Assembly (NCBI GenBank): GCA_041671325.1
Contig: JBAZBR010000003.1
Location: forward strand, 132,506 to 196,505
Direction: 5' to 3'
Length of the DNA: 64,000 nt
Source of the DNA: Patescibacteria group bacterium
Lineage (GTDB): Bacteria > Patescibacteriota > Patescibacteriia > PEXW01
Shown here: piece after piece, positions 1-64,000 of the stretch
Layout of the letters: every line of letters begins with the position of its first letter
Numbering within the stretch: position 1 is the stretch's first letter
Notes under the pieces: generated by a model
What the model was told of the DNA's origin: nothing
What the model saw: the letters and a program-made list of their open reading frames with translations, nothing else
Database searches by the model: none
Program-made: the position numbers and the translations under genes

Positions 1-300
1 ATGGGAAATGACCAAAGGCGCGGGCTTGCCGAGCCTGGCGGCAAATTCCCGCACCGTGATTCTGGAAGGAATTTCAATTTTGCCCACTGGGCCAGAGGTT
101 TCAGCTTTGGCAATTTCATCAATTTCTTTTTCTGGTTCAAATAGTTCTGGAGTTTCCTTAAATTTCTTGATTATGCCCAAGCCGACTACATCTGAAACTT
201 TATGGGCTTTGGAGCCAATGCCAAAACCAAGCCTAGGCAAGGCTTGCCTTAAATCTTGAACCGGAATCCGAAGCCGGCGGGCGAGTTCAGTGACATTCAT
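1..300 (-). CDS. infB: Translation initiation factor IF-2, N-terminal fragment; gene continues beyond the window start
   Basis: Reverse-strand translation from ATG at 300: MNVTELARRLRIPVQDLRQALPRLGFGIGSKAHKV...IEIPSRITVREFAARLGKPAPLVISH. These are two IF2_N-type subdomains typical of bacterial IF-2 N-termini. Not in the ORF track because it is truncated by the window edge. Confidence 0.5.
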   Translation of the reverse strand, partial: MNVTELARRLRIPVQDLRQALPRLGFGIGSKAHKVSDVVGLGIIKKFKETPELFEPEKEIDEIAKAETSGPVGKIEIPSRITVREFAARLGKPAPLVISH

Positions 301-346
301 AAGTGGGTGAATTCTACTAAAAATTTAGCTTAAAGTCAACAGAAAT

Positions 347-373
347 ACCCCGGAAAACTGCGTTTCCCGGGGT
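347..373 (-). terminator. GC hairpin (ACCCCGG-loop-CCGGGGT) between the 170-aa gene and infB; possible terminator or attenuator
   Basis: Perfect 7-bp stem seen in the sequence, lying downstream of the minus-strand 390..902 CDS. Confidence 0.35.
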
Positions 374-389
374 ATGAGTAAAAATCGAT

Positions 390-902
390 TCAAACCAATC
401 CGTGTTTTTTCAAAGTATCAGCAAAGAGCCTTAGGCCAGCTTCGGAATCAATGTGATAGCCGATGATATACGGTTTGGCGCCAACCGAAGCAAGATCGTC
501 AGAAAATATATACTTGTCCAGCACCTCGGCGGAAAGTAAATTTTTCTGGATGAGGCTGTCATAACCTGCTTTTTGATCGGTTGGGATGATTTCTTTACCA
601 GCTGAAGTAAGCCACTTAACCCATGGCTTTTCGGGAGGTGGGCAACCACCGTTCCCTTCAATTCGGATGTCAGTTTTGCCGATTGGGTCGGCATACAATT
701 CCTGCGCGACTTCAAGCGGTAATAGGCCTTTAACGCGCCAGTAACTCCAAGCACGGGTGAAGCTAAAACCTCCAAGTTGACCAGTAAGAGAGTAAGGAAC
801 TTCATCCCCAACCCTGTCTACGCGCATCCCTTGAATGCCAGATCGTAGTAATTCATTTTCAATCTGCAGATCGCAATCCTGATTGCCAGCTAGGTTTTTC
901 AT
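390..902 (-). CDS. hypothetical protein (170 aa), relatively GC-rich
   Basis: Intact ORF with diverse amino-acid composition. No recognisable motif. Confidence 0.5.
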   Translation of the reverse strand: MKNLAGNQDCDLQIENELLRSGIQGMRVDRVGDEVPYSLTGQLGGFSFTRAWSYWRVKGLLPLEVAQELYADPIGKTDIRIEGNGGCPPPEKPWVKWLTSAGKEIIPTDQKAGYDSLIQKNLLSAEVLDKYIFSDDLASVGAKPYIIGYHIDSEAGLRLFADTLKKHGLV

Positions 903-1004
903 GAAAGCCTCCTGTTTTTGGTATGTTTGGATTTTCCGATTAACTTAGCACAGGCTTTTAAAAAGTCAATAGAAAACCCGGTTTTTAACAGATTTTTAAA
1001 ACAG

Positions 1005-1032
1005 AAAACCCCGCGAATGACCGCAGGGTTTT
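1005..1032 (-). terminator. Stem-loop AAAACCCCGCG/CGCAGGGTTTT followed by a T-run on the minus strand; candidate bidirectional terminator
   Basis: 10-bp stem with one mismatch, directly downstream of the minus-strand Cys-rich gene. Confidence 0.4.
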
Positions 1033-1045
1033 AAAAGAGATTAAT

Positions 1046-1624
1046 TCAATTCGCCTTGTGCCTGACTATTTCATCAAGCACACTGGCAATTTCCGCGATT
1101 CTCAGCCTGTATTGCCGGACAGGACAGACCTCGTCATGCTGCCGAATACCAGAGGCAGTCACATCATATGTTTGGTGGCAGTATGGACATTTGCCCTGTC
1201 CGTCGACTGTATGGCATTGGCATGCACAACCGTCTGCTCCAGTCAGCGTCTGTTGCGCGTCAGGCTCTTGCGAATGCGCAAGTTGATAGGCTGCGCAGTT
1301 TTTCAAATGCGCTTCCATATTGCCCATGATGTGGAAATGGCAATATGAACACCAAGAGCAACCACAAACCAGATGCATTTTACGGGGTCCGGGATTTTCC
1401 TGGTGGCAGGTACACCGGCAAAGACCCCAAGAGGCATCATTGGCCGAGATTTGCAGATTCTGTTCCGCGGCATGGCATTTTTTTGCATGGTCATCTTGAT
1501 GGCCGACCTTGATATTTTGGCCGCAAAGCGGACAAATATCGCAACAAGCCCTGCAATGTTTCACGCCGGGATGTATATGGCATTGGCAATCGCAAACATC
1601 AAAATCTGGCGTGCAATTGTTCAT
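1046..1624 (-). CDS. Cysteine/histidine-rich repeat protein (192 aa) with three tandem ~55-aa units, each carrying CxCHxxxG and CxxC...H...H/C ligand clusters; putative metal-binding or zinc-finger-like
   Basis: About 27 Cys and 15 His. Repeats: CQCHIHPG...CPLCGQNIKVGHQDDHAKKCH / CTCHQENPG...CSYCHFHIMGNMEAHLKNC / CQCHTVDGQG...CPYCHQTYD...HDEVC. Overlapping + strand ORFs are short antisense artefacts. Confidence 0.55.
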   Translation of the reverse strand: MNNCTPDFDVCDCQCHIHPGVKHCRACCDICPLCGQNIKVGHQDDHAKKCHAAEQNLQISANDASWGLCRCTCHQENPGPRKMHLVCGCSWCSYCHFHIMGNMEAHLKNCAAYQLAHSQEPDAQQTLTGADGCACQCHTVDGQGKCPYCHQTYDVTASGIRQHDEVCPVRQYRLRIAEIASVLDEIVRHKAN

Positions 1625-1748
1625 TTTTCAAACTCCTTTTTTGTGATCTTGGTTTTGCTAAAAGTTTAGGCTTTTATAAAAATCTGTCAAACTAAAAAAA
1701 TAGGTCTAAGAAACATTTAAGCCTTTAAATAAAATCTATTTTCTGTAA

Positions 1749-2492
1749 TTAAAAATCGCGTTTTTTGCCGACTATAATCTTGATTCGCTTTGGCACAACT
1801 TCAATTGTGGCCGGGGTTTTAATGATGGTTTCGCCATCGGCCATGATTGGCATGGAATCCCCGCCACTCCTGATAGTTAATTTTTTAAAGGGGAAAACGC
1901 TTTTTTTTGAATAGCTGGGTTTTTTCATGAAACCAAAAATTGATTTTTCAGCCTGGGGCCTGACGATTACTTCTAATTTGCCGTCATGCGGGTTGCTGGC
2001 TTCACTAAAATTCGAAATATCAATAGTGGAAGGGGTGACAGTTGAAACTTGGAATTGGTTATCGCAATCTAAAGTTAAAGTCCGGCAATCTGGAACATGC
2101 AAAGCCGAAAGGAAATACCGGTTATTAACCCTTCCCAAATCCAAAGCGCTGGTAATTCTGGCTGAAAGAGTGTCGCAGGCTTCCATGCCATACGGGATGC
2201 CAAGTGATTGAGCGATAAGCGTTGGTTCGCCTAAAGGAATTATGCCAATAGTAGTCTTAAATTCAGCTAAAGTTGAAATGGCGTTGTTAATTAATTTGTC
2301 AGTGCCAATCAAAACAATAGTTTCGGACTGGTTTCTGACTGCATCTTTAATCGTTTCGGCCAAGCTTTTTAAAATAGTTAATTTTTCAACCCGCCCGCGG
2401 ATTTCCAATTCAATCAAACGGTTTTCGATCTTAGTAAGATCGGCTTCGTATTTCTTATTATTAATTTCTGATTCAACTATATAAGTGTACAT
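1749..2492 (-). CDS. Diacylglycerol-kinase catalytic-domain-like (YegS/BmrU family-like) protein; the GGDGT motif is degenerate (IGTDK)
   Basis: VLIGTDKLINNAISTL...IGIIPLGEPTLIAQSLGIP resembles the DAGK_cat signature ...GGDGT...IPLGTGNDFAR. Confidence 0.5.
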   Translation of the reverse strand: MYTYIVESEINNKKYEADLTKIENRLIELEIRGRVEKLTILKSLAETIKDAVRNQSETIVLIGTDKLINNAISTLAEFKTTIGIIPLGEPTLIAQSLGIPYGMEACDTLSARITSALDLGRVNNRYFLSALHVPDCRTLTLDCDNQFQVSTVTPSTIDISNFSEASNPHDGKLEVIVRPQAEKSIFGFMKKPSYSKKSVFPFKKLTIRSGGDSMPIMADGETIIKTPATIEVVPKRIKIIVGKKRDF

Positions 2493-2500
2493 TAAATAAA

Positions 2501-2887
2501 TTATTTTACTTTTTCAATCTTTTCAGGAATATAAGTTTCAGAAGTCATAATACATTTACCATTAAGTATTGCCCCAGGTTCAATTGCTAAAGAACTTGTT
2601 TCAATATTGCCGATCAATTTTGCGGAGGAGGTTACCTGTAATTTGCCATTAGCTTTGATATTGCCATGAACCTCTCCTGCCAAGTAAACATCCTGGGCTT
2701 CAATGTTTGCTTTAACTCTAGCGCCAGTGCCAATGCTGACGTTATGCTTGGTTTTAAGTGTTCCCTGTAATTGGCCTTCAATAATTACATTTCCTTCACC
2801 GGAAAAATTACCCTCTACCTTGACTGAAGAACCAATAATTGTTTCTGTTTGTTTGGAAGGGGTTGAATCAGGCTTGAACATAGCCAT
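2501..2887 (-). CDS. Bactofilin (polymer-forming cytoskeletal protein, CcmA-like)
   Basis: 128 aa of repetitive beta-helix-like segments: VKVEGNFSGEGNVIIEGQLQGTL...VHGNIKANGKLQVTSSAKLIGNIE, typical of the bactofilin DUF583 domain. Confidence 0.8.
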   Translation of the reverse strand: MAMFKPDSTPSKQTETIIGSSVKVEGNFSGEGNVIIEGQLQGTLKTKHNVSIGTGARVKANIEAQDVYLAGEVHGNIKANGKLQVTSSAKLIGNIETSSLAIEPGAILNGKCIMTSETYIPEKIEKVK

Positions 2888-3211
2888 ATATTTATAAATT
2901 AATAATAAAGGCTTATATAACGAGATTGTACTTTAGGATAAGATAAAGGTCAAAAATTGTGCATAAATAAAATGTTCGCTACACTGCATGACGTAAAAGC
3001 CCAATTAATTAACAATTATTATGAGTGAAAATTTACACTTTCAAGCCTTGAATATAAAAAAGGATTTAAAAACTTTATTAATTTTAATAATTTGCATCGG
3101 ATTATTTTTTGGACTAATTCTAGTATTAGAAGAAAAAACTGGAATTATTGAAACAATAATTGCTAAATTGCATTTAGCGACACTTGGAAATAGCTAATAT
3201 TAGCCATTTTT

Positions 3212-3286
3212 GCCCCCGTAGCTCAATGGATAGAGCTATCCCGTCCTAAGGGAGAGATGGAGGTTCGATTCCTTTCGGGGGCACCA
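3212..3286 (+). tRNA. tRNA-Arg (anticodon CCT), 75 nt including encoded CCA
   Basis: Cloverleaf folded by hand: acceptor GCCCCCG/CGGGGGC, D-arm GCTC-AATGGATA-GAGC, anticodon arm ATCCC-GTCCTAA-GGGAG, T-arm GGAGG-TTCGATT-CCTTT, then A and CCA. Confidence 0.85.
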
Positions 3287-4720
3287 CCCAGAATATGAGG
3301 CGCTTTGCGCCGCTATACCCCAGCCCAAATGGGCTTCAAATCGAAGCGTTTTGCCTTTCAAAAGAAAGTTCGAGCCGATATTTTTCATTGAATTCTTAAT
3401 TTCCAAGAGGTCGCGCGAGATTGCGACTTTTTTGGCTTGTTTACTTAATAAAATGAACTCTCGCATTGGTTCGAGCCAAACTAAACCCTCGCCCCGTAAT
3501 TGAGCGAATTTATCCTCAATTCTCACTTTTTCATTTACAAGCGTATCTTTCTTAGATAAATACTCCGAAGTGGTAATTGAACGCTCCAATTTTGCATCTA
3601 AAAGATTATCCAGCTTCTTTTCCACAACAACCAATGTATCTTTTTTCTTTTGGGCGAGGGCTTGAGTGGTCTGCTCGTTTCTCTCTTTTTCTTGGTCTAG
3701 CTTGACCAACATTTTATCCGCCCAGTCATCACGGATGGAATGAGTGGCTAAGGTCGCCCTCATTTGCTCCACTAGCGCTTCTTCACGCAAGAATTTCGTT
3801 TCACATCTGCCTTTCTTTTTGGTACAGCGGTAATACGTGTGTCCCTTCTGGCTTTCTGCCGTAATGTAGCAACCGCAAGAAGCGCATTTAATCAAGCCAA
3901 GAAAGGCAAAGTTATGTTTCTTTATTTCCCTCGCGCGACCTCGTTTACGCATCATCGCCTGGGCTTTATCAAACAATTCCCTTGAGATGAACGTATCATG
4001 GCTTCCCTGGTATGTCTCCCCGCAATAAGTAAACACGCCGCAGTAAAAAGTGTTTTTAAGCATGTTTTGTATCATGCTGGCAGAGTTTGGGTGGTTGTAG
4101 TGGCTTTTGAGCTTCACACGATTACACCAGTTGGCTAGAGCAGTTAATGTCCAGTCGCCGGTTACATACATAGTAAATAGCTTTTTGACTATTTTCGCTT
4201 CTCGTTTTTCAATGAGGATATTTCTACTTTTGGCGTCGTTGAAATAGCCAAGTGGCGCCATAGACGGCCACACACCGCGTCGTAGCTTCTGTCGTAGCCC
4301 ACGTTTCACGTTTTCCGATAGATTGTCTATGTAATACTTACTTTGTCCAAAAGCGATATTCAGCATGAATTTCCCTTGCGGCGTGTTCTCAAACCAAAAC
4401 GTGGGGAATTTCAGATTTTGGATTTTATCCCGATCGGTCAGGTAAATGACCTGTCCGCCGTCTACGGGATTTCTGGCCAGCCGATCAGGATGCCAGGCGA
4501 TGATGCCATTGGCTTCGCCCTTTTCTATTCTCTTCAGCATTTCATTGAAGATTTTCCGTCCGGGTTCTTTGGCAGTTTTTGCCTCGCAGAGCGAGGCGAC
4601 GATTTCAAGTTTTTCTTTGGCGGCAAATTCTTTTAATTCATCTATTTGAGATTCAATGCTTAACACCTGACGATCTTCCTCGTCAGTAGATTTCCTGGCA
4701 TAGAGAAAATATTTGTTCAT
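3236..4720 (-). CDS. Large serine recombinase (resolvase/invertase N-terminal catalytic domain + recombinase domain + zinc ribbon)
   Basis: N-terminus YARKSTDEEDRQVLSIESQ (catalytic Ser motif), ...DRLARN..., central recombinase domain, Cys cluster CASCGCY...YYRC, C-terminal coiled coil. Its 3' end runs into the 76-bp inverted repeat and the tRNA-Arg 3' end. Confidence 0.85.
   Translation of the reverse strand: MNKYFLYARKSTDEEDRQVLSIESQIDELKEFAAKEKLEIVASLCEAKTAKEPGRKIFNEMLKRIEKGEANGIIAWHPDRLARNPVDGGQVIYLTDRDKIQNLKFPTFWFENTPQGKFMLNIAFGQSKYYIDNLSENVKRGLRQKLRRGVWPSMAPLGYFNDAKSRNILIEKREAKIVKKLFTMYVTGDWTLTALANWCNRVKLKSHYNHPNSASMIQNMLKNTFYCGVFTYCGETYQGSHDTFISRELFDKAQAMMRKRGRAREIKKHNFAFLGLIKCASCGCYITAESQKGHTYYRCTKKKGRCETKFLREEALVEQMRATLATHSIRDDWADKMLVKLDQEKERNEQTTQALAQKKKDTLVVVEKKLDNLLDAKLERSITTSEYLSKKDTLVNEKVRIEDKFAQLRGEGLVWLEPMREFILLSKQAKKVAISRDLLEIKNSMKNIGSNFLLKGKTLRFEAHLGWGIAAQSASYSGWCPRKESNLHLSLRTG
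3281..3356. repeat. IR1-L: left copy of a perfect 76-bp inverted repeat; it starts inside the last 6 nt of tRNA-Arg
   Basis: 3281-3356 is the exact reverse complement of 4787-4860, checked base by base. Confidence 0.9.
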
Positions 4721-4786
4721 ATATTTTTAAGATTAAGAATTAAGAGGGGGAAGTGCGCTTCTGGCCCCTCCGCTTCGCGGAGAAAG

Positions 4787-4860
4787 GCAAAACGCTTCGA
4801 TTTGAAGCCCATTTGGGCTGGGGTATAGCGGCGCAAAGCGCCTCATATTCTGGGTGGTGC
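4787..4860. repeat. IR1-R: right copy of the 76-bp perfect inverted repeat flanking the recombinase gene
   Basis: Exact reverse complement of 3281-3356. Confidence 0.9.
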
Positions 4861-4944
4861 GGTCTTTTTGAGAAAATACGAACCGAGTTTGCGGGCGGCG
4901 GCTCGCGCGCGGAGGAGACCCAGCCGCCGCCCGCTGCCGCGCCG
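4853..4944. repeat. IR2-L: left copy of a second perfect inverted repeat (~92 bp, GC-rich); it overlaps IR1-R over the GCACCAC core
   Basis: 4853-4944 is the reverse complement of 6438-6529. Confidence 0.85.
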
Positions 4945-5086
4945 TGTTAAAAAACTACCAAAGAACCCTAGAAAAATATCGACTCTCACTTTCTTTTAGG
5001 CCAGAAGCGCACTTCCCCCTATTGCTTTAAGTCCAATTTGGACTATTCCATACTGGACTTTATCATGAATTTGTGAAACAATCAAT

Positions 5087-5308
5087 ATGAATAGCGAAAT
5101 CTACTCAAAAGAACATAAAAAGCTCATAGAACGCATAATACAGGCCCGAAAAGAGGCAGATTTAAGCCAGATGGAAGCAGCCAAGCGACTTGGCCGATCC
5201 CAGTCTTATATCTCAAAAATCGAGGTTGGACAGCGGAAGATTGACGTGATTGAGTTGAAAAAAATTGCCAAAGTATATAATGTTGCCATCAGTAGTTTAA
5301 TTAATTAA
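5087..5308 (+). CDS. XRE-family helix-turn-helix transcriptional regulator (73 aa)
   Basis: LSQMEAAKRLGRSQSYISKIEVGQRKIDVIELKKIAKVYNV is a classic HTH_XRE pattern. Confidence 0.75.
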   Translation: MNSEIYSKEHKKLIERIIQARKEADLSQMEAAKRLGRSQSYISKIEVGQRKIDVIELKKIAKVYNVAISSLIN

Positions 5309-5326
5309 TTTTTTTAAAATATATCT

Positions 5327-5950
5327 ATGATTTTTCTGTACATTTTATTAGCCATAATAGCATATATACTTTGGCGCATTTATCGCCAAAAGGAAGTGGA
5401 AAAAGAACGAATTACAAGTGAAAAGTTTAACGCTGAATGGGAACAAATTAGGAAAGAAGAATTTAAAAACTACCCTCATTTGATTGGAAAAGTTGATTAC
5501 GCCTGGCTTGAGCTTTTTGGGAAAGTTTTTGTCGAAAAAGATATGTCACACATAAACGCTGCTTTTTTAATATATGCAAAAGAAGCAAACAATACAAAGT
5601 TAGATATTATTGAGGTGGATCATCTATTTGACTCATTATGGGATCTTTCAGAGGAGCTCCTTGAGCATTTGGAAAAATATCACGAAAGCACTAAATACGA
5701 ATATGAAATAGCAATTCTTGCATTTTGGCAGATTGCCGCGCAAGGAGCTGACTCTTTTGTTGGAAAAGATATTGAAACAATAACAAAGATGTTCCAATCT
5801 GCCCCATTTACCGACATAGAAAAAATTCCTTCATGGTTTCCTAAAAAAGATAATCATCCAGTTAAAGAACTTTCTTTTAGAGGTGAAAACGCTAATTTCC
5901 CAAGAAAATCTGAAGGCTCGAAACTAATTCACGAAAGAATAACAGTCTAA
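5327..5950 (+). CDS. hypothetical protein with N-terminal TM helix (207 aa); cargo of the tRNA-Arg element
   Basis: Intact ORF. Hydrophobic N-terminus MIFLYILLAIIAYILW. No recognisable motif. Confidence 0.5.
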   Translation: MIFLYILLAIIAYILWRIYRQKEVEKERITSEKFNAEWEQIRKEEFKNYPHLIGKVDYAWLELFGKVFVEKDMSHINAAFLIYAKEANNTKLDIIEVDHLFDSLWDLSEELLEHLEKYHESTKYEYEIAILAFWQIAAQGADSFVGKDIETITKMFQSAPFTDIEKIPSWFPKKDNHPVKELSFRGENANFPRKSEGSKLIHERITV

Positions 5951-5971
5951 GAATTTGAAGCTGACAAATGA

Positions 5972-6400
5972 TTGCCGAAGATGAGCATATATAATAAAAC
6001 AAGAAAAATACCATTCGTATATTACTTATGCTATTTATTATGGATTTTGTTTATATGGGTTCTATTGTTGTCCCTCGAAATTAATATTACTTTAGAGTTC
6101 CTGAAAGAATATCTAAAAGTTGTTTTAAATACATTTATTGCAACAATTGTACTCATATTTGCGATTCAAATACCGCGTTTAGAAAAATTCAAAGACGATA
6201 AAGAAAAACAAACTGAAATAAAGAAAGATTGGGGTAAATTTCTGCAAAGATTTGTATTATTAATAATTTTTATCTTAGTAACTTTTCTTTCTCTAGAATT
6301 TTTTATTTTTGGTTTCTTAAAAGATTTTGTTTTGGCAGTAACGATTGTTGGACTGTTTTATCTTTTTAAATCTATCTTTTCATATCTAAGGAATATTTAA
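5972..6400 (+). CDS. hypothetical small membrane protein (142 aa, about 3-4 TM helices)
   Basis: Highly hydrophobic segments: YLCYLLWILFIWVLLLS; LLIIFILVTFLSLEFFIFGFL. Confidence 0.45.
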   Translation: MPKMSIYNKTRKIPFVYYLCYLLWILFIWVLLLSLEINITLEFLKEYLKVVLNTFIATIVLIFAIQIPRLEKFKDDKEKQTEIKKDWGKFLQRFVLLIIFILVTFLSLEFFIFGFLKDFVLAVTIVGLFYLFKSIFSYLRNI

Positions 6401-6437
6401 TTAGAACTTGCCGCTAAAGAAAAACTCGAAATCGTCA

Positions 6438-6529
6438 AAACGGCGCGGCAGCGGGCGGCGGCTGGGTCTCCTCCGCGCGCGAGCCGCCGCCCGCAAACTC
6501 GGTTCGTATTTTCTCAAAAAGACCGCACC
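6438..6529. repeat. IR2-R: right copy of the ~92-bp inverted repeat; it ends with GCACCAC, a direct repeat of the tRNA-Arg 3' end
   Basis: Reverse complement of 4853-4944. The terminal GCACCAC (6523-6529) duplicates 3281-3287. Confidence 0.85.
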
Positions 6530-6608
6530 ACGCGTCATCGCTTGCTTCACCCTTCGCGTGCTTGAGGTCTCAAGCCCGCTGCGGGTTCCTCAAGCGTGCC
6601 ACTTTCCC
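6523..6608 (+). repeat. Trailer element copy T-A (part 1), GC-rich, beginning GCACCACGCGTCATC
   Basis: Aligns with T-B (7336-) and T-C (7894-): CCACCACG..TCATC/AATC...CTTCACCC..., about 65-70% identity. Contains alternative-pairing stems GCTTGAGG / TCTCAAGC / CCTCAAGC. Confidence 0.5.
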
Positions 6609-6643
6609 CAATTTATAAAAAATAAATCGGGGACCCCATAAAA
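6606..6643. repeat. Mini-palindrome H-A: CCCCAATTTAT-aaaaa-ATAAATCGGGG followed by the conserved tail ACCCCATAAAA
   Basis: Four similar hairpins (6606, 7497, 7975, 8040) share CCCC(A)AAT..palindrome..ATTGGGG + (A/G)ACCCCAT(A/G)A. Confidence 0.6.
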
Positions 6644-6844
6644 TCACTTATAACTCTCTGCAAGGTTATCGCTTTTCCTCCCGAATGCTTGCTCCTTCCC
6701 ATCAACTGAGTTCGGAGTCGTGCGCACCTCATTCGTGAAGCTATGTTCCAGGCGCAGCCCGCTCTCCCTAAATTTTAAATTTGAAAATTTAGAGGCACCC
6801 ATTCAATTGATTATTTCGCAGACAGCAGCTTATCATATTTAAAA

Positions 6845-6960
6845 ATGTTACACGTGCCTGCCCGCCATCTGTAAATACTCCTATGTTTTATATACAATTC
6901 ATGAATTGTTCCACGTGGAACAATTTCAGTAATATAGACTAGGCATGGCAGGCGGGGAAC
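6845..6960. repeat. Module U1: ~115-bp imperfect palindrome centred on TTCCACGTGGAA, upstream of tRNA-Ala(CGC)
   Basis: AATGTTACACGTGCCTGCCCGCC ... TTGTTCCACGTGGAACAATTTCA ... GGCATGGCAGGCGGGGAAC. The second copy, U2 (7545-7660), has the same architecture and spacing. Confidence 0.7.
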
Positions 6961-7176
6961 GTTTTATAGATAAACTGTATTAACAACCAATTTAGCCTAT
7001 GGTTTAATGGTAGACTTTCCCGTCGAACCGCCTGTCTGCCGGTAGGCAGGGCAATGCAGGCGGGACGCGTCATTCGCACCCGCCTACCGGAGTACGGGCC
7101 GTTAGCTTCCGTCTTTACGAAGACGCTTCGTCGGACAAGCAGTTGGCAGAATTTTAACATAAATGACTTAATTTCC

Positions 7177-7250
7177 GGGGATATCGTATAGCGGTAATAC
7201 ACGGCATTCGCATTGCCGAGACCCGGGTTCGATTCCCGGTATCTCCACCA
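7177..7250 (+). tRNA. tRNA-Ala (anticodon CGC), 74 nt including encoded CCA
   Basis: Acceptor GGGGATA/TATCTCC with the G3:U70 Ala identity pair; D-arm GTAT-AGCGGTA-ATAC; anticodon arm CGGCA-TTCGCAT-TGCCG; T-arm CCGGG-TTCGATT-CCCGG; then A and CCA. Confidence 0.8.
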
Positions 7251-7335
7251 AGCCCGTACGGCATATAGGTTACCGAGGAGGTGGTCCCCCGCCTGCCTCA
7301 CAAGTGAGTCAAGTGGGCAGGGATTCCGCCTAGGC

Positions 7336-7496
7336 CCACCACGCGTCAATCCTTGCGTCGGGTTACGTGTGCTCAAAGTCTTGAGCCCACTCCACCCTTT
7401 ACAAGATTGCCGCTTTTCCTCGCAAACGCGTGCTCGTCCTGCATAGCAGGACTGCGCTCCACGCTTGCTTGGTAGATCCTGCAAGCATCCCGCTTA
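7336..7496 (+). repeat. Trailer element copy T-B (parts 1 and 2 contiguous), beginning CCACCACGCGTCAATC
   Basis: Homologous to 6523-6608 plus 6650-6760. Shared block CGCTTTTCCTC(G/C)C(A/G)AA(C/T)GC(G/T)TGCTC. Confidence 0.5.
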
Positions 7497-7529
7497 CCCA
7501 ATTTCATTGGTATTGATGATGAAATGGGG
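7497..7529. repeat. Mini-palindrome H-B: CCCAATTTCAT...ATGAAATGGGG
   Basis: Same hairpin class as H-A, H-C and H-D. Confidence 0.5.
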
Positions 7530-7544
7530 ACTCCTAATAAGTAA

Positions 7545-7660
7545 AATGTTCCACGTGCTTGCCCGCCACCTACAATTTATTCAATATTTACTTTATAATT
7601 ATTAAAATGTTCCACGTGGAACAATTTCAAACTTATCCCAAGGCATGGCAGGCGGGGAAC
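7545..7660. repeat. Module U2: second copy of the ~115-bp palindromic module (TTCCACGTGGAA core), upstream of tRNA-Ala(GGC)
   Basis: AATGTTCCACGTGCTTGCCCGCC...AATGTTCCACGTGGAACAATTTCA...GGCATGGCAGGCGGGGAAC. Confidence 0.7.
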
Positions 7661-7693
7661 ATATTGGAAATAAACGCTATAATTAGCAAAAAT

Positions 7694-7766
7694 ATGGGCC
7701 TCTAGTCCCGACTCCGCTATGCGGAGTCGAGGATCCACGTCCCGCCAAGCGGGACGGGACTCATTT
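7694..7766 (+). other. Partial duplicate of the tRNA-Ala(GGC) 5' end (GGGCCTCTAG ... CTCATTTAG), split by a 54-nt insert of two perfect GC hairpins
   Basis: GGGCCTCTAG and CTCATTT(G/A)G match tRNA positions 1-10 and 11-19. Insert hairpins: CGACTCCGC-tat-GCGGAGTCG and CGTCCCGC-caa-GCGGGACG. Confidence 0.6.
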
Positions 7767-7823
7767 AGAACAAATCTATATTTTTTCAGGCTTTTGATTG
7801 ATATATAATGTAGTATATTTTCT

Positions 7824-7899
7824 GGGCCTCTAGCTCATTTGGTAGAGCGCTTCCATGGCATGGAAGAGGTGAGGAGTTCGAGCCTCCTGAGGTCCACCA
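7824..7899 (+). tRNA. tRNA-Ala (anticodon GGC), 76 nt including encoded CCA
   Basis: Acceptor GGGCCTC/GAGGTCC with G3:U70; D-arm GCTC-ATTTGGTA-GAGC; anticodon arm CTTCC-ATGGCAT-GGAAG; T-arm AGGAG-TTCGAGC-CTCCT; then A and CCA. Confidence 0.85.
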
Positions 7900-7974
7900 C
7901 GAATCATCACGAACTTCACCCTACATTTGCTCGCTTAGGCGAGCCTATTTCGGGTTACGTTCGTGTGCTTCTTA
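7894..7974 (+). repeat. Trailer element copy T-C, starting within the tRNA-Ala(GGC) 3' end (CCACCACGAATCATC...)
   Basis: Aligns with T-A and T-B part 1. Ends CTTACCCC immediately before hairpin H-C. Confidence 0.45.
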
Positions 7975-8014
7975 CCCCAAATATTAGTTCCTAATATTTG
8001 GGGACCCCATGAAG
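7975..8014. repeat. Mini-palindrome H-C: CCCCAAATATTAG-ttc-CTAATATTTGGGG + ACCCCATGAAG
   Basis: Perfect 13-bp arms. Confidence 0.6.
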
Positions 8015-8039
8015 TGGGGTTTCACAAACGTGCCGCTTA

Positions 8040-8078
8040 CCCCAATTTTTTGATAAAAAATTGGGAACCCCATAATAC
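8040..8078. repeat. Mini-palindrome H-D: CCCCAATTTTTT-gat-AAAAAATTGGG + AACCCCATAATAC
   Basis: Preceded by CAAACGTGCCGCTTACCCC, which repeats the end of T-A (CAAGCGTGCCACTTTCCCC). Confidence 0.6.
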
Positions 8079-8212
8079 ATCGGGTTCCGATTGTGTACCA
8101 CTTAACAGGGTTTATAAAAGTAAATAATCACGAAATCTCGCTTCCCCACACGCCAGTTTCGCCGCATGGGGTTCCCTGAATGAAAAAAATGCGTTAAGTA
8201 GACTGCAATGCT

Positions 8213-8746
8213 CTAATCGGCAGTGGAAATTTGGCTACCGAGGTCTTTTGTTAATGCCCACCAGAGCGAGGTTTTTGTTACGCGGGGCAATGAACCGGCC
8301 TCTGTGTTTGGGATGGAAAGGATATCGTTATAAAGGTTCGCCTCGATGAATTTTCCTTGCGTGAATATAGAAACCAAGGTCGGATAGTCGGGATTTGGAT
8401 GATAAAGTAAGCTAACTTCCCCATTTTTCTTAGTAACATCCCTAAGCATAAGAATTGGCCGGTAATCGCCTTCAGAAACTTGGAATGGGTCATCTTTTGG
8501 AGCGAGAGCTGTATAAGCGTAAAAGCGGAAAGTACTGGCAAATGTAGGGCTGAGATGGTAATAAAAGCCAACTAGAATGATCGCAAATCCAAAAAGCATA
8601 AAAAGGCCACCTATTGAAACTACGATACGTCTCCAAAGACTGGTATGTTTTTTAACAATCACCCGGATGGTAGCCACTACTACAATAAGCCAAATTGGCA
8701 GGAGGACAAGCATTGGTATGTAATTTGTTCCAAGGTGTGATTCCAT
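8213..8746 (-). CDS. hypothetical membrane protein (177 aa; two N-terminal TM helices)
   Basis: Hydrophobic stretches IPMLVLLPIWLIVVVATI and VVSIGGLFMLFGFAIILVGFYY. Confidence 0.5.
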   Translation of the reverse strand: MESHLGTNYIPMLVLLPIWLIVVVATIRVIVKKHTSLWRRIVVSIGGLFMLFGFAIILVGFYYHLSPTFASTFRFYAYTALAPKDDPFQVSEGDYRPILMLRDVTKKNGEVSLLYHPNPDYPTLVSIFTQGKFIEANLYNDILSIPNTEAGSLPRVTKTSLWWALTKDLGSQISTAD

Positions 8747-8771
8747 AAAGTTTTCATTAAAGGCTAAATGA

Positions 8772-9515
8772 CTATTTCGATTTTAAACTCGATTGCCAAA
8801 GTAAATTAAAAAAGCCTTCTATTACTTGCTTAAAATCCAGACTCTCAATCATCAATCCGTAATTTTCTTTTTTTGAAGAAATTATAATAACTTTATTATC
8901 ATAAATAATTAAGCCGATTGAAAAGTCAAAATCTTTAGGTGCATACTTTAATTCACGATAATATTGTTTACCATGTCCAGATGCCTTATATTCACGTTCT
9001 TTTGATTTGATTCGAATGGTTTTTATATATATTTTTCGTTTAATTCTCTCTTGGATAAAATTTTCGATTTCTTCCTTACCAATAGTTTCAAACATATCCG
9101 TTACCGGCCATAAATAGTAAATCATTTTTGATTGGCAATTTAAGCCGTCATACATAAGATCAATTAAACCTTGTCTACCCTCGTAAAATTTTACTTTTGG
9201 TTTTTGACTACCTCGATTAAATAATGCTTCTAACACGGGTAAGGAATTTTTTATCAATTTTGACTTTCGTTCCAGGTCCTCCAAGATAAGTAAAGGTTTC
9301 TCAGCGCTATAAAATAATTTATCTTCTTTTGGGGTTGTCGCCACTAAGCCTTTAGATTTTAATTCATCTAAAATACGATAAACAGTCGGACGTTTTAATT
9401 CTGATTTTTTTGATAATTCTAAAACCGTACATGTTCCTAATTCAAGGATAGCTAAATAGACCTTTGCTTCTTTTTCGTTTAAACCATACTGCTTTAGTAT
9501 TTGCTCCAAGGTCAT
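8772..9515 (-). CDS. TrmB-family transcriptional regulator (paralog 1)
   Basis: N-terminal winged HTH: LGLNEKEAKVYLAILELGTCTVLELSKKSELKRPTVYRILDELKSKGLV. Overall architecture is shared with the 10796 and 21672 genes. Confidence 0.7.
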   Translation of the reverse strand: MTLEQILKQYGLNEKEAKVYLAILELGTCTVLELSKKSELKRPTVYRILDELKSKGLVATTPKEDKLFYSAEKPLLILEDLERKSKLIKNSLPVLEALFNRGSQKPKVKFYEGRQGLIDLMYDGLNCQSKMIYYLWPVTDMFETIGKEEIENFIQERIKRKIYIKTIRIKSKEREYKASGHGKQYYRELKYAPKDFDFSIGLIIYDNKVIIISSKKENYGLMIESLDFKQVIEGFFNLLWQSSLKSK

Positions 9516-9546
9516 ATGTTCTTATATTATCAAACTGAGGATATTT

Positions 9547-9563
9547 TGTCCATAATTTGGACA
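9547..9563. promoter_or_regulatory. Palindrome TGTCCA-taatt-TGGACA, 32 nt upstream of the TrmB paralog 1 start; candidate (auto)operator
   Basis: Perfect 6-5-6 inverted repeat in the divergent intergenic region. Confidence 0.4.
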
Positions 9564-9630
9564 TCAAACAAGCTAATGATTAAAATACCCATTATTTTAT
9601 AGAGTTATTAGTAAAATAGTGTCCATAGTA

Positions 9631-9659
9631 TTGACAATCAGATATTGTTTTGTTAAATT
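9631..9659 (+). promoter_or_regulatory. sigma70-like promoter (TTGACA - 17 nt - TAAATT) for the 9706 gene
   Basis: Consensus -35 hexamer, 17-nt spacer, and an AT-rich -10 hexamer. Confidence 0.5.
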
Positions 9660-9705
9660 GTATCGTTGCTCTTTTCGTTCTTTAAAAACTAAAAAGGAGT
9701 GCTTT

Positions 9706-10041
9706 ATGCCATGGAAATGCATCAAAGAAAATCGAATTTATAGAATACACTGCGGCTTAACTAATGTTTACGTAAATTGGAACCGTGAGAATGGTGAATT
9801 TCATATTTTTGCTGGGGGTTATCAAGCATCACATTATTTGCCGCCACCAGGTAATACGGAAAAAATATTATCCGTTGATGAACCAGAGTTCTTCTATAAA
9901 CTATGGTCAAGGTTTAGGCTGGAAAAAGGATTACCCGATCACTTTTATGAGCTGCTTGATCATCTGTTTATCGCTTTGCATATCGAAGTAATTTATCTTA
10001 AAAGACCGGGTAAGTATTTCAAACTGGTTAATGATGATTAA
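9706..10041 (+). CDS. hypothetical protein (111 aa)
   Basis: Start chosen at the ATG preceded by AAAGGAG. The upstream in-frame extension overlaps the promoter. Confidence 0.45.
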   Translation: MPWKCIKENRIYRIHCGLTNVYVNWNRENGEFHIFAGGYQASHYLPPPGNTEKILSVDEPEFFYKLWSRFRLEKGLPDHFYELLDHLFIALHIEVIYLKRPGKYFKLVNDD

Positions 10042-10113
10042 ATAACTTAAATCATATCAGCTGTTTTGGGCTTCTTTAATGCTAATGAAGGATTTTAAGC
10101 TCGAGGAGATGAA

Positions 10114-10617
10114 ATGCTGACAATAGTTTTTTGCGTGTTAGGTTGCGCTATTTGGCTGATAAACCGTTATGGAGGCAAGCCGTTAAGCTTTGAAAAAGTC
10201 GTGCTTGGCTTCATTATGCTTTTTCTCAGCACGTGCCTGGGATTAATCTTGGCATTTTTGGTCGGTAGTTGCTTTAAGCAACAGATGGTTCAGGTGCAAG
10301 AAATTCCCTTGATTGCATTACGGGGCAGTGCACTGCCAAGCGGAAATTTTTTTCTTGGCACTGGCCAATTAGATGCCGAAATGTACTACTGGTTCTATCG
10401 TCGATTGCCGGAGGATGATAATTGCTTTCAGGTGGAAAAGCTAAAGGCTGATAACGAAGTAATTTATCTTTATGAAGAAGACAGGCCCGATGGTGTACTT
10501 CGCAAGTTCCAAAGTGATTTTGTGAACCATAGCCATCTATTTGGATTTCCAGCTATCAAGCTGCGTTTTGAATTTCATGTCCCACGTGGCAGTATCGCCA
10601 GGAACTTTGCGTTATAA
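10114..10617 (+). CDS. hypothetical membrane protein (167 aa, 2 TM helices)
   Basis: RBS GGAGAT before the ATG. TM segments IVFCVLGCAIWLI and LGFIMLFLSTCLGLILAFLVG. Confidence 0.5.
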   Translation: MLTIVFCVLGCAIWLINRYGGKPLSFEKVVLGFIMLFLSTCLGLILAFLVGSCFKQQMVQVQEIPLIALRGSALPSGNFFLGTGQLDAEMYYWFYRRLPEDDNCFQVEKLKADNEVIYLYEEDRPDGVLRKFQSDFVNHSHLFGFPAIKLRFEFHVPRGSIARNFAL

Positions 10618-10795
10618 AATTCTTATAACGGGTGGAGAATATCCACCCGTTTGGTAATTTTGTCGGGAGCAGAAATTATGGCGACGAAAATTCTTTTGAT
10701 TAGGAATTACAAAAAAACTGGCCAGAAGCCTTCAAGGCTTCGGGATACAAGCTAAAATAGTCCAAAATTAACCGGATGCATCAAGTGATCCGGTT

Positions 10796-11551
10796 TTATT
10801 TTAAAACTTTACTTATCCGCCATAGCATGTCAAAAAGCGCCTTCTGATTGTAAGCAAATTCTTCGGATTCAATAATCATCCCAAAATTTTCTTTTTTTGA
10901 GGAAATAATAGAAACAATATTGTCGTACAAATACATAGTCATTGAAAATTTGAAATCTTTAGGCGTTAAGCGGACTTCACGCTTATCTTTAATACTGCTT
11001 GCCCACTTATATTTTTTAACTGTTTTTATTACCTCCTTGCTTTCCGGCCTTAAAGATAATAAGTTGTAACCTTTTTTGATCCGATCTTGAGTAAGTTTTT
11101 CAAAAAATTCCTCTCCGACTAAATCTAAAATATCCTTTAAAGGTAATATGCTTCTTAAAGTTTTTTCTTGGGCTTCCAAAGTTTTTTCCAAAACAGTTTT
11201 GACTCCAGTTGCACCTTCGTAATATTCCATGCGAGGCTTGACGCCGGGGACATAGAACATTGATTTCAGCTGGGGCAATAAGGCGTCAAGCTCCGCTTCT
11301 TTTTGCCGAATAGAATTTTTCAACGTACTCGGGTCTTCGGCGACAAACAACCTTTTTTTGCCCTTGATGGTCTGGGTAACCAATTGCTTATTAATCAAAT
11401 TCTGAAGAAGGTCATAGACTGAAGTTCTTTTGATTTGGGTAATATCCGCAATTTTTTGGACAGAGGATTGGCCGAGCTCCAAGCAGGCGAGATACACCTC
11501 AGCTTGTTTTTGGTTTAGCCCGAAATTTTCTAGTTTTTTTGATATTTCCAT
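10796..11551 (-). CDS. TrmB-family transcriptional regulator (paralog 2)
   Basis: LGLNQKQAEVYLACLELGQSSVQKIADITQIKRTSVYDLLQNLINKQLV. Confidence 0.7.
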   Translation of the reverse strand: MEISKKLENFGLNQKQAEVYLACLELGQSSVQKIADITQIKRTSVYDLLQNLINKQLVTQTIKGKKRLFVAEDPSTLKNSIRQKEAELDALLPQLKSMFYVPGVKPRMEYYEGATGVKTVLEKTLEAQEKTLRSILPLKDILDLVGEEFFEKLTQDRIKKGYNLLSLRPESKEVIKTVKKYKWASSIKDKREVRLTPKDFKFSMTMYLYDNIVSIISSKKENFGMIIESEEFAYNQKALFDMLWRISKVLK

Positions 11552-11712
11552 AAATGTCGACTAATTCCGACAACAATTTAAGTATAACGCATATATAGAA
11601 TATGTCAATAGTTATGCACATAATAATCAAACAATTTGAGATAAATAACGAAATTAGATGTTGATAAATTGGTAAAATAACCATTAAATACTGTCTTTTT
11701 GTCGGAAGCTCT

Positions 11713-11740
11713 TGACAAATTTTTCAAACGGATATATACT
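11713..11740 (+). promoter_or_regulatory. sigma70-like promoter (TTGACA - 16 nt - TATACT)
   Basis: Near-consensus hexamers upstream of the 11780 gene. Confidence 0.55.
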
Positions 11741-11779
11741 GGTTTGTTAACAATAAACACAAAAAAAGCGAGGTTTGAA

Positions 11780-12337
11780 ATGAAGTGCTTTGAAATCAGC
11801 AATGACAAAGGCCAAGAGGGGTTTCGAATTGAAAAGTGCGCGTATTCCAACGGTAACAAGTATGACGCCATAGCTGTCGGCGAATTAAAAATACCGGCTT
11901 TTGGTTGGCGAAACGACGAAAACCGACTGTTGGATGCGGAGCTTTGCTTCCAGCCAGCTGGCGTGAGAAGCAATGTCCCGGGTTTAGGCCGAGTTGAATT
12001 TCGGAAGCCGGAATTGACTGGTGTTGAGTCCGCCATCGTCAAATGGGAGCTGTCCGGCAGGGATTTGTACGAAATCACCACGGACGGGACAGTTGTCGCC
12101 ATTGAATACGAAGACAGGGTTGTCGACGGCGACGGCAGCGTGCATCTCAAGAATCCTACCCTTTTGGTGATTCTGAATCCCGGCCAAGGAATTTTTGCCC
12201 ACACCAGCAAGATAGCCAAATGTATCAGTGTTTTTTACGAATCAGCGTTCAAGCTCCCTATAGCTCAGTGGGACACTGATCAGTGGGGCATCAGGAATCC
12301 TCACACGGGAGTAGAAATGATTGAAGGGAGATCCTAA
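11780..12337 (+). CDS. hypothetical protein (185 aa), GC-rich relative to neighbours; monocistronic unit bounded by a promoter and a strong terminator
   Basis: GAGG RBS lies 7 nt before the ATG. The antisense 204-aa ORF on the minus strand is S/P-rich and artefactual. Confidence 0.55.
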   Translation: MKCFEISNDKGQEGFRIEKCAYSNGNKYDAIAVGELKIPAFGWRNDENRLLDAELCFQPAGVRSNVPGLGRVEFRKPELTGVESAIVKWELSGRDLYEITTDGTVVAIEYEDRVVDGDGSVHLKNPTLLVILNPGQGIFAHTSKIAKCISVFYESAFKLPIAQWDTDQWGIRNPHTGVEMIEGRS

Positions 12338-12391
12338 ATCATGCAAAAGGATTTTCCACTTCCGTCTCCTTGTTTTAAAAATGCTCACATT

Positions 12392-12428
12392 GGGAGCCGG
12401 CGACTGCCAAGCCGGCTCCCTTTTCTAT
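12392..12428 (+). terminator. Rho-independent terminator (GGGAGCCGGC-loop-GCCGGCTCCC + TTTTCT)
   Basis: Perfect 10-bp GC stem followed by a T tract. Confidence 0.75.
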
Positions 12429-12499
12429 TCCATTTAATAATTTAGTTGTTGGCTGAAATAGAAAAATGAACTTTAACAATTGAATTAAGGAGGTAAAAA

Positions 12500-13102
12500 A
12501 TGAATGATCAATCCGAATCCGCGGTTATTCTGATTGGTTTTGTCTGCAATACCAGTACGAACTGGGTTCGTGAGTCTTTGGCGGGACTAAATTTGATTTT
12601 TCTTTTTGTTAGTTCTTCGGTAACAAGTTATGAAGAAAATGTTTTACGATTGATACTTAAGAACCAAGTCAAAACTGTTCTGATAAGGATTAGTGGCGAT
12701 GAAAACGGTTCTGAGATATTGGGTCTATTCAAACTGATTAGCGCAATCAAACTTTATTGTTCTGAAATCAAGGTGCTGACCATAAAACATGGTTTTGTTG
12801 AATTTAACAAACCAAAAAGTCGTCAGGCAGATGTAGACGGCAATATTGAATTATTCACGGAAGGTAATATCTTGCGCGGTTTTGTTGAGAGGCAAATTAG
12901 CCAAGATTCCGCTAAAGCAGTCTTGTCTGATGAGCAAATCACTAAAATACAAAATCGTCTTGCTGTACTTGAAAAAGCAAAAACAAAGTGGCAAACGATT
13001 GATAAGTATTTCGCAGTGGTCGGTAGTGTGTTAGATATGATTTGGTATGGTTTTTGGATTTTGCTCGTATTTGGCCTTATTTTTATTATATTCACTAGTT
13101 GA
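12500..13102 (+). CDS. hypothetical protein with C-terminal TM anchor (200 aa)
   Basis: RBS AAGGAGG. C-terminal segment MIWYGFWILLVFGLIFIIF. Confidence 0.55.
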   Translation: MNDQSESAVILIGFVCNTSTNWVRESLAGLNLIFLFVSSSVTSYEENVLRLILKNQVKTVLIRISGDENGSEILGLFKLISAIKLYCSEIKVLTIKHGFVEFNKPKSRQADVDGNIELFTEGNILRGFVERQISQDSAKAVLSDEQITKIQNRLAVLEKAKTKWQTIDKYFAVVGSVLDMIWYGFWILLVFGLIFIIFTS

Positions 13103-13344
13103 AGACAAATCATAAATCCGTTTTAACTAACAAGTTAAGGCGGGTTTTTTATTGACAAAAAATAATAATTTTGATAACAATAAAGCATGTTCAAACATTC
13201 TAAAAATTTATTGAATCGTCGCAACGGTCTTTTATTGAGGCCGTTTAATGGTGTTTGAATATTTTTTAAGTAATTTATTAAAACTCTCCAAGCGGCCTAA
13301 ATAGCCGTTTTTTGTTCTTTTCAAACTTCAACAAAGGAGAGTTT

Positions 13345-14013
13345 ATGAACTCGCTAGTCATTAGAAACGCTTCACTTCAAAATTTGGAGCAATTACGCCA
13401 AATAGAAGAGAAGGCCTGGTCAACCCCAGGAGAAAACGTCTGTGCAAATCCTGAAAAGATTAAGCAAAGAATCCTTACTTACCCAATCGGGACAAGTGTT
13501 GCTTTTTGTGAAAAACAGCCAATCGGCAGCCAATACGCGTTTAAAATGCAGTGGGATGGGAATATTGAAAGTCTAAAAAGCTGGGATTTTCACACCAAAG
13601 AAGGCTGGATCAATCAGGCTCATGACCCAAGCGGGGGCACAGGCTTTTTAGTGGGCGTGGGTGTTGTCCCAGAATTTAGAGGCATACGCTTTGAACAAGG
13701 GATTATTGATAATCAGAAAAAGTACAAGGCTTCGCAAATGCTTATTGCTTTTACATTAAAAAACCTTTTTGCTGATCAGGTGAGGCGGGTTATTGGTTGC
13801 GCCAGGGTTCCTTTCTACCATCAAAAATCCCAGCTTTCAATCGGCGATTATTGCGCATTAAGATTACCTGATGGCAGGCTTTTTGATCCCGTCTTGAGAT
13901 TTCATGAATTTATGGGCGCGCAAATCGTCAAACCCATTAAGTATGCTATGGAAGACCAGGAAAGTCTGAATGCTGGTTGCTGGGTGGTTTATAAATATCC
14001 TTTTAAGGGTTAA
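13345..14013 (+). CDS. GNAT-fold acyltransferase-like protein (N-acyltransferase family), tentative
   Basis: GTGFLVGVGVVPEFRGIRFEQGII resembles the GNAT motif A (acetyl-CoA-binding) region. RBS AAAGGAGA. Confidence 0.45.
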   Translation: MNSLVIRNASLQNLEQLRQIEEKAWSTPGENVCANPEKIKQRILTYPIGTSVAFCEKQPIGSQYAFKMQWDGNIESLKSWDFHTKEGWINQAHDPSGGTGFLVGVGVVPEFRGIRFEQGIIDNQKKYKASQMLIAFTLKNLFADQVRRVIGCARVPFYHQKSQLSIGDYCALRLPDGRLFDPVLRFHEFMGAQIVKPIKYAMEDQESLNAGCWVVYKYPFKG

Positions 14014-14017
14014 AATA

Positions 14018-14038
14018 GGAGGGCAGGCATACTGCCCT
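14018..14038 (+). terminator. Hairpin GAGGGCAG-gcata-CTGCCCTC followed by an A/T-rich tract
   Basis: Perfect 8-bp stem between the GNAT and MBL genes. Confidence 0.4.
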
Positions 14039-14050
14039 CCTCAAAATTTT

Positions 14051-14725
14051 ATGAAAAACGAATTTAGTTTAAAGAAATTAATAAATAATTATTATTTAAT
14101 TACGGATAACCAACCAGAAGCCTCAAATATTTTTGTTTACCTTAATAAAGGGCAGGCTCTGGTAATTGATAGTGGTGTCAGTAAAAAAAATTTAAAACAA
14201 TTTATCAGCAGTAAATTCAAAATTAAAAAAATTAAAATTACATTGACGCATGTACACTTTGATCATATTGGCGGCTTAAAATATTTCAAACCCTCAGAGG
14301 TGTTTTTGCCAAAACAAATAAAGAATAACCTAAAAAATAAAAAGAATTGGGCTTTGGAATATATTACCGATAAAGAAACGCAAAAATTATTTAAAAATCT
14401 AAGTTTAAATAGTATACTTTACCAAAATTCAGAAGGTAATTTAAAAATATTCAAAATAATAAATGCATTGGGCCATACAAATGAATCGGTAATGTTTTTT
14501 GATAAGCAGAATAAGGTTTTAATTACGGGAGACAGTTTATATTCAGGCAAACCTTATTGCTTTTTTTATAATTCCTCCAAAACTAACTTTATAAAAACTT
14601 TGAACAAGATCAAGAACCTGAAATTTAATTATATTTTGCCCGGCCATGGCAAAATCCTAAATAGAAAAGCCGCCCTAAGCACGATTGATAATTGGATAAA
14701 GGCATTAAAAGCAAAAAAGCTATAG
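14051..14725 (+). CDS. MBL-fold metallo-hydrolase (metallo-beta-lactamase superfamily)
   Basis: THVHFDHIGG (the HxHxDH zinc-binding motif) and downstream ...GHT....GD... Extremely AT-rich. Confidence 0.7.
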   Translation: MKNEFSLKKLINNYYLITDNQPEASNIFVYLNKGQALVIDSGVSKKNLKQFISSKFKIKKIKITLTHVHFDHIGGLKYFKPSEVFLPKQIKNNLKNKKNWALEYITDKETQKLFKNLSLNSILYQNSEGNLKIFKIINALGHTNESVMFFDKQNKVLITGDSLYSGKPYCFFYNSSKTNFIKTLNKIKNLKFNYILPGHGKILNRKAALSTIDNWIKALKAKKL

Positions 14726-14924
14726 AATTGGCTTTTGTGATCCAAAATGCCAATCTGGCGTTCCTTATCGCCTTAAAAGCATAATTTTAAGAAAGATTTT
14801 AACTGTCCTGGCCGACTGATTATAACGCTATTCCTAAGGAAAATTCGACCTTTTTAATCATCCATTGAAATTTGTTTTTACTTCAACTATCATAGATTCA
14901 CTAAAGCTTTAATTTTTTTCATCT

Positions 14925-15251
14925 ATGCCAGAAATCCAATTCACTGACCAGAATTTCAAGAAAGAAGTCTTGGATGAAAAAACCAAGCCGGTTTTGGTGG
15001 ATTTTTGGGCAACTTGGTGCGGGCCGTGCAAGGTCCAAGGGCCGATCATTGAAGAGGTCGCCAAGATAATCGGCGATAAAGCCAAAGTGGGCAAATTGGA
15101 AGTAGATGAAAACCCGCAGACCGCCCAGGAAAACGGAATAATGAGCATCCCAACCTTAATAATTTTTAAGGCCGGCAAGCCAGTTTGGCGGATATCCGCG
15201 GTTCAGTCAAAGGAGGCTATAACGAAAGAACTAGAAGCTCATTTGAAATAA
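14925..15251 (+). CDS. trxA: Thioredoxin
   Basis: WCGPC active site in VLVDFWATWCGPCKVQGPIIEEVA; 108 aa. Confidence 0.9.
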   Translation: MPEIQFTDQNFKKEVLDEKTKPVLVDFWATWCGPCKVQGPIIEEVAKIIGDKAKVGKLEVDENPQTAQENGIMSIPTLIIFKAGKPVWRISAVQSKEAITKELEAHLK

Positions 15252-15252
15252 T

Positions 15253-16224
15253 ATGCTAAACAAAAAAATTGAACAATTTGATGTAATAATTGTCGGTGGC
15301 GGCGCTTCAGGCTTGGTAGCCGGGCTTTTTACCAGCCGCCGGCTTTTAAAAACCTTAATTATTTCCCAAGACGTTGGCGGCCAAGCCGCCACGACGCCTG
15401 AAATCGAGAATTACCCTGGCTATGATAAGGTTGATGGTTTGGATTTGATGAAAAATTTTAAAAGCCAGGCAGAAAAGTTTGGCGCGGATTTCAGATTGGA
15501 AACCGTGAACAGCATTGATGCCTTGCCAGAAAACCGTTACCGCGTAAACACCAATACTTTTTTCGCTGAAGCTGACATGGTGATTCTGGCTTTTGGATTA
15601 TCACACAGGCACTTGAATATCCCGGGCGAAGAAACGCACGTGGGTAAGGGTGTTTTTTATTGCGCCATTTGCGATCCCAAATATTATGAAAAGAAAAAAG
15701 TCGTGGTGGTGGGCGGCGGTTCGTCCGCAGTCCAAGCTGCACTTTCCATCAGCGAATTGGCCAAACAAGTAATTATCGTGAATGTCACGGCGGCTTTGTC
15801 AGCAGAAACAGTTTTAGTGGAACGTTTGAAAGAAAAGAATAATGTTCAGGTCATCAATAACGTTTCAGCCAAAGAAATTCAAGGCAAAGATTGGTTGGAT
15901 CAAATTATTGTCACCCATTCTGATACTAAAAAAGATGAAACCATTGCCTGTGATTGTGTTTTTGTGGAAATTGGTTACATGGCTAAAGCTGAATGGGTCA
16001 AACATTTAGTAGTAACTGATCAGCGGAACCAAATAATCATTTCCCCAAATTGCGAGACTAATCGGCCAGGCATTTTTGCGGCCGGCGACATTACCACCAT
16101 CGCCTTCAAACAAGTAATAATTTCGGCGGGCGAAGGTGCCAAAGCCGCTTTACAGGCTTTTCAATATCACTTAGCCAAAGAAGGCAAGCGCGCAGGCAAT
16201 ATTGATTGGGGAAAGAAAAAATAA
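15253..16224 (+). CDS. trxB: Thioredoxin-disulfide reductase-like FAD/NAD(P)-dependent oxidoreductase
   Basis: FAD motif VIIVGGGASGL, redox-active CAICD, second Rossmann motif VVVVGGGSSAV. It lies immediately after trxA. Confidence 0.8.
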   Translation: MLNKKIEQFDVIIVGGGASGLVAGLFTSRRLLKTLIISQDVGGQAATTPEIENYPGYDKVDGLDLMKNFKSQAEKFGADFRLETVNSIDALPENRYRVNTNTFFAEADMVILAFGLSHRHLNIPGEETHVGKGVFYCAICDPKYYEKKKVVVVGGGSSAVQAALSISELAKQVIIVNVTAALSAETVLVERLKEKNNVQVINNVSAKEIQGKDWLDQIIVTHSDTKKDETIACDCVFVEIGYMAKAEWVKHLVVTDQRNQIIISPNCETNRPGIFAAGDITTIAFKQVIISAGEGAKAALQAFQYHLAKEGKRAGNIDWGKKK

Positions 16225-16246
16225 TTTGTTAATGTAGTAATAGATC

Positions 16247-17515
16247 ATGGCGAACCCATTTCTTGGCGCGATGACGCAGTTAGAACGCGCTTCAAAAATC
16301 ATCGATTTAGAACCGCATGTCTTGGATATCCTCAAAAGGCCAGTGCGGATTTTGGAAACCGGCATACCCGTGAAAATGGATGACGGTTCGACCAAAATTT
16401 TCCAGGCTTACCGCGTGCAATATAATGACGCCCGTGGGCCTTTTAAGGGCGGTATCCGTTTTCACCCCAATACTGATTTGGACGAAGTTAAAGCTTTGGC
16501 GTTTTGGATGACTATTAAATGCGCAGTAGTTAATATTCCTTTTGGCGGGGGTAAGGGCGGGATTACAGTTGAACCAAAGACTTTAAGCCAACGGGAACTT
16601 CAGAATCTTTCCCGAGGTTGGGTTAGAGCTTTTGCTAAATATTTAGGACCCAGAAAAGATGTGCCTGCCCCAGATGTTTACACCAACCCGATGATAATGG
16701 GTTGGATGGCTGATGAGTTTGGCCAAGTTTCCGGCGAATGGCAACCCGGCGCTTTTACGGGTAAGCCTTTGTCATTAGGAGGTTCCGAAGGTCGAACTGA
16801 AGCCACGGGTCAGGGTGGCTTTTTGGCAGTTGAAGCTTTGGTTAAAAAACTTGGTCTGGAAAAAAATAAAACTACTGTGGCTGTCCAAGGTTTTGGGAAT
16901 GTCGGTTTTTATATTGCGAAAAAACTACATGATGCAGGTTATAATATTGTAGCTTTATCTGATTCCAAAGGCGGCATCCAAGACAAGCGCAATCACGGCA
17001 TGGACCCGGAAAATATCATGAAATCCAAAAAAGAAAGGGGCATGATTGATGGCTGTTATTGCGCAGGTACGGTTTGCGATTGCGAAAATTACCAAAAAAT
17101 TTCCAATGAAGAATTGCTGGAAATGGAAGTTGACATTTTAATCCCGGCGGCCTTGGAAAATGTCATAACCAAAGAAAATGCTGGCAAGATAAAAGCTAAA
17201 GCAATTGTGGAAATGGCTAATGGCCCGACCACGCCTGAAGCTGATGAAATTTTAAATCAAAAAAATATTCCCGTAGTACCAGATGTCTTGGCTAATGCTG
17301 GCGGAGTGACAGTTTCCTATTTTGAATGGGTCCAGAACAATCTGGGCGAAGCCTGGACCGAAGAAACAGTCTTGAATAAGTTAAAGCCGATTATGGAAAA
17401 AAGTTTTGACGAAGTTTGGGATATGTCTGTTGAGAAAAAAATTAGTTTGCGGACCGCGGCTTTTGTCATAGCTTTGCGAAGGGTTGCCGAAGCGATTAAA
17501 GCTAGGGGGTTGTAA
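16247..17515 (+). CDS. gdhA: Glutamate dehydrogenase (Glu/Leu/Phe/Val dehydrogenase family)
   Basis: KGGIRFHP, FGGGKGG, and the NAD(P) fold GFGNVG. Confidence 0.9.
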   Translation: MANPFLGAMTQLERASKIIDLEPHVLDILKRPVRILETGIPVKMDDGSTKIFQAYRVQYNDARGPFKGGIRFHPNTDLDEVKALAFWMTIKCAVVNIPFGGGKGGITVEPKTLSQRELQNLSRGWVRAFAKYLGPRKDVPAPDVYTNPMIMGWMADEFGQVSGEWQPGAFTGKPLSLGGSEGRTEATGQGGFLAVEALVKKLGLEKNKTTVAVQGFGNVGFYIAKKLHDAGYNIVALSDSKGGIQDKRNHGMDPENIMKSKKERGMIDGCYCAGTVCDCENYQKISNEELLEMEVDILIPAALENVITKENAGKIKAKAIVEMANGPTTPEADEILNQKNIPVVPDVLANAGGVTVSYFEWVQNNLGEAWTEETVLNKLKPIMEKSFDEVWDMSVEKKISLRTAAFVIALRRVAEAIKARGL

Positions 17516-17520
17516 ATTCT

Positions 17521-17626
17521 CTGTCATTCTGAATCCCGCCATAAGGCGGGATGAAGAATCTTAATAAATATTAATCCCTATAAAGATCCTTCCTCCCTGC
17601 CCATAGGCAGGTCGTCAGGATGACAG
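17521..17626. repeat. Palindromic element (RPE/MITE-like), copy 1: termini CTGTCATTCTGA...TCAGGATGACAG, with internal hairpins ATCCCGCC-ataa-GGCGGGAT and CCTGCC-cata-GGCAGG
   Basis: Starts 6 nt after the gdh stop codon. Termini and the central GAAGAATCTTAATAA are shared with the copies at 45732, 50557 and 62704. Confidence 0.7.
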
Positions 17627-17710
17627 AAATAACGTCTTCAAAAAATTGACGCTTCTTTTGGATTAGTTTAGGCTAAGTTAAAATCGACCATTTAAAAAGG
17701 GGGAGAAGAA

Positions 17711-18268
17711 ATGTGGCGGCAAGTCTGGCGGCATGTTAATGTGCCAAACGCTTTTTCTTTTTTAAGAATGCTATTAGTAATCCCGATTTGGATTTTAAAC
17801 AGTCAGCAGACTTTTTTGGCCATTTTGTTCGCCTTTGTAGTTTATTTATTCGCTTTAGCCACTGACGCCCTTGACGGTTACACTGCCAGAAAAAGGAATT
17901 GCGTAACCGATGTGGGTAAACTACTGGATCCTTTGGCGGATAAGGTGTTGCACGTGGGGATCCTGCTCCAATTTCAAAGGTTTTACCCCCAGATCAATAT
18001 CCAATTTGCCCTAATCGTCATTTTGGCGGTAGTTCTGGCGGCTTTACCTGGTATGGTGGTTTTTTTCAAAGTAAAGAAGAAACTAGGCTCGAATATCTTT
18101 GGCCAAATCAAAATGTGTGTCGAAGGGGCTGCCGTTAGTTGCCTTTTTTTACGCCAGATGGATTGGGCTTGGTGGTTATTGTGGGGAGCCGTGTTAATGG
18201 CTGGTATCAGCATTCTGGGGCACTTGCTCATCAAGGACAAAAGTCCTGAAGCCAAAATCGCTAATTAA
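17711..18268 (+). CDS. pgsA: CDP-alcohol phosphatidyltransferase (PgsA-like)
   Basis: DALDGYTARKRNCVTDVGKLLDPLADKV (the D..DG..AR...G...D...D motif), with several TM helices. Confidence 0.75.
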   Translation: MWRQVWRHVNVPNAFSFLRMLLVIPIWILNSQQTFLAILFAFVVYLFALATDALDGYTARKRNCVTDVGKLLDPLADKVLHVGILLQFQRFYPQINIQFALIVILAVVLAALPGMVVFFKVKKKLGSNIFGQIKMCVEGAAVSCLFLRQMDWAWWLLWGAVLMAGISILGHLLIKDKSPEAKIAN

Positions 18269-18305
18269 AAACGACCGTTGGAAATTCCTGGCGGCCGTTT
18301 TTTTG
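18269..18305 (+). terminator. Terminator hairpin AAAACGACCG...CGGCCGTTTTTTT
   Basis: Stem plus a 7-T tract after pgsA. Confidence 0.55.
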
Positions 18306-18370
18306 TTGCAAAAGATTACTTTAGGCCTTAGAGTGAAAAGTGATAGAATGCGGATATATAATAGAAACTT

Positions 18371-21300
18371 ATGAAAAAGGGCGTAGAATTTAATATTCAT
18401 GAAAACTCACAAGAGGAAATTTTTTCCATTGAAGATAAGGCTCCAGAAAGAGAACTTAAAGGTTTTCGGAAATATTTTTTTGAAAGAGTAAGAACACCAG
18501 GCTTGGATCAAAATGTTACGTATACTGAGCAGGATTATGATATTGAGGAAACCAGAAGTGCGGATCAAATTACAATGGAGCGTGGTATCGCTGAAAAAAT
18601 AAGAGCGTCTGTTGATAATTTTTGTACAGAAAATGAGAGTGATTCGAAAGAATCACATGAGCAGACCAAAGAGAGGTGCCAAACAATCTTGGATGATCTC
18701 GTGGTTAATTATTGGAAAAGCCTTATGTCAACAGCTGGTAGGTCAGAATTTGAAGGATTGTTTAATAAAATGTTTGAAGCTGCCCCTAGTGAGGTAGAAA
18801 ATTATTTTAAGACTTTGGCTAGTGACGATAATGAAAGTAGTATTATTAAAACCAATCATTGGGTTGAAATCTTAAAAAATGTTTATTGGTCTGAGAAAGA
18901 AAAAGAGTGGCAGGATAATCACGGAGAGTCCGAACAGACCAATGATAAAGTTTATGAAAAAATTAAATTGTTGTTAAAAAATCTTGACGAAAAAAGCCAA
19001 GACAAATATTTTTTACATAATCGTTTGGCTAATATCTTAAAAGATATCGATACAGGCTTAAGTCCCATAGGAGATCGTCTACCTTTTGAAATCAATTTTG
19101 AGCATTACGCCATCTGGCTGGATAATGGCGGATTAGCAATTACCCCCATGATGGACGACGGTTCCATAGAAGATGATGTAAAGATGTACGAAGAATTTGA
19201 AGCATACTATTTACGTAAGTTATCAGAAATTTCTGACCCTGATGAAAAAAATGAATTTATTAGTCAGATGAACAATGATCTAAAAAAAGCAGAAGAATCA
19301 ATTAGAAGAAATTTTTATTTTGAAAAGATTGATCCTAAAACATTTGCTAATTCAATCGTGAGTAAAGGAAATTCAGAAGACAGCGTTACTAAGTTAGTTA
19401 ATTTTCGTTTTTTATATAATCGAGAAATTATCGGAGAGATTAGCAGGGATTTTCATATCGTTTTCGTTTATGAACCACCCGAGACGGTTTATCGTTTTTT
19501 AAATTTTGCTCAAAGCAAAACCCGCGAGGAATTACGTAGAGTCATGGATTTTTCTAGAATGTATAGTACCGACGGATTAAATTCTTTCTTATCAACCGAG
19601 CTTGATCCCGCTATGGGAGAAAGAATTTTGTCGATCGGAGAAAATCTACAGGATTCGCCGGAACTAGCAAATAAATTGTTTCGCGAGTATTCGATGGTTG
19701 CTCATCGTGCCACACAAACGGCTGGAGAAATCATCAAGTCATTTAGCTTGATATTTCCAGATAAACTAATAGAACAAAGCCAGGTAGTTGAGGCAATACT
19801 TATTAAGGCTAAAGATTTGCTTTTTCAGGTCAGCGAGGAAATCGGGACAAGTGATGACGAAGATAAGGAAGCGATTGTTAATCATGCAATTACTCAGTTA
19901 GAGAAACAGTTAGCAACTCAGAAAAAAGAAATTGGGGAGTTTGCGGAAATCGCTGGGCAGTTAAATGGGAAGTACCAGGAATTATTGAGTTCAGAGTTAG
20001 GCACAAAATTAGTAAATGATCTGGCAGAATTTCAAAAACACCTTCTGGATATGGAAGATACAGAGTTAAAACAACGTTTGCTGCAGGAACAAGAAATTTC
20101 AGGGAAGTTTTCAAGCGCCAGAATTGGTGAGATAATCGATCATTACCAAAGCGAGGTTGATTTTGAGCAAAGCAAGGAATTTCAAATCTTTAGAGGGCAA
20201 CTGTCTGTCGACCAACTTAGTGAATACATTGCTAAACAGAGGCAAAAGATTGAAACAACGTATAAACCCTTAATTCAAAAACTGGAAAAACTTTTGTCAT
20301 TTCAGGTTAATTTTGAAAAAAAGTTGGAACAAATTGTCATCGGCCACGAATCCGGAGTGCTGCCAAAAAATCTGTTAGAACGCTTGCCTGAAGAGGTCCA
20401 AGAAGTAAGACCGGAACGTCTGCCTGACAAAGAGCCGTTGTTTTTTCCTGTTGGCATTACCAAGGATCTGCCGGCAATGCAAGAGGTTTGGGCGGGTAAA
20501 AAAGAAACCGCCAAACCTATTGATATGTATGGCTATCTTTTTTGGCTCAACAATCAAGACCGGCCGGTTGAATTAGTCGTTTGCGACGAGATTCAAACCT
20601 CTAATTATCAAGCGCTGTACCCAGAATTATTAGCAGGCGGATCAGATGATCAGGCTCGCGAACAAGCGCGCCGTATTGGCAGGCAAGAAGTTGAACAATA
20701 TCAAAGAATTATTGAAACATTTGGTTTGTCAAACATAACCATTATTGATTATCACACCTTTAAGGAACGTAATGGTAATGCCATTGAAAAATATAAAGAG
20801 CTTTGTGAGCGGTTGGCGAAGAATGAAACTTGGAGAAACGCTTTTCTCTCAATGGTTCAGGAGTCGGTGTCTGGCGAAGAGCGGGAAAAATTTCTTGCTT
20901 ATGCCATTGAAGAGGTCAGCTGGATTTTGTCCAATGATGGCACCAAAGTTAGTCATGAAAATGAAACCCGCTATGATGCCATTGCCGCAATCATCAGGAA
21001 TATTGAAAATTACGGCCAGAAAAGACAGATAGATATTCTTGATCCAGAAAACGAAGCGCAATTTAATCAAGCTGCCTTAGCTGCCATAGCGGGGCTGCGT
21101 AATTTGATTAACGGGCGAAAGGATCGTGTCACGAAGGATTCTTCAGAGTACCGTTATTATCAAAGAATTGGTGAACATTTAGGAAAGATAAAACTTGGTC
21201 AGGTCGGCCAGCCTGATGATTTTGACGGGAAAACCATCGCGTTCAATTTCGCCATACCGTCGACCGGAGCGCAGAGTTTTGGCTGGCGCAGCCGCGGAGA

Positions 21301-21697
21301 GAAAGGATCCGAAAGCGTTCTAAAATTCAAGGAGCCGTATAGTACATATTTTTACCAGGGTGGGGCTGAACTTTTTCTTAACAGCGACCAGGTCGTAGCC
21401 GTTCCTGAAGGGCAGATAGCCGGAAAAATTTTAGCGCTTGATATCAATCAGCAGCAGGAATACGCGGAAAAAGTCGTGAAGCCAATCCTGGTCCACTATT
21501 TTAAAACTCTGGAAAATGCGCCAGCAGGATTTTTCAAGCTTATTGGCAAATCTCGAACAGAGCTTATAGCCGAATGCCAGTCCTCAGAAACCCTTATGGA
21601 TTTATTACAATTTGTTCAAAAAAATATTATTTCTCCCGTACAGCACAAGGAAACAAAACCAGTTGAATCTATTAGTTCGAAGCAGAAAGCGGCGTAA
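18371..21697 (+). CDS. Large acidic hypothetical protein (1108 aa), no recognisable domain
   Basis: Long intact ORF with E/D/K-rich coiled-coil-like segments. The 3' end overlaps the convergent TrmB paralog 3 by 26 nt. Confidence 0.7.
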   Translation: MKKGVEFNIHENSQEEIFSIEDKAPERELKGFRKYFFERVRTPGLDQNVTYTEQDYDIEETRSADQITMERGIAEKIRASVDNFCTENESDSKESHEQTKERCQTILDDLVVNYWKSLMSTAGRSEFEGLFNKMFEAAPSEVENYFKTLASDDNESSIIKTNHWVEILKNVYWSEKEKEWQDNHGESEQTNDKVYEKIKLLLKNLDEKSQDKYFLHNRLANILKDIDTGLSPIGDRLPFEINFEHYAIWLDNGGLAITPMMDDGSIEDDVKMYEEFEAYYLRKLSEISDPDEKNEFISQMNNDLKKAEESIRRNFYFEKIDPKTFANSIVSKGNSEDSVTKLVNFRFLYNREIIGEISRDFHIVFVYEPPETVYRFLNFAQSKTREELRRVMDFSRMYSTDGLNSFLSTELDPAMGERILSIGENLQDSPELANKLFREYSMVAHRATQTAGEIIKSFSLIFPDKLIEQSQVVEAILIKAKDLLFQVSEEIGTSDDEDKEAIVNHAITQLEKQLATQKKEIGEFAEIAGQLNGKYQELLSSELGTKLVNDLAEFQKHLLDMEDTELKQRLLQEQEISGKFSSARIGEIIDHYQSEVDFEQSKEFQIFRGQLSVDQLSEYIAKQRQKIETTYKPLIQKLEKLLSFQVNFEKKLEQIVIGHESGVLPKNLLERLPEEVQEVRPERLPDKEPLFFPVGITKDLPAMQEVWAGKKETAKPIDMYGYLFWLNNQDRPVELVVCDEIQTSNYQALYPELLAGGSDDQAREQARRIGRQEVEQYQRIIETFGLSNITIIDYHTFKERNGNAIEKYKELCERLAKNETWRNAFLSMVQESVSGEEREKFLAYAIEEVSWILSNDGTKVSHENETRYDAIAAIIRNIENYGQKRQIDILDPENEAQFNQAALAAIAGLRNLINGRKDRVTKDSSEYRYYQRIGEHLGKIKLGQVGQPDDFDGKTIAFNFAIPSTGAQSFGWRSRGEKGSESVLKFKEPYSTYFYQGGAELFLNSDQVVAVPEGQIAGKILALDINQQQEYAEKVVKPILVHYFKTLENAPAGFFKLIGKSRTELIAECQSSETLMDLLQFVQKNIISPVQHKETKPVESISSKQKAA

Positions 21698-22526
21698 TTT
21701 TTTTCATCTGTATTTTTAACCAGTCCGGCTGTTTGTCCTGGCAGTATTTGTTGCCTAACGCCCAACAAAAATTAAAGATTGAGGCCAGCATCGAATAAAT
21801 TTCGTTATTTTCCACGATAACACCAACGTGGTTTTTTTCGGAAAAGGTTACAAAGGACGCTTTGTTTTCGTAGATGTTTATTTCCGTGGCAAATGGGTAA
21901 AGCGTGTGATCGATAAAAATTATTTCCGTTAGTTCATTGGCTTGGTAGCCTTTCATGTAATCAAGTGCCTGGGCATTGTCAGGAATGATGACTTTTTCAA
22001 AAATCTGGAGTTTTTTTCTTTTAGGGGCGTAGTAATTCGTATTCCAGTCTTTAAGGTACTTTGCGTACCCAGCTACGTCAGAAAAAGTTAATAATTTTTT
22101 CTCCTTATTATCAATCAGCGTATCCTCAAGGACTTCTTTAATTCCATCCAAACCTTCAAAAAATCTAACACCCGGCTTGTTCATAGCCAATCGGTAAGCA
22201 GAAGCAATGCTATTAAAACTGGTTTTTAAAATGCGATCCTGCTGTTGGATTAATTTTTCCTGTTCTTCCAGGAGTATTTTAAACCGATCTGGAGGCTCCA
22301 CCATAAAGACTTTTTTGCCGCGTTCTTCGGTTTCCGTCACTAAGCCTTTGTGGGTTAAATCTTTCAGAATGTCATAGGTATTACCGCGCTTATAAGGCGT
22401 TTTAGGCAAGAGCTTGCCCATATTGACCTTGCCTAAAGAGAGCAGGGCTTCGTAAACCACGGCTTCTTTCTCTGAAAGGCCGATTTGGGTAAGAGTTTTA
22501 GCTAAAGAGGAGGCTATTTTTGGCAT
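21672..22526 (-). CDS. TrmB-family transcriptional regulator (paralog 3, 284 aa)
   Basis: IGLSEKEAVVYEALLSLGKVNMGKLLPKTPYKRGNTYDILKDLTHKGLV. Confidence 0.7.
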   Translation of the reverse strand: MPKIASSLAKTLTQIGLSEKEAVVYEALLSLGKVNMGKLLPKTPYKRGNTYDILKDLTHKGLVTETEERGKKVFMVEPPDRFKILLEEQEKLIQQQDRILKTSFNSIASAYRLAMNKPGVRFFEGLDGIKEVLEDTLIDNKEKKLLTFSDVAGYAKYLKDWNTNYYAPKRKKLQIFEKVIIPDNAQALDYMKGYQANELTEIIFIDHTLYPFATEINIYENKASFVTFSEKNHVGVIVENNEIYSMLASIFNFCWALGNKYCQDKQPDWLKIQMKKITPLSASN

Positions 22527-22747
22527 GTTTTTTAGAGTAAATTAAGCTTATTTGATGGGTTGAACCTGTGGATAACTTTATTTCAAACTAAAGATTAATT
22601 GACAAGAAAGCGTTATTACGTAATCAAGTTTAGCAAAAATAAAATATATTGTCAAATATATATGACATAATTATACATATAAATATTAATTATTTATGCT
22701 ATTAATATTAATAAATGACAAAATGATGTATTTTTTGGCACTATGAC

Positions 22748-22776
22748 TTGACAGTTTTTCAATATGGGTATATACT
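22748..22776 (+). promoter_or_regulatory. Consensus sigma70-type promoter TTGACA - 17 nt - TATACT
   Basis: Perfect -35 hexamer, 17-nt spacer, and a -10 of TATACT. Followed by ~500 nt with no ORF. Confidence 0.6.
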
Positions 22777-22789
22777 CCCTTGTTACGCT

Positions 22790-23290
22790 AGAAATGGTTA
22801 CCAAAGGAACTCCTGAACTTTGAAAAATGAATAGCGATAAATTCCACTCACCTTTAAAAAGCACTCGGGGTGAGCATGGAGAGAGCGCCTTCCCCCGCGT
22901 TTGCGGGGATGGCGAAAAGATAGCGAAAGCTATTTAGAGCTTGCTTATTAATTTATTATTCAAATGAATTTAAACCAATAAAAGGGACTCTCTCAAGTTT
23001 TTGAGCAGAGTCCCTTTTAATTTGGTAAATCTCCAGGGGTATAGAGAGGATCCGCCTTCGTCCCGCTTTACGCGGGACTTCGGCGGACAAAGAGAAGGAT
23101 TGAATAACCATAATAATCATTTACAGTCCTTATCTCTTCTCTAAACTCTTTTGAGAGAGAAAGAGTGAATAAATGTTCTTAAAAAACAAAATAAAAATTT
23201 GTTCTTAGTAATTGCTCTTTATTTGTTCTTTATATCAGCTGTTTGAAATTTTATTTCTGGAATTTTTGGAGAGAGAGATTGAAATAAGAT
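22790..23290 (+). ncRNA. Candidate non-coding RNA or long structured leader downstream of the consensus promoter; multiple perfect GC hairpins in AT-rich background
   Basis: Hairpins CCCCGC-gttt-GCGGGG, GGGACTCT...AGAGTCCC, GTCCCGC-tttac-GCGGGAC. No convincing ORF (the 103-aa and 76-aa ORFs are low-complexity). No match to the conserved motifs I checked by eye for tmRNA, RNase P or SRP RNA. Confidence 0.3.
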
Positions 23291-23450
23291 TTTGAACTTG
23301 ATTTGGCGAGTCGTAGTCGGGAATCCATAAGCTACGTTGAATGACGTGGCGCGGTTAACAAGATCACTAAACTCGCCCCAAGTGCGCGCCCTCATTACAT
23401 TTGTAGTGGGGGTTGCAGTTGGGAAACCAACAAAAAAAAGAAAAACAGCT

Positions 23451-23529
23451 CGAACCACAACGGTTCGGGTAGAAGATAAAACAAACCAAGTCCCATTTTG
23501 CTCAAAGCGAAGATGGGCGTGGAGGAACA
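23451..23529 (+). promoter_or_regulatory. Island module (a): palindrome CGAACC-acaac-GGTTCG + GGGTAGAAGATAAAAC + A-rich + AAGTCCCAT-hairpin-ATGGGCG + TGGAGGA RBS
   Basis: Conserved with modules at 24267, 26936 and 28547, with compensatory changes in both hairpins. Confidence 0.6.
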
Positions 23530-24159
23530 ATGAAAAATTTGAAATGGGTTCCTATTGTAATATGTAGGAGCCTAGAAATAATCTGTTGCATACCCTTATG
23601 GGTAGTGCAGCAGATAATAACCCGCCCCTTATTGGGGTGGAGAGTTCGTCGTACCGTCATTGACGGTAAGATTTCGTGTACGATGTCCAGAGGTTGTTGG
23701 GTTGAAAATCCAAACGGCCAGGACGTATATTCATTTGGTCCCCACGGAAACCCCGGGGACCAAATTCAACTCGTGTATCTTGGTGGATTGATTGGTTGGA
23801 GAATTTCTCCAACCAACCTCTCCACCTCCCCGAGGATGGAGCTGGAGGGAAGGAAGGGGTACCGTCGCGGCTACGAGGCCGCGATTACGGAATTACTGGG
23901 CAGCCTGACCGGCAGCTATTACCAGGAGGTAATAGGGCCGGGGGGATTTATAGAAGAGGGTCAGATGACCCTCAAGAATTTCTTGCAGGCCGGCTGGGCG
24001 TCGGCCTGCAATTACGACTATTCTTCCGAAAGCGCCTCTTTTAGAGGCGAGACGGAAGAATGCGTGGTAGAAGCCAACCACTATTCTGGTGGGTGGGATG
24101 ACGGGGTGATAAATATAGTCATCACCCATAAGGAGGCCATAAAGAAAGCCGCCGGCTAG
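23530..24159 (+). CDS. hypothetical protein (209 aa), GC-rich island ORF1
   Basis: ATG 5 nt after the GGAGGA of the conserved module. No known motif. Confidence 0.6.
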   Translation: MKNLKWVPIVICRSLEIICCIPLWVVQQIITRPLLGWRVRRTVIDGKISCTMSRGCWVENPNGQDVYSFGPHGNPGDQIQLVYLGGLIGWRISPTNLSTSPRMELEGRKGYRRGYEAAITELLGSLTGSYYQEVIGPGGFIEEGQMTLKNFLQAGWASACNYDYSSESASFRGETEECVVEANHYSGGWDDGVINIVITHKEAIKKAAG

Positions 24160-24178
24160 CACTGCCGTTCGGCTTCAT

Positions 24179-24226
24179 GAGGAAACAGGCGAGCTCGCAC
24201 GCTTGTCTGTTTCCTCTCTCAAATTT
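24179..24226 (+). terminator. Terminator GAGGAAACAG-loop-CTGTTTCCTC + TCTCAAATTT
   Basis: Perfect 10-bp stem. Confidence 0.65.
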
Positions 24227-24266
24227 AGCTTGTGGAAATTTTTACAGGCTGAAACATGGGAAAATA

Positions 24267-24357
24267 GCCCGGACCACAACAGTTCGGGCAAAAGATAAAA
24301 AACACAAAAAAACAAAGTCCCACATTGCATGATGTAATAGTGGGCGTGGAGGATGAG
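24267..24357 (+). promoter_or_regulatory. Island module (b): GCCCG-GACCACAACAGTT-CGGGC + AAAAGATAAAAAAC... AAAGTCCCAC-hairpin-GTGGGCG + TGGAGGA
   Basis: Homologous to module (a). Stem changes CCCAT/ATGGG -> CCCAC/GTGGG are compensatory. Confidence 0.6.
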
Positions 24358-24705
24358 ATGAAGCTAAATACACTTTTGGAAAGTCTCTCGTTACTTGGGG
24401 AATTATTTCCCCAAGGCCAGGACATCGTTGTTCTGTTGGGGGAGGCGTCCACATCCCTGCAACGGGATGTGGATATAGTTGAAATCTCGGTAGTCTCTCG
24501 GGAAGACTTTGGTAAATTCCAAAGTCTTCCCGCAAAGGAGTTTGGCACTGAGCCGTACACAGGCTCGGACGACTGTCAAACATGGACCCACTGCTTCAAA
24601 CGCGGTGGGTTCGTCCTAGTAGTTACAGGGTTCCATGCCGGCTTCGAAACCGGCGCGGACGAACAGAAGTGGGAGGGGGGTAGAATATATTACCTACCCC
24701 TTTGA
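24358..24705 (+). CDS. hypothetical protein (115 aa), island ORF2
   Basis: Start placed at the ATG 5 nt after GGAGGA, by analogy with the other modules. Confidence 0.55.
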   Translation: MKLNTLLESLSLLGELFPQGQDIVVLLGEASTSLQRDVDIVEISVVSREDFGKFQSLPAKEFGTEPYTGSDDCQTWTHCFKRGGFVLVVTGFHAGFETGADEQKWEGGRIYYLPL

Positions 24706-24722
24706 AAGTTCGGAGCACTTAG

Positions 24723-24762
24723 ACAGGATGCGTTATGCACATACGCATCCTGTCACTTTTTC
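24723..24762 (+). terminator. Terminator ACAGGATGCGT-tatgcacat-ACGCATCCTGT + CACTTTTTC
   Basis: Perfect 11-bp stem plus a T tract. Confidence 0.7.
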
Positions 24763-24819
24763 AGAATTCTTCAATTGTTGGAGATTTCTGAAGAAGAAAA
24801 CTGGTAGAAAGGAGGATTA

Positions 24820-25749
24820 ATGAACTATCGGTTTGGAATTCTTGATCCGCGGCAGATTCCGGCGGCGGAAGAAAACAATGCTAAGGTGCTCGGTCCGAGT
24901 ACCTTAGGGGTTGAAGTCACCGTGCCGGCACTTGCCACACGGTGCGGGCTGGGGAATATCGATCCCCAGCACTCTGACGGCCAGGTTGACTTGGCCGCCA
25001 TCGAAGTTGCTCTGACGGCAGAATTGCAGCCCGACGGAGCGACTTTGGTTACCAACCGCGCCGACTTGGATGCGGTTGGTACTATGGCGGTATTTTCGCT
25101 CCGCGCCAAAGGCGTCGAATTGACGCCGGAGACGCTTGAGCGGTTCCGCCTCATTGCCGAGGCGGACAAGTTCGCCCGCGGGGGTTGGTCTGGTCCGCGG
25201 CTGCTGCCGACCGTCGAACAGCTGTTCGACGATTCGATGGCGTCGGCCGATACCGACAGCCGGCTGGCGCCGATGTCAGCCGCGATCGGGGATTTTAAGA
25301 TCCCGATAGCGGATCGGGTCGCCTGGATGGAGCACTGGCTCCTGACAGGCGAGGAGCCGGACGGGTACCGCGATCGTTGGCTCGCGGAACGCCGGCAGAT
25401 CGCCGAGGCCATCGCCAACGGCTCGATGAAAGTCGAGCTGGCGGCTGACGGCCAAATTGCCACGGTGGTTAGCACCCACCGTGCAGCTACGACGCTGGGT
25501 TACTGCTTAGCGCCGGTGGTTATCGCCCTCAATCCGGAGTTCCGGGTGCAGGGCAGTGAGGCACACCCGAAATTTACGGTGTGCCAATTCCAGGTCGGCC
25601 ATGCCGATCTGGTCGCGGCGAAGAAAGATCTCGCCGCCAAAGAAACTGGGTGGGGCGGTAGTCCCACCATCATTGGATCTCCTCAAGGAGTCGGCAGTTC
25701 GCTGACCCTGGAGGAGGTTATTGAGGTGGTTGCACGCCATCTCAAATAG
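24820..25749 (+). CDS. hypothetical protein (309 aa), island ORF3
   Basis: RBS AAAGGAGGA. GC-rich, Ala/Leu-rich. No recognisable domain. Confidence 0.6.
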   Translation: MNYRFGILDPRQIPAAEENNAKVLGPSTLGVEVTVPALATRCGLGNIDPQHSDGQVDLAAIEVALTAELQPDGATLVTNRADLDAVGTMAVFSLRAKGVELTPETLERFRLIAEADKFARGGWSGPRLLPTVEQLFDDSMASADTDSRLAPMSAAIGDFKIPIADRVAWMEHWLLTGEEPDGYRDRWLAERRQIAEAIANGSMKVELAADGQIATVVSTHRAATTLGYCLAPVVIALNPEFRVQGSEAHPKFTVCQFQVGHADLVAAKKDLAAKETGWGGSPTIIGSPQGVGSSLTLEEVIEVVARHLK

Positions 25750-25758
25750 TATTTTTTT

Positions 25759-25796
25759 GGGGAGCCGTGTGTGTTTGCACAAACACGCGGCCCCCC
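25759..25796 (+). terminator. Terminator GGGGAGCCGTGTGTGTTTG-ca-CAAACACGCGGCCCCCC
   Basis: Long GC stem with a palindromic centre, followed by TCTTTATCC. Confidence 0.65.
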
Positions 25797-25893
25797 TCTT
25801 TATCCGAATTCATCATTACTACGAATTTGTACGAATTCGTAAAAACAAATGGTGGGTTCAGAAAAAGTAGCCATAAATATTTCTCTTCCCACA

Positions 25894-25982
25894 CCGGGTC
25901 AGATCCTTGCGTTGCATCATTACCTAATGGCGAAACGCAAGATTGCTCTTTCCAATCTGACCCGCTGTAGAGAGAGAAAAAA
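25894..25982 (+). ncRNA. Structured RNA element copy 1 (leader of ORF4): CCGGGTCAG [inner hairpin CTTGCGTT/AACGCAAG] CTGACCCG + CTGTAGAGAGAGAAAAAA
   Basis: Outer 8-9-bp stem and tail are conserved with 29538-29620. The inner stem differs in sequence but stays paired (covariation). Confidence 0.5.
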
Positions 25983-26007
25983 TAAGACAAGAAGAAAGGA
26001 AGTAAAA

Positions 26008-26793
26008 ATGGGCATTGGGGAATTTATGTTTGAGGGGCTAGAGTGGTTGGGCCATGACGAAGATGGCCCGGACCCTGTGGCGAGTATCGAGTGCCACGAT
26101 CTTGCAAAGCCGGGAGGGTTTTGTGGGATCAAGGTGGAGAGAACCCATGATGGAAGCGTATACAATGTATTTTCATACGGGTTCAGGGATCATTATGATC
26201 CCGAGAAAGCAGCTCAAATAAATGAACTGATTGGCGGGGATCGGATTATTTTGTTCCGTCCCCAATGGACTCTTAACAACGCCTTCACGGAAACGTGCAA
26301 GGAATTGTTAAGGAAAGTCAGGGTCGGCTGGAAATGGCATCCAGTCGAAATCATCCTATCTCTCCGGGAGCTTGCGCTAGCTCCCATGTCTAGTTCCGAG
26401 GGAAACCAGCTTTCCTGGAAAAGATGTTTCCCGGTTTCCACCTATTTTAAAAAGAGGTGGGATAAAGTTGACGAGTTATGGGCAGTGTTGGAAGGAAACA
26501 CCCAACTCGTCGAGATATGGATCAAGGCGATCCAAGAAAGCGTCATCTTGATTGGGGGATTGGAAAAGTATAGCTGGGTGGACGCCAACACCCGTCTTGA
26601 ATGGGTCGGGTTTCGGGAAGGGAAGAATGGAGCAATCCTGGGTCGAACTGACGATGGGAAAATTTCCTTCCCGGAAAGGAGAGGAATTATTCCCAAGGAT
26701 GGCGACAGGTGGCTGGTTGCAATCGTTGGCACCAATCTGAAAGGAAGCGTGAACTTCCTGCGGTTGGTGTCTAATAAGGAAATAAGTTGGTAA
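26008..26793 (+). CDS. hypothetical protein (261 aa), island ORF4
   Basis: RBS AAAGGAAG, 6 nt before the ATG. Confidence 0.55.
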   Translation: MGIGEFMFEGLEWLGHDEDGPDPVASIECHDLAKPGGFCGIKVERTHDGSVYNVFSYGFRDHYDPEKAAQINELIGGDRIILFRPQWTLNNAFTETCKELLRKVRVGWKWHPVEIILSLRELALAPMSSSEGNQLSWKRCFPVSTYFKKRWDKVDELWAVLEGNTQLVEIWIKAIQESVILIGGLEKYSWVDANTRLEWVGFREGKNGAILGRTDDGKISFPERRGIIPKDGDRWLVAIVGTNLKGSVNFLRLVSNKEISW

Positions 26794-26801
26794 TTTTTTC
26801 C

Positions 26802-26929
26802 GGGCCACGTGAGGAGGGCCCATTGTCCGGCGCAAGCTGGATAAAAAGTCTTGGTTTGTCTGCACGGGCATACCTTGATCTCCTCTCTCTTTTCTACCTC
26901 ATAGCAATTTGTGTGAGGTGGAAGTGGAG
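26802..26929 (+). repeat. Direct repeat DR1 (~127 bp), beginning GGGCCACGTGAGGAGGGCCC right after the ORF4 stop
   Basis: About 88% identical to 27689-27815, which lies after the ORF5 stop. Confidence 0.8.
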
Positions 26930-26935
26930 AAAGAA

Positions 26936-27025
26936 AACCGCCCGCGCCATTACGGTTCGGGTAAAAGATACAAAAACAAACAAAGTCCCATCCCGCATCA
27001 GGCGAGGGTGGGTGAGGAGGAAGAA
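26936..27025 (+). promoter_or_regulatory. Island module (c): AACCG-CCCGCGCCATTA-CGGTT + CGGGTAAAAGATACAAAAAC ... AAAGTCCCATCC-hairpin-GGGTGGG + TGAGGAGGA
   Basis: Same architecture as modules (a) and (b). Confidence 0.55.
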
Positions 27026-27685
27026 ATGAGAACCGAAAAAGGTTGGCCGTCGCAGGCCGACAGCGGCTCAGAAAAGGGCTGCTTAGTTTTTAAGGAAGGG
27101 GGCGAAACGACGACAACTTACTTCGATAGCTTCGAAGAGGCGGTCGCTGTTTTCCTGGGTCTCTACAACGAGTACCCAGGAATTATTTGGCGGGGGGATT
27201 GTTGGAAACCTGATCTTAACCACCGCTGCAGCGTGCCCCACAAGCCGTGGGGCAGCAACGGCGGTAGGTGGTACAATCCCGAGTATGGCCGAGAAGTAAT
27301 CCTTTATTACAAGGACGGCCGCCGTGAGGGATGGCAGAGTCCGTGTTGCGACAAGACCGGCCGTTTCTATCGCGGCGCGTTTGTACGTCAGACCATGCCG
27401 CATATCGTACCAGGATATGGGTACATGCAGCGACGCAAACCACGCCGTGACGACCTTCTCCCTGCTGGGACGGCACGGAGTGATTGGGCATACAATAACC
27501 CGGATCCCGTGAACATTGGCGGGGTGATCGTGGATCAGCGGGAGATCAACCGCATCCGGAAATTGACCGAAGCGCTCCCAACCCACATCACCACGTGGGA
27601 CGCTTCGGGGAGCTACCTTTATTTGGAGGAAATTGTTTGGGGTGATGAACCCCAGCTAATGTTTGAGAAGGCGGTTAGACAGTAA
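27026..27685 (+). CDS. hypothetical protein (219 aa), island ORF5
   Basis: Start at the ATG after the module's GGAGGA. W/Y/R/G-rich with several Cys. Confidence 0.55.
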   Translation: MRTEKGWPSQADSGSEKGCLVFKEGGETTTTYFDSFEEAVAVFLGLYNEYPGIIWRGDCWKPDLNHRCSVPHKPWGSNGGRWYNPEYGREVILYYKDGRREGWQSPCCDKTGRFYRGAFVRQTMPHIVPGYGYMQRRKPRRDDLLPAGTARSDWAYNNPDPVNIGGVIVDQREINRIRKLTEALPTHITTWDASGSYLYLEEIVWGDEPQLMFEKAVRQ

Positions 27686-27688
27686 TTC

Positions 27689-27815
27689 GGGCCATGTGAG
27701 GAGGGCCCATTGTCCAGCGCACGCTGGATGAAAAGTCTTGGATTGTTTGCACAAACATACCTAGACCTCCTCTCTCTTTTCTACCTCATAGCATTTGTGT
27801 GAGGTGGAAGTGGAG
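27689..27815 (+). repeat. Direct repeat DR2 (~127 bp), second copy
   Basis: See DR1. Substitutions are mixed transitions and transversions. Confidence 0.8.
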
Positions 27816-27883
27816 ATTGTTCCATACACCGGACGACGCGGTAAACCGGTCGAGCCATTAATCAGCCTAAAGGAGGTGAAAAA

Positions 27884-28309
27884 ATGGCAAAGTACGTTAT
27901 CGCCCAAGAGGGCGATCGCGTGGGAGAGGTGAAATCCACTCTACGGGCTGAAATTAATCTCGGCCTGAAGAAGGGGTATGCCGGTTTCCTCCAGGAGAAA
28001 GAGGAAGTAATCTCTTTCTTGAAGGAGGAGTATCGGCAGGCCTTGGCCGCCGGTCTGAACTTTATCCCGGTCGGGATACAGCAGACCGACTTAGTGTACG
28101 CATACCCAGTCGAGGGTGGCGTGCACGCCGAGGCTGAACCGTCGTTGACGCTTTTCGCCGACAGGAATCCGTTGTACTCAACGGAGTCGGAAGAAGAGTG
28201 GCAGGCGATGGTGGAAGATCTCGCCTCCAAGCTGGCCGAAAAGTTCGACCAGTTCCGGGTGTACGTTACGTACATTCGCGTGGAGGTGAAGATTTTCCAG
28301 AAGGCCTAA
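27884..28309 (+). CDS. hypothetical protein (141 aa), island ORF6
   Basis: RBS AAAGGAGGTG. Confidence 0.6.
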   Translation: MAKYVIAQEGDRVGEVKSTLRAEINLGLKKGYAGFLQEKEEVISFLKEEYRQALAAGLNFIPVGIQQTDLVYAYPVEGGVHAEAEPSLTLFADRNPLYSTESEEEWQAMVEDLASKLAEKFDQFRVYVTYIRVEVKIFQKA

Positions 28310-28472
28310 GGCCTTCTATGTCTCCCACAAAACCCCGGCACCGAGGGTTCATATCGGGCGGCTGTAGCATAAGACAGCCTGAATTGGAGGCTCGAAAAAA
28401 GCAATAGTTCGGATGGCCGAATATTGATAATTCGAGTTGAGCCAATATCTTACAAAGTTTTTGGGAAACGGT

Positions 28473-28508
28473 TGCGCGCACTATTGCATCCGTTTCCCTC
28501 TCTTTTTC
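28473..28508 (+). terminator. Terminator GGGAAACGG-loop-CCGTTTCCC + TCTCTTTTTC
   Basis: Perfect 9-bp stem. Same TTTCC(T)C-TCTC ending as the 24179 terminator. Confidence 0.65.
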
Positions 28509-28546
28509 AGCTCTTAAATCGAGGGTTGAAAGTGGAGAAAAAATAG

Positions 28547-28600
28547 TCCAAACCACTACGGTTTGGGCAAAAATAAAAAAAGTTATTCCAGGAGGAAAAG
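28547..28600 (+). promoter_or_regulatory. Island module (e): CCAAACC-actac-GGTTTGG + GCAAAAATAAAAAAAG + GGAGGA
   Basis: The palindrome covaries with module (a): GAACC/GGTTC here becomes AAACC/GGTTT. Confidence 0.55.
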
Positions 28601-29437
28601 ATGGATAGATCACAAAAGTTTTGGACGGGTAACTCAGTCAACCCGGTGGCGGAGCATTATCGTCGGGTGATTGAAGACAATCGGCAGAAAGAGGCCGAGT
28701 TGGTGGCTCATGAAGCAGTTCTTGCGGCGCATGGCCCCGAGTTTGCCGCTAAACAAGGACTTCGGTTCCTTGGAACTCGACGGCGTTATCCGGAGGGGAC
28801 GAGGATCGAGAAAGATCCCAGGCTCTCATGGATGACTCCGCCAAAGAGTGTCATCGAACTGGGGTTTGAGGTCGCTCCAGCCGGCACCGCTGGCTGGAGG
28901 GTGCGTGGAAAGCTTGCCCCATGGGTTCAACTGTCGGGCAAGCAATCTTCCGGCTGGATCATCTGGCTGGAAGAAAAGGATATCGCTCGTTTGAGTGAGA
29001 TTTGGAGGAAACCCGATATCCCTCCGGTTGAGGAGCGCTCAGTTCCGCAACCAAACGGAACTCTAACAAATTTTGGAGGGGTATTTCGGGAATGTGGCTA
29101 TTCGAATAATAAAGAATATTTTGTCATAGCCACAGACGGAATCCTCCGGAACCCGGATATAACCACCAAGGATGAGAAGCTGTGGAAGGTGGTAGCGGGT
29201 ACTGACCTGGCGCTCTATCACGCCAAGTCATTTCAGCATGCCGAACATGTTTTTGAAGTTCGGCATTTGCCGGTCGGCGGTTTGACCGAGGCCCAAAAGG
29301 AGACGGTAAACCGTCTGCAAGAGGTGATCGCCGAAAAATGGGAAGGGCGGGTAACTGGAAACCACAATCTAAGCCCTTCCATGGGCGATGGCTGGGGACT
29401 AACGGTCCCGACCTATCGCCGTATTGGAAACCTATAA
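28601..29437 (+). CDS. hypothetical protein (278 aa), island ORF7
   Basis: RBS CAGGAGGAAAAG. No known motif. Confidence 0.6.
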   Translation: MDRSQKFWTGNSVNPVAEHYRRVIEDNRQKEAELVAHEAVLAAHGPEFAAKQGLRFLGTRRRYPEGTRIEKDPRLSWMTPPKSVIELGFEVAPAGTAGWRVRGKLAPWVQLSGKQSSGWIIWLEEKDIARLSEIWRKPDIPPVEERSVPQPNGTLTNFGGVFRECGYSNNKEYFVIATDGILRNPDITTKDEKLWKVVAGTDLALYHAKSFQHAEHVFEVRHLPVGGLTEAQKETVNRLQEVIAEKWEGRVTGNHNLSPSMGDGWGLTVPTYRRIGNL

Positions 29438-29460
29438 ATTGTTCAATTAAGAGGAGCTCT

Positions 29461-29491
29461 GCATGCACAATGCATCTCCTCTCTCTTATCC
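29461..29491 (+). terminator. Hairpin GAGGAG-ctctgcatgcacaatgcat-CTCCTC + TCTCTTATCC
   Basis: Same terminator + TCTCTT architecture as the other island intergenic regions. Confidence 0.5.
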
Positions 29492-29537
29492 AGTTCTTGA
29501 TTCCATCGAGGATTGAAAAAGAGTTTATCTCCCGAAG

Positions 29538-29620
29538 CCGGGTCAGGTGTTACGTGTTTTTGTTTATTCAGAAATACGCAACACGTTTTCTCTCCACTGA
29601 CCCGACTTGGAGAGAGAAAT
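29538..29620 (+). ncRNA. Structured RNA element copy 2 (orphan, at the island's right edge): CCGGGTCAG [inner GTGTTACGT/ACGCAACAC] CTGACCCG + ACTTGGAGAGAGAAAT
   Basis: See copy 1. Followed by the terminator at 29637; it is not followed by an island gene. Confidence 0.45.
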
Positions 29621-29636
29621 TAATTACTATTAAGTC

Positions 29637-29662
29637 TAAAAACGACCGTTTGAAATCAGATG
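29637..29662 (+). terminator. Rho-independent terminator AAAAACGACC-gtttgaaatcagat-GGTCGTTTTTT
   Basis: Perfect stem plus a T tract; marks the right edge of the GC-rich island. Confidence 0.65.
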
Positions 29663-29747
29663 GTCGTTTTTTATTTGACTTATTTTTGGAATGTAATTAG
29701 GATAATACAAAACAAAAGAAAATCGTGAAACAGAGGAGGTTTGAAAA

Positions 29748-30014
29748 ATGTTTGTTGCCATCTTTATCTTTTTAGGCGCCTTGGGATTTTTAGCTTCATT
29801 TGTTACGACAAATCGAAAAAAGAGAATTGGATTTCTTGTCGCGGGAATGATTTTCTGGGTTTTAAGCGTAGTGTTTGGTTGGCTGCAATATCAGTACGAA
29901 AAGAAACAACCCCAGCGTCATTTTATCGGGGAATATCAGCAAAATGTCGAGCAACATTCCTTTGCTTGGCTAAACTTCGATGGCGTTGAAACCGAACCGA
30001 TGAACAACGCTTGA
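29748..30014 (+). CDS. small membrane protein (88 aa, 2 TM helices)
   Basis: RBS AGAGGAGG. TM segments FVAIFIFLGALGFLASFV and GFLVAGMIFWVLSVVFGWL. Confidence 0.5.
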   Translation: MFVAIFIFLGALGFLASFVTTNRKKRIGFLVAGMIFWVLSVVFGWLQYQYEKKQPQRHFIGEYQQNVEQHSFAWLNFDGVETEPMNNA

Positions 30015-30266
30015 TTCGCCAAATCCTTTCAAAGATATTTTTAAAAAGAGCGGGCTTAACCACCTACTCTTTTTTATTTGACTAAATAAAGCTTAAGGCG
30101 TAGATTAATTTAAAACAAAATGAAATAGAGCAAAGCTTGAAAATAACAGCTATTTTAATTGTTTCACATTTAGGGCTGAAGAGTTTGAAGTCTAAATTGC
30201 TTAGCAAATTCCGAGAGGTAAAAAACCAAGCCGAGAGGCTATACCAGAGATGGAAAGGAGATCTAA

Positions 30267-30677
30267 ATGGAAATAACACGTATTGATTGCGAACGCTTCT
30301 TTAGTGGTTCACAAGAGATCGACCGTAAAAGATTGATTATTGCCTTAGTTCTTTCAACGGTTGAACATATGGCGTGGACTATCAAGAGAAAAAGCCATGG
30401 ATGGAAGAGTGGCCAAAGGATTCTTAGCATTGCGTTTGGCGAGTTAGAATTCGTTTGGGAAGCTGATGATAATTCTGTGTGTGGTCGATTTTACCACAAA
30501 AGACAATATACTAGGTGGTGGGGGTATTCAGGTGAGGTAATTCCGGCTAGTTTAGTCTCGACTATTTACGAGCACCTATCAGAAATAGTTGAAAAAACGG
30601 CAGAGGCATTCCCACGGCTTGGCATCATTGAGCACTTTCAGTTTTTTATGAACCAAGCACCAGCCAAGTCAGTTTAA
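30267..30677 (+). CDS. hypothetical protein (136 aa)
   Basis: RBS AAAGGAGA, 6 nt before the ATG. Confidence 0.5.
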   Translation: MEITRIDCERFFSGSQEIDRKRLIIALVLSTVEHMAWTIKRKSHGWKSGQRILSIAFGELEFVWEADDNSVCGRFYHKRQYTRWWGYSGEVIPASLVSTIYEHLSEIVEKTAEAFPRLGIIEHFQFFMNQAPAKSV

Positions 30678-30748
30678 AATTATATAGTATTTTTTTGAAA
30701 AATCCCGTTCTTACTATGAGAATGGGATTTTGTTATATCTTTTTGTGA

Positions 30749-30803
30749 ATCTCACCCGGTTCCGCCTTGGCGGAGCCGCCCCCTCCTATACAGGAGAGGG
30801 GGT
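30749..30803. repeat. REP-like element E1: CTCACCC + GC-rich hairpin TCCGCC-tt-GGCGGA + CCCCTCC-tataca-GGAGAGGGGG
   Basis: Family members lie at 31825, 32222, 47041 and 47111, in both orientations. Confidence 0.6.
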
Positions 30804-30804
30804 A

Positions 30805-31797
30805 TTACAATGCAAGTTTTATTAATTTAGTAATTAATTCTTTGTAAGGAATACCAGAAATTTCCCAGAGTTTTGGGTAAAGAGAAATTGGCGTAAAACC
30901 AGGCAAGGTGTTAATTTCATTCAAATAGACTTTTAAATTTCTATCTAATAAAAAATCAACCCTGGCTAAGCCGCGACAGCCAGCTATTTTATATGCCGTT
31001 AGAGCAATAATTTGGATCTCCTTAATTTTTGCTAAAGGCAATTTCGCGGGTAATTCAAAAGATGCATGGTTATCCAAATACTTATCGTTATAATTATAAA
31101 AATCGTTATGCGGAATGACCCGACCTGGCAAGGTAACTTTATAATTTTTTTCAGAATTTCCCAAGACTGAAATTTCGATTTCTTTACAATTCTTGATGGT
31201 TTCTTCGATGACAATTTTATTATCAAACTTTTTGGCCTTATTGATAGCTTTTAATAGCAATCTGTTTGATGCAACTTTGGAAATTCCGACTGAAGAGCCA
31301 GTTCTAGCTGGTTTAACAAAAAGCGGATATTTTAATCTATTAATCTGAGATAGGTTTTTTGATGTTATGTCATTTAAGATAACGAATTTTGGTTTGGGTA
31401 ATCCAGAAGTTGACATTAACTGATTAAATATTCCTTTATCAAGACAAATTGTGGAACTTGGTACATCAGCGCCAACATAAGTGACGCCTAGGGTTTCAAA
31501 AAAGCCCTGGATTGTTCCATCCTCCCCGCCTTTGCCGTGTAAAACCGGAAAAGCCACATCAATCATGGCGGGAATTTTATTCAAATCAGCATTTTTCAAT
31601 TTTGAAAATTGTTTTTTTAAAACTGAATCTAAGGCATTATTGGCCTGCCAGATAATTCCCTTTTTATCAATCCAAAATTCCTGGACTTGGAATTTGGTCC
31701 GATCAATATTCTTAATTATCCCTTGAGCTGACCATAAAGAAACCTGGTGTTCGGGAGATATACTGCCAAAGAAAATGCCAACTTTTATTTTTTTCAT
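30805..31797 (-). CDS. ddl: D-alanine--D-alanine ligase
   Basis: N-terminal VGIFFGSISPEHQVSLWS; an ATP-grasp region with the Ddl-typical EETIKNCKEIEISVLGNSEKNYKVTLPG and C-terminal ...GLARVDFLLD. Confidence 0.85.
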   Translation of the reverse strand: MKKIKVGIFFGSISPEHQVSLWSAQGIIKNIDRTKFQVQEFWIDKKGIIWQANNALDSVLKKQFSKLKNADLNKIPAMIDVAFPVLHGKGGEDGTIQGFFETLGVTYVGADVPSSTICLDKGIFNQLMSTSGLPKPKFVILNDITSKNLSQINRLKYPLFVKPARTGSSVGISKVASNRLLLKAINKAKKFDNKIVIEETIKNCKEIEISVLGNSEKNYKVTLPGRVIPHNDFYNYNDKYLDNHASFELPAKLPLAKIKEIQIIALTAYKIAGCRGLARVDFLLDRNLKVYLNEINTLPGFTPISLYPKLWEISGIPYKELITKLIKLAL

Positions 31798-31824
31798 AGC
31801 AGAAAAGATACTTATAAATTGTTA

Positions 31825-31885
31825 ACCCCCTCTCCCTCTGGGAGAGGGTACGCGAAGCGGGGGTGAGGGTTACTCGGAAATTAAT
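31825..31885. repeat. REP-like element E2 (inverted orientation): CCCTCTCC-ctctgg-GAGAGGG + GC segment + GGGTGAGGGTTACTCGGAAATTAAT
   Basis: Reverse-complement architecture of E1. The tail matches E4. Confidence 0.6.
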
Positions 31886-32214
31886 CGACTAATAATTTCC
31901 AAGATATCCTCAGGATTTTTCTGGAGGTCATTGGTCCAGACTCGGACTACTTTATAACCGCATTCCTTGAGATAGGCATCTCTTTGCTTATCCTTGGTTA
32001 TTTGAACTGGATCTGCATGCCCACTGCCATCTAATTCAATGACTAACCGTTTTTCCCGGCAACAAAAATCAGCGATGTACCTACCAACTGGGAATTGTCG
32101 ATGAAACTTTAAGCCAAGAAAGTTTCTATTACGTAAATAAAACCACAATTTCAATTCATGGGGATTTTGCGTCTTTCTAAGCTTGCGAGCTAAAGGTGTT
32201 AATTCTTGTTTCAT
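31870..32214 (-). CDS. DUF559 / very-short-patch-repair-like endonuclease domain protein
   Basis: ARKLRKTQNPHELKLWFYLRNRNFLGLKFHRQFPVGRYIADFCCREKRLVIELDGSGH is the characteristic DUF559 sequence. Confidence 0.75.
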   Translation of the reverse strand: MKQELTPLARKLRKTQNPHELKLWFYLRNRNFLGLKFHRQFPVGRYIADFCCREKRLVIELDGSGHADPVQITKDKQRDAYLKECGYKVVRVWTNDLQKNPEDILEIISRLISE

Positions 32215-32221
32215 GCTTGAT

Positions 32222-32338
32222 CAACCTCACCCGGCCTTCCTGCCCGTCACCCGCCCGACAGCTTCGCTTCCGAAGCGGGCGGGTCGCTACGCTCAGGCGT
32301 TGCAGACGGGTGGCCACCCTCTCCTACGAGGAGAGGGG
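32222..32338. repeat. REP-like element E3 (long form): AACCTCACCC + CCCGCCCG-acagcttcgcttccgaag-CGGGCGGG + ... CCCTCTCC-tacgag-GAGAGGGG
   Basis: Same termini as E1 and E5, with an expanded internal perfect hairpin. Confidence 0.6.
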
Positions 32339-32343
32339 ATAAA

Positions 32344-32883
32344 TTATTTTATATGTTTTAATCCTTGCACCAAAATCGTGACTTTTCTTTCCCGATCATG
32401 GTCGAGTTCCACCAGCATAATTTGTTGCCAATGGCCTTTGACTAATTTGCCATCTTCGATAATTAAAGTTACCGAGCAATGCAAAAGCATGGCTTGGGCA
32501 TGGGCATGGCCATTAATGCATTCATGGACGATACCGCAGGAATCTGGGGTGCAAAGATGCGTATCTCTTTTGCCACCTGGATTCCGGACATCCCTGACGT
32601 CATTATGTTTGTAATCAGCATCTGGGTGCGCAAAGTTATCCAAGACTTTGGAAAGGTCGTGGATATAGCCCAGTTTTTCCCTGGGGCCGATCAAATTTTT
32701 TTCGTCTTCGTTCACCCAAATGCTGGCAGTGGTGTGGTGGGATTGGATGGTTACTGTTCCGGTAATCACCCCAGTTTTTTTGATGAAAGCCTCAACTTCC
32801 TTGGTTAGGTTCAAAAATTCCTGACGATGGTGGGTCTTGAGGCTTAAATGCTTGGTTTGGGCAAAGGCTGATAATTTTTCCAT
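32344..32883 (-). CDS. YjbQ/UPF0047 family protein (secondary thiamine-phosphate synthase-like), with an internal insertion
   Basis: HHTTASIWVNEDE and ...KHNDVRDV...GHAHAQAMLLHCSVTLIIEDGKLVKGHWQQIMLVELD match YjbQ family signatures. Confidence 0.6.
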   Translation of the reverse strand: MEKLSAFAQTKHLSLKTHHRQEFLNLTKEVEAFIKKTGVITGTVTIQSHHTTASIWVNEDEKNLIGPREKLGYIHDLSKVLDNFAHPDADYKHNDVRDVRNPGGKRDTHLCTPDSCGIVHECINGHAHAQAMLLHCSVTLIIEDGKLVKGHWQQIMLVELDHDRERKVTILVQGLKHIK

Positions 32884-33002
32884 AAAATTTAGCTGGCACG
32901 ATGCTTGTATTTACGTGAGATAGATAATACCAAATTGTTATGATTCCGCAAGTTTTATTGATAAACAAACCAGGAACTTGCGTTATTATAAAAAATAAAA
33001 GG

Positions 33003-33114
33003 GTCAACCCCGCACCACTTTCCAAAATAAATCTGAGAATAGTTGTAGAAATTTCTTGCGATAAATATCCATGTTTTTAATAAATATTTTTATGGAAAGT
33101 GGTGCGGGGTTGAC
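33003..33114. promoter_or_regulatory. Perfect 21-bp inverted repeat pair (GTCAACCCCGCACCACTTTCC / GGAAAGTGGTGCGGGGTTGAC) enclosing a 70-bp AT-rich segment, upstream of the surface-protein locus; candidate invertible promoter or operator
   Basis: Arms at 33003-33023 and 33094-33114 are exact reverse complements. Confidence 0.5.
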
Positions 33115-33179
33115 AATTACTGACAATTTGTTAACTTGTATTATTAAAACAAAGAACCAAAAACAGCAAAGGAGATAGT

Positions 33180-33410
33180 ATGCCAATAATGGACTTAGCA
33201 GCAAGGGAAGCGCCTCTTAAGGCAGAGCTCAATTCAAGGTTTGCCAGAGACAAATATGGAACCAAAGTCGGCGACCTTCTTTGTCCGGGTGGCCACCAAA
33301 ACTTGGTTTTTAGCCATACTAATGGCGAGCAGGGGCATAAGCCAGTTATATTCCTATCCGTAAGATGCGATGAATGCGGATGGGTACACGAGAAGAAAAT
33401 ATGTGAGTAA
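33180..33410 (+). CDS. small zinc-ribbon-like protein (76 aa)
   Basis: RBS AAAGGAGATAGT. Cys pairs CPGG...CDECGW. Confidence 0.45.
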   Translation: MPIMDLAAREAPLKAELNSRFARDKYGTKVGDLLCPGGHQNLVFSHTNGEQGHKPVIFLSVRCDECGWVHEKKICE

Positions 33411-33426
33411 AGCTATTTTTTTCAAA

Positions 33427-33460
33427 TAAGCGGGAACCGAAAACCCCGCTTATTTAATTT
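33427..33460 (+). terminator. Terminator AAGCGGG-aaccgaaaa-CCCCGCTT + ATTTAATTTT
   Basis: Stem-loop plus a T-rich tract. Confidence 0.55.
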
Positions 33461-33598
33461 TATAATAACTGGATTGAGCGATTGATAAAAATGCGGTTTT
33501 TTGGCATAATAAAGATAAGATTTTTGTGAAATAGTTTGGTTTTTTGGAAAAAGACCAAAGAGCGTTGTATATAGGATTTAGCATACAAAAATTAACAA

Positions 33599-36500
33599 AT
33601 GCCAAAAGCTAAAAGAAGAAAATCGAAGAATAAAATAACAAGGACTAAAAAGCTTTTTAATGTTTTTGAATTTTTTAAGCATAATTTAAAGCAATCAGCC
33701 GGCATGGCCGTGATTTTTTTGGTTTTTGGAGTTTGGATGCTTGTGCAGGCGCAAAATCCTGAAGCGCCAATCTACCAGGCCAAGCCAGCGACTTGCTCTG
33801 GTTGGCAGGCACCTGACCAAGCCAAGGCAATTAACCTGATGGCTTCGGCTGGCCGAGAGGATTTTTCTACGGAAAATTCAGCATATATTTCCAATGTAAA
33901 TTTTATTGCTAATCAGAATAATAACGATCTCAAAGTCAATTTAACTGATTCGCAAACCATACTCAGCTGTTCTGGCTTTACCTTGCCAGATAACTTGCCA
34001 AAAAATGGCCGTTTAGTTTCTAATAAATTGATAGTTTCTTTGGCTGCTAATGGCTTTACGGAAAGTGAAGATGTTTTAGTTTTACAATACAGCCTGGATG
34101 GTAAGACTTGGCAAAAAATTGATTCGTTTGCGATCACGGATTCCATCAGCAATGCCACGCATGGTGATTTTTGGCAGGTAGAAATTCCAAATTTTAGCCT
34201 CGACCAAGTTTCCAAGCTACAATTCCGGGCGGATTTCCAAACCTTGCCTTCCGACGAAGTTTCCACGGTCTTGTTTGACGGCGTGAATTTGGAATTGGTC
34301 GTGGATAAGCCGTTATCTGGTAAACCTGCTGATTTATCAAAGGACATCATAAAAATAAACAAGACAACTTTTAATAAGTTTGAAGATCCAGTCATTACTT
34401 TAGAAACTGAAAAAAAATCTAGACTTGATTTTTTGGGCTTTGATGGCACCCAGCGAAAAATTGAAGAAGTGAGCATGATTGATCCAAGTGGCCAGGAAAT
34501 TATCCCAGATTTTGAAACTGACAAGATTGTGCAAGGTTCAAGCACGTATGACGCCTATAAAATAAAAACCCAGAACTATAAACGGCCGGGGAAATACCGA
34601 GTGGAATTTACCGTAATTCAGGATAATAACCAAGATGTAATAACCCGGGAGTTTTATTGGGGGGTTTTAGTAGTGAACTCGGATAAGTCTGTTTATCATC
34701 CGGGTGAAACCGCTTCTATCGGCATGGCGGTTTTGGATAGTTTCGGCAGTACGCTCTGTGATGCCAAGGTCGATTTAAGCGTTGCCGCGCCAAACGGTGA
34801 AGTCAAGACATTTTCAACCGACGATAATAGCGTAGAGAGGTCTGCAAAATGCGGAGCCCATACAGTCACCAATTTGCCGGATTACAGCGCCAAATATGAT
34901 ACTTCTGACGAAGGCGAATATACCCTAACCGTAACTTCAACAACAAAAGAAGGCGTGAATACCATTTCGGACAAGTTTTTCGTCAAACCGATTATTCCTT
35001 TTGACGTGATTCGCGATACGCCGACCCGAATTTATCCGGGCGCTGAATACGATACGAATTTAATTGTCACTCCCCAGCAAGATTATACCGGGACTTTTGA
35101 AGATTTTGTGCCGGATAATTTTAAAATCCTGACGGTCAGTAATTCTGGGAAAACCGAGATATTAAATAACGGTAAAATCAAAATTTTATGGAATGTCGAT
35201 TGGCAGGCGGGCAAGCAATATGTTTTAAGCTACCATTTTGATCCGCCAAAGATAAACCCGGCCATTTTTACGGTCGGGCAATTTAAAAGCGGATCCATTA
35301 ACCAGCAAGGTGAAGTTTTTGAAGAATATCGGCCCTGGCAGATTGCTTTTGACGCCACCTGTACTTCCAAAGCCACAGCTGCCTGGAACGTAGGTACGAC
35401 CTGGAATACCTGTGGGGCCAACGGGCCAGTGGCTGGTGATACCGTTATTTTAGCTTCAGGTTTTGTCGTATCCTGCCCAGCGACGATTACTTGTTCAGCC
35501 GCGACAATTACCGTGAACCAGCCATCCACGAGCAATGGTTTAATGCTGTCGGCCTCGACCAGCCGAGTGACCCTGACCGGCGCTTTGACTATTAATGGTT
35601 CGACTGGATCAAACAGCAAAAACGCTTCGATTGTGGTTGGTGCGGGTACGCTCGACGCGGCCAGTGTTTCCATGGTCACCACGGCTGGAACAAACCGGAA
35701 CGCGATATTAAGCGTCAGCACCGGGACCATTAACATTACTGGCAATATTTCTTTTTCTGGCGTTGCAGCGTTTAACAAATTGACTTTTTCCAGCACCGGT
35801 ACGCTCAACATTGGGGGGACAATTGGCACCGGCGGGACTTTAACGCCTAGCACTGGCACGGTGAATTTTAACGGCGGCGCGGCACAAACCCTGGAAAGCA
35901 CGTACACCTATAACAACGTTACCATTACCAATACTTCCGGCAATGTGGCCACCAACGGCACCACCACCATTAACGGCAATTTAACCATGACTTCCGGCTC
36001 GCTGACTGGTACTGACAATATTACCGTAATAAAGAATGTAGTTTGTGGCGTGACCTGCGGGACAATCAGCCGTACCGGCGGCACCTTTACCCAGCAAGTC
36101 GGCGCCGCGCAAAATTTTGGCACCAATGTGGCCGTGGCCACGGATTGGACTTTCAATGATTTGGTGTTTGACCAGGGCGCGGCCGGATCATTCACCATCA
36201 CCACGTCAGCTACCGGTACGGGCGCGAATATTGTCAACGGAAATTTAAGCACCACCCTAACAACGGGAACCACCTTAACAATAGACAACAATACTAATGA
36301 TCGGATTTTTGACGTGGCTGGCAATTTTACGGTTGGCGCGAATACGGTTTGGAGCTCTTCCAGTGGTACCGCTTTAACTTCTTTTACCATCGGCGGGAGT
36401 TTTGCCAATAATGGGACCTTTACCCACAATAGCGGCACCGTTACTTTTGATTCAGCTGGAACCGGCAATACCGTCAATACCGCAACTTTTTATAATATTA

Positions 36501-39500
36501 TTTTTTATGGCGCTGGCGCTTGGTCCCCGGCGACTGGTTCGACCGTAACTATCGACAACATCATGTATATGTCCAACGGCACCCTAAACAATGATGCCGG
36601 AACAGGGAATATCATAGTCAAAGAGCGAGTGGCATGTATAATCTCTTGCGGAACAATCAATTTAACTTCGAGTTCATCGACTTTTACCCAATCAGTTGCT
36701 TCAAGCGTGAGTTTTGGCACTAACCTGGCAAGTGCCATCAATTGGACTTTTTATAATCTGACCTTTGACAATTCTACGGCCTCTTCTTATACCATAACTA
36801 CATACCCTACGGGCACTGGCCAAATAATCGTGGGCGGCTTGCTGAGTTTGACTACTACGGGTGGCGGAGCATTGATAGTGGATAATTCAACCAATGACAG
36901 GATTTTTGATTTAAATGGCGGGCTGACAATCAGTGCCAGTACCACCTTTCAAGCTTCGGATTTGGATAATTTTACCATTGCGGGCAACCTGGCTAATAGC
37001 GGGACTTTTACGGCTGGTTCTTCAGGCACAGTGACTATAGACGGTACGGGCAATACTTTTACTGGCACCTGGACCGGTGGTTCAGCTTTTTATAATTTGA
37101 AATTCAGCAATGCCAGCGGAGCTTGGTCACCTGGAGTGGCGTTGACCGTGGGCGGTGGGCTGACAATTTCTTCTGGTACTTTAACCATGGCTGCGGTGGC
37201 TTTTACCATAACTGGCGCTACTTCAGTCACGGGCACTATAACCATATCCTCGGCCACTGGCACCAAAACTTTTACGGGTAACATTACGATAAACAATGGC
37301 GGTACTTGGAACAATACTTCAGCAAATGTCGCCTTGAGTTTGGCTGGCAGTTTGCAGAATGACGGGGCTTTTAACGCTGGCACGGGTGTTTACACTTTTA
37401 CTGGCGCCGCGCAAACTTTTAGCGGTGCAAATGCCATAACCATACCCAGTCTGACGGTTTCCGGCACATACACCAATAACGGCACTTTGACCGTAACCAC
37501 GGCTTTAGCTGGGGCTGGCACCTTGACCCAAGGCGCTACTGGCTGGCTGGATGTGGATGTGGCAAATGCCAGTTTTACTTTAAGCAACTATGTTTTTTCT
37601 ACCACCGGCAATACGGTAGATTATGGCTATGCCGACGTGCAAACCATACAGGTCACTACTTATTCCAATTTAAGCTTGTCCGGCAGCGGCGTTAAGACTT
37701 TTACTAATGTATCTGTCTATAATGGCAATTTGACCTTGAGCGGCACGGCTTCGGCCACCATGGGTGGATCAACGGCCTGGACTATTGGCGGCAATATTAC
37801 GGTCAATACTGGTGCGGCGCTGACCCAAAACAATGCGGCCAATTTGACGATTAATGGCGGCAGTTTAACAGCTAACAGCACGGGTACTTTTAGTACGAAT
37901 GAGTTTTGTCTAAACTGCGCCATGATCATTGGGGCGACTGGCAGTATCACTGGAGACGGCGCTATTACCCTTAATGCTTTGGCGACGTTAGGCACAGGTA
38001 CAACAACTATTAATGCTACTAATCTGACGGTTAGGGGCAATGTTACGGTGGGTACTGGCACAACTTTGACGATTGGCGTGTCTTTAAGCCTGGTGGGAAA
38101 TTTAGTTAATACCACAACCGGCATAATAAATTATTCCGGGTTACCCACCCTGACCATGTCCACTGGTACATTAGGCGGGGGTGCCGGTACCATCACTCTT
38201 TATAATCTGACTAAAACCGGCGCCGGCATTCTGAACCTTGCTTCGGCAGTAACTTGCGATAATGATGTCGCAGTTGATGCTGGTACTTTATCCGGCTCGG
38301 TTGATTTGACCGTCACTGGCGGAGATTTGGCTGGCGATGGCATCGTGACCATGACTGGCGGCACTGTCACCATAGTTAACGACGGCACTATCGGGACAAA
38401 TACTGCCGTTGATAAAGACTGGACGTTTTATAATCTTTTTTTGGATATCAGCGGCACTTGCACATTGAAAACCACCGAAAGCAACGCTGGGACTGGAGAC
38501 ATTACGGTCACTTCCGCCCTGACCATAGATTCTTGTTCTGGAGGCGAAGGCACTAATTACCATAGATTTTCTCCCAATACCCGCACCTGGATTTTTTCCG
38601 GTACGGGCACTCCTTTACCCGCCTCGTCAATATCCACAACTGGCTATGGCACGTCCATTGTCAGGTTTACCGGCACTAGTTCGGCCGTGACTGTCGGCGC
38701 TAACAGGTTTTATACTTTGGAATTACAGCCGACTTCGTCAAATAGCTACATATTAAGCAATGGAGTTAATTATTATATTTATGGCAACTTGACTATTTCC
38801 AGTAATGCTAGCCTGACGGCCGGTACATCATCAGTTAATATGTATGGCGCAGGTACTACCCTGGATGGCGGCGGTGCCACGCTTTCCACCTTGAATATTG
38901 ATCCTGATTCACCAGACGGCACGGTCGCAATTGCAAATACGGACGTTACAGTCTCTAACACCCTTATCGTCTGGGATGCGGGCGACACATTATCGATTCC
39001 TTCTGGACGAACAGTGAGCGCTACCGGCGCGTTTGCAATTGTTGGCGCTGTCTCTGGCGCCGGCACCCTGCGCTTTACTAACACTTCAGCAGGTCCTGGC
39101 GCAACCGGTACAATCAGCACCATTGTCCGCTATGACGCCAGTGCCGGGAATATCGCTACGGGCACTTTTGACGCCCGGACCTATGGCGGGGATGTGGAAG
39201 TTTATTCGAATGTCGCGGATACGACCCGCTCCATTGCCATGGCTTCAAGTACGCAAACTATTACTGGCAATTTGAAAATTATCACTGGCGCTGCCCAAAA
39301 TTTAGTTCCCACCTTGGATGTTACTGCCAATCCGACCGTAAACATTACCGGCAATGTTTCCTTCACCAAAGGCGGCGCTGGTACGCCCGCAATTACCTCT
39401 GGCACTGGCGCTTGGACCGTAACCGGCAATGTGGATTTTACCGATGGGACTTATACGGCCACTTCGGGAAACACCTTGACCATGAATGGCACTTCAAATT

Positions 39501-42325
39501 CCATCAAAGGCGCCAGTCAAACTTTGTATAATTTTACGGTTGATCCTGCAAGCCCTGGCACGATCAGTCTTGCTACTTCAGATTTGGCCGTAAGTAATAC
39601 GCTTAATATCGCTTCCAGCGATGCCCTGACCCTGGATGCCAGCCGAACCCTGGCCCATACTGGCGCCACCTTGACTTTAACCGGGACAATCAACGGCCCT
39701 GGCCGCCTGACTTACCAATCCGCTTCGGCTTTTCCAACAGGCGGAACTTTAGCCAGCAGCTTAATCCTAAGGTTTAATGCCACGGCCAATGACCAGACTA
39801 TGAGCAACCGGACGGATTACGGCCTTATTGAAATTGATAATAGCGGCGTTACTGACGGTAGGACAGTAACCATGTCAGCTTCAACGCATACTTTATCCGG
39901 CGGCTTGACCGTGCTTTCTTCAGGGGGCGGCTCGGTTGCTTTAGTCGGTGCCACTAATGATCCCACGGTAAATGTTGGCGGTGATCTGACTTTTACTGCT
40001 GGCGGCGGCGTCAAAACCATTTCTACCGGTACGGGCAATTGGAAAGTCAGCGGCAGTGTGAATTTGACCAATGGGACTTTTACGGCCACGGCCAATAACA
40101 CTTTGGAAATGGATGGCGGATCTAAAACCATTACTTCCGCAGCCCAAGGACTCCAGAAATTCAAAGTTTCTGGCGGCAGCGTTGCCAGCGCCGATGCCAT
40201 GTTGGTCAACAAGACTTTTGATGTGACTGCTGGCGGCTTTACCCAGGCTGCAGAAGCTAACCTGACTGTTTATGGTAATTTTTCTTTGACTTTAGGCACC
40301 ACTTTTACCGCCGCAACAGGCGCGGGCAAATTAATTTTAGACGGCAATCCTTCGCCCAATACTTTCACTGACAGCACTTCGCCCCAGCAGGATATGGGCA
40401 ATGTGGAAATTGGCTTGTCGCCTGGCACCACGGATTTAGCTTCTGATTTGACGGCCAAAAGCGTAACTGTCAACGCGGGGGATGTTTTGAATACTAATGG
40501 TTATGATTTAAATATTGGTATTGGCGGGATTACCATCAAAGGCACTATGGACGTCAATGATGACGTGGAAACCGATGGCACGGTAATGGAAACTGATAAT
40601 ATTTTTGACCTGCAAGCCGGCGCAACTTTAGCTAATCCTGCTGGCACAAACGTCGGCTCCACTTTATCTTTTACCATGCCAGTAACTTTAGTAGATATCG
40701 CCAATAATTTGATAACCGCGGGTACAGGCAGTCTTTATGATTTATTAGTTAACGATGGTGGCGGGGCGCGTACTTTGACGGTTAATGTCCAGGACCCATT
40801 AGTGGTACTGAATAATGTTACGATTACCGGCGGAGTTTTGGATACCGTTGATACAGAGAATAACCAAATTAACGTCGGCGGTAATTGGACAAATAGCGAT
40901 TTATTTACTGCCCGTTCTGGCACCGTAGTTTTTGATGATACTAATGTTGACGCTCAAGACCAAACCATTAATCCAGGCGCGTCGTCTTTTTACAAAGTTA
41001 TTTTTGACGGTTCAGGCGGAGTCTGGTCGCCTTTGACTAATACCATGACAGTGACGAACGATTTAATCATGACTAATGGAACGTTCAATACAAGCAATGG
41101 CACGGCAAATGTCACCGTGAATGGTACGGTGCAGTGTGGCGCCACTTGCGGTACGATTACTATGAATACTGCGGGGACTAACACCTTCACCCAATCGGTT
41201 TCGGCTGACAAGAGTTTTGGCACTAATGTGGCAGTGGCCACCAATTGGACTTTTTACAACCTGACTTTTACGGGTACGTCAGGCGTACGGACTATTACAA
41301 CAAACAGCACGGGTACTGGCCAGATAATTGTTGCTAATGATTTGTCTCTGACCAATACTGGAACCTCCTTGGCCTTGGAAAACAATACCAATGACCGGAT
41401 TTTGGATGTGAATGGTTCGGTTTCTATTGGTGCTGGCACCACCCTTTCGGCTTCCAGTTCTGCATCATTCACCGTGGCAAAATCCTGGACAAACAGCGGT
41501 GCTTTAACTGCAAATGGCGGTACGGTTACTTTAGACTCAGCCAATGCGGCCACCATAATCGGTGATACAACCTTTAATAACTTATTAACTTCAGGTATTG
41601 GCGCAGCCAAGACCATCACTTTTACGGAAAATTCTACCCAGATAATTTCTGATACTTGGACAGTAACTGGCGCGGGCGGTCAAAAAGTCACTTTGGCGTC
41701 TTCAAACCCGGGTACCCAATGGATAGTAAACCCAACCGCGGCCGCGCTTAGTTATGTCCAAGTTTCTGATGCCCACAATGACGGAGCGGAAATCTGTGCA
41801 ACCTATTCCACGGCCACGGGCGACAACAACACTAATTTGCTTGTTTCAGCTGGCGCCTCTTGTGTTACCGACCCGACCTTGACTGTAACCTTAAGCGGAA
41901 ATAGCGCAGCCCTTGGTTTATTAGATACTGAACACGTGAACCAAGCCGGAATTTCCAGCGAAGTAACGACCAATGCGGTCGATGGCTATATTTCCACGGT
42001 GAAATATGACCACACCTTAACTTCGGGTACAGACACAATACCTGACACAATTGGCGGAAACATTCCCATTGGTTCGGCAGAATTTGGCGCATCTTCATCG
42101 CAAGCTGGAAATGCCATTGCCCAATGGAGCCCAGCAGCCTGTTCAACAACCACCAGCACGACCAATGCAACCGCGCTATCAACCAGTTTTCAAACATTCG
42201 CTTCAAATGCAGGTCCGGCAACTTCTGAATCCACAACCCTTTGCTTTGCGGCCAGTATTTCCGGCGTAACTCCAGCAGGTTCATATTCCAGCAGTATGAC
42301 CATAATAACCACCGGAAGATTTTGA
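33599..42325 (+). CDS. Giant cell-surface protein (2908 aa): N-terminal signal/anchor, then long Thr/Gly/Ser/Asn-rich beta-helix-like region with an internally repeated ~200-aa module
   Basis: N-terminal MPKAKRRKSKNK + TM segment AVIFLVFGVWMLV. Repeated module ...FGTN(V/L)A(V/S)A(T/I)(D/N)WTF(N/Y)(D/N)L(V/T)F...NDRI(F/L)D(V/L)(A/N)G... appears at least 3 times. Antisense ORFs inside are artefacts. Confidence 0.85.
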   Translation: MPKAKRRKSKNKITRTKKLFNVFEFFKHNLKQSAGMAVIFLVFGVWMLVQAQNPEAPIYQAKPATCSGWQAPDQAKAINLMASAGREDFSTENSAYISNVNFIANQNNNDLKVNLTDSQTILSCSGFTLPDNLPKNGRLVSNKLIVSLAANGFTESEDVLVLQYSLDGKTWQKIDSFAITDSISNATHGDFWQVEIPNFSLDQVSKLQFRADFQTLPSDEVSTVLFDGVNLELVVDKPLSGKPADLSKDIIKINKTTFNKFEDPVITLETEKKSRLDFLGFDGTQRKIEEVSMIDPSGQEIIPDFETDKIVQGSSTYDAYKIKTQNYKRPGKYRVEFTVIQDNNQDVITREFYWGVLVVNSDKSVYHPGETASIGMAVLDSFGSTLCDAKVDLSVAAPNGEVKTFSTDDNSVERSAKCGAHTVTNLPDYSAKYDTSDEGEYTLTVTSTTKEGVNTISDKFFVKPIIPFDVIRDTPTRIYPGAEYDTNLIVTPQQDYTGTFEDFVPDNFKILTVSNSGKTEILNNGKIKILWNVDWQAGKQYVLSYHFDPPKINPAIFTVGQFKSGSINQQGEVFEEYRPWQIAFDATCTSKATAAWNVGTTWNTCGANGPVAGDTVILASGFVVSCPATITCSAATITVNQPSTSNGLMLSASTSRVTLTGALTINGSTGSNSKNASIVVGAGTLDAASVSMVTTAGTNRNAILSVSTGTINITGNISFSGVAAFNKLTFSSTGTLNIGGTIGTGGTLTPSTGTVNFNGGAAQTLESTYTYNNVTITNTSGNVATNGTTTINGNLTMTSGSLTGTDNITVIKNVVCGVTCGTISRTGGTFTQQVGAAQNFGTNVAVATDWTFNDLVFDQGAAGSFTITTSATGTGANIVNGNLSTTLTTGTTLTIDNNTNDRIFDVAGNFTVGANTVWSSSSGTALTSFTIGGSFANNGTFTHNSGTVTFDSAGTGNTVNTATFYNIIFYGAGAWSPATGSTVTIDNIMYMSNGTLNNDAGTGNIIVKERVACIISCGTINLTSSSSTFTQSVASSVSFGTNLASAINWTFYNLTFDNSTASSYTITTYPTGTGQIIVGGLLSLTTTGGGALIVDNSTNDRIFDLNGGLTISASTTFQASDLDNFTIAGNLANSGTFTAGSSGTVTIDGTGNTFTGTWTGGSAFYNLKFSNASGAWSPGVALTVGGGLTISSGTLTMAAVAFTITGATSVTGTITISSATGTKTFTGNITINNGGTWNNTSANVALSLAGSLQNDGAFNAGTGVYTFTGAAQTFSGANAITIPSLTVSGTYTNNGTLTVTTALAGAGTLTQGATGWLDVDVANASFTLSNYVFSTTGNTVDYGYADVQTIQVTTYSNLSLSGSGVKTFTNVSVYNGNLTLSGTASATMGGSTAWTIGGNITVNTGAALTQNNAANLTINGGSLTANSTGTFSTNEFCLNCAMIIGATGSITGDGAITLNALATLGTGTTTINATNLTVRGNVTVGTGTTLTIGVSLSLVGNLVNTTTGIINYSGLPTLTMSTGTLGGGAGTITLYNLTKTGAGILNLASAVTCDNDVAVDAGTLSGSVDLTVTGGDLAGDGIVTMTGGTVTIVNDGTIGTNTAVDKDWTFYNLFLDISGTCTLKTTESNAGTGDITVTSALTIDSCSGGEGTNYHRFSPNTRTWIFSGTGTPLPASSISTTGYGTSIVRFTGTSSAVTVGANRFYTLELQPTSSNSYILSNGVNYYIYGNLTISSNASLTAGTSSVNMYGAGTTLDGGGATLSTLNIDPDSPDGTVAIANTDVTVSNTLIVWDAGDTLSIPSGRTVSATGAFAIVGAVSGAGTLRFTNTSAGPGATGTISTIVRYDASAGNIATGTFDARTYGGDVEVYSNVADTTRSIAMASSTQTITGNLKIITGAAQNLVPTLDVTANPTVNITGNVSFTKGGAGTPAITSGTGAWTVTGNVDFTDGTYTATSGNTLTMNGTSNSIKGASQTLYNFTVDPASPGTISLATSDLAVSNTLNIASSDALTLDASRTLAHTGATLTLTGTINGPGRLTYQSASAFPTGGTLASSLILRFNATANDQTMSNRTDYGLIEIDNSGVTDGRTVTMSASTHTLSGGLTVLSSGGGSVALVGATNDPTVNVGGDLTFTAGGGVKTISTGTGNWKVSGSVNLTNGTFTATANNTLEMDGGSKTITSAAQGLQKFKVSGGSVASADAMLVNKTFDVTAGGFTQAAEANLTVYGNFSLTLGTTFTAATGAGKLILDGNPSPNTFTDSTSPQQDMGNVEIGLSPGTTDLASDLTAKSVTVNAGDVLNTNGYDLNIGIGGITIKGTMDVNDDVETDGTVMETDNIFDLQAGATLANPAGTNVGSTLSFTMPVTLVDIANNLITAGTGSLYDLLVNDGGGARTLTVNVQDPLVVLNNVTITGGVLDTVDTENNQINVGGNWTNSDLFTARSGTVVFDDTNVDAQDQTINPGASSFYKVIFDGSGGVWSPLTNTMTVTNDLIMTNGTFNTSNGTANVTVNGTVQCGATCGTITMNTAGTNTFTQSVSADKSFGTNVAVATNWTFYNLTFTGTSGVRTITTNSTGTGQIIVANDLSLTNTGTSLALENNTNDRILDVNGSVSIGAGTTLSASSSASFTVAKSWTNSGALTANGGTVTLDSANAATIIGDTTFNNLLTSGIGAAKTITFTENSTQIISDTWTVTGAGGQKVTLASSNPGTQWIVNPTAAALSYVQVSDAHNDGAEICATYSTATGDNNTNLLVSAGASCVTDPTLTVTLSGNSAALGLLDTEHVNQAGISSEVTTNAVDGYISTVKYDHTLTSGTDTIPDTIGGNIPIGSAEFGASSSQAGNAIAQWSPAACSTTTSTTNATALSTSFQTFASNAGPATSESTTLCFAASISGVTPAGSYSSSMTIITTGRF

Positions 42326-42644
42326 TGTTAAAATTTTTATGGCAAAAAACCTTTTTTATCAATTGGAAGGAGAAGCGTATTTAAAACTTTTTAAAATTTT
42401 AATTCTTATAAGTTAAAATTCCTGTGACACTGGCGCTGGAACTTATAATGCGCCAACGCTTTCAACCGCGCCAAAGATTTTTACCTCGGCTTCAGACAAT
42501 TATGTCTGTACAAAACAAGATTGCCACGCTCACCCGCGATAGTGGGTTCGCTCGCAATGACCCTAAAATTGACGTGAGTTTAGGAATGTGCTATAATTAT
42601 CTTAGAAAATAAAAATAAATATTAACTTTTAACCCAAATTTCTT

Positions 42645-43733
42645 ATGAAACAAAGATTACTTTTATCAAAACCAAGCGTTATCTTGGCCATGCTTGCCAT
42701 GGTTTTTGCGTTTTCTATACCGGCTAAAACCACCAAAGCCGCGGCTTTGACTGGCCTAAAAGATACCGCCTCCAGGCTTGAGCAGGGCATACAGGGAACC
42801 CATTCATTCGCTTTTACGACTACTGATGAGCTTTCAGCCACAGAAACAATCAAGATTCTTTTCGATTCACCAGCGGATTCCTTTACCCTCGATGGGACGA
42901 TTGTCGCTACTGATTTTTCAGCCTTAACTGGTATTGCCGTGGTAGACAACATTGCCGCCTGTAGCGGTACAGCTTCAGAAGTCTACCCGACAGTAATTAC
43001 GGCCAATGATGACGAAAGCTACACTCTAACCGTCTGTACTGGTGATACGGTTGCTGGCGGGGCAATAGCCTTTACTATCGATAATAATGAAATAACCAAC
43101 CCTGCTGCAGCTGGAGTCTATGTGATTGATGTTTCAACTACGGCAACCACCCCGGATAGCGGCTCGCTGGCACTGGCGATTATCGCTGACGACACGGTCA
43201 GTGTAACCGCTACGGTTGATCCTTCAGTTACCTTTTCTATCTCTGATGTGGCAATTGGTTTTGGCGTACTAGACGCAACTAATGATTGCTGGGCTTTAGG
43301 CGTGCCGCCTGCTGCCTGCGATACAGTTTATCCTCCTACTGCGGCCCACACCTTTTCACTTGGCACCAACGCTACTGACGGTGTTGCCCTGACCTATTCT
43401 GGTGCGACGCTTACTAATCTTGCTGCTGATACTATTACCGTGGCGACTGTTGCTGGTGATACCTCGGATCCGGTTGGCACGCCAAACACTGAACAATTTG
43501 CCATTGGTTTTGATGATAACGCCGCGACCTATACTTTCGCTGATACCGCCGCTTACGACCAAAGTCTTGGAAATTATAAATTTGTCGCTGGTGCAACCAC
43601 TCCGATTCTCTCAATCGCTGGTCCAGTGGCGGCTACGAGCATAGATGCCCACTATTTGGCAAACATTTCGGCGGCCACCGAATCCGGCGCCTACTCAACG
43701 TCAATCACCTACATCGCTACCGGAACTTTTTAA
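42645..43733 (+). CDS. Secreted surface protein (362 aa). Its C-terminal ~100 aa resemble the giant protein's C-terminus, ending ...SGAYSTSITYIATGTF versus ...AGSYSSSMTIITTGRF
   Basis: Signal peptide MKQRLLLSKPSVILAMLAMVFAFSIPAKTTKAAA. Thr/Ala/Val-rich. The shared C-terminal motif is seen directly. Confidence 0.7.
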   Translation: MKQRLLLSKPSVILAMLAMVFAFSIPAKTTKAAALTGLKDTASRLEQGIQGTHSFAFTTTDELSATETIKILFDSPADSFTLDGTIVATDFSALTGIAVVDNIAACSGTASEVYPTVITANDDESYTLTVCTGDTVAGGAIAFTIDNNEITNPAAAGVYVIDVSTTATTPDSGSLALAIIADDTVSVTATVDPSVTFSISDVAIGFGVLDATNDCWALGVPPAACDTVYPPTAAHTFSLGTNATDGVALTYSGATLTNLAADTITVATVAGDTSDPVGTPNTEQFAIGFDDNAATYTFADTAAYDQSLGNYKFVAGATTPILSIAGPVAATSIDAHYLANISAATESGAYSTSITYIATGTF

Positions 43734-43806
43734 AGTTCCAGTCCTAAGACCCTAATTTTTAGACGGTAAAATAAAAGCAAGAATTTTAGGTTTAATTAAT
43801 AAACCC

Positions 43807-44847
43807 TTGAAATACATTTTCTCAACCAACACTAAAACGAAAATACTTAAATTTAGCTTGCTTGCCGCTTTAGTTTTCATGCTCTTTCCGTTTACTGGTA
43901 AGGCTTTAACAGTCAGTCCCCCACAGGTTGAAATGACTTTGGTGCCTGGGCAGAAGGCAGAGATGGTAATCAAGCTTTATAACGAGGAAGAGACTGACCT
44001 GACTCTTTATACCGATTCCGCGCTTTTTACTTCTAACAATGTTGATGGTTTACCGGTTTATGATTTTAATGCCAGTAAAGAAGATATTAGTACTTGGTTT
44101 GAAGTGGAAAAAGGCCCAATCACCCTAAAGTCAAAAGAAAGAAAATCAATTCCAGTCACCATTAATACCCCAACTAATGCCGGACCAGGCGGTCATTATG
44201 CGGTTTTAGCTTTTTCAAAAAATCCGCCGAAGAGTGATTCTGGCACTACTCAAATCAGCATTGCTTCTCAAATTGGGGTTTTAATCTTGGCACGGATCGA
44301 AGGAGAAATTCAAGAAGCCGGGCAAATTTCCAGTTTTATTTCAGACGCTAAGCAATATAGGTATTTACCTGTAAATTTCCGGACTATCTTCAATAATACT
44401 GGCAATGTCCACTTGCGGCCTACTGGTAAAATAATCATTAATAATACTTTTGGCAAGAAAACCGCAGAACTTAATTTTAATGAAGCCAATTCAGCTGTCC
44501 TGCCGGATTCTTCCCGGACTTATGATTCGGTTTGGCAAAAAGCCCAAAATGTTTCGGAAAACGGGAATATCTGGTCAAAATTCTGGCAAGCCTATAAAAA
44601 CGAGAAAAATAATTTTGGTCTTGGCAAATATACGGCTAATCTGCAGATCCAGGCTGGGACGAATAAGCCATTTACGACTGCAGCCAGCGCCACTTTTTGG
44701 GTCTTGCCATGGCACATGTTGTTGGTTTGGCTGATTGTCTTAGTGATTGTTGTCATTTTATTGATTGTCTTGATAAAACGCTATAACCGCTGGGTTATCC
44801 GCAAAGCCCAAGAGCGTGGCAAAAATCCCCCAGCAGATAAAAAGTAA
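43807..44847 (+). CDS. Cell-surface protein with signal peptide and C-terminal TM anchor + basic tail; tentatively DUF916/DUF3324-like (CscA-like of WxL loci)
   Basis: N-terminus LTVSPPQVEMTLVPGQKAEMVIKLYN..., middle GGHYAVLAF, C-terminal WVLPWHMLLVWLIVLVIVVILLIVLIKRYNRW. Family call from memory. Confidence 0.5.
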   Translation: MKYIFSTNTKTKILKFSLLAALVFMLFPFTGKALTVSPPQVEMTLVPGQKAEMVIKLYNEEETDLTLYTDSALFTSNNVDGLPVYDFNASKEDISTWFEVEKGPITLKSKERKSIPVTINTPTNAGPGGHYAVLAFSKNPPKSDSGTTQISIASQIGVLILARIEGEIQEAGQISSFISDAKQYRYLPVNFRTIFNNTGNVHLRPTGKIIINNTFGKKTAELNFNEANSAVLPDSSRTYDSVWQKAQNVSENGNIWSKFWQAYKNEKNNFGLGKYTANLQIQAGTNKPFTTAASATFWVLPWHMLLVWLIVLVIVVILLIVLIKRYNRWVIRKAQERGKNPPADKK

Positions 44848-44860
44848 ATTAATCGAATAG

Positions 44861-45727
44861 ATGAATAATTTTAAAGCCCGCTGGAAATATTTGCTGGCCC
44901 TAATTTTTTTTGTAATAGCCAGCACTTTTAGCTGGCCAGGCCTGGCCAGGGCTTTGGACGTGAGCGTTACTGCCACGGTACCAAGCGCCACTCCGCCAGA
45001 AACTCCCATAACCTCTGTTGTTTTAAAAGGCATTGCCTACCCATCTTCCACGGTTACTATTTTAAAAGACGGGGCTTTGGCCGTGGCAGTACCAGCCGAC
45101 CCAACCGCCAGGTTTGATGTAACCCTTGGCAGCTTGACTGCCGGCACTTACACTTTTGGAGTTTATGGCAAGGACCGGGATGGCAGGCAGGGGCCAACTT
45201 TGAATTTTACCGTAACTTTAACCACTGGCACGACCGTAACCATAACCGGGATTTTTTTGGGCCCAACCATTGAGGCTGATAAAACCATGGCTCGCTTGGG
45301 CGAGACCATAACCTTGCTTGGCGTAACTAGTCCAAGCAGTACAGTTAGTGTGTATGTCAGTTCAGAGACTGATCATTCTTTTAACGTGACTGCCAGCAGT
45401 TCAGGCGCCTGGTCAAAGCAATTCCAAGCCAGCGACTTAAGGGTCGGCAACCATGAAGCTAAATCTAAAGCTACAGATCCGGATGGCTCGGTTTCGGAAT
45501 TCAGCAACACCGTCAGTTTCCAAGTTGCCACTACAGAACTTTGTGCGGACAAGGTTAAGGCAGACTTAAACTGCGATGGCGAAGTGGATATCGTGGATTT
45601 CAGTATTTTGCTTTACTATTGGAATCAGCGTAACCCCAAGAATGCCAGGGCAGATATTAATACTGACGGCATTGTGAATATCATTGACTTCAGTATCATG
45701 CTCTATTATTGGACGGGGCCAAAGTAG
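44861..45727 (+). CDS. Secreted protein with Ig-like domains and a C-terminal dockerin (type I-like, duplicated Ca-binding repeats)
   Basis: DLNCDGEVDIVDFSILLYYW ... DINTDGIVNIIDFSIMLYYW: two 22-residue D.N.DG.V...D repeats at the extreme C-terminus. N-terminal signal peptide. Confidence 0.7.
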   Translation: MNNFKARWKYLLALIFFVIASTFSWPGLARALDVSVTATVPSATPPETPITSVVLKGIAYPSSTVTILKDGALAVAVPADPTARFDVTLGSLTAGTYTFGVYGKDRDGRQGPTLNFTVTLTTGTTVTITGIFLGPTIEADKTMARLGETITLLGVTSPSSTVSVYVSSETDHSFNVTASSSGAWSKQFQASDLRVGNHEAKSKATDPDGSVSEFSNTVSFQVATTELCADKVKADLNCDGEVDIVDFSILLYYWNQRNPKNARADINTDGIVNIIDFSIMLYYWTGPK

Positions 45728-45731
45728 CCAA

Positions 45732-45848
45732 GTCATCCTGAGTCTCGCTTTCAAGCGAGCGAAGGATCTTAATAAGCTTATTTATTAAATAAATATTAGG
45801 GGATTCTTCCCCCTCGACTCGCTTCGCTCACTCGGGGTCAGAATGACG
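45732..45848. repeat. Palindromic element (RPE/MITE-like), copy 2: termini GTCATCCTGA...TCAGAATGAC, internal CTCGCT-ttca-AGCGAG, central GAAGGATCTTAATAA
   Basis: Begins 5 nt after the dockerin-gene stop. Family similarity to 17521, 50557 and 62704. Confidence 0.7.
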
Positions 45849-45855
45849 ATAAAAT

Positions 45856-46995
45856 ATGCAAAATAAATTATTTAAAATCATCGGGTTTTGTACACTAGTC
45901 TTGGGAATTTTCTTTTTCCAAAAAACAGTTCTGGCGGCCGAGCTTTACCTTTCCCCGGAAAATGATTTGATTAATCAAGGCCAGACTGTGGTGGTGGAGC
46001 TTAGGTTGGATAGCCGGAAAGAAATTATCAATGCTGTCCAAGGCCGGATGACTTATGATCCGCAAATTTTAGAATTTGTGGAAGTATCCAAAGCCGGGAC
46101 ATTTTTGAGCTTATGGCCAGAAGAACCCAAAGCTGATACGGCCGCAGGCGTGATTACTTTTGCCGGCGGCGCGCCTAATGGCAGTTATGTGATTAATGGC
46201 CGGGTTTTGGCCGTGGTTTTTAAAGGCAAAAACCTGGGGAGTTCTAAAGTCAGTATTGATAATGGCACTAGCGGCGTGTATTTGAATGATGGTTTAGGGA
46301 CCAAGGCCGAATTAAATGTCAAAAGCGCCACTATCACAGTCCAAATTCCGACTTCAACAATTAATTTAACTTCTCCAACCCATCCAGATGAAAACACTTG
46401 GTATAAAGCCAAAGACGTAAAGTTCACTTGGAGCGTGACGCAAGACGCTTTTTACGCTTATGTCTTTGGGGTCGATCCCGCGGCTTTACCCGACGAAAGA
46501 ATTGCCACTCACCTGGGTGAAATTTCTTATTCCAACGTGGATGATGGTATCCATTATTTTATCCTGAAGGAAAAATTGCCAAATGATAAATGGGGTCCAT
46601 CCATCCGGATGCGCGTGCAAATTGATTCAACTTTGCCTGAATCAATTATTTACCAGCTGACCCAAGACGTAGTGCCAGGCAAATTAGTCTTGGTATTTAG
46701 TGCCAAAGATCGGGTTTCCCAAATAGTCAAATACCAAATTATCGAAGGTAACCAAATTACGGATAATGCCATTAGCCCCTATACTTTAAAAAACCAAAAA
46801 CAAAGCCAAGTCATTACCATAAAGGCATTTGATTCAGCTGGCAATCTCCAAGAGGCGGTTATTCCTGGCGTGAAAACCGCTTCTACCGCTACCCAATATT
46901 TGTGGCCAATAGCCATTGGTTTTTCGCTCGTTATCCTGGTAATAATCCTTGTTGTTTATTGGCCAAAAAAACCCAAGCGGAATTTAGTTAAATAG
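45856..46995 (+). CDS. Membrane-anchored protein with N-terminal cohesin-like domain (379 aa)
   Basis: Signal peptide, then LYLSPENDLINQGQTVVVELRLDS...INAVQGRMTYDPQILEFVEVSKAGT...GVITFAGG...GRVLAVVFKGKNLGSSKVSI (cohesin-like beta-sandwich signature). C-terminal TM WPIAIGFSLVILVIILVVYW + KKPKR. Confidence 0.6.
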   Translation: MQNKLFKIIGFCTLVLGIFFFQKTVLAAELYLSPENDLINQGQTVVVELRLDSRKEIINAVQGRMTYDPQILEFVEVSKAGTFLSLWPEEPKADTAAGVITFAGGAPNGSYVINGRVLAVVFKGKNLGSSKVSIDNGTSGVYLNDGLGTKAELNVKSATITVQIPTSTINLTSPTHPDENTWYKAKDVKFTWSVTQDAFYAYVFGVDPAALPDERIATHLGEISYSNVDDGIHYFILKEKLPNDKWGPSIRMRVQIDSTLPESIIYQLTQDVVPGKLVLVFSAKDRVSQIVKYQIIEGNQITDNAISPYTLKNQKQSQVITIKAFDSAGNLQEAVIPGVKTASTATQYLWPIAIGFSLVILVIILVVYWPKKPKRNLVK

Positions 46996-47040
46996 ATTTT
47001 TTATCCTCTAAATAGAATAGAAGCAGAGATTGTAAAACTA

Positions 47041-47150
47041 ACCCCCTCGCCCTCTGGGAGAGGGGTAAGGGGTGAGGGTTGCTCGGAAATATTAATATTA
47101 GGTTAATCAATCAACCTCACCCTCAGTCCCTCTCCTATATAGGAGAGGGA
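47041..47150. repeat. REP-like elements E4 and E5 in inverted orientation, forming a ~110-bp composite palindrome
   Basis: CCCTCGCCCTCTGGGAGAGGGG...GGGTGAGGGTTGCTCGGAAAT // AACCTCACCCTCAGTCCCTCTCCTATATAGGAGAGGG. Confidence 0.6.
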
Positions 47151-47237
47151 GGAAGAAGATATAAAATAACCCCCAACCTTTAAGGGGGAATTTTAATCCA
47201 ATTATTAATAAATTAATTTTTTAAGTATACTGATTAC

Positions 47238-48746
47238 ATGGCAAAGGGTCGTAGGTTAGTATCCATAAGCTTATTTATTAGCCTGTTATTAGGAGGCGTT
47301 GTTAGTTTTTATAATCATGACGTAAAAGCGGCCGATGGGGCTAGCCTGCTTTTCAGTCCGGGTAATGCCAATTTCACGGTTGGCAGCACTTTTAATATTT
47401 CCGTGGTAGTTAACACCGGCAAAAAAGCCATCAATGCCGTCAAGGCTGACATCAAATTCCCGCCCACCAAATTGCAGGTGGTAAATCCCAGCACTGGCAC
47501 CTCCTTCATTTCCATTTGGGTTGACCAGCCGGCTTATTCCAACACCGCCGGCACAGTTTCTTTCCAGGGCGGCTTGCCAAATCCCGGCATAGTCACGGAT
47601 GCCGGGGTAGTCAGCACCATAACTTTCCGCGCCACTTCCCCAGGTACGGCTAAAATAACTTTTGCGGATACTTCCAAGGTTTTAGCCAATGACGGCCAAG
47701 GCACAAATTTATTGACTTCCCGGGGAGACGCGAATTTGACTTTGAATTTGGCTGCTCCTGAAGGTCCGATTATTTCTTCGCCTTCTCATCCAGACCAAAA
47801 TGCCTGGTACCAAAATCGGACGGTAAATTTTGAATGGGAAGAAATCCCGAATGCCGTGGGCTATAGTTATGTCTTTGACCAAAATTCCAAAACCACGCCA
47901 CCGGAAAAACAGGATGCCACTTCCCAAAGGACTACCACAGTCACGACTGACAAAGATGGCCGTTGGTATTTTCATGTCCGGGCCAAGGTGGAAAGTTGGG
48001 GCGGCACCAGCCACTATGCGGTTTTAATTGATGCCACTCCGCCTGCCTCATTCACCCCGACTTTGGATCCACCAAACCCCCAGCCAGGACAGCGGGGTGA
48101 ACTGAAATTTTTCACTACTGATGCCATGTCTGGTATAGAGCATTATGAAATGCAAATCTTGCATCTGGATAATCCCGACCAAGGCACGCCTTTTTTCACT
48201 GAACAGTCCAGCCCAGTCCGGTTGCCGGATTTGCCATTGGGTAAATATGAAGTCGCAGTCAGGGCTTTTGACCAGGCAGGCAATTCCATTGATGGCAAAT
48301 TAAATTTTAGCGTCTCCACTCCTGACACAGGCCCGAAAATTGGTAAAAAGCCTTTATTGCAAAATACCTTTTTTACGAATATCGCCCTGATTGGTGCGGG
48401 TTTATTGGTTTTAATATTGCTAATCTGGTTGATTGCTCGCTGGCGCCGAAAACCTAAGGATGTTATTGAGGATATCCAGAGACTGGAGCAAGAAACCCTG
48501 CAAAAAGAATCAGAATTAGCCCGAACTATTACCGCGGCCAGGGCTTTGGAATCCGCCATCCAGCAGCAGGTTGAACATGACCAAGGCCAAGCACCTAAAC
48601 AGACCAACCAAGAGCCACCTGCAGGAAATCAGCAAGTCGCGTATAATGAGCAAGCAGGGGTACCCCAGCCTCCCCAAGAACCAGAAGCTACTAATTTTAT
48701 CAACCCCCAGCATCCCGAGGATTTAAACCAAAACCAAAAGACATGA
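47238..48746 (+). CDS. Membrane-anchored protein with N-terminal cohesin-like domain, a conserved middle domain (SHPDQNAWY...WYFHVRAK) and a C-terminal TM + cytoplasmic tail (502 aa)
   Basis: LLFSPGNANFTVGSTFNISVVVNTGKKAINAVKADIKFPPTKLQVVNPSTGT... is paralogous to the 45856 and 48743 genes. Confidence 0.65.
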   Translation: MAKGRRLVSISLFISLLLGGVVSFYNHDVKAADGASLLFSPGNANFTVGSTFNISVVVNTGKKAINAVKADIKFPPTKLQVVNPSTGTSFISIWVDQPAYSNTAGTVSFQGGLPNPGIVTDAGVVSTITFRATSPGTAKITFADTSKVLANDGQGTNLLTSRGDANLTLNLAAPEGPIISSPSHPDQNAWYQNRTVNFEWEEIPNAVGYSYVFDQNSKTTPPEKQDATSQRTTTVTTDKDGRWYFHVRAKVESWGGTSHYAVLIDATPPASFTPTLDPPNPQPGQRGELKFFTTDAMSGIEHYEMQILHLDNPDQGTPFFTEQSSPVRLPDLPLGKYEVAVRAFDQAGNSIDGKLNFSVSTPDTGPKIGKKPLLQNTFFTNIALIGAGLLVLILLIWLIARWRRKPKDVIEDIQRLEQETLQKESELARTITAARALESAIQQQVEHDQGQAPKQTNQEPPAGNQQVAYNEQAGVPQPPQEPEATNFINPQHPEDLNQNQKT

Positions 48747-50491
48747 AAAAAATATTTTTCATATTTATAATTATTGCCGGTTTAGGGGTTTGGTTTTGGC
48801 CAAGCCAATCAGAAGCCGCCAGTCTTTTATTAAGTCCAACAAGTGCCTCCTTGCAAGTCGGCCAGTCTAAAATTATTTCTATTATTGTGGCCAGTTCAGA
48901 CCAGGCCATGAATGCCAGCCAGGCAGTGCTGAGTTTTCCGACCAGCAAGCTGCAAGTCACAGGTTTATCCAAAGCTGGATTATTTTCTTACTGGACCCAA
49001 GAACCAAGTTACTCCAATTCCAGCGGCACTATAACTTTTGGCGGCGGCATGCCAACCCCAGGCTATAAAGGTTCTGGTCGAAGTATTTTTAGCATTACTT
49101 TCAAAGCTAAGGCAACTGGCACAGCAAAAATTACTTATACTTCTGGGTCAGTTTTTGCCAATGATGGCGAGGGGACAAATATCATAAAAAGTTATGGCAG
49201 CTCAACTTTAACTATTTCCGCAGCCACCCCAGTTAATACCGCGCCAGAACCAGAACCCACGCCCCAGCCAAACCAACCCAGCATAGTGGCACCCAGCGTG
49301 ACTTCCACAACCCATCCAAATTCCGATTCTTGGTATAACAAGCCGGACATTTCCTTGACTTGGACCCGGCCGAATAATAACTTTGGCGTCAGTTATATAT
49401 TGGACCAAGTTGCAACTACCACCCCAGACGAAGCCTTAGAAACCAATACTGGCAGTGAAGATTTCAAGCAAACTGCAGATGGAGTTTGGTATTTCCATAT
49501 CCGCGCCAAATACTCCACTGGCTGGTCTAACACCACGCATTTCAAAATCCAGATTGATACCCGGCCACCAGAAAATTTTTCACCCCAAATTTCCAGGGAA
49601 GGCGGCACGGGTAACCCGAACGTGATCTTGATTTTTTCTACCACTGATTCCTTAAGCGGCGTTTCTGGCTATGCCATTGCTTATGATGCGAATAATTTTG
49701 TTACAGTCACCAGTCCGTATACCTTAAAAAACCAAAAAGCCGGTTTGCACCAATACACGGTCCGCGCCACAGACCGGGCTGGCAATAGCCGGGATGCCAT
49801 TGGCCAGTTTAACGTGGAAGGCAGTCCGGCGCCCAGGATTACCCAAGTGCCCAAAACCGTGACCTTATTCGGGGAAATTCCAGTGGAAGGTTTGACGGTT
49901 AAGGGTGATGAAGTAGTTCTGTTGGTTGATGGCAAGGAAGTCGGCAGATTTATAAGTGACAATTACCAAATTGATTCCAAAAACGGCGTAGCCGTACCCG
50001 AAGGCTTAGTTTTGTGGCGCTATGTTATCCAGCCTTTTTTAATCCCGGGTGACCACCAGTTGACTGCTTATGCCATAAACCAATTTAAGATTGAAAGCCC
50101 GGCTAGCGTGCCCGTACTTTTCAAAACCCTTGGTTCAGTCACCCAGATTTTCGGGTTTTACGTTTCCACCTGGGGCTTGATAATTTCCCTCTTGCTGGTC
50201 ATCTTCATCTTAATCCTGCTCTTGCTCATCCTTTATGAGCGTTACCGGCATTGGCGCCGTCAGCAGGCTTTTGATTTGGATAAAGCCGAAGAGGAAATTA
50301 ACGAGGAAATTGAAAAGCTACAAACTGTTTTGGAAAAGGATATCGCAGGAGCCATTCGCTCATCAATTAAAGAAAAATCAATTCAATCTGCTACCCATGA
50401 CCAGATAAAAAAGGATCTAATCCAAACCCGGAGCCGGATTGACGGTTTGTTGGAGAAGGAAATCCAGCGCAAAAAGCGGAAAAGGAAATAA
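48743..50491 (+). CDS. Membrane-anchored cohesin-like domain protein, third paralog (582 aa), with extra Ig-like domain and coiled-coil basic C-terminal tail
   Basis: LLLSPTSASLQVGQSKIISIIVASSDQAMNASQAVLSFPTSKLQV...; THPNSDSWYNK...WYFHIRAK. Start overlaps the previous stop (ATGA). Confidence 0.65.
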   Translation: MKKIFFIFIIIAGLGVWFWPSQSEAASLLLSPTSASLQVGQSKIISIIVASSDQAMNASQAVLSFPTSKLQVTGLSKAGLFSYWTQEPSYSNSSGTITFGGGMPTPGYKGSGRSIFSITFKAKATGTAKITYTSGSVFANDGEGTNIIKSYGSSTLTISAATPVNTAPEPEPTPQPNQPSIVAPSVTSTTHPNSDSWYNKPDISLTWTRPNNNFGVSYILDQVATTTPDEALETNTGSEDFKQTADGVWYFHIRAKYSTGWSNTTHFKIQIDTRPPENFSPQISREGGTGNPNVILIFSTTDSLSGVSGYAIAYDANNFVTVTSPYTLKNQKAGLHQYTVRATDRAGNSRDAIGQFNVEGSPAPRITQVPKTVTLFGEIPVEGLTVKGDEVVLLVDGKEVGRFISDNYQIDSKNGVAVPEGLVLWRYVIQPFLIPGDHQLTAYAINQFKIESPASVPVLFKTLGSVTQIFGFYVSTWGLIISLLLVIFILILLLLILYERYRHWRRQQAFDLDKAEEEINEEIEKLQTVLEKDIAGAIRSSIKEKSIQSATHDQIKKDLIQTRSRIDGLLEKEIQRKKRKRK

Positions 50492-50556
50492 GGTTTTTTG
50501 GAATTGACTAAAGACCATTAATAAAGGGCAGTTTTTTATAATTATTATTTTTATTT

Positions 50557-50678
50557 GTCATTCCGACTGAGCCCGATTCATAGAAGGGCGAGTGGAGGAA
50601 TCTCTATTGAACAAACGAGATCCCTCGGCTCCCGCCCGCTGTGCCTGTGGCGCTGGCTGGCGGGTCGCTCGGGATGAC
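50557..50678. repeat. Palindromic element (RPE/MITE-like), copy 3: termini GTCATTCCGA...TCGGGATGAC
   Basis: GC-rich internal hairpins in an AT-rich intergenic region, downstream of the 582-aa gene. Confidence 0.6.
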
Positions 50679-51046
50679 AAAAGGCGGAAGCAATGCTCTT
50701 AAAACTGATACTAAAAAAAGTTGACTTTTTCCGCTTTTTGCGCTATAATTAGTATGTAAAATAAAAAAATTAAAACAAAAACTATGTTTTGTCAGCGCGC
50801 GCCACAAAAAAGTATTAAGCTCTCCGTAATTTGGCTAGCGATTTTTGTTATCTTAGCCGGGATCCTGGCTGCCACTTACGGACCGAAAAGCATCCCCGAT
50901 AAAGTCAGTTCTGCCACTGATTCCGTAATTGTCCCGTAAAAAACAATCACCAATCCACGAAATCACAAATGCTCGGCGGAGCATTTTTATAAAAGGTAAA
51001 TTTTGGCTAGAATTAAAGACTATTGATTTTAAAAAAATAAGCATTT

Positions 51047-51916
51047 ATGTCAGTCATTAGCGTTAAGAATTTAGTTAAACATTTTGGCCAAGTCAAGGCC
51101 GTTGATGGCGTTTCCTTTGAAATCGAGCAAGGCGAAGTTTTTGGTTTCTTAGGACCAAACGGCGCAGGCAAAACCACGACCATCAGGTGCATGATGGATT
51201 TTATCAGGCCAACCAGCGGGTCGATTGACATTTTGGGCTTGAATGCCCAGAAAAATTCCACCAAGCTGAAGCGCCGTATTGGTTTTTTGTCCGGTTATGT
51301 CAGGCTGTGCAGTAATTGGACGGGGGAGGAGCATATCAACTTTGCCAAGAATTTGAACGGTGAACATGATGACTCAACCGAATTAGTCGCCAGGTTTAAT
51401 TTTGATCCAACCAAAAAAGCCAAATCACTTTCTTCCGGCAACCGCCAAAAGCTGGGCTTGATCCTGGCACTTTTTAACCAGCCAGAGGTGATTATCATGG
51501 ATGAGCCGACAAATGCCTTGGATCCGCTCTTGCAGAATGAGGTTTACCAGCTTTTGGATGAAGCCAAAAAAAGAGGGGCGACAGTTTTCATGTCCTCCCA
51601 TAATTTGGCTGAAGTAGATCGGGTCTGTACCAAGGTTTGTGTCATCAAAGAGGGCAAAGCTATAGCCACAGAAAGCATCAATAACCTCAAGCAAAAAAGA
51701 TTATATTCGGTTCATGCGCATTTTGCCAAAACCGCACCCACCGAGGCGTTTCAAAAAATCGGCGCTACCATCCTTGAACAGCGGAATGATTACTTGACCC
51801 TAAAGATCAAAGGCAATATCGAACCAGTCATCAAACTTCTGGGCACTTTCCCTTTGCGGGATTTGCAGATCCAGCATGCTTCTTTGGAGGAAATTTTTAT
51901 GGAATATTACCGTTAA
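51047..51916 (+). CDS. ABC transporter ATP-binding protein
   Basis: Walker A GPNGAGKTTT, signature LSSGNRQKLGL, Walker B IIMDEPTNALD. Confidence 0.85.
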   Translation: MSVISVKNLVKHFGQVKAVDGVSFEIEQGEVFGFLGPNGAGKTTTIRCMMDFIRPTSGSIDILGLNAQKNSTKLKRRIGFLSGYVRLCSNWTGEEHINFAKNLNGEHDDSTELVARFNFDPTKKAKSLSSGNRQKLGLILALFNQPEVIIMDEPTNALDPLLQNEVYQLLDEAKKRGATVFMSSHNLAEVDRVCTKVCVIKEGKAIATESINNLKQKRLYSVHAHFAKTAPTEAFQKIGATILEQRNDYLTLKIKGNIEPVIKLLGTFPLRDLQIQHASLEEIFMEYYR

Positions 51917-52724
51917 GCTTATGTTGGACATAACTTTACGATTTTTAAAAGATAAATGGAAGTCGATCCTGGTTTACGTTATTGCCGGTATTGGATTTAT
52001 GTGGATGTACGTGGGCATGTTCCCTTCCATTCAGAAACAGGCGGGAAATTACGCTGATATCGCCAAGGCTTTTCCTGAAGCCATGCTCAAAGCTTTTGGC
52101 ATCCAGAATTTTTCCATCAGTCACCTGGAGAACTTCCTTTCCATTGAGCATTTCAGCCTGATTTGGCCATTGATGCTGATTTTACTGGTTACTGCTTTTG
52201 CGGCCAATGCCATTGCTGCGGAAGTTGAAAAAGGCACAATTGAACTTACCCTGGCTCGGCCGGTTTCTCGCCTCTCAGTTTTTTGGGGAAAGTACTTGGC
52301 TGGGATCATTGCCCTGCTAGTTTTTGTCGCCCTTTCAATTTTCAGCATTGCTCCGCTAGCTGGAATTCACCAGGTCTCCTATACTTTTTCGCACTTCGTT
52401 ACCATGGCAGTCTTGGGCGCGCTTTTTGGCTGGGCGATTTTTTCCTGCGGCATGATGTTTTCAGCTTTTGTTTCCGACAAAAGCAAAGTCGGCATGTACA
52501 TTGGCGCAGTCTTGATTGTCATGTACGTGCTTAATATTATTTCCGGTTTGAAAGAAAGTTTTCAGAACCTGCAATACTTTTCGCTTTTCCATTATTTTAC
52601 CAGCGAAGCAGCCTTGGTCAACAATAATTTGCCAACCAATTCAGTCCTAGTTTTTGTGGGCGTTGCCATTGTCTGCACATTGCTGGCAGCTTGGCGGTTT
52701 GCCAAAAGGGATATTGCCACCTAA
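51876..52724 (+). CDS. ABC-2 type transporter permease (6 TM). Start uncertain: 51876, or in-frame 51921
   Basis: Multi-pass hydrophobic protein immediately following, and overlapping, the ATPase gene. Confidence 0.65.
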   Translation: MLLWRKFLWNITVKLMLDITLRFLKDKWKSILVYVIAGIGFMWMYVGMFPSIQKQAGNYADIAKAFPEAMLKAFGIQNFSISHLENFLSIEHFSLIWPLMLILLVTAFAANAIAAEVEKGTIELTLARPVSRLSVFWGKYLAGIIALLVFVALSIFSIAPLAGIHQVSYTFSHFVTMAVLGALFGWAIFSCGMMFSAFVSDKSKVGMYIGAVLIVMYVLNIISGLKESFQNLQYFSLFHYFTSEAALVNNNLPTNSVLVFVGVAIVCTLLAAWRFAKRDIAT

Positions 52725-52730
52725 AAAAAT

Positions 52731-52758
52731 TAAAACCCGCACCAAAGATGCGGGTTTA
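52731..52758 (+). terminator. Terminator AACCCGC-accaaagat-GCGGGTT + TATT
   Basis: Stem-loop after the permease stop. Confidence 0.55.
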
Positions 52759-52935
52759 TTAAAGAAATCAAGCCTGGAGTGAAAAGGATTATTTGCCAAC
52801 CCGAATGATAATTTCTTTTCGCCCGAAAATTCCCAAAGCCTCAAAAATGGCGGTGATCAGCTGGTTTAAAAAAAGAATTCTGTATTGACCAGATGGAATT
52901 GGGTCCTCAGTGGTTTTGACGATTTTAGTCACAAA

Positions 52936-52988
52936 GGAGTAGAGACTTTAGTCTCTTAAATCCAGCCAGAGACTAAAGTCTCTACTCC
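52936..52988. promoter_or_regulatory. Double palindrome: two copies of the 16-bp palindrome AGAGACT(TT/AA)AGTCTCT nested in an outer inverted repeat GGAGT...ACTCC; candidate operator for a dimer-of-dimers regulator
   Basis: Exact 20-bp inverted arms at 52936-52955 and 52969-52988. Lies ~120 bp upstream of the dksA-like gene. Confidence 0.45.
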
Positions 52989-53104
52989 GGATTTCCATTC
53001 AAACCCGTAAAACTTGCCAAGTTTTAGGGCTTTTGGTATAGTTTTATGTGACAAGAGCATATCTAGTTTTGTAAGCGCTTGTTTTTTATTTTTAGGCTTA
53101 TTAT

Positions 53105-53500
53105 ATGGGGAAAACCAAAAAAGACGAACCAAAGAAGCCCAGCCCAGATCGTGGCCGTTTAGCCTTTTTAACTGACGTAAAAAACCGGCTGGTTAAGGAT
53201 TATAATGCCATCACTTCCAGGATCGGTTCGCTGATTTCCAAAGGCAAAGGCTTGTTTGAAGAGCATGGCATTAAGGATGAAGAAAATGCGGCTGAAGTCG
53301 CTGAATACCAGAATCGGCTGTCGTTGGAAAAAAACCTGGAAAAAGCTAAGGGCGAAATTGAAGAAGCTTTGAAAAAAGTTGAAGCCGGGACTTATGGTAT
53401 TTGCCAAGAGTGCGGCAACCAGATTGAAAGCGAGCGGCTGAAAATTTTGCCTTCAGCCACTATTTGCGCTGCCTGCATTAAAAAAGCCCGGCAGAAATAA
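53105..53500 (+). CDS. DksA/TraR-family C4 zinc-finger protein
   Basis: N-terminal coiled coil and a C-terminal CQECGNQIESERLKILPSATICAAC (CxxC-x17-CxxC). Confidence 0.7.
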   Translation: MGKTKKDEPKKPSPDRGRLAFLTDVKNRLVKDYNAITSRIGSLISKGKGLFEEHGIKDEENAAEVAEYQNRLSLEKNLEKAKGEIEEALKKVEAGTYGICQECGNQIESERLKILPSATICAACIKKARQK

Positions 53501-53505
53501 TTTTT

Positions 53506-53967
53506 ATGAGTAAAAGATTTTGGCTGGCCACGCTTGCGGGTGTGGGATTGTTTATTCTGGACCGGGTCACTAGGACGCTGGCTTTTGGTCACGGGGATAC
53601 GGTACTAATACCCAAAATTTTAAAAAGCCTGCCAATTAAAAATTTTGGCGTTGCTTTGGGCCTAAATTTTACTAATGGCCAAATCAGCGCCGTGGTCATT
53701 AGCAGTTTGCTCTTAGTCGTGGTGATTGTCCTGGCCACCCAAGGCTTAAAAAGGAAAAATTTTTATACTTGGCTTTCAACTAATTTGATTTTTCTTGGCG
53801 CCTTTTCCAACCTGCTTGACCGCGTAATTTACGGCAGCGTCAGGGACTTTTTAAAATTTTCTTTTTGGCCAACTACAAACAATATTGGCGATCTCATGGT
53901 AACCGTTGGCGCCATAATCCTGATCATTACTTATAAACCAAACCCTAAAAAATTATTAAAACATTAA
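53506..53967 (+). CDS. lspA: Lipoprotein signal peptidase (signal peptidase II)
   Basis: KNFGVALG, GAFSNLLDRVIYGSVRDF and NNIGDL are the conserved LspA boxes. Confidence 0.8.
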   Translation: MSKRFWLATLAGVGLFILDRVTRTLAFGHGDTVLIPKILKSLPIKNFGVALGLNFTNGQISAVVISSLLLVVVIVLATQGLKRKNFYTWLSTNLIFLGAFSNLLDRVIYGSVRDFLKFSFWPTTNNIGDLMVTVGAIILIITYKPNPKKLLKH

Positions 53968-54026
53968 AATTTTAATTGCCGCCGTTGATTTTTTGGAAAG
54001 GAGAAAGTCCACGGCGTGAGAGGAAA

Positions 54027-55544
54027 ATGTCTACAACGATTTTGTCCGCTACTACTTTTGGCATCGAAGGCAGGACGGTTAAGGTTGAAGCCGATACCCA
54101 GTTTGGTTTGCCGAATTTCATGGTGGTCGGCCTGCCAGATGTGGCAGTCCAAGAAGCCAGGGAAAGAGTCAGGTCAGCCATCAAGGCGGCCGGTTTTGAA
54201 TTTTATCGGCATAAAATAACCGTCAATTTAGCGCCAGCTGACTTAAAAAAAGCCGGTCCGGGCTTTGATTTGCCAATAGCCATAGCTCTATTGGTCCAGA
54301 CCCAGCAATTACCAATTGAGTTGTGTGATAACCTATATTTTATTGGTGAATTGGGCCTAGATGCCAGTTTGCGGCCAGTTAGGGGCGCTTTAGCCTTAGC
54401 CCGAGTAGCTAAGCATATGCAGGCCCGGGCTTGCGTAGTGCCTTTTGCAAATGGCCCAGAAGCCGCTTTGGTTGAGGGCTTAAAAGTCATTGCGCCGAAA
54501 ACCATGCCAGAATTAATTGCGCATTTGACTAAGACAAAATTGCTTGATGAAGTTAAAGCTTCAAAGCCAAAGCGGACAGAATATGAGACTTTAGACTTTT
54601 CTTTTATCCGCGGCCAAACCCAGGCTAAAAGGGCCATGGAAATTGCGGCGGCCGGCGGGCATAACATCCTTTTAGTCGGCCCGCCAGGCAGCGGCAAAAC
54701 CATACTCGCCAGGAGCCTGCCTTCAATTTTGCCAGAATTGAATTATGAGGAAGCTTTGGAAGTCACCACTATCCATAGTATTGGCGGGATTTTGGCAAAC
54801 GACGCGCCTTTGCAATTAACCCGGCCCTTCCGCACGCCGCACCATACCACTTCGACTGTTGCCTTGGTTGGCGGCGGTTCAACGCCCAAGCCTGGCGAAG
54901 TGTCTTTGGCGCATCATGGGGTTTTGTATTTGGATGAGTTGCCGGAATTTCCAAGGCAGGCTTTGGAAGCTTTGAGGCAGCCTTTGGAAGACGGCGTGGT
55001 TACGGTTTCCCGGGCTAGTCAAACCCTGAAGTTTCCAGCCTGCTTTACCTTGGTTGCCAGCCAGAATCCCTGTCCCTGCGGTTTTCGGGGTGATCCAAAA
55101 AAAAATTGCATTTGCAGCCCGGCGAATTTGATAAAATACGAAAGGAAAATTTCTGGGCCTTTATTGGACCGGATTGATTTGCATATCCAGGTTGCCAGCC
55201 AGAATTTCAAAACTTTGAGGCTGGATGGCGAAAAGTCTGAAAACTCAAAAGCAATCCGAAAAAGAGTGGTAATGGCCAGGAGGCTTCAGAATAAAAGGTT
55301 TAGGTTAGAAAAAATTTCCACCAATTCCCAAATGCACCCTAAATTAGTCGCTAAGCATTGTGGGTTGGATGCAGCCAGCCAAGCCTTGGTTCAGCAGGCG
55401 GTTGACCAAATGCATCTGTCTGCCCGAGGTTATGTTCGGGTTCTAAAGGTTGCCAGGACAATTGCGGATCTAGAAAATTCCGAAAAAATTTTACTGCCTC
55501 ATTTAGCTGAGGCTTTGCAATACCGCAACCAGCCGAATTATTAG
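54027..55544 (+). CDS. comM: YifB/ComM family Mg-chelatase-like AAA+ ATPase
   Basis: N-terminal ILSATTFGIEGRTVKVEADT...GLPDVAVQEARERVRSAI, Walker A GPPGSGKT, and a C-terminal Mg-chelatase domain. Confidence 0.85.
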   Translation: MSTTILSATTFGIEGRTVKVEADTQFGLPNFMVVGLPDVAVQEARERVRSAIKAAGFEFYRHKITVNLAPADLKKAGPGFDLPIAIALLVQTQQLPIELCDNLYFIGELGLDASLRPVRGALALARVAKHMQARACVVPFANGPEAALVEGLKVIAPKTMPELIAHLTKTKLLDEVKASKPKRTEYETLDFSFIRGQTQAKRAMEIAAAGGHNILLVGPPGSGKTILARSLPSILPELNYEEALEVTTIHSIGGILANDAPLQLTRPFRTPHHTTSTVALVGGGSTPKPGEVSLAHHGVLYLDELPEFPRQALEALRQPLEDGVVTVSRASQTLKFPACFTLVASQNPCPCGFRGDPKKNCICSPANLIKYERKISGPLLDRIDLHIQVASQNFKTLRLDGEKSENSKAIRKRVVMARRLQNKRFRLEKISTNSQMHPKLVAKHCGLDAASQALVQQAVDQMHLSARGYVRVLKVARTIADLENSEKILLPHLAEALQYRNQPNY

Positions 55545-55601
55545 TTGACGAAAAGTGAAAAAAATGCTACAATTACATAGTAAAAATAAAAAGTCAAAAC
55601 C

Positions 55602-57017
55602 ATGCAAATTGAAGTTTTAAATGAACTCGAAAAACAAGAGCGGCAAAAACGGCTACAATGGTCAGTTGTTATCCGTTATATTGTGATATTCATAATTGTC
55701 TTTTTGTCTTGGTTATGTTCATTATTTGGCGTTTCCTTTTACTTGCCCGGAATTCTTTTTTCAGTTTCTTTAGCTTTGGCTTTTAACCTGATTTTAAGTT
55801 ACATCTACAGCCAAAAAGCAGTCAGGCCATTTTGGCCTTATCTGGGTATTGTGGTCGACATGTTGGTTATCACCACTATTGTCCATTTTACCGGTGGTAT
55901 AACTAGCGTATTTTTACCCCTGTACCTGTTGCAAATAGTCGGAACTAATGTGCAATTTTCCAGGCTAGCAGGCCCGATAAACTTTTTCATCGGCACTTTG
56001 CTTTTTGCCATATTATTTACCTTGGAAGATCAGGGTATTATGGTGCATTACACTCCTTTTCCAATTGCCCCGGACTTGCACCAGAATTACGCTTTTATTG
56101 CGGCCACGGGCCTGACCTTAGTTGTTTTAATGGCGGTTTCAACTTATCGCTCTGGTTATGTGGTTAGAAGTTTGGAGAAAGTTGAAACGGAATTGGCCAA
56201 AGTTAACGAAGATTTATTGAGAGCCAATAAAGCTTTTCAAATTGCCAATCAAAGGCTTAAGGATTTAGATGTTCTTAAAACCGAATTTATCTCAGTCGCT
56301 AGCCATCAATTACGGACACCCTTGTCTGCTATCAAGTGGTCATTAAAAATGCTTTTAGACAAAGATTTGGGACCAATAAACGATGAACAAGAAGAGTTAA
56401 TTAAAAAAGGATACCAAAGCAATGAACGCATGATAAACATGATTAATGATTTATTAGATGTCTCCAGAATCGAAGAAGGCAGAATGTCGTATTTGTTCGT
56501 TGAACAATCAATTGACCCAATTTTAATTGAACTGATTGAAGAGCAGCAGCATTTTGCAAGAGATAAAAAAATTGAAATTGATTTTAACTCAGATAAAAAG
56601 CGTTCAGCTTTAGTCAAGGTAGATACCCAAAAAATTCATCTTGCCCTTCAAAATATTTTGGATAATTCCATAAAATACACGCCTTTGGGCGGAAAGATTA
56701 ATATCAAATCAAAAATGGAAAAAGAAGAGTTGGTAATAAGCATTTCAGATACTGGGGTTGGCATCCCAGTAAACCAGCAAGCCCGAATATTTTCCAAATT
56801 TTTCCGGGGTGATAATGTTATGCGGATGCAAACCGAGGGAACAGGTTTGGGCTTATTTATCGCCAAAAATATTATTGAAAAGCATCATGGCCGAATTTGG
56901 TTTGAAAGCCATGAAGGCAAAGGTACAACCTTTTACGCAGCCTTACCCTTACCAAAAGGCAAAGTCTTGGCCAATGAATACAGCGAAGAGTTTGAACACG
57001 CCTTACAAAATTTTTAA
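55602..57017 (+). CDS. Sensor histidine kinase (multi-TM sensor + HisKA + HATPase_c)
   Basis: H-box SHQLRTPLSAIKW, N-box, and G-boxes DTGVGIP / GTGLGLFIAKNIIEKHHGRIWFES. Confidence 0.85.
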   Translation: MQIEVLNELEKQERQKRLQWSVVIRYIVIFIIVFLSWLCSLFGVSFYLPGILFSVSLALAFNLILSYIYSQKAVRPFWPYLGIVVDMLVITTIVHFTGGITSVFLPLYLLQIVGTNVQFSRLAGPINFFIGTLLFAILFTLEDQGIMVHYTPFPIAPDLHQNYAFIAATGLTLVVLMAVSTYRSGYVVRSLEKVETELAKVNEDLLRANKAFQIANQRLKDLDVLKTEFISVASHQLRTPLSAIKWSLKMLLDKDLGPINDEQEELIKKGYQSNERMINMINDLLDVSRIEEGRMSYLFVEQSIDPILIELIEEQQHFARDKKIEIDFNSDKKRSALVKVDTQKIHLALQNILDNSIKYTPLGGKINIKSKMEKEELVISISDTGVGIPVNQQARIFSKFFRGDNVMRMQTEGTGLGLFIAKNIIEKHHGRIWFESHEGKGTTFYAALPLPKGKVLANEYSEEFEHALQNF

Positions 57018-57023
57018 AAATTT

Positions 57024-57755
57024 ATGGCTTTACAAGTTTCCACTATAATCGATCTAACTAATGCCGGGGTGACTGGTTATTTGGCTTTTCGGCTGTATTC
57101 AGCCTTTGTGCAAAACCCCAAAAGCCAAACCCTTAAGAACTTTTTTTACCTGTATAGCATGTTGGCCATTGCCTACATTTTTCTTTTCGTGCCGAGGATT
57201 ATTGCCAGCGACCAAACAAGGTTTTTAGGTTATAGTTTTGCGGTTGGGAACTGCTTTTTTTTGATTGCCGCGGCTTTTTATGGCAAGATAATCCTTTTTT
57301 TCACCAAACCACAGTGGGCCAAAAAGTTTTTTGTAATTTTTTTAATATTAACCGGCATTGGTTTAGTCAGGGCTTTTTATGAGCCGGCAAAACCGTTTGT
57401 TGATTCAACTACGGGCATTACCAATTGGAATGTTGATCTGGCTTTAGGAATTTATTATGGCATCATGATTTTGGCCATATTAATTCCTGGGATAATTTTC
57501 TTTTTAACAAGGGGGATTCAGGCCAAAACCAACCACGTGGTCAGGATACGTTCAAATACCATTGCCATTGGCACAATATTATTGATATTTACGGTAATAA
57601 CTTTTTATTTAGCCAACACTGAGACTTTGGCCATACTTGGCGATTTATTTTCGGTAGCAGCTTTGCTTACCGTATTTTTAGGGGTAATATATCATCGTCC
57701 CAAACCAATACCCCAGATTATGCCAAACAATTCATTAAATAATCCAAAAGAATAA
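57024..57755 (+). CDS. hypothetical polytopic membrane protein (243 aa, about 7 TM)
   Basis: Seven hydrophobic segments; lies between the kinase and the response regulator. Confidence 0.5.
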   Translation: MALQVSTIIDLTNAGVTGYLAFRLYSAFVQNPKSQTLKNFFYLYSMLAIAYIFLFVPRIIASDQTRFLGYSFAVGNCFFLIAAAFYGKIILFFTKPQWAKKFFVIFLILTGIGLVRAFYEPAKPFVDSTTGITNWNVDLALGIYYGIMILAILIPGIIFFLTRGIQAKTNHVVRIRSNTIAIGTILLIFTVITFYLANTETLAILGDLFSVAALLTVFLGVIYHRPKPIPQIMPNNSLNNPKE

Positions 57756-57759
57756 TTTT

Positions 57760-58581
57760 ATGCCAAGCCGACATATCGTCATAATCGAAGATGAAGACAT
57801 ATTAAGGGAAGTTTTGGTTAAGAAATTTATCCACGAAGGCTTTCGCGTTGATTCGGCAACTAATGGCGAAGATGGCTTGGCCCTAATCCAGTCAGCCAGG
57901 CCAGACGTAGTTTTACTGGATATCTTAATGCCAAAAATGAATGGTTATGAAGTATTAAAAAATTTACAGGCCACGGGCGATAAATTGCCGCCAATTATCA
58001 TAATTTCAAATTCCGGGCAGCCAATTGAAGTGGATAAAGCCGTAAGTTTGGGCGCCATAGATTTTATAATTAAAGCCCAAATAACCCCTGAAGAAGTTTA
58101 CTTAAAGGTTAATAAAATTTTTGAGCCAAAAATTCAAAAACCAAAGACCCAAGTTCAAAACGATGAAAGCCAAGAAGCAGACACGAAAATTTCAAAAAAA
58201 AGCAATGGAGAGTATAGGATTTTATTGGTTGAGGATGACCAATTTTTAAGGGATTTACTGGCAGGCAAATTAAAAAGAGAGGGCTTTGATGTGACTGCTT
58301 GTGTCGACGGCCAAGAAGGTTTGAGGACAATCCAGAAACAAAAGCCAGATTTAGTCTTATTGGATATTATCTTGCCAGGGTTGGATGGTTTTAATGTTTT
58401 GCAGCAAGTTCGTTTTTCCGCTGATAAGCAAGTATCAGAAGTGCCAATAGTCCTTTTATCAAACCTCGGTCAAGATTCTGACGTGGCTAAAGGCAAAAAA
58501 TTAGGGGCCAATGACTATTTAATCAAGGCAAATTTAACGATTGACGATATCATTAAGAAAATCAGGAAATTTTTGAAATAA
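57760..58581 (+). CDS. Response regulator with two tandem receiver (REC) domains and no output domain
   Basis: IVIIEDEDILREVL...VVLLDILMPKMNGYEVL and ILLVEDDQFLRDLL...LVLLDIILPGLDGFNVL, each with Asp acceptor-site context. Confidence 0.8.
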   Translation: MPSRHIVIIEDEDILREVLVKKFIHEGFRVDSATNGEDGLALIQSARPDVVLLDILMPKMNGYEVLKNLQATGDKLPPIIIISNSGQPIEVDKAVSLGAIDFIIKAQITPEEVYLKVNKIFEPKIQKPKTQVQNDESQEADTKISKKSNGEYRILLVEDDQFLRDLLAGKLKREGFDVTACVDGQEGLRTIQKQKPDLVLLDIILPGLDGFNVLQQVRFSADKQVSEVPIVLLSNLGQDSDVAKGKKLGANDYLIKANLTIDDIIKKIRKFLK

Positions 58582-58623
58582 AAAAGACCTAAGCCATAAT
58601 CAATCCAGGCTGCGGTTTATAAT

Positions 58624-59904
58624 TTAAAGATAGCTTAGCGGATTTCTTTTCCCGCCATTTTGCATTACTTCAAAATGCAGGTGTGTACCAGTTGACCGGC
58701 CGGTTGAACCGACCATGCCGATTGTTTGACCGCGTTTTACCGATTGGCCAGCCCTGACGAATATTTTACTGGCATGGCCATACAAGGTTTCCCGACCGGC
58801 GCCATGGTTAATTATAATATGGAAGCCATAGCCATAGCGGGCATAAATTACGCTTTCTACCACCCCGCTGTCGGCGGCGTAAATTGGGCTTGAATAATCG
58901 CCATCTATATCCACGCCAGTGTGCCTATATTTATAATATTGGTTAATTCTTCGGCTAATAGTGGGCCATTGCAAACGGGCGCCTGGCACGACTCGGGCGG
59001 GTGCCGGGATATTGAAAATAGCGAATTTGCGGGTTGCAGAAGTGCTGGGTTGGATTGGTTGGACTGCAGGTTCTATGCTGCCGCCAGGAATGATTAATTC
59101 TTCCCCAGCATTTAAGGCTTCACCGCTGGCTAAGCGATTAAAGGCTAAGATTTTTTCTGAATCCGCCTTATATTTTGTAGCGATTTTTTTAATTGTTTCA
59201 CCGGATTTAATGGTATGGATAACGCCGTCGATTGGCAAAATTGTTAATTTTTGGCCGGGTTTAATATAATCAGCCTCGCTTAAATTATTGGCCCATAAAA
59301 TTGTTTCCGTGCTAATGCTGAATTGCTGGGCGATTGAACTTATTGTGTCACCGCCTTCAACAATGTAATACCTGACTTCTTCAGAACTATCTTCGCTTGT
59401 ACCGCCACTGCCTAAAGCCAGCTGCTGCTCGGGGTTATTTTCTGAAGTTGAATCAGCTACCGGCCTGGCAGCAATATTCAAAGTTGGGGTCAAGGCCAAT
59501 TTTTGTTCCTTGTTAATTTGGGTTGCAGGGCCTTCGATTATTTCCAAATCCTCAGAAGGATCGCCTGGGAAAATATTGGCAAAAATGCTTTTTCGGCCGA
59601 AGGTTGCTGGATCAGAACTTTGGGCCTGGACATTGTTAAAAGCGATAAGCATAGCCACGATTGCGACCAAGGCTGTGACCGTGTTTCGGTGGAAAATAAA
59701 ATAGGCCCAGCGGTTTTTTGTCGGCGCGATTATTTTATTGAGCTTACTTTTGAAAAGCCGGTAGAGGCGGTAAAGCGGCCGTAATATGATTAGCCAAATC
59801 AAACGTCCCAACCATTTAAATGGCGTCAATAGCAATAGGATTATCTTTCCCAAACCCATTAATATTGAACCAAGAAAATTCAATATTTTTATGAGTGAGC
59901 TCAA
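58624..59904 (-). CDS. LysM-domain M23-family metallopeptidase (cell-wall hydrolase)
   Basis: Two LysM repeats (YYIVEGGDTISSIAQQF..., HTIKSGETIKKIATKY...) and an M23 motif HTGVDI...GHASK...GSTGRSTGTHLHFEV. N-terminal TM. Confidence 0.85.
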   Translation of the reverse strand: MSSLIKILNFLGSILMGLGKIILLLLTPFKWLGRLIWLIILRPLYRLYRLFKSKLNKIIAPTKNRWAYFIFHRNTVTALVAIVAMLIAFNNVQAQSSDPATFGRKSIFANIFPGDPSEDLEIIEGPATQINKEQKLALTPTLNIAARPVADSTSENNPEQQLALGSGGTSEDSSEEVRYYIVEGGDTISSIAQQFSISTETILWANNLSEADYIKPGQKLTILPIDGVIHTIKSGETIKKIATKYKADSEKILAFNRLASGEALNAGEELIIPGGSIEPAVQPIQPSTSATRKFAIFNIPAPARVVPGARLQWPTISRRINQYYKYRHTGVDIDGDYSSPIYAADSGVVESVIYARYGYGFHIIINHGAGRETLYGHASKIFVRAGQSVKRGQTIGMVGSTGRSTGTHLHFEVMQNGGKRNPLSYL

Positions 59905-60052
59905 GAAAATTTTTATGACTCGATCGCTAATAAGTTAAGCTTTAATCATAAATAGCCACCACGTCTCATATTATAAAAAATCCCTAGGGAATAATAGAGA
60001 TTGATGAATTTCCAAACTAACATGCAGGCGTTTTTATGTCAAGCCACATTTT

Positions 60053-60081
60053 GGTTTTTTGGCTAATCTAAGGCAAAAAAA
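60053..60081 (+). promoter_or_regulatory. Conserved 28-nt motif GGTTTTT(T)GGCTAATCTAAGGCAAAAAAA, copy 1 (upstream of the radical SAM gene), next to a TTGACA promoter element
   Basis: Near-identical copy at 61923-61951, upstream of leuS. Confidence 0.5.
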
Positions 60082-60206
60082 TTGAGGTATTCATTGACAG
60101 AATAATTGGAATCTATTAGTGTATCATCGGTTCCCATGAGAGCCGCGGTGGCACTCAGTTTGAAGTTCGAAACAAGTTCATTGATAAAAGATTAAGGAGT
60201 GGAAAG

Positions 60207-61202
60207 GTGTTTTTAAAATTGCCCGAACTACGCGTGACAGTTAACTCGCGATGTGAGCGCGCGTGTTTCTTCTGTCGTTACTCAGGAGAGGGGGTCGAAA
60301 CGCCAGCGATGGCAGAGTTGGATATTAGGACAGTACTTACCGTTGTTAAGATATGTGAGAGTTTTGGTGTTTCCTATGTGAAGCTTACTGGCGGTGATCC
60401 TGCGCTTTGGCAACCACTTGTGGATTGTGTAAGAGTAATCAAAGAACAGACAGCATGCCGTGTTGAGGTCATTTCTCGCCATCCTAAGATCGCGGCATAT
60501 GCACATCTTCTCGCTCAAGCAGGGGTGGATATGCTGAATATAAGCATTGATACTCTCGATCCGACTTTGCACCGCAAGATCACGGGCGTAAACGACTTGG
60601 ATGGCATCTTAGATGCACTCAAGGCATGTGTGAATACCGGCGTATCTTGTAAAGTTAATATGGTCGTACTCGCAGGCATCAATGATCACGAGATTGATGC
60701 TCTTATCTCGTTCAGTGATTCTCTTGGAGTTAAGGTGGTTAAGCTTCTTGATCTCATGACAGACATTGAGGACGGAACGGAAACTTTCGTACAACGGATG
60801 CATCTACTCGGATTCGGTTCGTTGCGTGAGGTTTATTTACCGTTGCAGAGCATTGCAAGTAGGTTGAAAAAGCGAGCGGTCGGTGAACGTAGGTTTCTAC
60901 AATTAGGAGGCCTCGGTAATCCTATGCTCAGTTTCACGATGCCATCTGGAATGGATGTGGTGATCAAAGACCACCACGCCGGTGCGTGGTACGGTTCTAT
61001 CTGTAAGGGATGTAAGTACTATCCGTGCAGTTCGGCTCTTATGGCACTTCGTCTTACAGCCGATATGCGTTTGCAGTACTGTCTATTTCGGGAAGATCTC
61101 TGTATCGACATAAAATTAATTAAGGCTAAAAGCCTTTGCAATATTATCGCCGATGTGCTTCAGGTGTACGACCAAGCCATTTTTCATGCCTGTCCCGAAT
61201 AA
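60207..61202 (+). CDS. Radical SAM protein, MoaA (GTP 3',8-cyclase)-like
   Basis: CERACFFC (CxxxCxxC) in LRVTVNSRCERACFFCRY, resembling the MoaA N-terminus. GC-rich relative to neighbours. Confidence 0.65.
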   Translation: MFLKLPELRVTVNSRCERACFFCRYSGEGVETPAMAELDIRTVLTVVKICESFGVSYVKLTGGDPALWQPLVDCVRVIKEQTACRVEVISRHPKIAAYAHLLAQAGVDMLNISIDTLDPTLHRKITGVNDLDGILDALKACVNTGVSCKVNMVVLAGINDHEIDALISFSDSLGVKVVKLLDLMTDIEDGTETFVQRMHLLGFGSLREVYLPLQSIASRLKKRAVGERRFLQLGGLGNPMLSFTMPSGMDVVIKDHHAGAWYGSICKGCKYYPCSSALMALRLTADMRLQYCLFREDLCIDIKLIKAKSLCNIIADVLQVYDQAIFHACPE

Positions 61203-61254
61203 TCAGTGGTTAATCACCACTTAGGTATTTAAGAAGAGAGGAACACTTAAAGCC

Positions 61255-61755
61255 TTATTCATTTATGAGTGAGTGAGGCTTTTTCAAATGTTCTATAGCT
61301 TTTTGCAGGATTTTTAACATTGATCCAATCATGCACATAGAATCAATTTGCGCTAAATCTTCAATATCCCACCAGATATATCGTGAATGTTCTTCCGAAA
61401 GTTGCACGTGATTGTTAGTTAGTTCAGTTAAAAAATTGAATTGCCGCGCTTTTTTTCCATCAGGTGATATGGCATCGAAAGACCCGATGTATTCATGTAT
61501 TTTTGCTACTTTTAAATTTGTTTCTTCAAATAATTCTCGTTCCACGCCCCGGAGAATATTCTCGTCGGCTTTAAGGTTACCGCCGGGTATTTCTATATAG
61601 CCTGGGAGAAAATCGTCGCGTGAAGATCGTTCAACAAGCAAAATTTTTTTATGAAAAATTGGTATTGCTCCAACGAGTATCCTTTCAATACCATCGGATT
61701 CAGCTTGTTGTTTTAATTTTTCTGCGAATTGTTGGAGTTCAAATCTTTGTTCCAT
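61255..61755 (-). CDS. NUDIX hydrolase
   Basis: Nudix box GGNLKADENILRGVERELFEETNL. Confidence 0.85.
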   Translation of the reverse strand: MEQRFELQQFAEKLKQQAESDGIERILVGAIPIFHKKILLVERSSRDDFLPGYIEIPGGNLKADENILRGVERELFEETNLKVAKIHEYIGSFDAISPDGKKARQFNFLTELTNNHVQLSEEHSRYIWWDIEDLAQIDSMCMIGSMLKILQKAIEHLKKPHSLINE

Positions 61756-61922
61756 AAGTAAGTATGTGTTGTAAAAGTTTTATTTAGTAGTCAAACTCGG
61801 GTTGGTAATACGAATCTGTTGGTCGTGGTTTTGGAATAAACACCTTATTGTATTCAAATATAACAAATGCTTATCATTTTGTCAGCCTGCCGTAAGCATG
61901 TGTTGTTAGGGCTAATTTTTCG

Positions 61923-61951
61923 GTTTTTGGCTAATCTAAGGCAAAAAAAAT
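61923..61951 (+). promoter_or_regulatory. Conserved 28-nt motif copy 2, followed by promoter TTGAAA - 17 nt - TAAATT upstream of leuS
   Basis: GGTTTTTGGCTAATCTAAGGCAAAAAAAA. Confidence 0.5.
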
Positions 61952-61990
61952 CTTGAAAAAAGCCTGGATATTTGGTAAATTGTATTGACA

Positions 61991-64000
61991 ATGGGTAGCA
62001 ACAAATACCAGCCGGAAAAGCTGGAAAATAAATGGCAGCAGGCTTGGTTGAAAGCGAAAATTTTCCAAGCCAAAGATTTTCCGAAAATGAAAAAGCATTA
62101 CGTTTTGGATATGTTCCCATATCCTTCAGCCGAGGGTTTGCATGTCGGCCATCCAGAAGGCTATACGGCTTCAGATATTTTTGCCCGATATTTGAAGATG
62201 AATGGCTTTGAAGTCCTGCACCCCATGGGTTGGGATGCTTTTGGCTTGCCCGCGGAAAATTACGCTATCAGAACCGGCACCCAGCCCGAAGCCACCACGC
62301 AGAAAAATATTAAGAATTTCAAGCGCCAAATCCAGTCCTTAGGCTTTGCCTATGATTGGTCCAGGGAAATAAACACCACCGATCCTGAATATTACAAGTG
62401 GACCCAGTGGATATTCTTGAAATTATTTGAAGCAGGTTTGGCTTATGAAGCTTTTGCGCCCATCAACTGGTGCCCGAAAGATAAGACTGGCTTAGCTAAT
62501 GAGGAAGTGGTTAACGGTAAGTGTGAAAGGTGCGGGACAGAAGTGGTGAAAAAAAATATCCGCCAATGGCTGGTAAAAATTACGGACAGGAAATATATAG
62601 ATCGCTTATTATCGGGTTTAGAAAAATTGGATTGGCCAGAATCCATAAAGTCACTCCAGAAAAATTGGATTGGTAAAAGTGAAGGAGCGACTGTGAGTTT
62701 TTCTGTCATTGCGAGGAGCGAAGCGACGACCTGCCCGCCGAACTCGCTATGGCGAGGCAGGCGGGAACAATCCCGCATTAATAATGAGATTGCCACGCCC
62801 CTTGGTAAGCTCGGGGCTCGCAATGACACAATAGAAGTCTTTACCACTCGGCCGGATACGCTTTTTGGCGCCACTTATTTGGTTTTATCGCCCGAACATC
62901 CATTAGTAGATGAAATTACCGCTCCTATGCAGAAGAAAGCGGTTGAGGATTATAAACTTCAAGCTAGTAAAAAATCAGACTTGGATAGGACAGACTTGGC
63001 TAAAGAAAAGACTGGGGTTTTTACCGGGGCTTATGCTATTAATCCGGTCAATAACAAAAAAATCCCAATCTGGATTGCGGATTATGTTTTAGCATCTTAT
63101 GGTACAGGCGCCATTATGGCTGTGCCCGCGCATGATGAACGGGATTTTGAGTTCGCCAAGAAATATAAATTACCGATTGTTAAAGTCATTGAACCACCCA
63201 AGGTGATGCCTAAACGGACTCTGGAATCGTTTGCTTCTTCAGGGGCGGCCGGTCATCTGCAAGGCGATATTGAAAGTGATTGTTGGATTGGTGGCGGAGT
63301 AATGGTCAATTCCGGGAAATACGATGGAATGGACTCTTTAAAATTTAGCAAAGTAATTACTGATTGGTTGGAAAAAAATGATAAAGGCCACCAGGCAGTC
63401 CAATACAAGCTTCGTGACTGGGTTTTTTCCAGGCAAAGGTATTGGGGCGAGCCCATCCCCATTATCCATTGCGAAAAATGCAAAACAGACGTGGAACTGA
63501 ATGCTTATGAAATACACTTTTATAATCAAGAATCTTGGGACATGATCATGTCTGGAGAAAAAACCGTTGAAACCCGGGCTTTAAACCCTGATGAAAAATT
63601 AAAATATTTTGGCAATATAAAAAAAGGCAATTTTTTAAGAGCGGTCAATAAACAGACAAAACAAGTCCAATTTTTAGAAGTTTTAGAAGCAAAAGCATTT
63701 GCTAGTTTGGAAGAACTTTTCAAACGTCCTATTTTAATCAAGCAGATTTATCCTAAAATCAGCATTAAAACCTTAAAAGATTTAAAACAAGCCTTTAGTT
63801 TTACGCCAGAATATGTGGACCGTATCCAAAGACATGGTTTGATTGCCTGGAAAATAAAGAAAATCCAGCCTGGCTTGATTGCTGTACCGGAAAAAGATTT
63901 GCCCTTGGAATTGCCAAGGGTAAAAGCATACCAACCCACTGGTACGGGCGAATCCCCTTTGGCTTCAATTGAAAAATGGGTGAAAACAAAATGCCCCAAG
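61991..64000 (+). CDS. leuS: Leucine--tRNA ligase, 5' portion; continues beyond the window end
   Basis: [15 protein letters not shown]...[25 protein letters not shown] (HIGH-type motif), ...[22 protein letters not shown], ...CEKCKTDVE. Not in the ORF track because there is no stop codon inside the window. Confidence 0.85.
62704..62828. repeat. Palindromic element (RPE/MITE-like), copy 4, inserted in-frame within leuS: termini TGTCATTGCGAG...CTCGCAATGACA
   Basis: Perfect 12-bp terminal inverted repeats. Internal GC hairpins CCTGCCCGCC.../...GCAGGCGGG. No stop codon in the leuS frame across it. Adds ~35-40 residues between ...GATVSF and [10 protein letters not shown], relative to other LeuS proteins. 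Confidence 0.65.

Follow-up and report, generated by a model that had tools for sequence, protein, structure and literature searches.

Serine recombinases cleave both strands of both partners, and the canonical serine integrases need a directionality factor for excision. Those of phiC31, Bxb1, and A118 (LI integrase) combine resolvase, recombinase, and zinc-ribbon domains, are encoded next to attP, and use a short asymmetric core. According to Rutherford et al. (2013, PMC3783163), their zinc-ribbon-domain motif lies 5 bp closer to the center in attB than in attP, and attL is not a recombination partner for attP. The Hin, Gin, Cin, and Pin switches have small serine recombinases (~190 aa) with a C-terminal helix-turn-helix (HTH), 26-bp sites, a Fis-bound enhancer, and no integration function; here the recombinase gene can lie between the inverted repeats (hin within the H segment). 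Shufflons use the tyrosine recombinase Rci and multiple short sfx repeats to shuffle C-terminal exons. The yeast 2-micron plasmid, a eukaryotic circle that amplifies its copy number and does not integrate, uses FLP, also a tyrosine recombinase, with 599-bp inverted repeats and two unique regions. Integrons (tyrosine integrase, folded attC sites, individually excisable cassettes) and tycheposons, which use tRNA sites, are platforms with a fixed recombinase and quickly swapped, mostly single-gene cargo on a platform promoter. Integration-dependent switching in mycobacteriophages, where an attP within a gene alters the C terminus of the protein, relies on tyrosine integrases and degradation tags, and IS607/Tn4451-type transposases join ends at a short dinucleotide, with low target specificity and without long inverted repeats.

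Here we describe a locus in a 64,000-nucleotide stretch of DNA from a Patescibacteria group bacterium (hereinafter the window), where, we infer, a mobile element has inserted at the 3' end of a tRNA-Arg gene and the attachment site of the element is present in two mirror-image copies, which together account for both perfect inverted-repeat pairs (Table 1). The tRNA-Arg(CCT) of the original prediction is called by both ARAGORN and Rfam. Its 3' end opens the first repeat pair (a and a'), which a base-by-base check found to be 100% complementary over 79 nt rather than the predicted 76 bp. The same check gave 92 nt without a mismatch for the second pair (b and b'), expected at ~92 bp, and 95 nt at 99% over 4854-4948 and 6437-6531. 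Perfect inverted matches of 79 and 92 nt within 3.3 kb cannot have arisen by chance. Arms a' and b overlap on GTGGTGC, as anticipated, and GCACCAC is common to all three junctions; of the two outer direct copies, the one at 3281-3287 was placed correctly, while the other, thought to be at 6523-6529, is 2 nt away at 6525-6531. The a pair does bracket only the recombinase gene with its 61-nt leader, except that the open reading frame (ORF) reads on through arm a into antisense tRNA. Between the b arms are the XRE gene and two further ORFs (207 aa and 142 aa), and the cargo part is AT rich as proposed (GC of 0.25 to 0.35 versus 0.43 to 0.53 in the recombinase part). The contig was assembled with MEGAHIT at a final k of 141 (assembly ERZ27249449), which is longer than both repeats, and every junction is therefore spanned. 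The trailer beyond the element is paralogous to 7886-8070, which directly follows tRNA-Ala(GGC), and to 7330-7520. A palindrome, AGTCCAATTTGGACT, lies at 5031-5045, upstream of the XRE gene.

Table 1. Features of the tRNA-Arg locus, in window coordinates
Feature	Position	Strand	Evidence or remark
tRNA-Arg(CCT)	3212-3286	+	ARAGORN; Rfam, 58 bits
Core of site 1 (putative attL), GCACCAC	3281-3287	+	tRNA nt 71-76 plus 1
Arm a, core + 72 nt	3281-3359	.	Repeat search and base-by-base check; small hairpins inside
Large serine recombinase ORF, 494 aa	3236-4720	-	Pfam; alignment of catalytic residues
X1, recombinase codons ~445-453 (KNIGSNF)	3360-3386	-	Adjoins inner edge of arm a
X2 (KTAKEP)	4562-4580	-	Inside recombinase gene
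pal17 palindrome, GCCTCGC-TCT-GCGAGGC in sense strand	4581-4597	-	Inside recombinase gene; palindrome survey
X3 (EFAAKEKLEIV)	4598-4631	-	Inside recombinase gene
X4, recombinase 5' leader/promoter region	4742-4766	-	
Arm a', noncoding mirror copy of arm a	4782-4860	.	
Core of site 2, GTGGTGC	4854-4860	-	Putative internal, inverted, complete attP (a'/core/b)
Arm b, core + 85 nt	4854-4945	.	Putative P-type half-site and 13-bp GC-rich hairpin
X2'	4950-4968	+	Recombinase-gene copy, cargo end adjoining site 2
X1'	4971-4997	+	Inverted copy of X1, cargo end adjoining site 2
X4'	4999-5023	+	Inverted copy of X4; just upstream of promoter-like site 5039-5066
XRE-family HTH regulator, 73 aa	5087-5308	+	Pfam HTH_3, 9e-15
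Cargo ORF, 207 aa	5327-5950	+	
Cargo ORF, 142 aa	5972-6400	+	
X3', copy of recombinase codons 31-41	6403-6436	+	Distal cargo end, abuts arm b'
Arm b'	6440-6531	.	Terminates in core of site 3 (putative attR), GCACCAC, 6525-6531
Native tRNA trailer	6532-6720	+	Alignment to paralogous trailers

The gene within the a pair encodes a large serine recombinase (LSR), in line with the original prediction: Pfam profiles recovered an N-terminal catalytic domain with the serine nucleophile (PF00239, Resolvase; 9e-22), followed by Recombinase (PF07508; 1e-15) and zinc-ribbon (PF13408, Zn_ribbon_recom; 1e-07) domains, and Y7, R9, S11, D79, R80, and R83 are invariant in an alignment of 26 homologs. A coiled coil is probably inserted at low-complexity residues 320 to 410. 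Identity to characterized serine integrases is ~30% or less, and searches of a plasmid collection and the PDB recovered no close relative, the best being 29% identity and catalytic-domain-only matches. Its length and the 79- and 92-nt repeats separate it from the Hin/Gin invertases, and it differs from IS607/Tn4451-type transposases in its score with the IS607 model (33.6 bits versus a cutoff of 110), its strict targeting of tRNA 3' ends, and its long inverted repeats. The conserved protein stops at ~3281, with its last ~26 residues (LKGKTLRFEAHLGWGIAAQSASYSGWC) encoded by arm a, and the final 14 codons of the ORF are antisense tRNA. The tail after ...SGWC depends on the state of the element, being antisense tRNA if integrated and the b-encoded GLFEKIRTEF... 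if excised or flipped; in this crossover at the recombinase ORF end, the locus resembles the mycobacteriophage switches.

Well over 100 relatives of this element in uncultured bacteria appear to share the mirrored-attP design. In a survey of 166 related loci (given L numbers), repeats flank the recombinase in 135, with arms of at least 60 nt in 116 of these, perfect in 69 and with one mismatch in 23. The recombinase converges on a tRNA 3' end in 97 of the 166 loci, comprising 76 with repeats and 21 without detectable ones, and in the former the tRNA ends, which represent 13 different amino-acid types, overlap the arm located at the 3' end of the recombinase gene; a b pair abuts a' in ~60 loci. 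Elements span 2.4 to 11 kb, and the minimal relatives (2.4 to 2.7 kb) consist of the recombinase and one variable gene, with no conserved candidate for a directionality-factor gene among them. We did not find this architecture described in the literature searched, and, as far as we found, this large LSR family, which targets extreme tRNA 3' ends, is apparently undescribed so far. Only two distant relatives were recovered among 2.9 million viral contigs, which makes a phage origin unlikely. The C-terminal 81 residues, searched against representatives of 50%-identity clusters, matched mostly fragments; the result was of little use, since family members remain >50% identical and fall into few clusters. 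The anticipated empty site (tRNA-Arg end plus trailer, TTCGATTCCTTTCGGGGGCACCACGCGTCATC) had no match in 185,579 species genomes, and the sole empty-site-like evidence is therefore the paralogous trailer in the window. An ORF at 4753-4950, mirrored across a' and annotated as a gene in the source record, was rejected as such, with 37 of 73 relatives having no start codon.

The three sites share the core, which in all of 30 loci takes in the tRNA 3' end, and the crossover probably falls near the discriminator base (tRNA nt 72 to 74). The B-type half-site at the target would consist of the tRNA T-arm (GGTTCGATTCC) and the acceptor 3' strand. On its minus strand, arm b has a P-type half-site, GGTTCGTAT, whose distance from the core exceeds by 5 nt that of its counterpart in the tRNA; the consensus position of GTTCG (a T-loop motif in the tRNA) over 32 loci is 24 in the tRNA flanks and 19 in the b flanks. 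This shift fits the published attP/attB rule, on which basis the sites would read as attL (tRNA/a), a complete inverted internal attP (a'/b), and attR (b'/trailer). At each site, a single half-site follows the 5-bp rule: a search for a symmetric P' motif in arm a and for an inverted GTTCG in the trailers found none at the expected spacing, so that the dyad-symmetric motif in both half-sites typical of serine integrases is not seen. All loci examined have a b-type half-site at the internal site and thus carry a second complete attP, in inverted orientation, whereas serine integrases have a single attP. The proposed insertion at the tRNA 3' end, leaving the tRNA intact, is supported, with the attL/attR boundaries at GCACCAC.

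Arms of related elements differ by 3 to 13%, and those within each element are identical, showing that the two arms of an element evolve in concert. Cargo is unrelated between close relatives that have their arms and flanks in common. Family scans of the 207-aa and 142-aa ORFs gave no match, and defense-system and family scans of the cargo gave generic HTH matches only; with their visible hydrophobic stretches, these ORFs may encode the membrane proteins of the original prediction. At the cargo ends are copies (X1' to X4') of patches of the recombinase gene (X1 to X4), a family-wide feature. X3' contains CTCGAAATC and X2' contains GGTTC, and distances of 20 and 25 nt separate the center of pal17 from the matching motifs in the recombinase gene, equal to the spacings found in the tRNA and b. 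pal17 itself covaries in a covariation test, with ASLCEA becoming ASFQEA or DSLCES, which shows that a DNA or RNA constraint overrides the protein sequence. These short noncontiguous patches evolve in concert, for which we know of no mechanism, and together with pal17 they are left unexplained by the mobile-element model.

Among the relatives, all four orientation states were found: the cargo module (C) is flipped in L004, the recombinase module (R) in L006, and both in L116, whose recombinase is 90% identical to those of standard-state elements. The orientation in the window accounts for >95% of loci, so either inversion seldom happens or selection acts against the other states; this dominance argues against frequent neutral flipping of the modules. 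Short-read assemblies with arms longer than k are unreliable for the orientation of the enclosed segment, which weakens L004, and look-ups of contigs with the exact proteins (P0009 and P0113) for the other orientation found the same arrangement at every place. Contig breaks at arms were mostly rejected as a sign of heterogeneity, since they are expected whenever a repeat is at least k long; the break in L002 (k = 141, arm of ~79 nt) is the only one that this leaves unaccounted for. The original suggestion of two invertible segments stands insofar as each is inverted in some relatives, but the repeats are mirror attP copies and not of the shufflon type: the recombinase is of the serine type, there are two repeat pairs only, and alternative exons are absent.

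Upon the directly observed anatomy, family-wide conservation, 5-nt shift, concerted evolution, cargo turnover, orientation variants, and insertion boundaries, we build a model that we regard as reasonably probable: an integrated LSR mobile element (3288-6531) whose duplicated inverted attP makes two invertible modules. The attP would be the ~164-bp b'/core/a, with one recognizable half-site, in b, and the attB would run from the tRNA T-arm, where GTTCG has the spacing of an attB, through the acceptor end into the trailer. Integration, presumably catalyzed by the LSR, would yield attL (tRNA/GCACCAC/a) and attR (b'/GCACCAC/trailer) and leave the tRNA intact. The excised form is predicted to be a circle in which two inverted ~164-bp attPs separate R (3360-4781) from C (4946-6439), so that each module could flip with respect to the other and the tRNA, and either attP could serve for integration of the circle. 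In its two long identical inverted repeats holding the recombination site and its two invertible halves, this predicted circle is like the 2-micron plasmid. In the state seen in the window, which appears strongly favored, both promoters would be internal and divergent at site 2 and the recombinase would converge on the tRNA; inversion is expected to alter what is transcribed, as in the Hin-type switches, although the repeats here are 79 to 300 nt long and are themselves putative att sites. Gene conversion or an equivalent process would keep the arms identical, and arm hairpins may shield the modules against transcription from outside. C would serve as a cassette slot for unrelated passenger genes, with a copied recombinase promoter to express them. 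The fixed platform, rapid cargo exchange, and tRNA-linked location recall integrons and tycheposons, but there is no tyrosine recombinase, the slot is bounded by recombinase-gene fragment copies and the long b arms, and the module cores are inverted. The element is like the phiC31, Bxb1, and A118 systems in its domain set, short asymmetric core, 5-bp motif shift, and recombinase gene next to the putative attP; unlike them, it targets the last nucleotides of tRNA genes and has its attP within the recombinase coding end.

Other readings of the repeats account for part of these observations. An assembly artifact or a one-off recent palindromic duplication, both raised in the original prediction, deserves hardly any credence: 79 nt is one of MEGAHIT's k values and several related contigs stop at the arms, but the final k exceeds both arm lengths, the same layout comes from independent assemblers, long-read contigs (L021 and L045), and a closed genome (L059), and the architecture recurs in most of the 166 diverged relatives, across which the arms coevolve; the comparative data thus refute it. 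A stronger contender, though still unlikely, is an integrated LSR element whose repeats are symmetric insulators (terminators or a source of read-through double-stranded RNA) rather than inversion substrates, with the rare flipped relatives arising by RecA-type arm recombination or integration via the other attP. This would suit the terminator-like hairpin that points inward in both a arms, the greater structure of the arms than of the recombinase body (mean z of -1.3 and -1.7 versus -0.3), the dominance of one orientation, and the exclusion of attL x attP by canonical LSR rules; arms of 79 to 300 nt are, moreover, far longer than binding sites need, which counts against the inversion-site model. 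However, every arm has an att core exactly at its outer end, and the internal site is in all cases a full attP with the P-type motif, neither of which insulation alone needs; a terminator scan did not exceed chance (5 found versus 4.4 expected), and single-module flips exist (L004 and L006).

Less probable again is the cointegration at the tRNA of two elements, an autonomous IS-like unit (a-R-a') and a trans-mobilized nonautonomous cassette (b-C-b'). C resembles a circularly permuted, gutted recombinase unit with X2', X1', X4', and X3', cargo turns over independently of R, and R lies between two different b-type half-sites in L050 and L073. Yet the cores around each unit are inverted, not direct; conservative recombination cannot excise either unit alone, the b half-site adjoins a' in every locus examined, and no solo C unit turned up incidentally. 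We give very little weight to a single-stranded free form in which the inverted attPs anneal into one attP stem, as in phage CTX, even though this would also homogenize the arms, whose concerted evolution requires some mechanism, and complementarity between the two attPs is perfect for ~164 nt; given double-strand cutting, a stem-loop attP would probably leave hairpin-capped chromosome ends, and the 2.4- to 5-kb elements have no replication or transfer gene.

The integrated element with a duplicated inverted attP lends itself to a more tentative extension, which we doubt will hold in all of its parts jointly. By a one-motif-per-site logic, any site with a B-type motif (tRNA) would recombine with any site with a P-type motif (b), allowing integration, excision (tRNA site x site 3), and inversion of R (tRNA site x site 2) without a directionality factor. 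A second, nested B/P pair formed by the X3'/X2' motifs would invert the cargo module, and the X3-pal17-X2 stretch would be an attL-like operator written into the recombinase coding sequence. The whole would be a self-limiting four-state switch and cassette platform, a new class of mobile element, and one of the main vehicles by which Patescibacteria exchange genes.

Sites with a single motif, an inverted attP inside the element, and a directionality-factor gene that was not found challenge the standard view of how serine integrases control direction. The family offers hundreds of natural recombinase/attP/attB triplets for different tRNA 3' ends, with an att geometry that can be read from the sequence, and such triplets are useful for engineering orthogonal integrases. 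We know of few gene-transfer vehicles in candidate-phyla-radiation bacteria and other uncultured lineages; in these organisms the elements constitute a very common, compact class of mobile element that swaps its cargo quickly at one defined slot.

The element under study occupies positions 3288-6531 of the window, at the 3' end of a tRNA-Arg(CCT) gene, and encodes a large serine recombinase (LSR). Inverted arms a and a' enclose the recombinase module R, arms b and b' enclose the cargo module C, and three junctions share the core GCACCAC: site 1 at the tRNA end, site 2 internal and inverted, and site 3 at the distal end. The original prediction of a tRNA followed by nested inverted repeats was correct overall, apart from a 2-nt error in the last coordinate and a slight underestimate of the repeat lengths. 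The LSR identity that it proposed was borne out by the domain composition of the protein; in curated models, the top matches were XisF and CcrA/B, every one of them far under the cut-off.

Features of the element and its surroundings, in window coordinates
Feature	Position	Strand	Remarks
tRNA-Arg(CCT)	3212-3286		
Recombinase ORF	3236-4720	minus	494 aa; domains Resolvase, Recombinase, Zn_ribbon_recom
Repeat a	3281-3359 vs 4782-4860		inverted, 79 nt, perfect
Repeat b	4854-4945 vs 6440-6531		inverted, 92 nt perfect; 95 nt with one mismatch
GTGGTGC	4854-4860		a'/b overlap
GCACCAC	3281-3287; again at 6525-6531		complement of GTGGTGC; 3281-3287 covers tRNA nt 71-76 and one further base
Perfect palindrome AGTCCAATTTGGACT	5031-5045		overlaps promoter-like site 5' of XRE gene
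Paralogous trailers	6519-6720, 7330-7520, 7886-8070		~170 nt; 67% mean column identity; each starts CCACCACG..TCA
Repeated module	6843-6960, 7546-7660		~115 nt; 5' of both tRNA-Ala genes
Permuted tmRNA match	7223-7283		weak, sub-threshold (23.9 bits vs gathering score 47)
Giant ORF	33599-42325		2,908 aa

Homologues of the recombinase are very numerous at 50-83% identity and come mostly from Patescibacteria, with others in bins labelled Ignavibacteriota, Marinimicrobia, Desulfobacterales, Nitrospira, Brocadia, and more. In the three nearest loci retrieved, the recombinase lies within a perfect repeat of 75-79 nt that adjoins tRNA-Arg or tRNA-Gln, and in one of them another repeat encloses a cargo of 4.6 kb. 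A scripted survey of 166 loci (designated by L numbers) found repeats flanking the recombinase in 135; the arms were at least 60 nt in 116 loci, being perfect in 69 of these and differing by one mismatch in 23. The arm at the 3' end of the recombinase overlaps the tRNA 3' end by ~6 nt in 76 repeat-bearing loci, and in 21 further loci the recombinase converges on a tRNA with no detectable repeats. A second repeat pair adjoins a' in ~60 loci, where b and a' usually overlap by 2-13 nt and the enclosed cargo measures 0.8-8.7 kb. The target tRNAs represent 13 amino-acid types, with Ser, Leu, Gln, Arg, and Asn commonest.

This recurrence bears on two other origins of the repeats. The source contig (k141_1044463, assembly ERZ27249449) is a MEGAHIT k141 contig of 209,908 bp, and both repeats are shorter than the final k-mer; therefore, real k-mers span each junction. 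An assembly artefact is excluded by the presence of the same architecture across the surveyed loci, which include long-read contigs (L021 and L045) and a closed genome (L059). A recent palindromic duplication, which had been offered as another explanation, is likewise excluded as a one-off event, the architecture being family-wide.

Alignment of the junctions from 30 loci gave the order tRNA, core, a at site 1; b, core, a, inverted, at site 2; and b, core, flank at site 3. The core consists of the final tRNA nucleotides in every case, and the sole position common to all cores lies around the discriminator base (nt 72-74). A b-type half-site adjoins a' even at loci with no detected b partner. 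In the consensus of 32 loci, the distance from the core to a GTTCG in the b flank exceeds that to the GTTCG of the tRNA T-loop by exactly 5 nt; each site has a recognisable motif in only one half-site, and none was recognised in arm a or the trailers. In attB, the zinc-ribbon-domain motif lies 5 bp nearer the centre than it does in attP (Rutherford et al. 2013). Because the GTTCG shift matches this rule, we assign b', core, and a (164 bp) to attP and the tRNA end plus trailer to attB; by this motif spacing, site 1 is read as attL, site 3 as attR, and site 2 as another complete attP in inverted orientation.

An empty site, proposed earlier as a check on integration, was sought directly in 185,579 species genomes, and nothing was found. 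From 6532 onward, past site 3, the sequence is a paralogue of the trailer directly after tRNA-Ala(GGC) in the window (...CCACGCGTCATCGC... versus ...CCACGAATCATCAC...); thus, 3288-6531 sits between tRNA-Arg and a native-type trailer. Of the three paralogous trailers, one directly follows tRNA-Ala(GGC) and another the element, while that at 7338 is preceded by a tRNA-like 3' end (...GGGATTCCGCCTAGGCCCACCA) lacking an ARAGORN call. The repeated ~115-nt module nearby contains AAATGTT(A/C)CACGTGC.TGCCCGCCA, the palindrome TTCCACGTGGAA, and GGCATGGCAGGCGGGGAAC, and may serve both genes as a common promoter or regulatory unit; the permuted tmRNA match falls across the end of tRNA-Ala(CGC) and the GC-rich stretch that follows this gene.

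Recombinases ~90% identical are found next to distinct tRNAs (Arg, Leu, and others) with the common 3' end GCACCA (L107, L109, L034, L116, and others); from these pairings, the T-arm and the final few nucleotides seem to determine the target, and the identity of the tRNA does not. Several family members can occupy one genome, each at its own tRNA gene and with its own core (L043 and L055 in MAG CAZAOT01; L063 and L067, sharing one MAG), and L064 has two copies on one contig. Signs of accretion and decay are a degenerate a-like arm past site 3 in L048, a site 1 that holds the 3' fragment of a tRNA, the complete tRNA-Leu lying 68 nt further on (L018, 11459-11525), and additional a-like inverted repeats around a 0.5-kb remnant (L046, 5774-6464).

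In the usual state, as in the window, the recombinase gene points toward the tRNA, and recombinase and cargo diverge at site 2. L116 instead has the order tRNA-Leu, arm, co-directional recombinase, arm, b, and cargo directed at site 2; judged by this order, both of its modules are flipped, as predicted for integration via the internal attP. In recombinase sequence L116 shares 90% identity with standard-state elements, and L074 is a similar case. C alone is flipped in L004, where arms exceeding read or k-mer length make the assembled orientation unreliable, and R alone in L006, where the repeat is decayed. From these exceptions, relative inversion has occurred repeatedly in evolution, yet is rare or disfavoured.

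The arms differ by 3-13% between related elements, and the coding and non-coding copies within one element carry the same substitutions; L019 and L032 show 89% identity in both arms, each having its own arms 100% identical. A homogenising process must act on the arms. Hairpins occur in the arms, which have more structure than the body of the gene. In the coding arm a, a second small hairpin appears by inspection to covary (GCCCTC-GCA-GAGGGC, GCCCGC-GTA-GCGGGC, and GCGCTC-ACA-GAGCGC in L013, L014, L016, L093, L110, and L004), and the protein changes along with it (ALAEG, ARVAG, and others). The recombinase ORF has no stop ahead of arm a, which encodes its final ~26 conserved residues, and past the arm the frame continues into antisense tRNA. 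In the integrated state here, the tail after ...SGWC is PRKESNLHLSLRTG (window 3236-3280); reading on into arm b (window 4861-4950) would give GLFEKIRTEFAGGGSRAEETQPPPAAAPC, and as translated from these junctions the tail is state-dependent. DSNP-type tails, which correspond to antisense T-loop sequence, end many homologues.

The b pair of the window encloses an XRE regulator and two ORFs without a family match; the palindrome 5' of the XRE gene is, by its position, a likely candidate XRE operator. Minimal elements of 2.4-2.7 kb consist of the recombinase and one gene of highly varied kind, only sometimes XRE, and no conserved directionality-factor candidate was seen in them. Elements with R ~80-93% identical in nucleotides have the b arms and short flanks in common and unrelated DNA between; on this comparison, C is a cassette-like slot. 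In most loci examined, C also holds short copies of its own recombinase gene that follow the sequence of the cognate gene: X3' (codons ~29-41) adjoins the distal b arm, and X2' (codons 47-54), X1' (codons 446-455), and X4' (5' leader) adjoin, in that order, the proximal one. In its topology, C resembles a recombinase unit that has been gutted and circularly permuted, with the opening between codons 41 and 47. The exception is the Asn-tRNA subfamily (L048, L050-L052, L058, L066, L127, L129, and L132), whose C has no such patches, whose arms are much longer (a, 83-159 nt; b, 155-307 nt), and in which pal17 pairs at only 4/7 positions.

This palindrome, pal17, is a 17-nt stretch within the recombinase gene with a 7-bp stem and a 3-nt loop; the full stem (7/7 pairs) is present in 53 of the first 81 loci with usable sequence. 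It covaries, and in doing so replaces ASLCEA in the protein by ASFQEA or DSLCES: pairing is seen in 82.8% of cells versus 68.1% in shuffles (31-48% in slid controls), and there are 128 double changes versus 43 in shuffles, a value reached in 0/500 shuffles. GTTCG-like motifs flank it 20 and 25 nt from the centre, at spacings equal to those in the tRNA and b. This one conserved sequence suggests the hypothesis that pal17 and its flanks are an operator resembling an att site, or else a second, nested pair of sites.

We propose an integrative LSR element in which a duplicated, inverted attP would make both modules invertible and allow integration in either of two orientations, with one state, in which both promoters are internal, being favoured, and with homogenised arms partly serving as insulators; we hold this reading as a whole with moderate confidence. 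Diagnostic of activity would be an empty-site junction TTCCTTTCGGGGGCACCAC/GCGTCATCGCTTGC, R-flipped junctions GAAGCGTTTTGCCTTTC/TCCGCGAAGCGGAGGGGCCAGA and TATCGGCTCGAACTTTCTTTT/GAAAGGCAAAACGCTTC, C-flipped junctions CTGCCGCGCCGT/TTTGACGATTTCGAGTTTTT and TTCTTTGGTAGTTTTTTAAC/ACGGCGCGGCAG, or a circle joining 6403-6531 to 3288-3386. A full-text literature search found the architecture nowhere described; the closest relative on plasmids of cultured organisms has 29% identity, the PDB holds relatives of the catalytic domain only, and viral contigs yielded two distant relatives and nothing else. The enzyme class and tRNA-linked integration are already known; the internal inverted attP, single-motif sites, nested homogenised repeats, recombinase-derived cassette slot, and coding palindrome appear to be new.

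What the first reader, a model, noticed from the sequence alone, without database searches (positions are those of the whole stretch)
6523..8200. Gene-free 1.7-kb tRNA-Ala tract made of repeated modules: upstream palindromes, tRNA-3'-end-initiated trailers, and mobile-looking mini-hairpins
Between the inserted element and the next protein gene there are two tRNA-Ala genes (anticodons CGC and GGC). Each is preceded at a similar distance by a ~115-bp imperfect palindrome centred on TTCCACGTGGAA (6845-6960 and 7545-7660). After each tRNA, and after the split tRNA-Arg, comes a diverged GC-rich trailer (6523-, 7336-, 7894-) that starts with a tRNA-3'-end-like CCACCACG. The trailers contain mutually exclusive pairing options (GCTTGAGG / TCTCAAGC / CCTCAAGC). 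Four copies of a CCCC-AT-palindrome-GGGG hairpin, each followed by (A/G)ACCCCAT(A/G)A, sit at different positions relative to the trailer halves. That placement suggests they insert independently. The tract looks like either a family of structured tRNA-linked RNAs, or accumulated scars of repeated tRNA-targeted integrations. The 86-nt segment 7251-7336 also ends with a tRNA-like ...GGCCCACCA.
Basis: seen in the sequence. Interest (0 to 1): 0.6.

Follow-up and report, generated by a model that had tools for sequence, protein, structure and literature searches.

The report
tRNA genes riddled with hairpin insertions
This gene-free stretch of a Patescibacteria genome is a repeated array of tRNA units in which older tRNA-Ala copies have been broken by small hairpin insertions, one of which carries the working tRNA-Ala gene, and one insert belongs to an undescribed mobile family also found in distant bacteria.

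Summary
The tract 6532-8212 is gene-free and holds two intact tRNA-Ala genes, three homologous trailers, two 118-nt palindromes and six mini-hairpins.

The tract is not a set of dedicated tRNA-linked RNA genes. It is a diverged tandem array (tRNA, trailer hairpin, upstream palindrome) overlaid with hairpin insertions:
- **Decayed outer tRNA (6995-7341).** A decayed resident tRNA-Ala(CGC) gene is split in three places. The insert at position 37/38 carries the intact tRNA-Ala(CGC) at 7177-7250. This explains the "86-nt segment ending in CCA".
- **Filled and empty site (7696-7766).** The first 17 nt of tRNA-Ala(GGC) are split after G10 by a 54-nt double-hairpin element (TCCCGA...TCGAGGATCCACG...CGGGA).
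- **Element family.** About 28 copies were found in Patescibacteria and Bacteroidota. The family is absent from Rfam. It inserts without target duplication, mostly into tRNA copies. One copy is a precise 29-codon in-frame insertion in clpC. Variants carry a GIY-YIG gene or a whole tRNA-Ala.
- **Trailer hairpin.** The 72-nt hairpin shows 13 of 19 compensatory pairs among its three copies, but occurs nowhere else in the data searched.

How the elements move and what the trailers do are inferred, not shown.

The parts
6528..6599 (+). Trailer hairpin A: 72-nt module directly after the GCACCAC core. It was originally the 3' flank of tRNA-Arg(CCT).
   Evidence: CM R1 94.2 bits. Fold z -3.0. Gap-free alignment with B and C. 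13/19 pairs compensatory.
6607..6633 (+). Mini-hairpin A1 (CCCCAAT...ATCGGGG), followed by ACCCCATAA.
   Evidence: Fold z -2.9.
6768..6797 (+). Degenerate mini-hairpin A2 (CCCTAAATTTT...AAAATTTAGAGG). Its left flank GCAGCCCGCTCT resembles that of hairpin B.
   Evidence: Sequence. I13. Fold z -1.0. Collinearity of 6653-6790 with trailer B.
6845..6962 (+). Upstream palindrome 1. Arms are GTTAC..CCTGCCCGCC and GGCAGGCGGGGAAC; centre is GTTCCACGTGGAAC. It ends 33 nt before the outer tRNA remnant.
   Evidence: Fold -39.4 kcal/mol, z -3.6.
6995..7015 (+). Outer pseudo-tRNA-Ala(CGC), piece 1: acceptor 5' strand plus D arm (GCCTATGGTTTAATGGTAGAC).
   Evidence: 20/22 identical to the intact tRNA of relative L056. 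Reconstructed outer copy is 88% identical over 66 nt.
7016..7064 (+). Insert 1: GC-rich hairpin (TCCCGTC...GGCGGGA foot) between the D arm and anticodon stem, about position 26/27.
   Evidence: Its 3' foot is homologous to the palindrome's right arm (family D4).
7065..7078 (+). Outer pseudo-tRNA piece 2: anticodon stem 5' strand plus loop (ACGCGTCATTCGCA, anticodon CGC).
   Evidence: 86% identical to 7199-7212 of the intact tRNA (D12).
7079..7176 (+). Insert 2, 5' part. GTACGGGC pairs with GCCCGTAC at 7252-7259. Contains an inner GC hairpin and an AT-rich leader. Inserted after A37 of the outer tRNA.
   Evidence: Same site and design as L066.
7177..7250 (+). Intact inner tRNA-Ala(CGC), carried inside insert 2.
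   Evidence: ARAGORN. Rfam 64.8 bits. 88% identical to the inner tRNA of L066.
7251..7269 (+). Insert 2, 3' part (AGCCCGTACGGCATATAGG), closing the stem around the inner tRNA.
   Evidence: sequence.
7270..7284 (+). Outer pseudo-tRNA piece 3: U38, anticodon stem 3' strand, variable region and T stem 5' strand (TTACCGAGGAGGTGG).
   Evidence: Alignment to L056 TTGCCGAGACCCGAG.
7285..7323 (+). Insert 3: hairpin TCCCCCGCCTGCC...GGGCAGGGA in the T loop, after G53.
   Evidence: Similar hairpin at the same tRNA position in L025. Same position also used in L027/L028.
7324..7341 (+). Outer pseudo-tRNA piece 4: T stem 3' strand, acceptor 3' strand and CCA (TTCCGCCTAGGCCCACCA).
   Evidence: After excision of the inserts ARAGORN does not call a tRNA, so the copy is decayed.
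7339..7410 (+). Trailer hairpin B.
   Evidence: CM R1 88.6 bits. Fold z -3.5. Middle stem flipped relative to A and C: GGGT/ACCC versus ACCC/GGGT.
7497..7529 (+). Mini-hairpin B.
7546..7663 (+). Upstream palindrome 2. It ends 33 nt before the tRNA-Ala(GGC) 5' fragment. TATAAT lies at 7678-7683.
   Evidence: Fold z -3.7. TATAAT seen.
7696..7705 (+). 5' fragment of tRNA-Ala(GGC), nt 1-10 (GGGCCTCTAG).
   Evidence: Together with 7760-7766, identical to 7824-7840 at 17 of 17 positions.
7706..7759 (+). Canonical double-hairpin insertion element: TCCCGA-hairpin-TCGAGGATCCACG-hairpin-CGGGA.
   Evidence: CM R2 48.8 bits, E 1.7e-10. Fold -39.8 kcal/mol, z -6.6. Homologues in 20+ loci.
7760..7771 (+). 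Continuation of the tRNA-Ala(GGC) 5' fragment (CTCATTT, then degenerate AGAAC).
7824..7899 (+). Intact tRNA-Ala(GGC). It serves as the 'empty site' copy for the element at 7706-7759.
7897..7968 (+). Trailer hairpin C.
   Evidence: CM R1 88.4 bits. Fold -29.7 kcal/mol, z -5.7. Region 7870-10895 is identical in an independent sample (L001).
7975..8003 (+). Mini-hairpin C1, a perfect 13-bp stem.
   Evidence: I12. Fold z -5.1.
8040..8066 (+). Mini-hairpin C2, duplicated in tandem together with its left flank. 8017-8075 is 80% identical to 6583-6641.
   Evidence: D2. Fold z -2.7.
8144..8170 (+). Degenerate mini-hairpin C3 (CCCCA...TGGGG).
   Evidence: minus-strand match at 8166-8176. Fold z +0.3, so weak.
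3287..6524 (.). Context: inserted element with a large serine recombinase gene. It separates tRNA-Arg(CCT) from trailer A.
   Evidence: Pfam Resolvase/Recombinase/Zn_ribbon_recom. Core and inverted repeats.

Best explanation
The tract is a three-unit tandem array of tRNA transcription units: Arg(CCT), Ala(CGC) and Ala(GGC). Each unit is followed by a 72-nt hairpin plus AU-rich mini-hairpins. The two Ala units are each preceded by a 118-nt palindrome. Small GC-footed hairpin insertion elements have colonised this array.

**Shown**
1. Region 6995-7341 is a resident-type tRNA-Ala(CGC) gene, now decayed. It is split at about 26/27, exactly at 37/38, and in the T loop by three hairpin inserts.
2. 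The insert at 37/38 contains the intact tRNA-Ala(CGC), held in a stem formed by its own leader and trailer.
3. A copy of nt 1-17 of tRNA-Ala(GGC) is split after G10 by a 54-nt element.
4. That element belongs to a sequence family found in Patescibacteria and Bacteroidota. It inserts without target duplication, 3' of a G, in a fixed orientation relative to the tRNA sense strand.
5. One family member is a clean in-frame insertion in a clpC gene. The family is therefore mobile DNA that host genes tolerate.

**Inferred**
- The elements are selfish.
- Insertion into a single-copy tRNA gene survives only if a working copy is supplied. That copy is either carried in a loop of the element (the nested tRNA-Ala here, and in L025, L045, L006, L066, L053 and L072) or present as an adjacent duplicate.
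- Spread is probably by homing. One relative carries a GIY-YIG nuclease gene in a loop of the element.
- The disrupted outer copies then decay.
- The trailer hairpins and palindromes are the 3' end/processing and upstream regions of the duplicated unit. They are kept as hairpins by selection. Some, such as the palindrome arms and insert 1, derive from the same kind of hairpin element.
- No nuclease gene remains in this window, so the tract is a fossil rather than an active element.
For: **Nested tRNA in the window**
- Four outer pieces lie in the correct order and are 88% identical to the intact tRNA of relative L056.
- The anticodon piece ACGCGTCATTCGCA matches ACACGGCATTCGCA (D12).

**Same architecture elsewhere**
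- In L066 the outer copy is 96% identical to the intact tRNA of L083. The inner tRNA is 82% identical to L083 but 88% identical to the window's inner tRNA. ARAGORN calls tRNA-Ala(CGC) once both inserts are removed.
- L025, L045, L006 and L072 have the inner tRNA-Ala in the second hairpin of a TCCCGA element that sits at 35/36 of an outer tRNA-Ala.

**Filled and empty site**
- In the window, 17 of 17 flanking nt match.
- Precise filled/empty pairs also occur for tRNA-Met (L021), Phe (L027/L028), Ile (L010) and Arg (L043, L016).

**Family**
- The genome scan gave 43 loci, of which about 22 are structured.
- CM R2 gives 55 matches counting both strands, about 28 places.
- The hairpins covary, though the copies were selected for pairing.
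- All 12 tRNA-embedded copies lie in the same orientation.
- No Rfam family matches.

**Mobility**
- A 29-codon insertion in clpC of L066 is absent from 10 homologues of 52-84% identity.
- The GIY-YIG ORF sits inside the element in L006.

**Trailers**
- 94.7% of cells are paired and 13/19 pairs are compensatory. Slid controls give 21-47%.
Against: - Only one canonical family member is in the window. Inserts 1-3, the palindromes and the mini-hairpins are assigned to 'the same kind of element' by design (GC foot, variable stem) and short shared motifs. CM R2 does not detect them.
- The window's outer tRNA is too decayed for ARAGORN, so its reconstruction rests on alignment.
- No nuclease or transposase lies in the tract, and no strain lacking an insert was found. 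Mobility at this locus is therefore not shown.
- Whether duplication came before insertion, or the element brought the tRNA, cannot be decided.
- Trailers and palindromes have no homologues elsewhere, so their role is a guess. No canonical terminator was found on the + strand.
- The similar T-loop hairpin at the same position in the window and in L025 could mean the outer scaffold is conserved for a function rather than hit repeatedly.
- The interior of the tract comes from a single metagenome assembly.
Confidence: 0.55

Rival explanations
1. The tract consists of scars of integrase-mediated events plus plain tandem duplication. Serine or tyrosine recombinase elements that target tRNA 3' ends repeatedly integrated, duplicated tRNA parts and decayed. 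The hairpins are ordinary terminators and leftover att arms. The single TCCCGA element is an incidental passenger.
For: - A large serine recombinase element sits at the 3' end of tRNA-Arg with core GCACCAC.
- All three trailers begin with CACCACG directly after a tRNA-type CCA end.
- Recombinase-gene fragments lie near tRNA-Ala(CGC) in relatives L066, L080 and L084.
- L054 has repeated CACCACGC units upstream of its tRNA.
- The 700-810 nt periodicity shows that tandem duplication did happen.
Against: - Integrase scars are direct repeats of the tRNA 3' part at island borders. Here the breaks lie inside the tRNA at three structural junctions.
- Each break is filled by a 39-190 nt hairpin with inverted termini and no flanking repeat.
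- The same precise pattern recurs in other phyla with one conserved element.
- A full tRNA enclosed in a stem at position 37/38 of a same-type tRNA is not what att recombination produces.
Confidence: 0.2
2. The tract encodes functional structured RNA. The outer tRNA-like scaffold, trailer hairpins and palindromes are selected parts of long tRNA precursors. They could act as processing platforms, stabilisers, terminators or regulator-binding sites. On this reading they are not parasites.
For: - There is strong compensatory change in the trailer hairpin.
- The palindrome arms and centre are conserved while the AT-rich parts diverge.
- The element orientation is fixed relative to the tRNA sense strand in 12 of 12 cases.
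- The nested tRNA-Ala architecture recurs, with a hairpin at the same T-loop position in the window and in L025.
- TATAAT boxes lie just upstream of both the outer fragment and the intact tRNA.
Against: - Trailer and palindrome modules are found nowhere else.
- The outer tRNA has a broken acceptor stem and is not recognisable as a tRNA.
- The canonical element also sits in frame inside protein genes and has DNA two-fold symmetry. Both point to DNA-level selfish spread.
- Hairpin covariation is equally expected for DNA palindromes.
Confidence: 0.15
3. The inserts are true introns of a new bacterial type. They are removed from RNA by self-cleavage or a host nuclease plus a ligase such as RtcB, so that outer tRNAs remain functional.
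For: - Insertions are precise, have no target duplication, lie in one orientation and occupy structural junctions, including the canonical 37/38 site.
- A nuclease ORF sits in a peripheral loop, as in mobile group I introns.
- Excision in silico restores a tRNA in L066.
Against: - In the window the outer tRNA is decayed even after excision.
- An intact same-type tRNA always accompanies the interrupted copy. Splicing would make that unnecessary.
- The clpC copy keeps the reading frame open, as expected if it is translated rather than spliced.
- There is no group I, group II, HDV-like or hammerhead signal in Rfam.
- No bulge-helix-bulge motif is seen on inspection.
- The 5' flank does not co-vary with the conserved centre, so no HDV-like P1 helix can be drawn.
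Confidence: 0.05
4. The tract is an assembly artefact: a chimeric or collapsed repeat region in a MEGAHIT metagenome contig.
For: - The source is a single k141 metagenome contig.
- Short-k Logan contigs from other samples break at 3310 and 7870.
Against: - The repeats are only 57-83% identical, far too diverged to mislead an assembler.
- Compensatory changes and ordered tRNA pieces cannot arise from misjoins.
- Region 7870-10895 is identical in an independent sample.
- The Logan breaks are explained by the 79-nt inverted repeat and by tRNA sequence.
Confidence: 0.03

Closest known systems
Rickettsia palindromic elements (RPE). From my own knowledge: Ogata et al. 2000, Science. The term also occurs in PMC1779305, listed but not read.
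   Same: Short palindromic selfish repeats that insert into genes without destroying them. This includes in-frame insertion into protein-coding genes and insertion into RNA genes. The clpC copy in L066 behaves this way.
   Different: - The sequence is unrelated. Homology to RPE was not tested here, because no RPE sequences were available.
- It occurs in Patescibacteria and Bacteroidota, not Rickettsia.
- It has a strong preference for tRNA-derived DNA at stem-loop junctions.
- It has a defined double-hairpin design with the invariant centre TCGAGGATCCACG.
- Its loops can carry a nuclease gene or a whole tRNA.
Repetitive hairpin-forming and double-hairpin elements, and GC clusters, of mitochondrial genomes (PMC2800124, read; PMC4478555, listed)
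   Same: - GC-rich single or double hairpins that spread in AT-rich genomes.
- They lie mostly in intergenic DNA but also in rRNA genes and occasionally in protein genes.
- They occur in tandem as multiple hairpins.
- No adaptive function is known (PMC2800124).
   Different: - Those are organellar, not bacterial.
- No case is known to me of such an element carrying a replacement tRNA or targeting the inside of tRNA genes.
Free-standing GIY-YIG homing endonucleases in tRNA gene clusters, such as phage T4 SegB (PMC2330249; PMC13096335; abstracts seen)
   Same: A GIY-YIG nuclease gene embedded among tRNA genes promotes inheritance of itself and flanking tRNA DNA. PMC13096335 also reports segmental amplification of tRNA loci. 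L006 has a GIY-YIG ORF inside the element next to the tRNA it carries.
   Different: - SegB is a phage gene without a surrounding hairpin element.
- It does not split a resident tRNA gene around a replacement copy.
- No nuclease gene is present in this window.
- No cleavage activity was tested.
tRNA-targeting integrative elements that carry part of the tRNA in attP (general knowledge)
   Same: They are inserted in tRNA genes and bring sequence that restores a working tRNA, leaving displaced tRNA fragments. One real serine-recombinase element sits at tRNA-Arg in this window.
   Different: The inserts here are 39-190 nt, have inverted rather than direct terminal repeats, carry no integrase, and bring a complete tRNA rather than a 3' part.
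Archaeal and red-algal tRNA genes with multiple introns at non-canonical positions, which use bulge-helix-bulge splicing (PMC4090602, PMC3728597, listed)
   Same: [quoted passage not shown] One is at 37/38.
   Different: - The host here is bacterial.
- No bulge-helix-bulge motif is seen.
- Interrupted copies are accompanied by an intact copy and decay.
- There is no evidence of splicing.
HDV-like theta ribozymes next to phage tRNAs (PMC10879173, listed)
   Same: A small structured element next to tRNA genes. The GTCCC...GGGAC helix looks superficially like HDV P2.
   Different: - The 5' flank varies and cannot form P1 with the invariant centre.
- The first hairpin is 5-12 bp long, not a 3-bp P3 with a loop.
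- There is no Rfam hit.
- The element has DNA two-fold symmetry.

Membership tests
tRNA (Rfam RF00005 / ARAGORN) | Full cloverleaf scoring above the gathering threshold | tested here: met
   7177-7250 scores 64.8 bits and 7824-7899 scores 55.6 bits against a gathering score of 29. ARAGORN calls Ala-CGC and Ala-GGC.
tRNA (outer copy 6995-7341 with inserts removed) | Recognisable tRNA after in-silico excision | tested here: not met
   ARAGORN finds nothing in two reconstructions. Only alignment-level homology remains, at 88% to the L056 tRNA. It is a pseudogene.
TCCCGA double-hairpin insertion element (unnamed family defined here) | Termini TCCCGA and CGGGA, with centre TCG(A/T)GGATCC(A/T/G)CG between two variable hairpins | tested here: met
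   Window 7706-7759. CM R2 48.8 bits, E 1.7e-10.
TCCCGA double-hairpin insertion element | Precise insertion 3' of a G without target-site duplication, shown by a filled and an empty site | tested here: met
   7696-7705 plus 7760-7766 equals 7824-7840 at 17 of 17 positions.
TCCCGA double-hairpin insertion element | Membership of inserts 1-3, the palindromes and the mini-hairpins of the window | tested here: not met
   CM R2 finds no further copy in the window at E<=1. These features share only the design and short motifs such as GGCAGGCGGG.
Rickettsia palindromic elements | Sequence homology to an RPE family | not tested
   No RPE sequences were available in the tools. Only the behaviour is alike: in-frame insertion in clpC.
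Group I / group II introns | Conserved catalytic core detectable by Rfam models | tested here: not met
   No such hit at E<=10 in 6300-8300 or at gathering score in 20 loci. The inserts are 39-190 nt.
Bulge-helix-bulge introns | Two 3-nt bulges separated by a 4-bp helix at the exon-intron borders | tested here: not met
   By inspection of the borders. The termini form a continuous helix. The predicted fold has single bulged A residues only.
HDV-like / theta ribozymes | Nested double pseudoknot with P1 formed by the 5' end and the strand after P3 | tested here: not met
   The 5' flanks vary while the proposed partner is invariant. No Rfam hit. No cleavage test was possible.
Permuted tmRNA (RF04321) | Score at or above the gathering threshold of 47 bits | tested here: not met
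   23.9 bits at 7223-7283, which is only the T arm and CCA of tRNA-Ala plus the next hairpin. ARAGORN finds no tmRNA.
Integrase att scars | Direct repeats of a recombination core at the borders of a recombinase-bearing element | tested here: inconclusive
   Met for 3287-6524, with core GCACCAC and a serine recombinase. The trailers all start with CACCACG, but no element or recombinase lies between them.
Intrinsic terminators | GC-rich hairpin directly followed by a U run | tested here: not met
   The consensus scan finds none on the + strand in 6300-8400. After the trailer hairpins only short CUUU, CUUUU or CUUCUU stretches occur, 3-6 nt away.
MITEs (transposase-dependent) | Terminal inverted repeats plus target-site duplication | tested here: not met
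   Inverted termini are present but no duplication is seen at any of about 12 filled/empty pairs.

The most novel reading that the evidence does not exclude
The hairpin elements form a previously unrecognised class of bacterial mobile element. This class invades tRNA genes at structural junctions and compensates by delivering a replacement tRNA in one of its own loops, giving a tRNA nested within a tRNA. It spreads across phyla by GIY-YIG-driven homing or by an RNA-level mechanism. The strongest version is that the conserved centre, the fixed orientation and the 37/38 site reflect RNA-level excision, which would make these a new kind of bacterial tRNA intron.
Probability: 0.2. Interest if true: 0.85.

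Novelty: new variant of a known kind. Interest (0 to 1): 0.62.

Why it matters
- **Annotation.** Small-genome bacteria such as Patescibacteria usually have one gene per tRNA. An element that can land inside these genes and survive by bringing a spare would be a neat example of a parasite paying its own cost. It would also explain the puzzling tRNA fragments and 'gene-free' GC-rich tracts in these genomes, and it would matter for tRNA annotation. Interrupted copies and nested genes confuse gene finders.
- **A cross-phylum marker.** The double-hairpin element has an invariant 13-nt centre, is absent from Rfam, and was not found in the literature searches. It offers a marker of horizontal exchange between Patescibacteria and Bacteroidota. 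It is also a candidate substrate for the many small orphan GIY-YIG proteins.
- **If the rivals are right.** The tract is then only a locally duplicated tRNA spacer with terminators, and of modest interest.

Tried and rejected
1. **Synteny.** Homologues of the flanking 177-aa protein are only 44-59% identical and sit in unrelated contexts. No orthologous tract could be compared.
2. **Anchoring on the tRNA.** The tRNA-Ala(CGC) anticodon arm retrieved 37 metagenome loci, but only the tRNA itself is conserved. This gave the nested examples but no relative of the trailers or palindromes.
3. **Rfam.** Searches at gathering score and at E<=10 returned only tRNAs and a sub-threshold permuted-tmRNA hit, which is just the T arm plus CCA.
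4. **tmRNA 5' domain reading of 7696-7765.** Dropped. No tmRNA is called, and the region is a closed hairpin pair.
5. **HDV-like ribozyme reading.** Dropped after the 5' flanks proved variable.
6. **Three-way-junction RNA reading.** The conserved bases allow either a junction or two adjacent hairpins. The minimum-energy fold is two hairpins, and covariation cannot tell them apart.
7. **Viral contigs.** The one hit is a chance match in high-GC coding DNA. About half of the genome-scan hits were also chance matches in high-GC genes.
8. **Whole-region fold of 6995-7340.** Uninformative.
9. **Literature.** Searches for tRNA introns or palindromic insertions in Patescibacteria, and for the core sequence, found no description. 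The sequence search returned only BamHI primers.
10. **Genome-wide mobile family of mini-hairpins.** No copy lies outside the tract in 64 kb.

Full report
**Source and setting**

The window is part of ENA contig ERZ27249449 k141_1044463, 209.9 kb long. Homologues of a flanking protein are named by their sources as Patescibacteria proteins. The tract lies between an inserted element carrying a large serine recombinase gene (3236-4720, minus strand) and the stop codon of a 177-aa gene at 8213. The ORFs inside the tract have no Pfam domain.

**Checking the observation**

ARAGORN and Rfam agree on three intact tRNA genes: Arg(CCT) 3212-3286, Ala(CGC) 7177-7250 and Ala(GGC) 7824-7899.

The repeat search shows a diverged tandem duplication with a period of 700-810 nt:
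- Palindromes 6842-6980 and 7543-7680 are 78-83% identical.
- Three trailers begin with CACCACG directly after a CCA end.
- GTTCCACGTGGAAC occurs only twice in the 64 kb, against 0.15 expected.
- The GGGGACCCCAT motif occurs only in the tract.
- Trailer homology is significant by nhmmer.

So the description is accurate. Four corrections apply. tRNA-Arg is intact. The CCA of the 86-nt segment ends at 7341. There are six mini-hairpins, not four. The fold shared by the three trailers is one long hairpin.

**The trailers**

The first 72 nt after the CCA align without a single gap. All three fold into the same hairpin: an outer stem, a 4-bp middle stem, a 3-bp stem and a 6-bp stem capped by a tetraloop. 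Fold z-scores are -3.0, -3.5 and -5.7. Across the three copies:
- 94.7% of cells are paired.
- 13 of 19 pairs changed on both sides. The middle stem is flipped in copy B.
- Slid controls give 21-47% pairing.

A covariance model of this module scores 88-94 bits on the three copies. It finds nothing else in the window or in 61 sources of related DNA totalling 416 kb. Rfam has no match. The consensus scan finds no terminator on the + strand.

The structure is therefore maintained, but the module is local to this tract. It is not a family in the data available.

**The mini-hairpins**

All six copies have the same left flank, C(C/G)CT(T/C)(T/A). Two are a tandem duplication that includes the flank: 8017-8075 is 80% identical to 6583-6641. 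Trailer A carries a second, degenerate copy at 6768-6797. With that copy recognised, trailer A becomes collinear with trailer B. The differing positions are therefore explained by two hairpin slots plus local duplication or loss. Independent insertion is not needed.

**The key lead**

A distant Patescibacteria genome, L006, was fetched while testing synteny. It holds a clear homologue of window 7696-7765 about 70 nt upstream of a tRNA-Ala gene.

A scan of one genome per species with GTCCCGAC...GTCGAGGATCCAC gave 43 loci. About half are chance matches in high-GC coding DNA. About 22 share one design: G|TCCCGA, a variable hairpin, TCG(A/T)GGATCC(A/T/G)CG, a second variable hairpin, CGGGA|N. They come from Patescibacteria, Bacteroidota and unclassified MAGs.

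- Covariance model R2 finds about 28 places, reported as 55 matches counting both strands. One copy is in the window, at 7705-7760 (48.8 bits).
- No Rfam family covers the element.
- The two hairpins covary strongly. The copies were picked for pairing, so that percentage is biased.
- The element has DNA two-fold symmetry. Its reverse complement differs at two positions of the centre, and some copies have the perfect palindrome TCGAGGATCCTCGA.
- Its minimum-energy fold is two adjacent hairpins, each with one bulged A (-39.8 kcal/mol, z -6.6).

**What the element does**

In 12 loci the element lies inside tRNA sequence, always with the same strand as the tRNA sense strand. In every case an intact tRNA of the same kind lies beside the interrupted copy. 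Comparing the two gives precise filled and empty sites with no target duplication, always 3' of a G. The sites are 10/11, the D loop, 26/27, 35/36, 53/54 and 65/66.

In the window, 7696-7705 plus 7760-7766 equal the first 17 nt of tRNA-Ala(GGC) at 17 of 17 positions. The 54-nt element sits between them.

Six other copies lie inside long ORFs without breaking them. For one of them, in the clpC gene of L066, an alignment with ten homologues of 52-84% identity shows a clean 29-residue insertion exactly at the element.

The element is therefore mobile DNA that host genes tolerate. This resembles the Rickettsia palindromic elements (my own knowledge) and the mitochondrial hairpin-forming elements (PMC2800124).

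**Nested tRNAs**

In L025, L045, L006 and L072 a larger version of the element sits between G35 and C36 of an outer tRNA-Ala. It holds a complete tRNA-Ala inside its second hairpin, whose stem is formed by the leader and trailer of that inner tRNA. In L006 the first hairpin loop holds an 80-aa GIY-YIG ORF.

L066 and L053 show the same architecture with different hairpin feet. In L066:
- The outer copy is 96% identical to the intact tRNA of relative L083.
- The inner tRNA is 82% identical to L083.
- ARAGORN calls tRNA-Ala(CGC) once both inserts are removed.

**Re-reading the window**

Region 6995-7341 has the same architecture:

| Coordinates | Content |
|---|---|
| 6995-7015 | Acceptor 5' strand and D arm of a resident-type tRNA-Ala(CGC), 20/22 identical to L056 |
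| 7016-7064 | Insert 1, a hairpin |
| 7065-7078 | Anticodon stem and loop |
| 7079-7269 | Insert 2, after A37; a stem (GTACGGGC/GCCCGTAC) encloses the intact tRNA-Ala(CGC) |
| 7270-7284 | From U38 to the T stem |
| 7285-7323 | Insert 3, a hairpin in the T loop |
| 7324-7341 | Remainder of the tRNA, ending in CCA |

The reconstructed outer copy is 88% identical to the L056 tRNA. The inner tRNA is 88% identical to the inner tRNA of L066. The outer copy has a broken acceptor stem and is not called by ARAGORN, so it is a pseudogene.

Insert 3 resembles the T-loop hairpin of the outer tRNA in L025. The 3' foot of insert 1 resembles the right arm of the palindromes (family D4). The motif GTTCCCCGCCTGCC recurs next to tRNA-Arg copies in L016 and L025. 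These links are short, and model R2 does not detect them.

**Interpretation**

- **Shown:** the anatomy; the family; precise insertion without duplication; the fixed orientation; the in-frame clpC insertion; the nested design in several lineages; the decay of the outer copy here.
- **Inferred:** the elements are selfish. Insertions into tRNA genes persist only when a working copy is supplied by the element or by an adjacent duplicate. Spread is by homing, by analogy with GIY-YIG SegB in the T4 tRNA cluster (PMC2330249). The trailer hairpins and palindromes are the end and upstream regions of the duplicated unit.

The main rivals are:
- integrase scars plus plain duplication, which the real recombinase element at tRNA-Arg and the shared CACCACG make plausible;
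- functional precursor RNA;
- true introns.

None of these is excluded. The evidence for and against each is given in the Rival explanations section.

**Limits**

- The interior of the tract comes from one assembly.
- No close relative of the tract was found.
- No RNA data or biochemistry could be run.
- The literature searches cover only the held library. Absence of a prior description is therefore not proof of novelty.

Noticed in passing
window 3281-3359 / 4782-4860 and 4854-4948 / 6437-6531: The serine-recombinase element contains an inverted copy of its own circular junction. Region 4782-4948 is the reverse complement of 6437-6531 joined to 3281-3359 through the shared core GCACCAC. Each half of the element is therefore bounded by inverted repeats, of 79 nt at 100% and 95 nt at 99%. 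This could be an invertible arrangement or a record of a second recombination. It is unexplained.
   Followed up: partly
window 4742-4766 / 4999-5023 and 3360-3386 / 4971-4997: Further inverted repeats (96% and 89% complementary) bracket the internal attP-like segment.
   Followed up: no
window 6403-6436 (and 4598-4631): A 34-nt stretch just inside the right end of the element is a 91% inverted copy of part of the recombinase coding region. Similar stretches occur near tRNA-Ala(CGC) in L066, L080 and L084, suggesting that related recombinase elements frequent these tRNA loci.
   Followed up: no
window 33005-33114: A 110-nt hairpin with a perfect 24-bp stem (GTCAACCCCGCACCACTTTCCA...) and an AT-rich loop, in an intergenic region. 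Its foot resembles the stem that encloses the inner tRNA in L066, and it contains the recombinase core GCACCAC.
   Followed up: no
window 62730-62770 and 35202-35215: More copies of the CCTGCCCGCC / GGCAGGCGGG motif. The one at 62730 forms a nested GC-rich hairpin.
   Followed up: no
L066 8503-8589: An 87-nt double-hairpin element is a precise in-frame 29-codon insertion in clpC. It is absent from ten homologues.
   Followed up: yes
L006 7404-7830 and 6513-6782: An 80-aa GIY-YIG ORF sits in the first hairpin loop of an element that splits tRNA-Ala(UGC) at 35/36 and carries an intact tRNA-Ala(UGC). A second small GIY-YIG gene lies directly upstream of tRNA-Leu.
   Followed up: partly
L006 2274-2400: The tRNA-Ile 3' end and its trailer are duplicated, with the T arm of the copy replaced by the hairpin TCTCCCGCAGGGAGA. 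This is a hairpin-only form of insertion.
   Followed up: no
L021 700-1150 (Bacteroidota MAG): A copy of tRNA-Met carries three inserted hairpin elements, in the D stem, D loop and anticodon loop, and breaks off in the T loop. It sits directly upstream of the intact tRNA-Met. L022 (Flavobacteriales) shares the first two insertions.
   Followed up: partly
L054 1-124: Upstream of tRNA-Ala(CGC) there are repeated units starting with CACCACGC after tRNA-3'-end-like sequence. They are reminiscent of the window's trailer starts, but no wider similarity was detected.
   Followed up: no
window 3310 and 7870 (ends of L003 and L001): Contigs from two other samples (SRR6484324, SRR18595301) are 100% identical to the window. 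They stop 30 nt into the 79-nt inverted repeat and inside tRNA-Ala(GGC), respectively. This is consistent with short-k assembly breaking at repeats, so the same organism occurs in other samples.
   Followed up: partly

Follow-up and report, generated by a model that had tools for sequence, protein, structure and literature searches.

The repeats described here are very probably CGTC/TGTC-tagged REP hairpins, present as inverted dimers and in one case as a singleton; the superfamily also takes in Rickettsia RPE-4 and RPE-6 and Neisseria dRS3. They lie in a stretch of 64,000 nucleotides from a Patescibacteria group bacterium, below called the window. A preliminary description had likened them to the Rickettsia palindromic elements (RPEs). 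That reading is supported by the CGTC/TGTC-tagged REP anatomy, by the ATGAC end motif and by a copy that sits in frame in leuS. The family itself is not novel: it is published and pan-bacterial, and in-frame copies in tRNA synthetase and uvr genes are already on record. The link to RPE-4 and RPE-6 is made by description, through a published family assignment (PMC3733652) and the ATGAC motif (PMC3767692).

The window holds four inverted dimers, E1 to E4, of which three are heterodimers, and one single monomer, E5. The four dimers had been described before, at coordinates and with termini that the sequence confirms, but the lone hairpin was overlooked. E1 (17521-17626) starts 5 nt past the stop codon of gdh (ELFV_dehydrog). 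It consists of a TGTC-headed monomer with the variable triplet TCT on the plus strand (17522-17562) and a second monomer with triplet CCT on the minus strand (17583-17625), separated by an AT-rich spacer. E2 (45732-45847, or 45731-45848 with one more base at either end) has the same two monomer types in reversed order, CCT on the plus strand and TCT on the minus strand. A repeat comparison of the window also matches the E1 spacer, inverted, within it. E2 is found 4 nt past the stop of a dockerin/Big-domain gene and 9 nt ahead of the next ATG. E3 (50557-50678, or 50556-50679 on the same wider count) joins a TCC monomer on the plus strand to a CCC monomer on the minus strand, has long, GC-rich inner hairpins, and follows the stop of a gene for a 582-aa cohesin-like protein by 65 nt. 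The earlier claim that three copies come shortly after stop codons thus holds. A promoter-like TTGACT-17-TATAAT is present 43 nt downstream of E3, at 50721-50749.

The overlooked monomer E5 (42520-42561, minus strand, triplet TGC) reads GTCATTGCGAG-hairpin-CGTGGCAATCTT. It lies about 195 nt past a 2908-aa ORF, and 8 nt before a promoter-like TTGACG-17-TATAAT at 42569-42597. E4 (62704-62828), a dimer of triplet type TGC, lies within leuS (61991-64000, plus strand; the gene is partial and continues past the window end).

Some of what had been said about these copies as a group applies to only part of them. E3 and E4 are indeed GC-rich (GC fractions of 0.61 and 0.59), but E1 and E2 are both at 0.45, against 0.43 for the window. 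Similarly, the supposedly common centre GAAG(A/G)ATCTTAATAA is shared by E1 and E2 only. The inner hairpins of the four dimers differ strongly, and this genome thus gives no hint of a recent burst.

The conserved unit is a single hairpin monomer, and not a pair of ends. All eight intact monomers in the window read GTC-AT-NNN ... N'N'N'-AT, where the variable triplet is TCT, CCT, TCC, CCC or TGC. Including the 5' arm of E4, the heads are TGTC six times, and CGTC, AGTC and GGTC once each. Inward of the 5-bp outer stem come a GA/GA(A) internal loop and a nested hairpin of 7-36 nt. Tails in the window are CTT, CTC or CCC; external copies of type TGC have CCA or CTC. In an external alignment (A1), the AT positions of the stem are invariant or nearly so, and the base at -1 among 238 external dimers is mostly C (61%), followed by T (36%).

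In E1, E2 and E3 each arm is complementary to itself (in E1 as ATTCT..AGAAT and ATCCT..AGGAT), and pairs across the arms come with a mismatch or wobble. A count of such pairs on A1 is circular, since that alignment was selected for pairing within arms. Among 55 hetero-type matches taken without filtering, the tail of an arm fits its own head 29 and 25 times and that of the other arm 2 and 4 times, where about 0.8 per arm is expected by chance. The tails of the two monomers do covary with one another (columns 40-42 with 79-81), and in dimers they pair with each other.

In our model, a unit opens with an unpaired (C/T)GTC head. Its outer stem is formed by AT and a variable, pyrimidine-rich triplet, paired with the complementary triplet and AT. 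Within this stem there is a purine-rich GA/GA(A) internal loop around a variable GC hairpin, and a short tail, CTY or CCA, ends the unit. Two inverted units with a spacer of 20-35 nt have the look of 'TIRs', and such a dimer can fold into a pair of hairpins or into a single long stem of cruciform-like shape. The inverted termini that were first reported are present as sequences, but they belong to the heads of two hairpin monomers in inverted orientation and are no TIRs of a transposon; no target-site duplication goes with them.

Several controls bear on whether this is one family. The motif GTCATYNNGA occurs 12 times in the window where 2.8 are expected, a number that none of 100 shuffles reaches, and 9 of the 12 matches fall within elements. 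Every element folds much better than its own shuffles, with z between -3.8 and -8.2 (E1 at -48.1 kcal/mol, z -8.2; E3 at z -5.9). A covariance model based on 90 copies, all from other genomes and viral contigs and none from the window, retrieves exactly E1 to E4 when run on the window. E4 scores 47.3 bits (E 2.6e-11), E1 21.8 (E 4e-4), E3 18.1 and E2 14.5, and the next-best match in the window has an E-value above 3. This is a model of dimers, and it does not pick up E5. A scan of the window with Rfam at the gathering score matches only three tRNAs and no element, and by E-value it places nothing on the elements at 5 or below.

The distribution is wide. The exact leuS-type termini, GTCATTGCGAG-N56-86-CTCGCAATGAC, are found at 120 or more loci in IMG/VR viral contigs, and the same exact pattern is found at no fewer than 120 loci in GTDB genomes. 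The GTDB matches listed include Bradyrhizobium, sphingomonads, a Rickettsiales MAG, Gammaproteobacteria and Bacteroidota, and also Planctomycetota, Desulfobacterota, Chloroflexota, Ignavibacteriota and Patescibacteria. At other patescibacterial loci the repeats are likewise close to the 3' ends of ORFs. The in-frame peptide VIA..RND is also coded in a guaA gene (L157) and a uvrA gene (L164). BLAST against plasmids gives matches on 11 large alphaproteobacterial and Halomonas replicons only, none of them annotated, and no match on a Rickettsia plasmid. A text search of the literature for the terminal sequences returned unrelated primers only. With the 43-aa insert as query, a peptide search gave no word-sharing candidates and an exhaustive HMMER search three weak matches, from a query too short for counting host proteins.

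CGTC-tagged REPs were surveyed by Di Nocera, De Gregorio & Rocco (2013, BMC Genomics 14:522, PMC3733652). There they are defined by a CGTC head, often TGTC or CCTC, with AT as the first two stem positions and a 3-nt tail of consensus CCA. Most occur as inverted dimers, both homo- and heterodimers, with spacers of 20-100 bp. They adjoin the 3' ends of ORFs, with no associated transposase. In-frame copies are reported in genes that include uvrA/B/C and tRNA synthetases, where the peptides begin with VI(A/P) and end in ..ND or ..MT. R. conorii RPE-6 and Neisseria dRS3 are assigned to CGTC-1, and RPE-4 to CGTC-4.

The repeats in the window and their relatives share the (C/T)GTC head, the AT stem start and the inverted homo- and heterodimers with this published set, and the short tail may be common to both as well. 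The placement after ORFs, the lack of a linked transposase and the in-frame copies in uvr and tRNA synthetase genes are also common to both. The stem is different: the four catalogued CGTC families have 8-9 bp stems and 4-5 nt loops, whereas here a 5-bp stem leads into a GA/GA internal loop that encloses a nested GC hairpin. The survey also describes atypical loops in Bradyrhizobium CGTC-1 and expects uncatalogued variants. It names five phyla, with Patescibacteria not among them, and does not describe a common site in leuS.

The ATGAC end motif is characteristic of RPE-4, -6 and -7 (PMC3767692) and is shared by the repeats studied here. These RPEs lie within the reading frames of housekeeping genes, IleRS and PheRS-β among them, with inserts at the same locus in orthologues and with solvent-exposed encoded segments (PMC3767692). 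The leuS copies resemble them on all of these points, exposure being predicted in our case. The stem and loop sequences are different, with VIPAKAGI and VIPWLDHGI types against [17 protein letters not shown] here, and so is the host phylum; RPE-1 to -3, which are longer, are unrelated.

In Neisseria, the dRS3 unit of 20 bp flanks larger mosaic repeats, and is a target for phages and insertion sequences. The dRS3/NIME repeats are also dispersed between genes, and dRS3 has inverted ATTCCC...GGGAAT cores, but no such mosaic arrays were seen here. GTAG REPs and REPINs, which go with RAYT transposases and are thought to be moved as single-stranded hairpins, are similar in being short hairpin units that form inverted dimers after genes, with no target duplication. 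Here the head is CGTC/TGTC instead, and no repeat-flanked RAYT gene was found. Integron attC sites have R''/R' cores of the form RYYYAAC and GTTRRRY; these are absent from the elements, and this candidate was rejected. MITEs with in-frame fusions (Correia, ERIC, QMITE) are likewise small, structured and non-autonomous, and bacterial MITEs are occasionally translated within host genes (PMC10969869). They differ by their true TIRs, target-site duplications and origin from insertion sequences, none of which was seen here.

Three explanations other than REPs can be weighed on this evidence. That the elements are chance palindromes without any family relationship has next to no probability, and is already refuted. 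The shared motifs are short, which is the one point in its favour, but the shuffle controls on motif count and folding, the E-values of the external covariance model and the covariation over hundreds of copies all contradict it. It is very unlikely that the elements are immobile local terminators or 3' mRNA stabilisers, alike through convergence of hairpins after genes. Four of the five window copies do come after a stop codon and ahead of the following transcription unit, E3 and E5 have strong promoter-like sites behind them, and REPs elsewhere are mostly located after ORFs and thought to act as RNA (PMC3733652). For the earlier suggestion that the copies double as terminators, canonical features are absent: no T-run follows any copy (E1, E2, E3 or E5), and a terminator scan of the window calls none of the elements on the plus (gene) strand. 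The 9 nt from the end of E2 to the following start codon leave no room for a promoter. Convergence also fails to account for identical 11-nt heads in many phyla or for a copy inside a coding region, and the model search shows shared ancestry with the external family.

The third, which is disfavoured and highly improbable, is that these are classical MITEs, internally deleted insertion sequences with TIRs that were moved by a target-duplicating DDE transposase. A size of 105-125 bp, inverted termini of 10-12 bp, dispersal and a stable fold would all fit. The 238 external copies carry no target-site duplication, since direct repeats of 2-5 nt are at chance level there, without excess. In addition, the conserved unit is the hairpin of a single arm, and heterodimers and a singleton monomer occur. 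No transposase adjoins any copy, none is linked to the repeats in the 2.1 Mb of fetched loci or in the 2013 survey (PMC3733652), and neither the window nor those loci showed an autonomous insertion sequence with the same ends. A Y1_Tnp (IS200-like) gene in L245 and L323 was rejected as mobiliser: it is not bordered by repeats, the L245 flanks are repeat-free, the gene is missing from the syntenic slot of the window, and it has no homologue in the other repeat-bearing loci of the 2.1 Mb. As REPs, the repeats would be non-autonomous. We infer that they are mobile, and a trans-acting activity, or gene conversion among copies, could have spread them, homogenised them or both. Transcripts of the genes upstream would carry the intergenic copies as stable stem-loops at their 3' ends.

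The copy in leuS deserves separate treatment. From GTC to GAC (62705-62827) it measures 123 nt, or 41 codons, beginning at codon position 1. The frame is open across it and in phase, as had been claimed, with ..F-S-[[41 protein letters not shown]][11 protein letters not shown] as the predicted translation. Solved LeuRS structures (PDB 1h3n/2v0c) match leuS on either side of the insert. The extra residues coincide with E4 in this alignment, again as first proposed: 39 residues in the query stand against 4 (residues 238-241) in T. thermophilus LeuRS. The partial leuS of the window is 100% identical to a 998-aa protein on an ENA contig (P0001). In an AlphaFold model, pLDDT stays below 50 over residues 225-258, which lie between the strands at 210-221 and 261-266. 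The segment, which forms the tip of the editing domain's first β-hairpin, is predicted to be a disordered surface loop. The copy would persist because this loop tolerates nearly any insert. Ribosomal bypassing or excision is unlikely: in all ten LeuS scored as carrying the repeat, the frame stays open and in phase, at insert lengths of about 84-130 nt.

These ten, with the same repeat in the same loop, come from 111 patescibacterial LeuS relatives scored; orthologues without the repeat have an ordinary loop of 10 residues. The peptide travels with the DNA, and the finding named in advance as a refutation, the peptide segment in relatives that lack the nucleotide element, did not come up. All seven peptide-bearing orthologues checked at the DNA level also carry the nucleotide element, which makes eight of eight leuS genes with the window included. 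VIA is GTC ATT GCG in 8/8 of these genes and RND is CGC AAT GAC in 7/8, where an average of 2.7-3.0 different codons is in use at each of 32 conserved flanking positions. All eight orthologues share the 3' junction RND-x-I-K/E-VF, and their 5' junctions are nearly identical. In L244 and L247 the element variant is inverted relative to the other five, with a 5' junction that differs by one codon. The L001/L002 pair has identical stems, and diverged loops and inner hairpins.

The repeat state is scattered among close relatives with the ancestral 10-residue loop; P0015, for example, is 85% identical to P0003. In other relatives the same loop holds unrelated palindromes or whole domains. Remnant copies are present in P0063, P0071 and P0072, and in P0033 a complete REP dimer lies directly beside an inserted domain of about 200 aa. 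Neighbour-joining trees with bootstraps, themselves weakly resolved, show the repeat state scattered almost like random labels, which may count as weak evidence.

It is at least conceivable, if quite improbable, that all this goes back to a single ancient insertion in leuS with vertical descent, where the nucleotides are conserved because they act in cis on leuS expression, for instance by binding a factor or through an mRNA structure that sets the pace at which the editing domain is translated. The junctions are the same or nearly the same in all eight orthologues, and one old insertion may therefore lie behind most of them. Flanking synonymous sites are saturated, yet the terminal codons do not vary, and the L001/L002 stems are unchanged despite the divergence inside them. 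However, hundreds of unrelated contexts preserve identical termini, and the conservation may thus have nothing to do with leuS. The differing orientation among ortholog groups, the scattered state (as in P0015 and P0003), the unrelated palindromes and domains in the same loop and the three remnants also speak against it. A reading that we hold tentatively, and regard as rather unlikely, is that the first β-hairpin of the LeuS editing domain is a landing pad, repeatedly colonised in Patescibacteria, and that the resident REP is perhaps actively maintained and not just tolerated. The colonisers may be dimers of CGTC REPs, palindromes of other kinds and entire enzyme domains (NUDIX, hydrolase, Ham1). 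Upkeep could come from continual gene conversion or re-insertion, with other copies as the source, or from selection on leuS mRNA or DNA structure, and a resident REP may seed domain accretions (compare P0033).

If these are CGTC REPs, the superfamily, some RPEs included, extends to the Candidate Phyla Radiation. Bradyrhizobium, Patescibacteria and many viral contigs have exactly the same 11-nt heads in common. LeuS offers a natural experiment in which one loop of an essential enzyme has its 10 ancestral residues, a REP either way round, other palindromes or domains, and in which the REP stems stay identical at synonymous sites across relatives. This bears on the Rickettsia question of whether coding palindromes are hot-spot re-insertions or ancient relics, and on the agent that propagates CGTC REPs; no transposase is on record for them. 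Should the loop indeed be colonised repeatedly, no smaller gene sets than these genomes of about 1 Mb would be at hand for tracing the enzyme that propagates CGTC REPs. For annotation, the repeats account for many spurious ORFs of the 'VIASEAKQS.../...LRFARND' type and for odd inserts in metagenome-predicted proteins.

A GC hairpin module of 36 nt is nested in the 5' arm of E4 (62730-62765), between GCGACGA and AACAATC. The exact module has 0 matches in JGI metagenome contigs, and it is missing from L244, where the element is the same variant as in L247. In L247, the leuS-resident repeat matches it at 35 of 36 positions (3167-3202), in the other arm and inverted, while the LeuS core is about 73% identical between the two hosts that share the module.

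The sequence agrees with the preliminary description on four palindromic elements with the quoted termini, at 17521-17626 (E1), 45732-45847 (E2), 50557-50678 (E3) and, inside leuS, 62704-62828 (E4). The window has 12 matches to GTCATYNNGA where 2.8 are expected, a count reached by none of 100 shuffles, and 9 of these matches lie inside the elements. On either strand, all four fold far better than dinucleotide shuffles (z −3.8 to −8.2). An extra copy had been overlooked; this is a single hairpin on the minus strand at 42520-42561 (E5). The elements had also been called GC-rich, which is true of E3 (0.61) and E4 (0.59) but not of E1 and E2, both 0.45 against 0.43 for the window.

Rfam has no family that matches the elements. 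A covariance model made from 90 external copies, with filters disabled for the window search, returns exactly E4 (47.3 bits, E 2.6e-11), E1 (21.8), E3 (18.1) and E2 (14.5), and no further window match below E ~3. Another small repeat family is formed by a 26-nt hairpin, TAACCCCCTC(T/G)CCCTCTGGGAGAGGG, with two window copies at 31823-31848 and 47039-47064 (96% identity).

Every arm of every element is its own hairpin. An arm starts with a head, (C/T)GTC, followed by a stem made of AT and a variable triplet; the closing strand of the stem is the complement of this triplet and then AT, after which comes a short tail. The interior is a purine-rich GA/GA(A) internal loop that encloses a variable GC hairpin. 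E1 (triplets TCT+CCT), E2 (CCT+TCT) and E3 (TCC+CCC) are heterodimers. Their triplets are perfectly self-complementary within each arm, whereas cross-arm pairs contain a wobble or mismatch. Hence each ‘terminal inverted repeat’ is the head of a monomer, the two monomers being inverted to each other.

Copies from elsewhere behave in the same way. Among 55 hetero-type matches, taken without filtering from fetched loci outside the window, the tail matches the head of its own arm 29 and 25 times, and that of the other arm 2 and 4 times, with chance at about 0.8 per arm. A matching inner triplet is present in all six triplet types. A count of intra-arm pairs on the alignment of external copies was dropped as circular, since that alignment had been selected for this very feature. 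The tails of the two monomers covary (columns 40-42 with 79-81), so the dimer is also able to form one long stem.

Such repeats are not new. The ‘CGTC-tagged REPs’ were named by Di Nocera, De Gregorio and Rocco in 2013 (PMC3733652). In that paper, the CGTC head is unpaired and often TGTC, the first two stem positions are AT, and the tail is 3 nt. Inverted dimers predominate, both homo- and heterodimers, with spacers of 20-100 bp. They are found near the 3’ ends of ORFs, have no associated transposase, and include in-frame intragenic copies, notably in uvrA/B/C, dnaE and tRNA-synthetase genes. The peptides tabulated there (VIPAKAGI...DSRFRGND, VIPGLDPGI...DGRVKPGHD, VIAGLDPAI) share the GTC-AT(T/C) start and ATGAC end of the copies described here. 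Because anatomy and encoded ends match, the window elements are members of this superfamily. The earlier comparison with Rickettsia palindromic elements (RPEs) is thereby supported: the same paper equates R. conorii RPE-6 with CGTC-1 and RPE-4 with CGTC-4, and Neisseria dRS3 with CGTC-1. ATGAC is also characteristic of RPE-4, -6 and -7 according to the R. japonica genome paper (PMC3767692).

The repeat family had thus been described before and is very widespread; in-frame tRNA-synthetase copies were known as well. New here are the phylum, a variant hairpin architecture and the common site in LeuS. Patescibacteria is not among the five phyla that the 2013 paper lists (PMC3733652). As its text describes them, the published families have stems of 8-9 bp and loops of 4-5 nt, unlike the 5 bp outer stem with GA/GA loop and nested hairpin of the window elements.

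Exact leuS-type ends, GTCATTGCGAG-N56-86-CTCGCAATGAC, were found at at least 120 loci in IMG/VR viral contigs, and at at least 120 loci in GTDB contigs (one genome per species). The GTDB matches listed include Bradyrhizobium, sphingomonads, Rhodospirillales, a Rickettsiales MAG, Gammaproteobacteria and several Patescibacteria, as well as Bacteroidota, Planctomycetota, Desulfobacterota, Chloroflexota and Ignavibacteriota. Among 238 external dimers with such ends, the base in front of GTCAT is mostly C (61%) or T (36%), and no target-site duplication was seen. Plasmid records hold few copies, none of them annotated. In other genomes, guaA and uvrA carry real in-frame copies in the same VIA...RND frame. 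One such uvrA (locus L164) holds an in-frame TGC-type dimer; upstream of it, a stop-free frame opens with ..HSEQSEES...FRMT, which looks like a translated CCT-type REP dimer just ahead of the gene.

No mobilising enzyme was found in the window or in the fetched repeat-bearing loci. A Y1_Tnp (IS200/RAYT-like) gene lies between comM-like and histidine-kinase genes, in conserved synteny, on two related contigs (L245 5529-6068 and L323 696-1274). It was rejected as mobiliser: no repeats border it, and no homologue turned up in the 2.1 Mb that the other repeat-bearing loci comprise. The same slot in the window is without it.

Of the five window copies, four follow a stop codon and precede the next transcription unit, with near-consensus promoter-like sites downstream of E3 (50721-50749) and E5 (42569-42597). 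Other Patescibacteria loci show this placement too, after lepA and other genes. It had been suggested that the three elements after stop codons may double as terminators. Canonical intrinsic termination is not borne out, given that a T-run is missing after every copy and that only 9 nt separate the end of E2 from the next ATG. A role as transcribed 3’ stem-loop has been proposed for REPs in general (PMC3733652); by analogy, it is plausible that the window repeats act this way.

The leuS gene starts at 61991, and its frame is indeed open across E4: GTC...GAC at 62705-62827 is 123 nt, or 41 codons, read from codon position 1. At this site the protein has 39 residues against 4 (residues 238-241) in T. 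thermophilus LeuRS (1h3n/2v0c), and the alignment splits around the insert. It falls just ahead of the TTRPDT motif with which the CP1 editing domain starts. An AlphaFold2 model of the full 998-aa protein (P0001) has a mean pLDDT of 84.9. Residues 225-258 score below 50 and lie between β-strands 210-221 and 261-266, so in the predicted structure the insert is a disordered loop reaching out from the tip of a β-hairpin. This LeuS also contains another low-confidence segment and, in addition, a structured module of ~120 aa (residues ~387-409 and 476-600, window 63100-63900); the module is downstream of the editing domain and outside the Pfam synthetase domains.

The host is a Patescibacteria genome near Kerfeldbacteria, and the closest other LeuS is 63% identical. 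The loop could be scored in 111 of 120 LeuS relatives. Its ancestral form in these is 10 residues (x-I-x-G-x-x-x-x-I-x), as in spirochaetes, and 10 proteins have the VIA...RND repeat. Three more (P0063, P0071, P0072) hold repeat remnants. The remaining patescibacterial loops are native, other repeat-derived peptides or whole domains. The peptide was not met without its DNA: the nucleotide element is present in 7 of 7 syntenic orthologous loci.

For RPEs, inserts occur at the same locus in orthologues and encode solvent-exposed segments, and both hot spots and common origin were left standing as explanations (PMC3767692). In leuS, neighbour-joining trees with 100 bootstraps, although weakly resolved, show a scattered repeat state, with 7-9 changes for 10 taxa. 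Close relatives differ: P0003 (repeat) and P0015 (native loop) are 85% identical. Two loci, L244 and L247, share an element variant whose orientation is opposite to that of the other five and whose 5’ junction is one codon short. A 36-nt GC hairpin nested in E4 (62730-62765) has a 35/36 match in L247, where it occupies the opposite arm in inverted orientation; L244, despite the same variant, lacks it. The LeuS cores of the window and L247 hosts are ~73% identical. The VIA codons are GTC ATT GCG in 8 of 8 leuS genes and the RND codons CGC AAT GAC in 7 of 8; 32 conserved flanking positions average 2.7-3.0 different codons.

Taken together, the inverted variant, shared module, codon constancy and scattered state indicate two or more events, or else an inversion. 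They also indicate that the DNA itself has gone on being exchanged or constrained, and not that one relic has passively decayed. Less probably, most lineages go back to one old insertion. The LeuS loop is the most interesting point that remains, as a site of recurrent insertion in which REP stems are constant at synonymous sites.

The other inserts in this loop are different palindromes or heptamer repeats. In other lineages it holds a palindrome, GAACTTAGAAC...GTTCTAAGTTC (ELRTEN...LRSKF), and AAATCCT/AAAATTC heptamer runs with GC hairpins (L323 6709-6792, L322 3392-3499), unrelated to the VIA...RND repeat. Many patescibacterial orthologues have inserts of 146-212 aa there, and in P0033 a complete REP dimer is followed directly by a ~200-aa domain. 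Precomputed Pfam matches on relatives with extra domains (P0002, P0005, P0010, P0013, P0024, P0025, P0040, P0044, P0052-P0054, P0073) include Ser_hydrolase/abhydrolase, NUDIX, Ham1 and ASCH; in some orthologues such domains are sited elsewhere in the protein.

The window has further repeats. A gene for a large serine recombinase (3236-4720, minus strand; Resolvase, Recombinase and Zn_ribbon_recom) lies right against tRNA-Arg(cct) at 3212-3286. Near-perfect inverted repeats of 79 nt (3281-3359/4782-4860) and 95 nt (4854-4948/6437-6531) are also present, and 3212-6531 looks like an integrated element or invertible segment. Each of two tRNA-Ala genes (7177 and 7824) is preceded by a copy of an 87-nt repeat, at 6842-6928 and 7543-7629 (78% identity), which contains the palindrome TTCCACGTGGAA. 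A direct repeat of 43-110 nt with small hairpins occurs four times (23442-23534, 24261-24361, 26934-27029, 28540-28582), each copy just upstream of an ORF without Pfam match; these copies may give a set of paralogous genes a common 5’ leader or promoter module. A palindrome at 33003-33114, with only sub-threshold Rfam matches, has 28-nt arms that are 93% complementary and lies ~500 nt upstream of a 2908-aa ORF.
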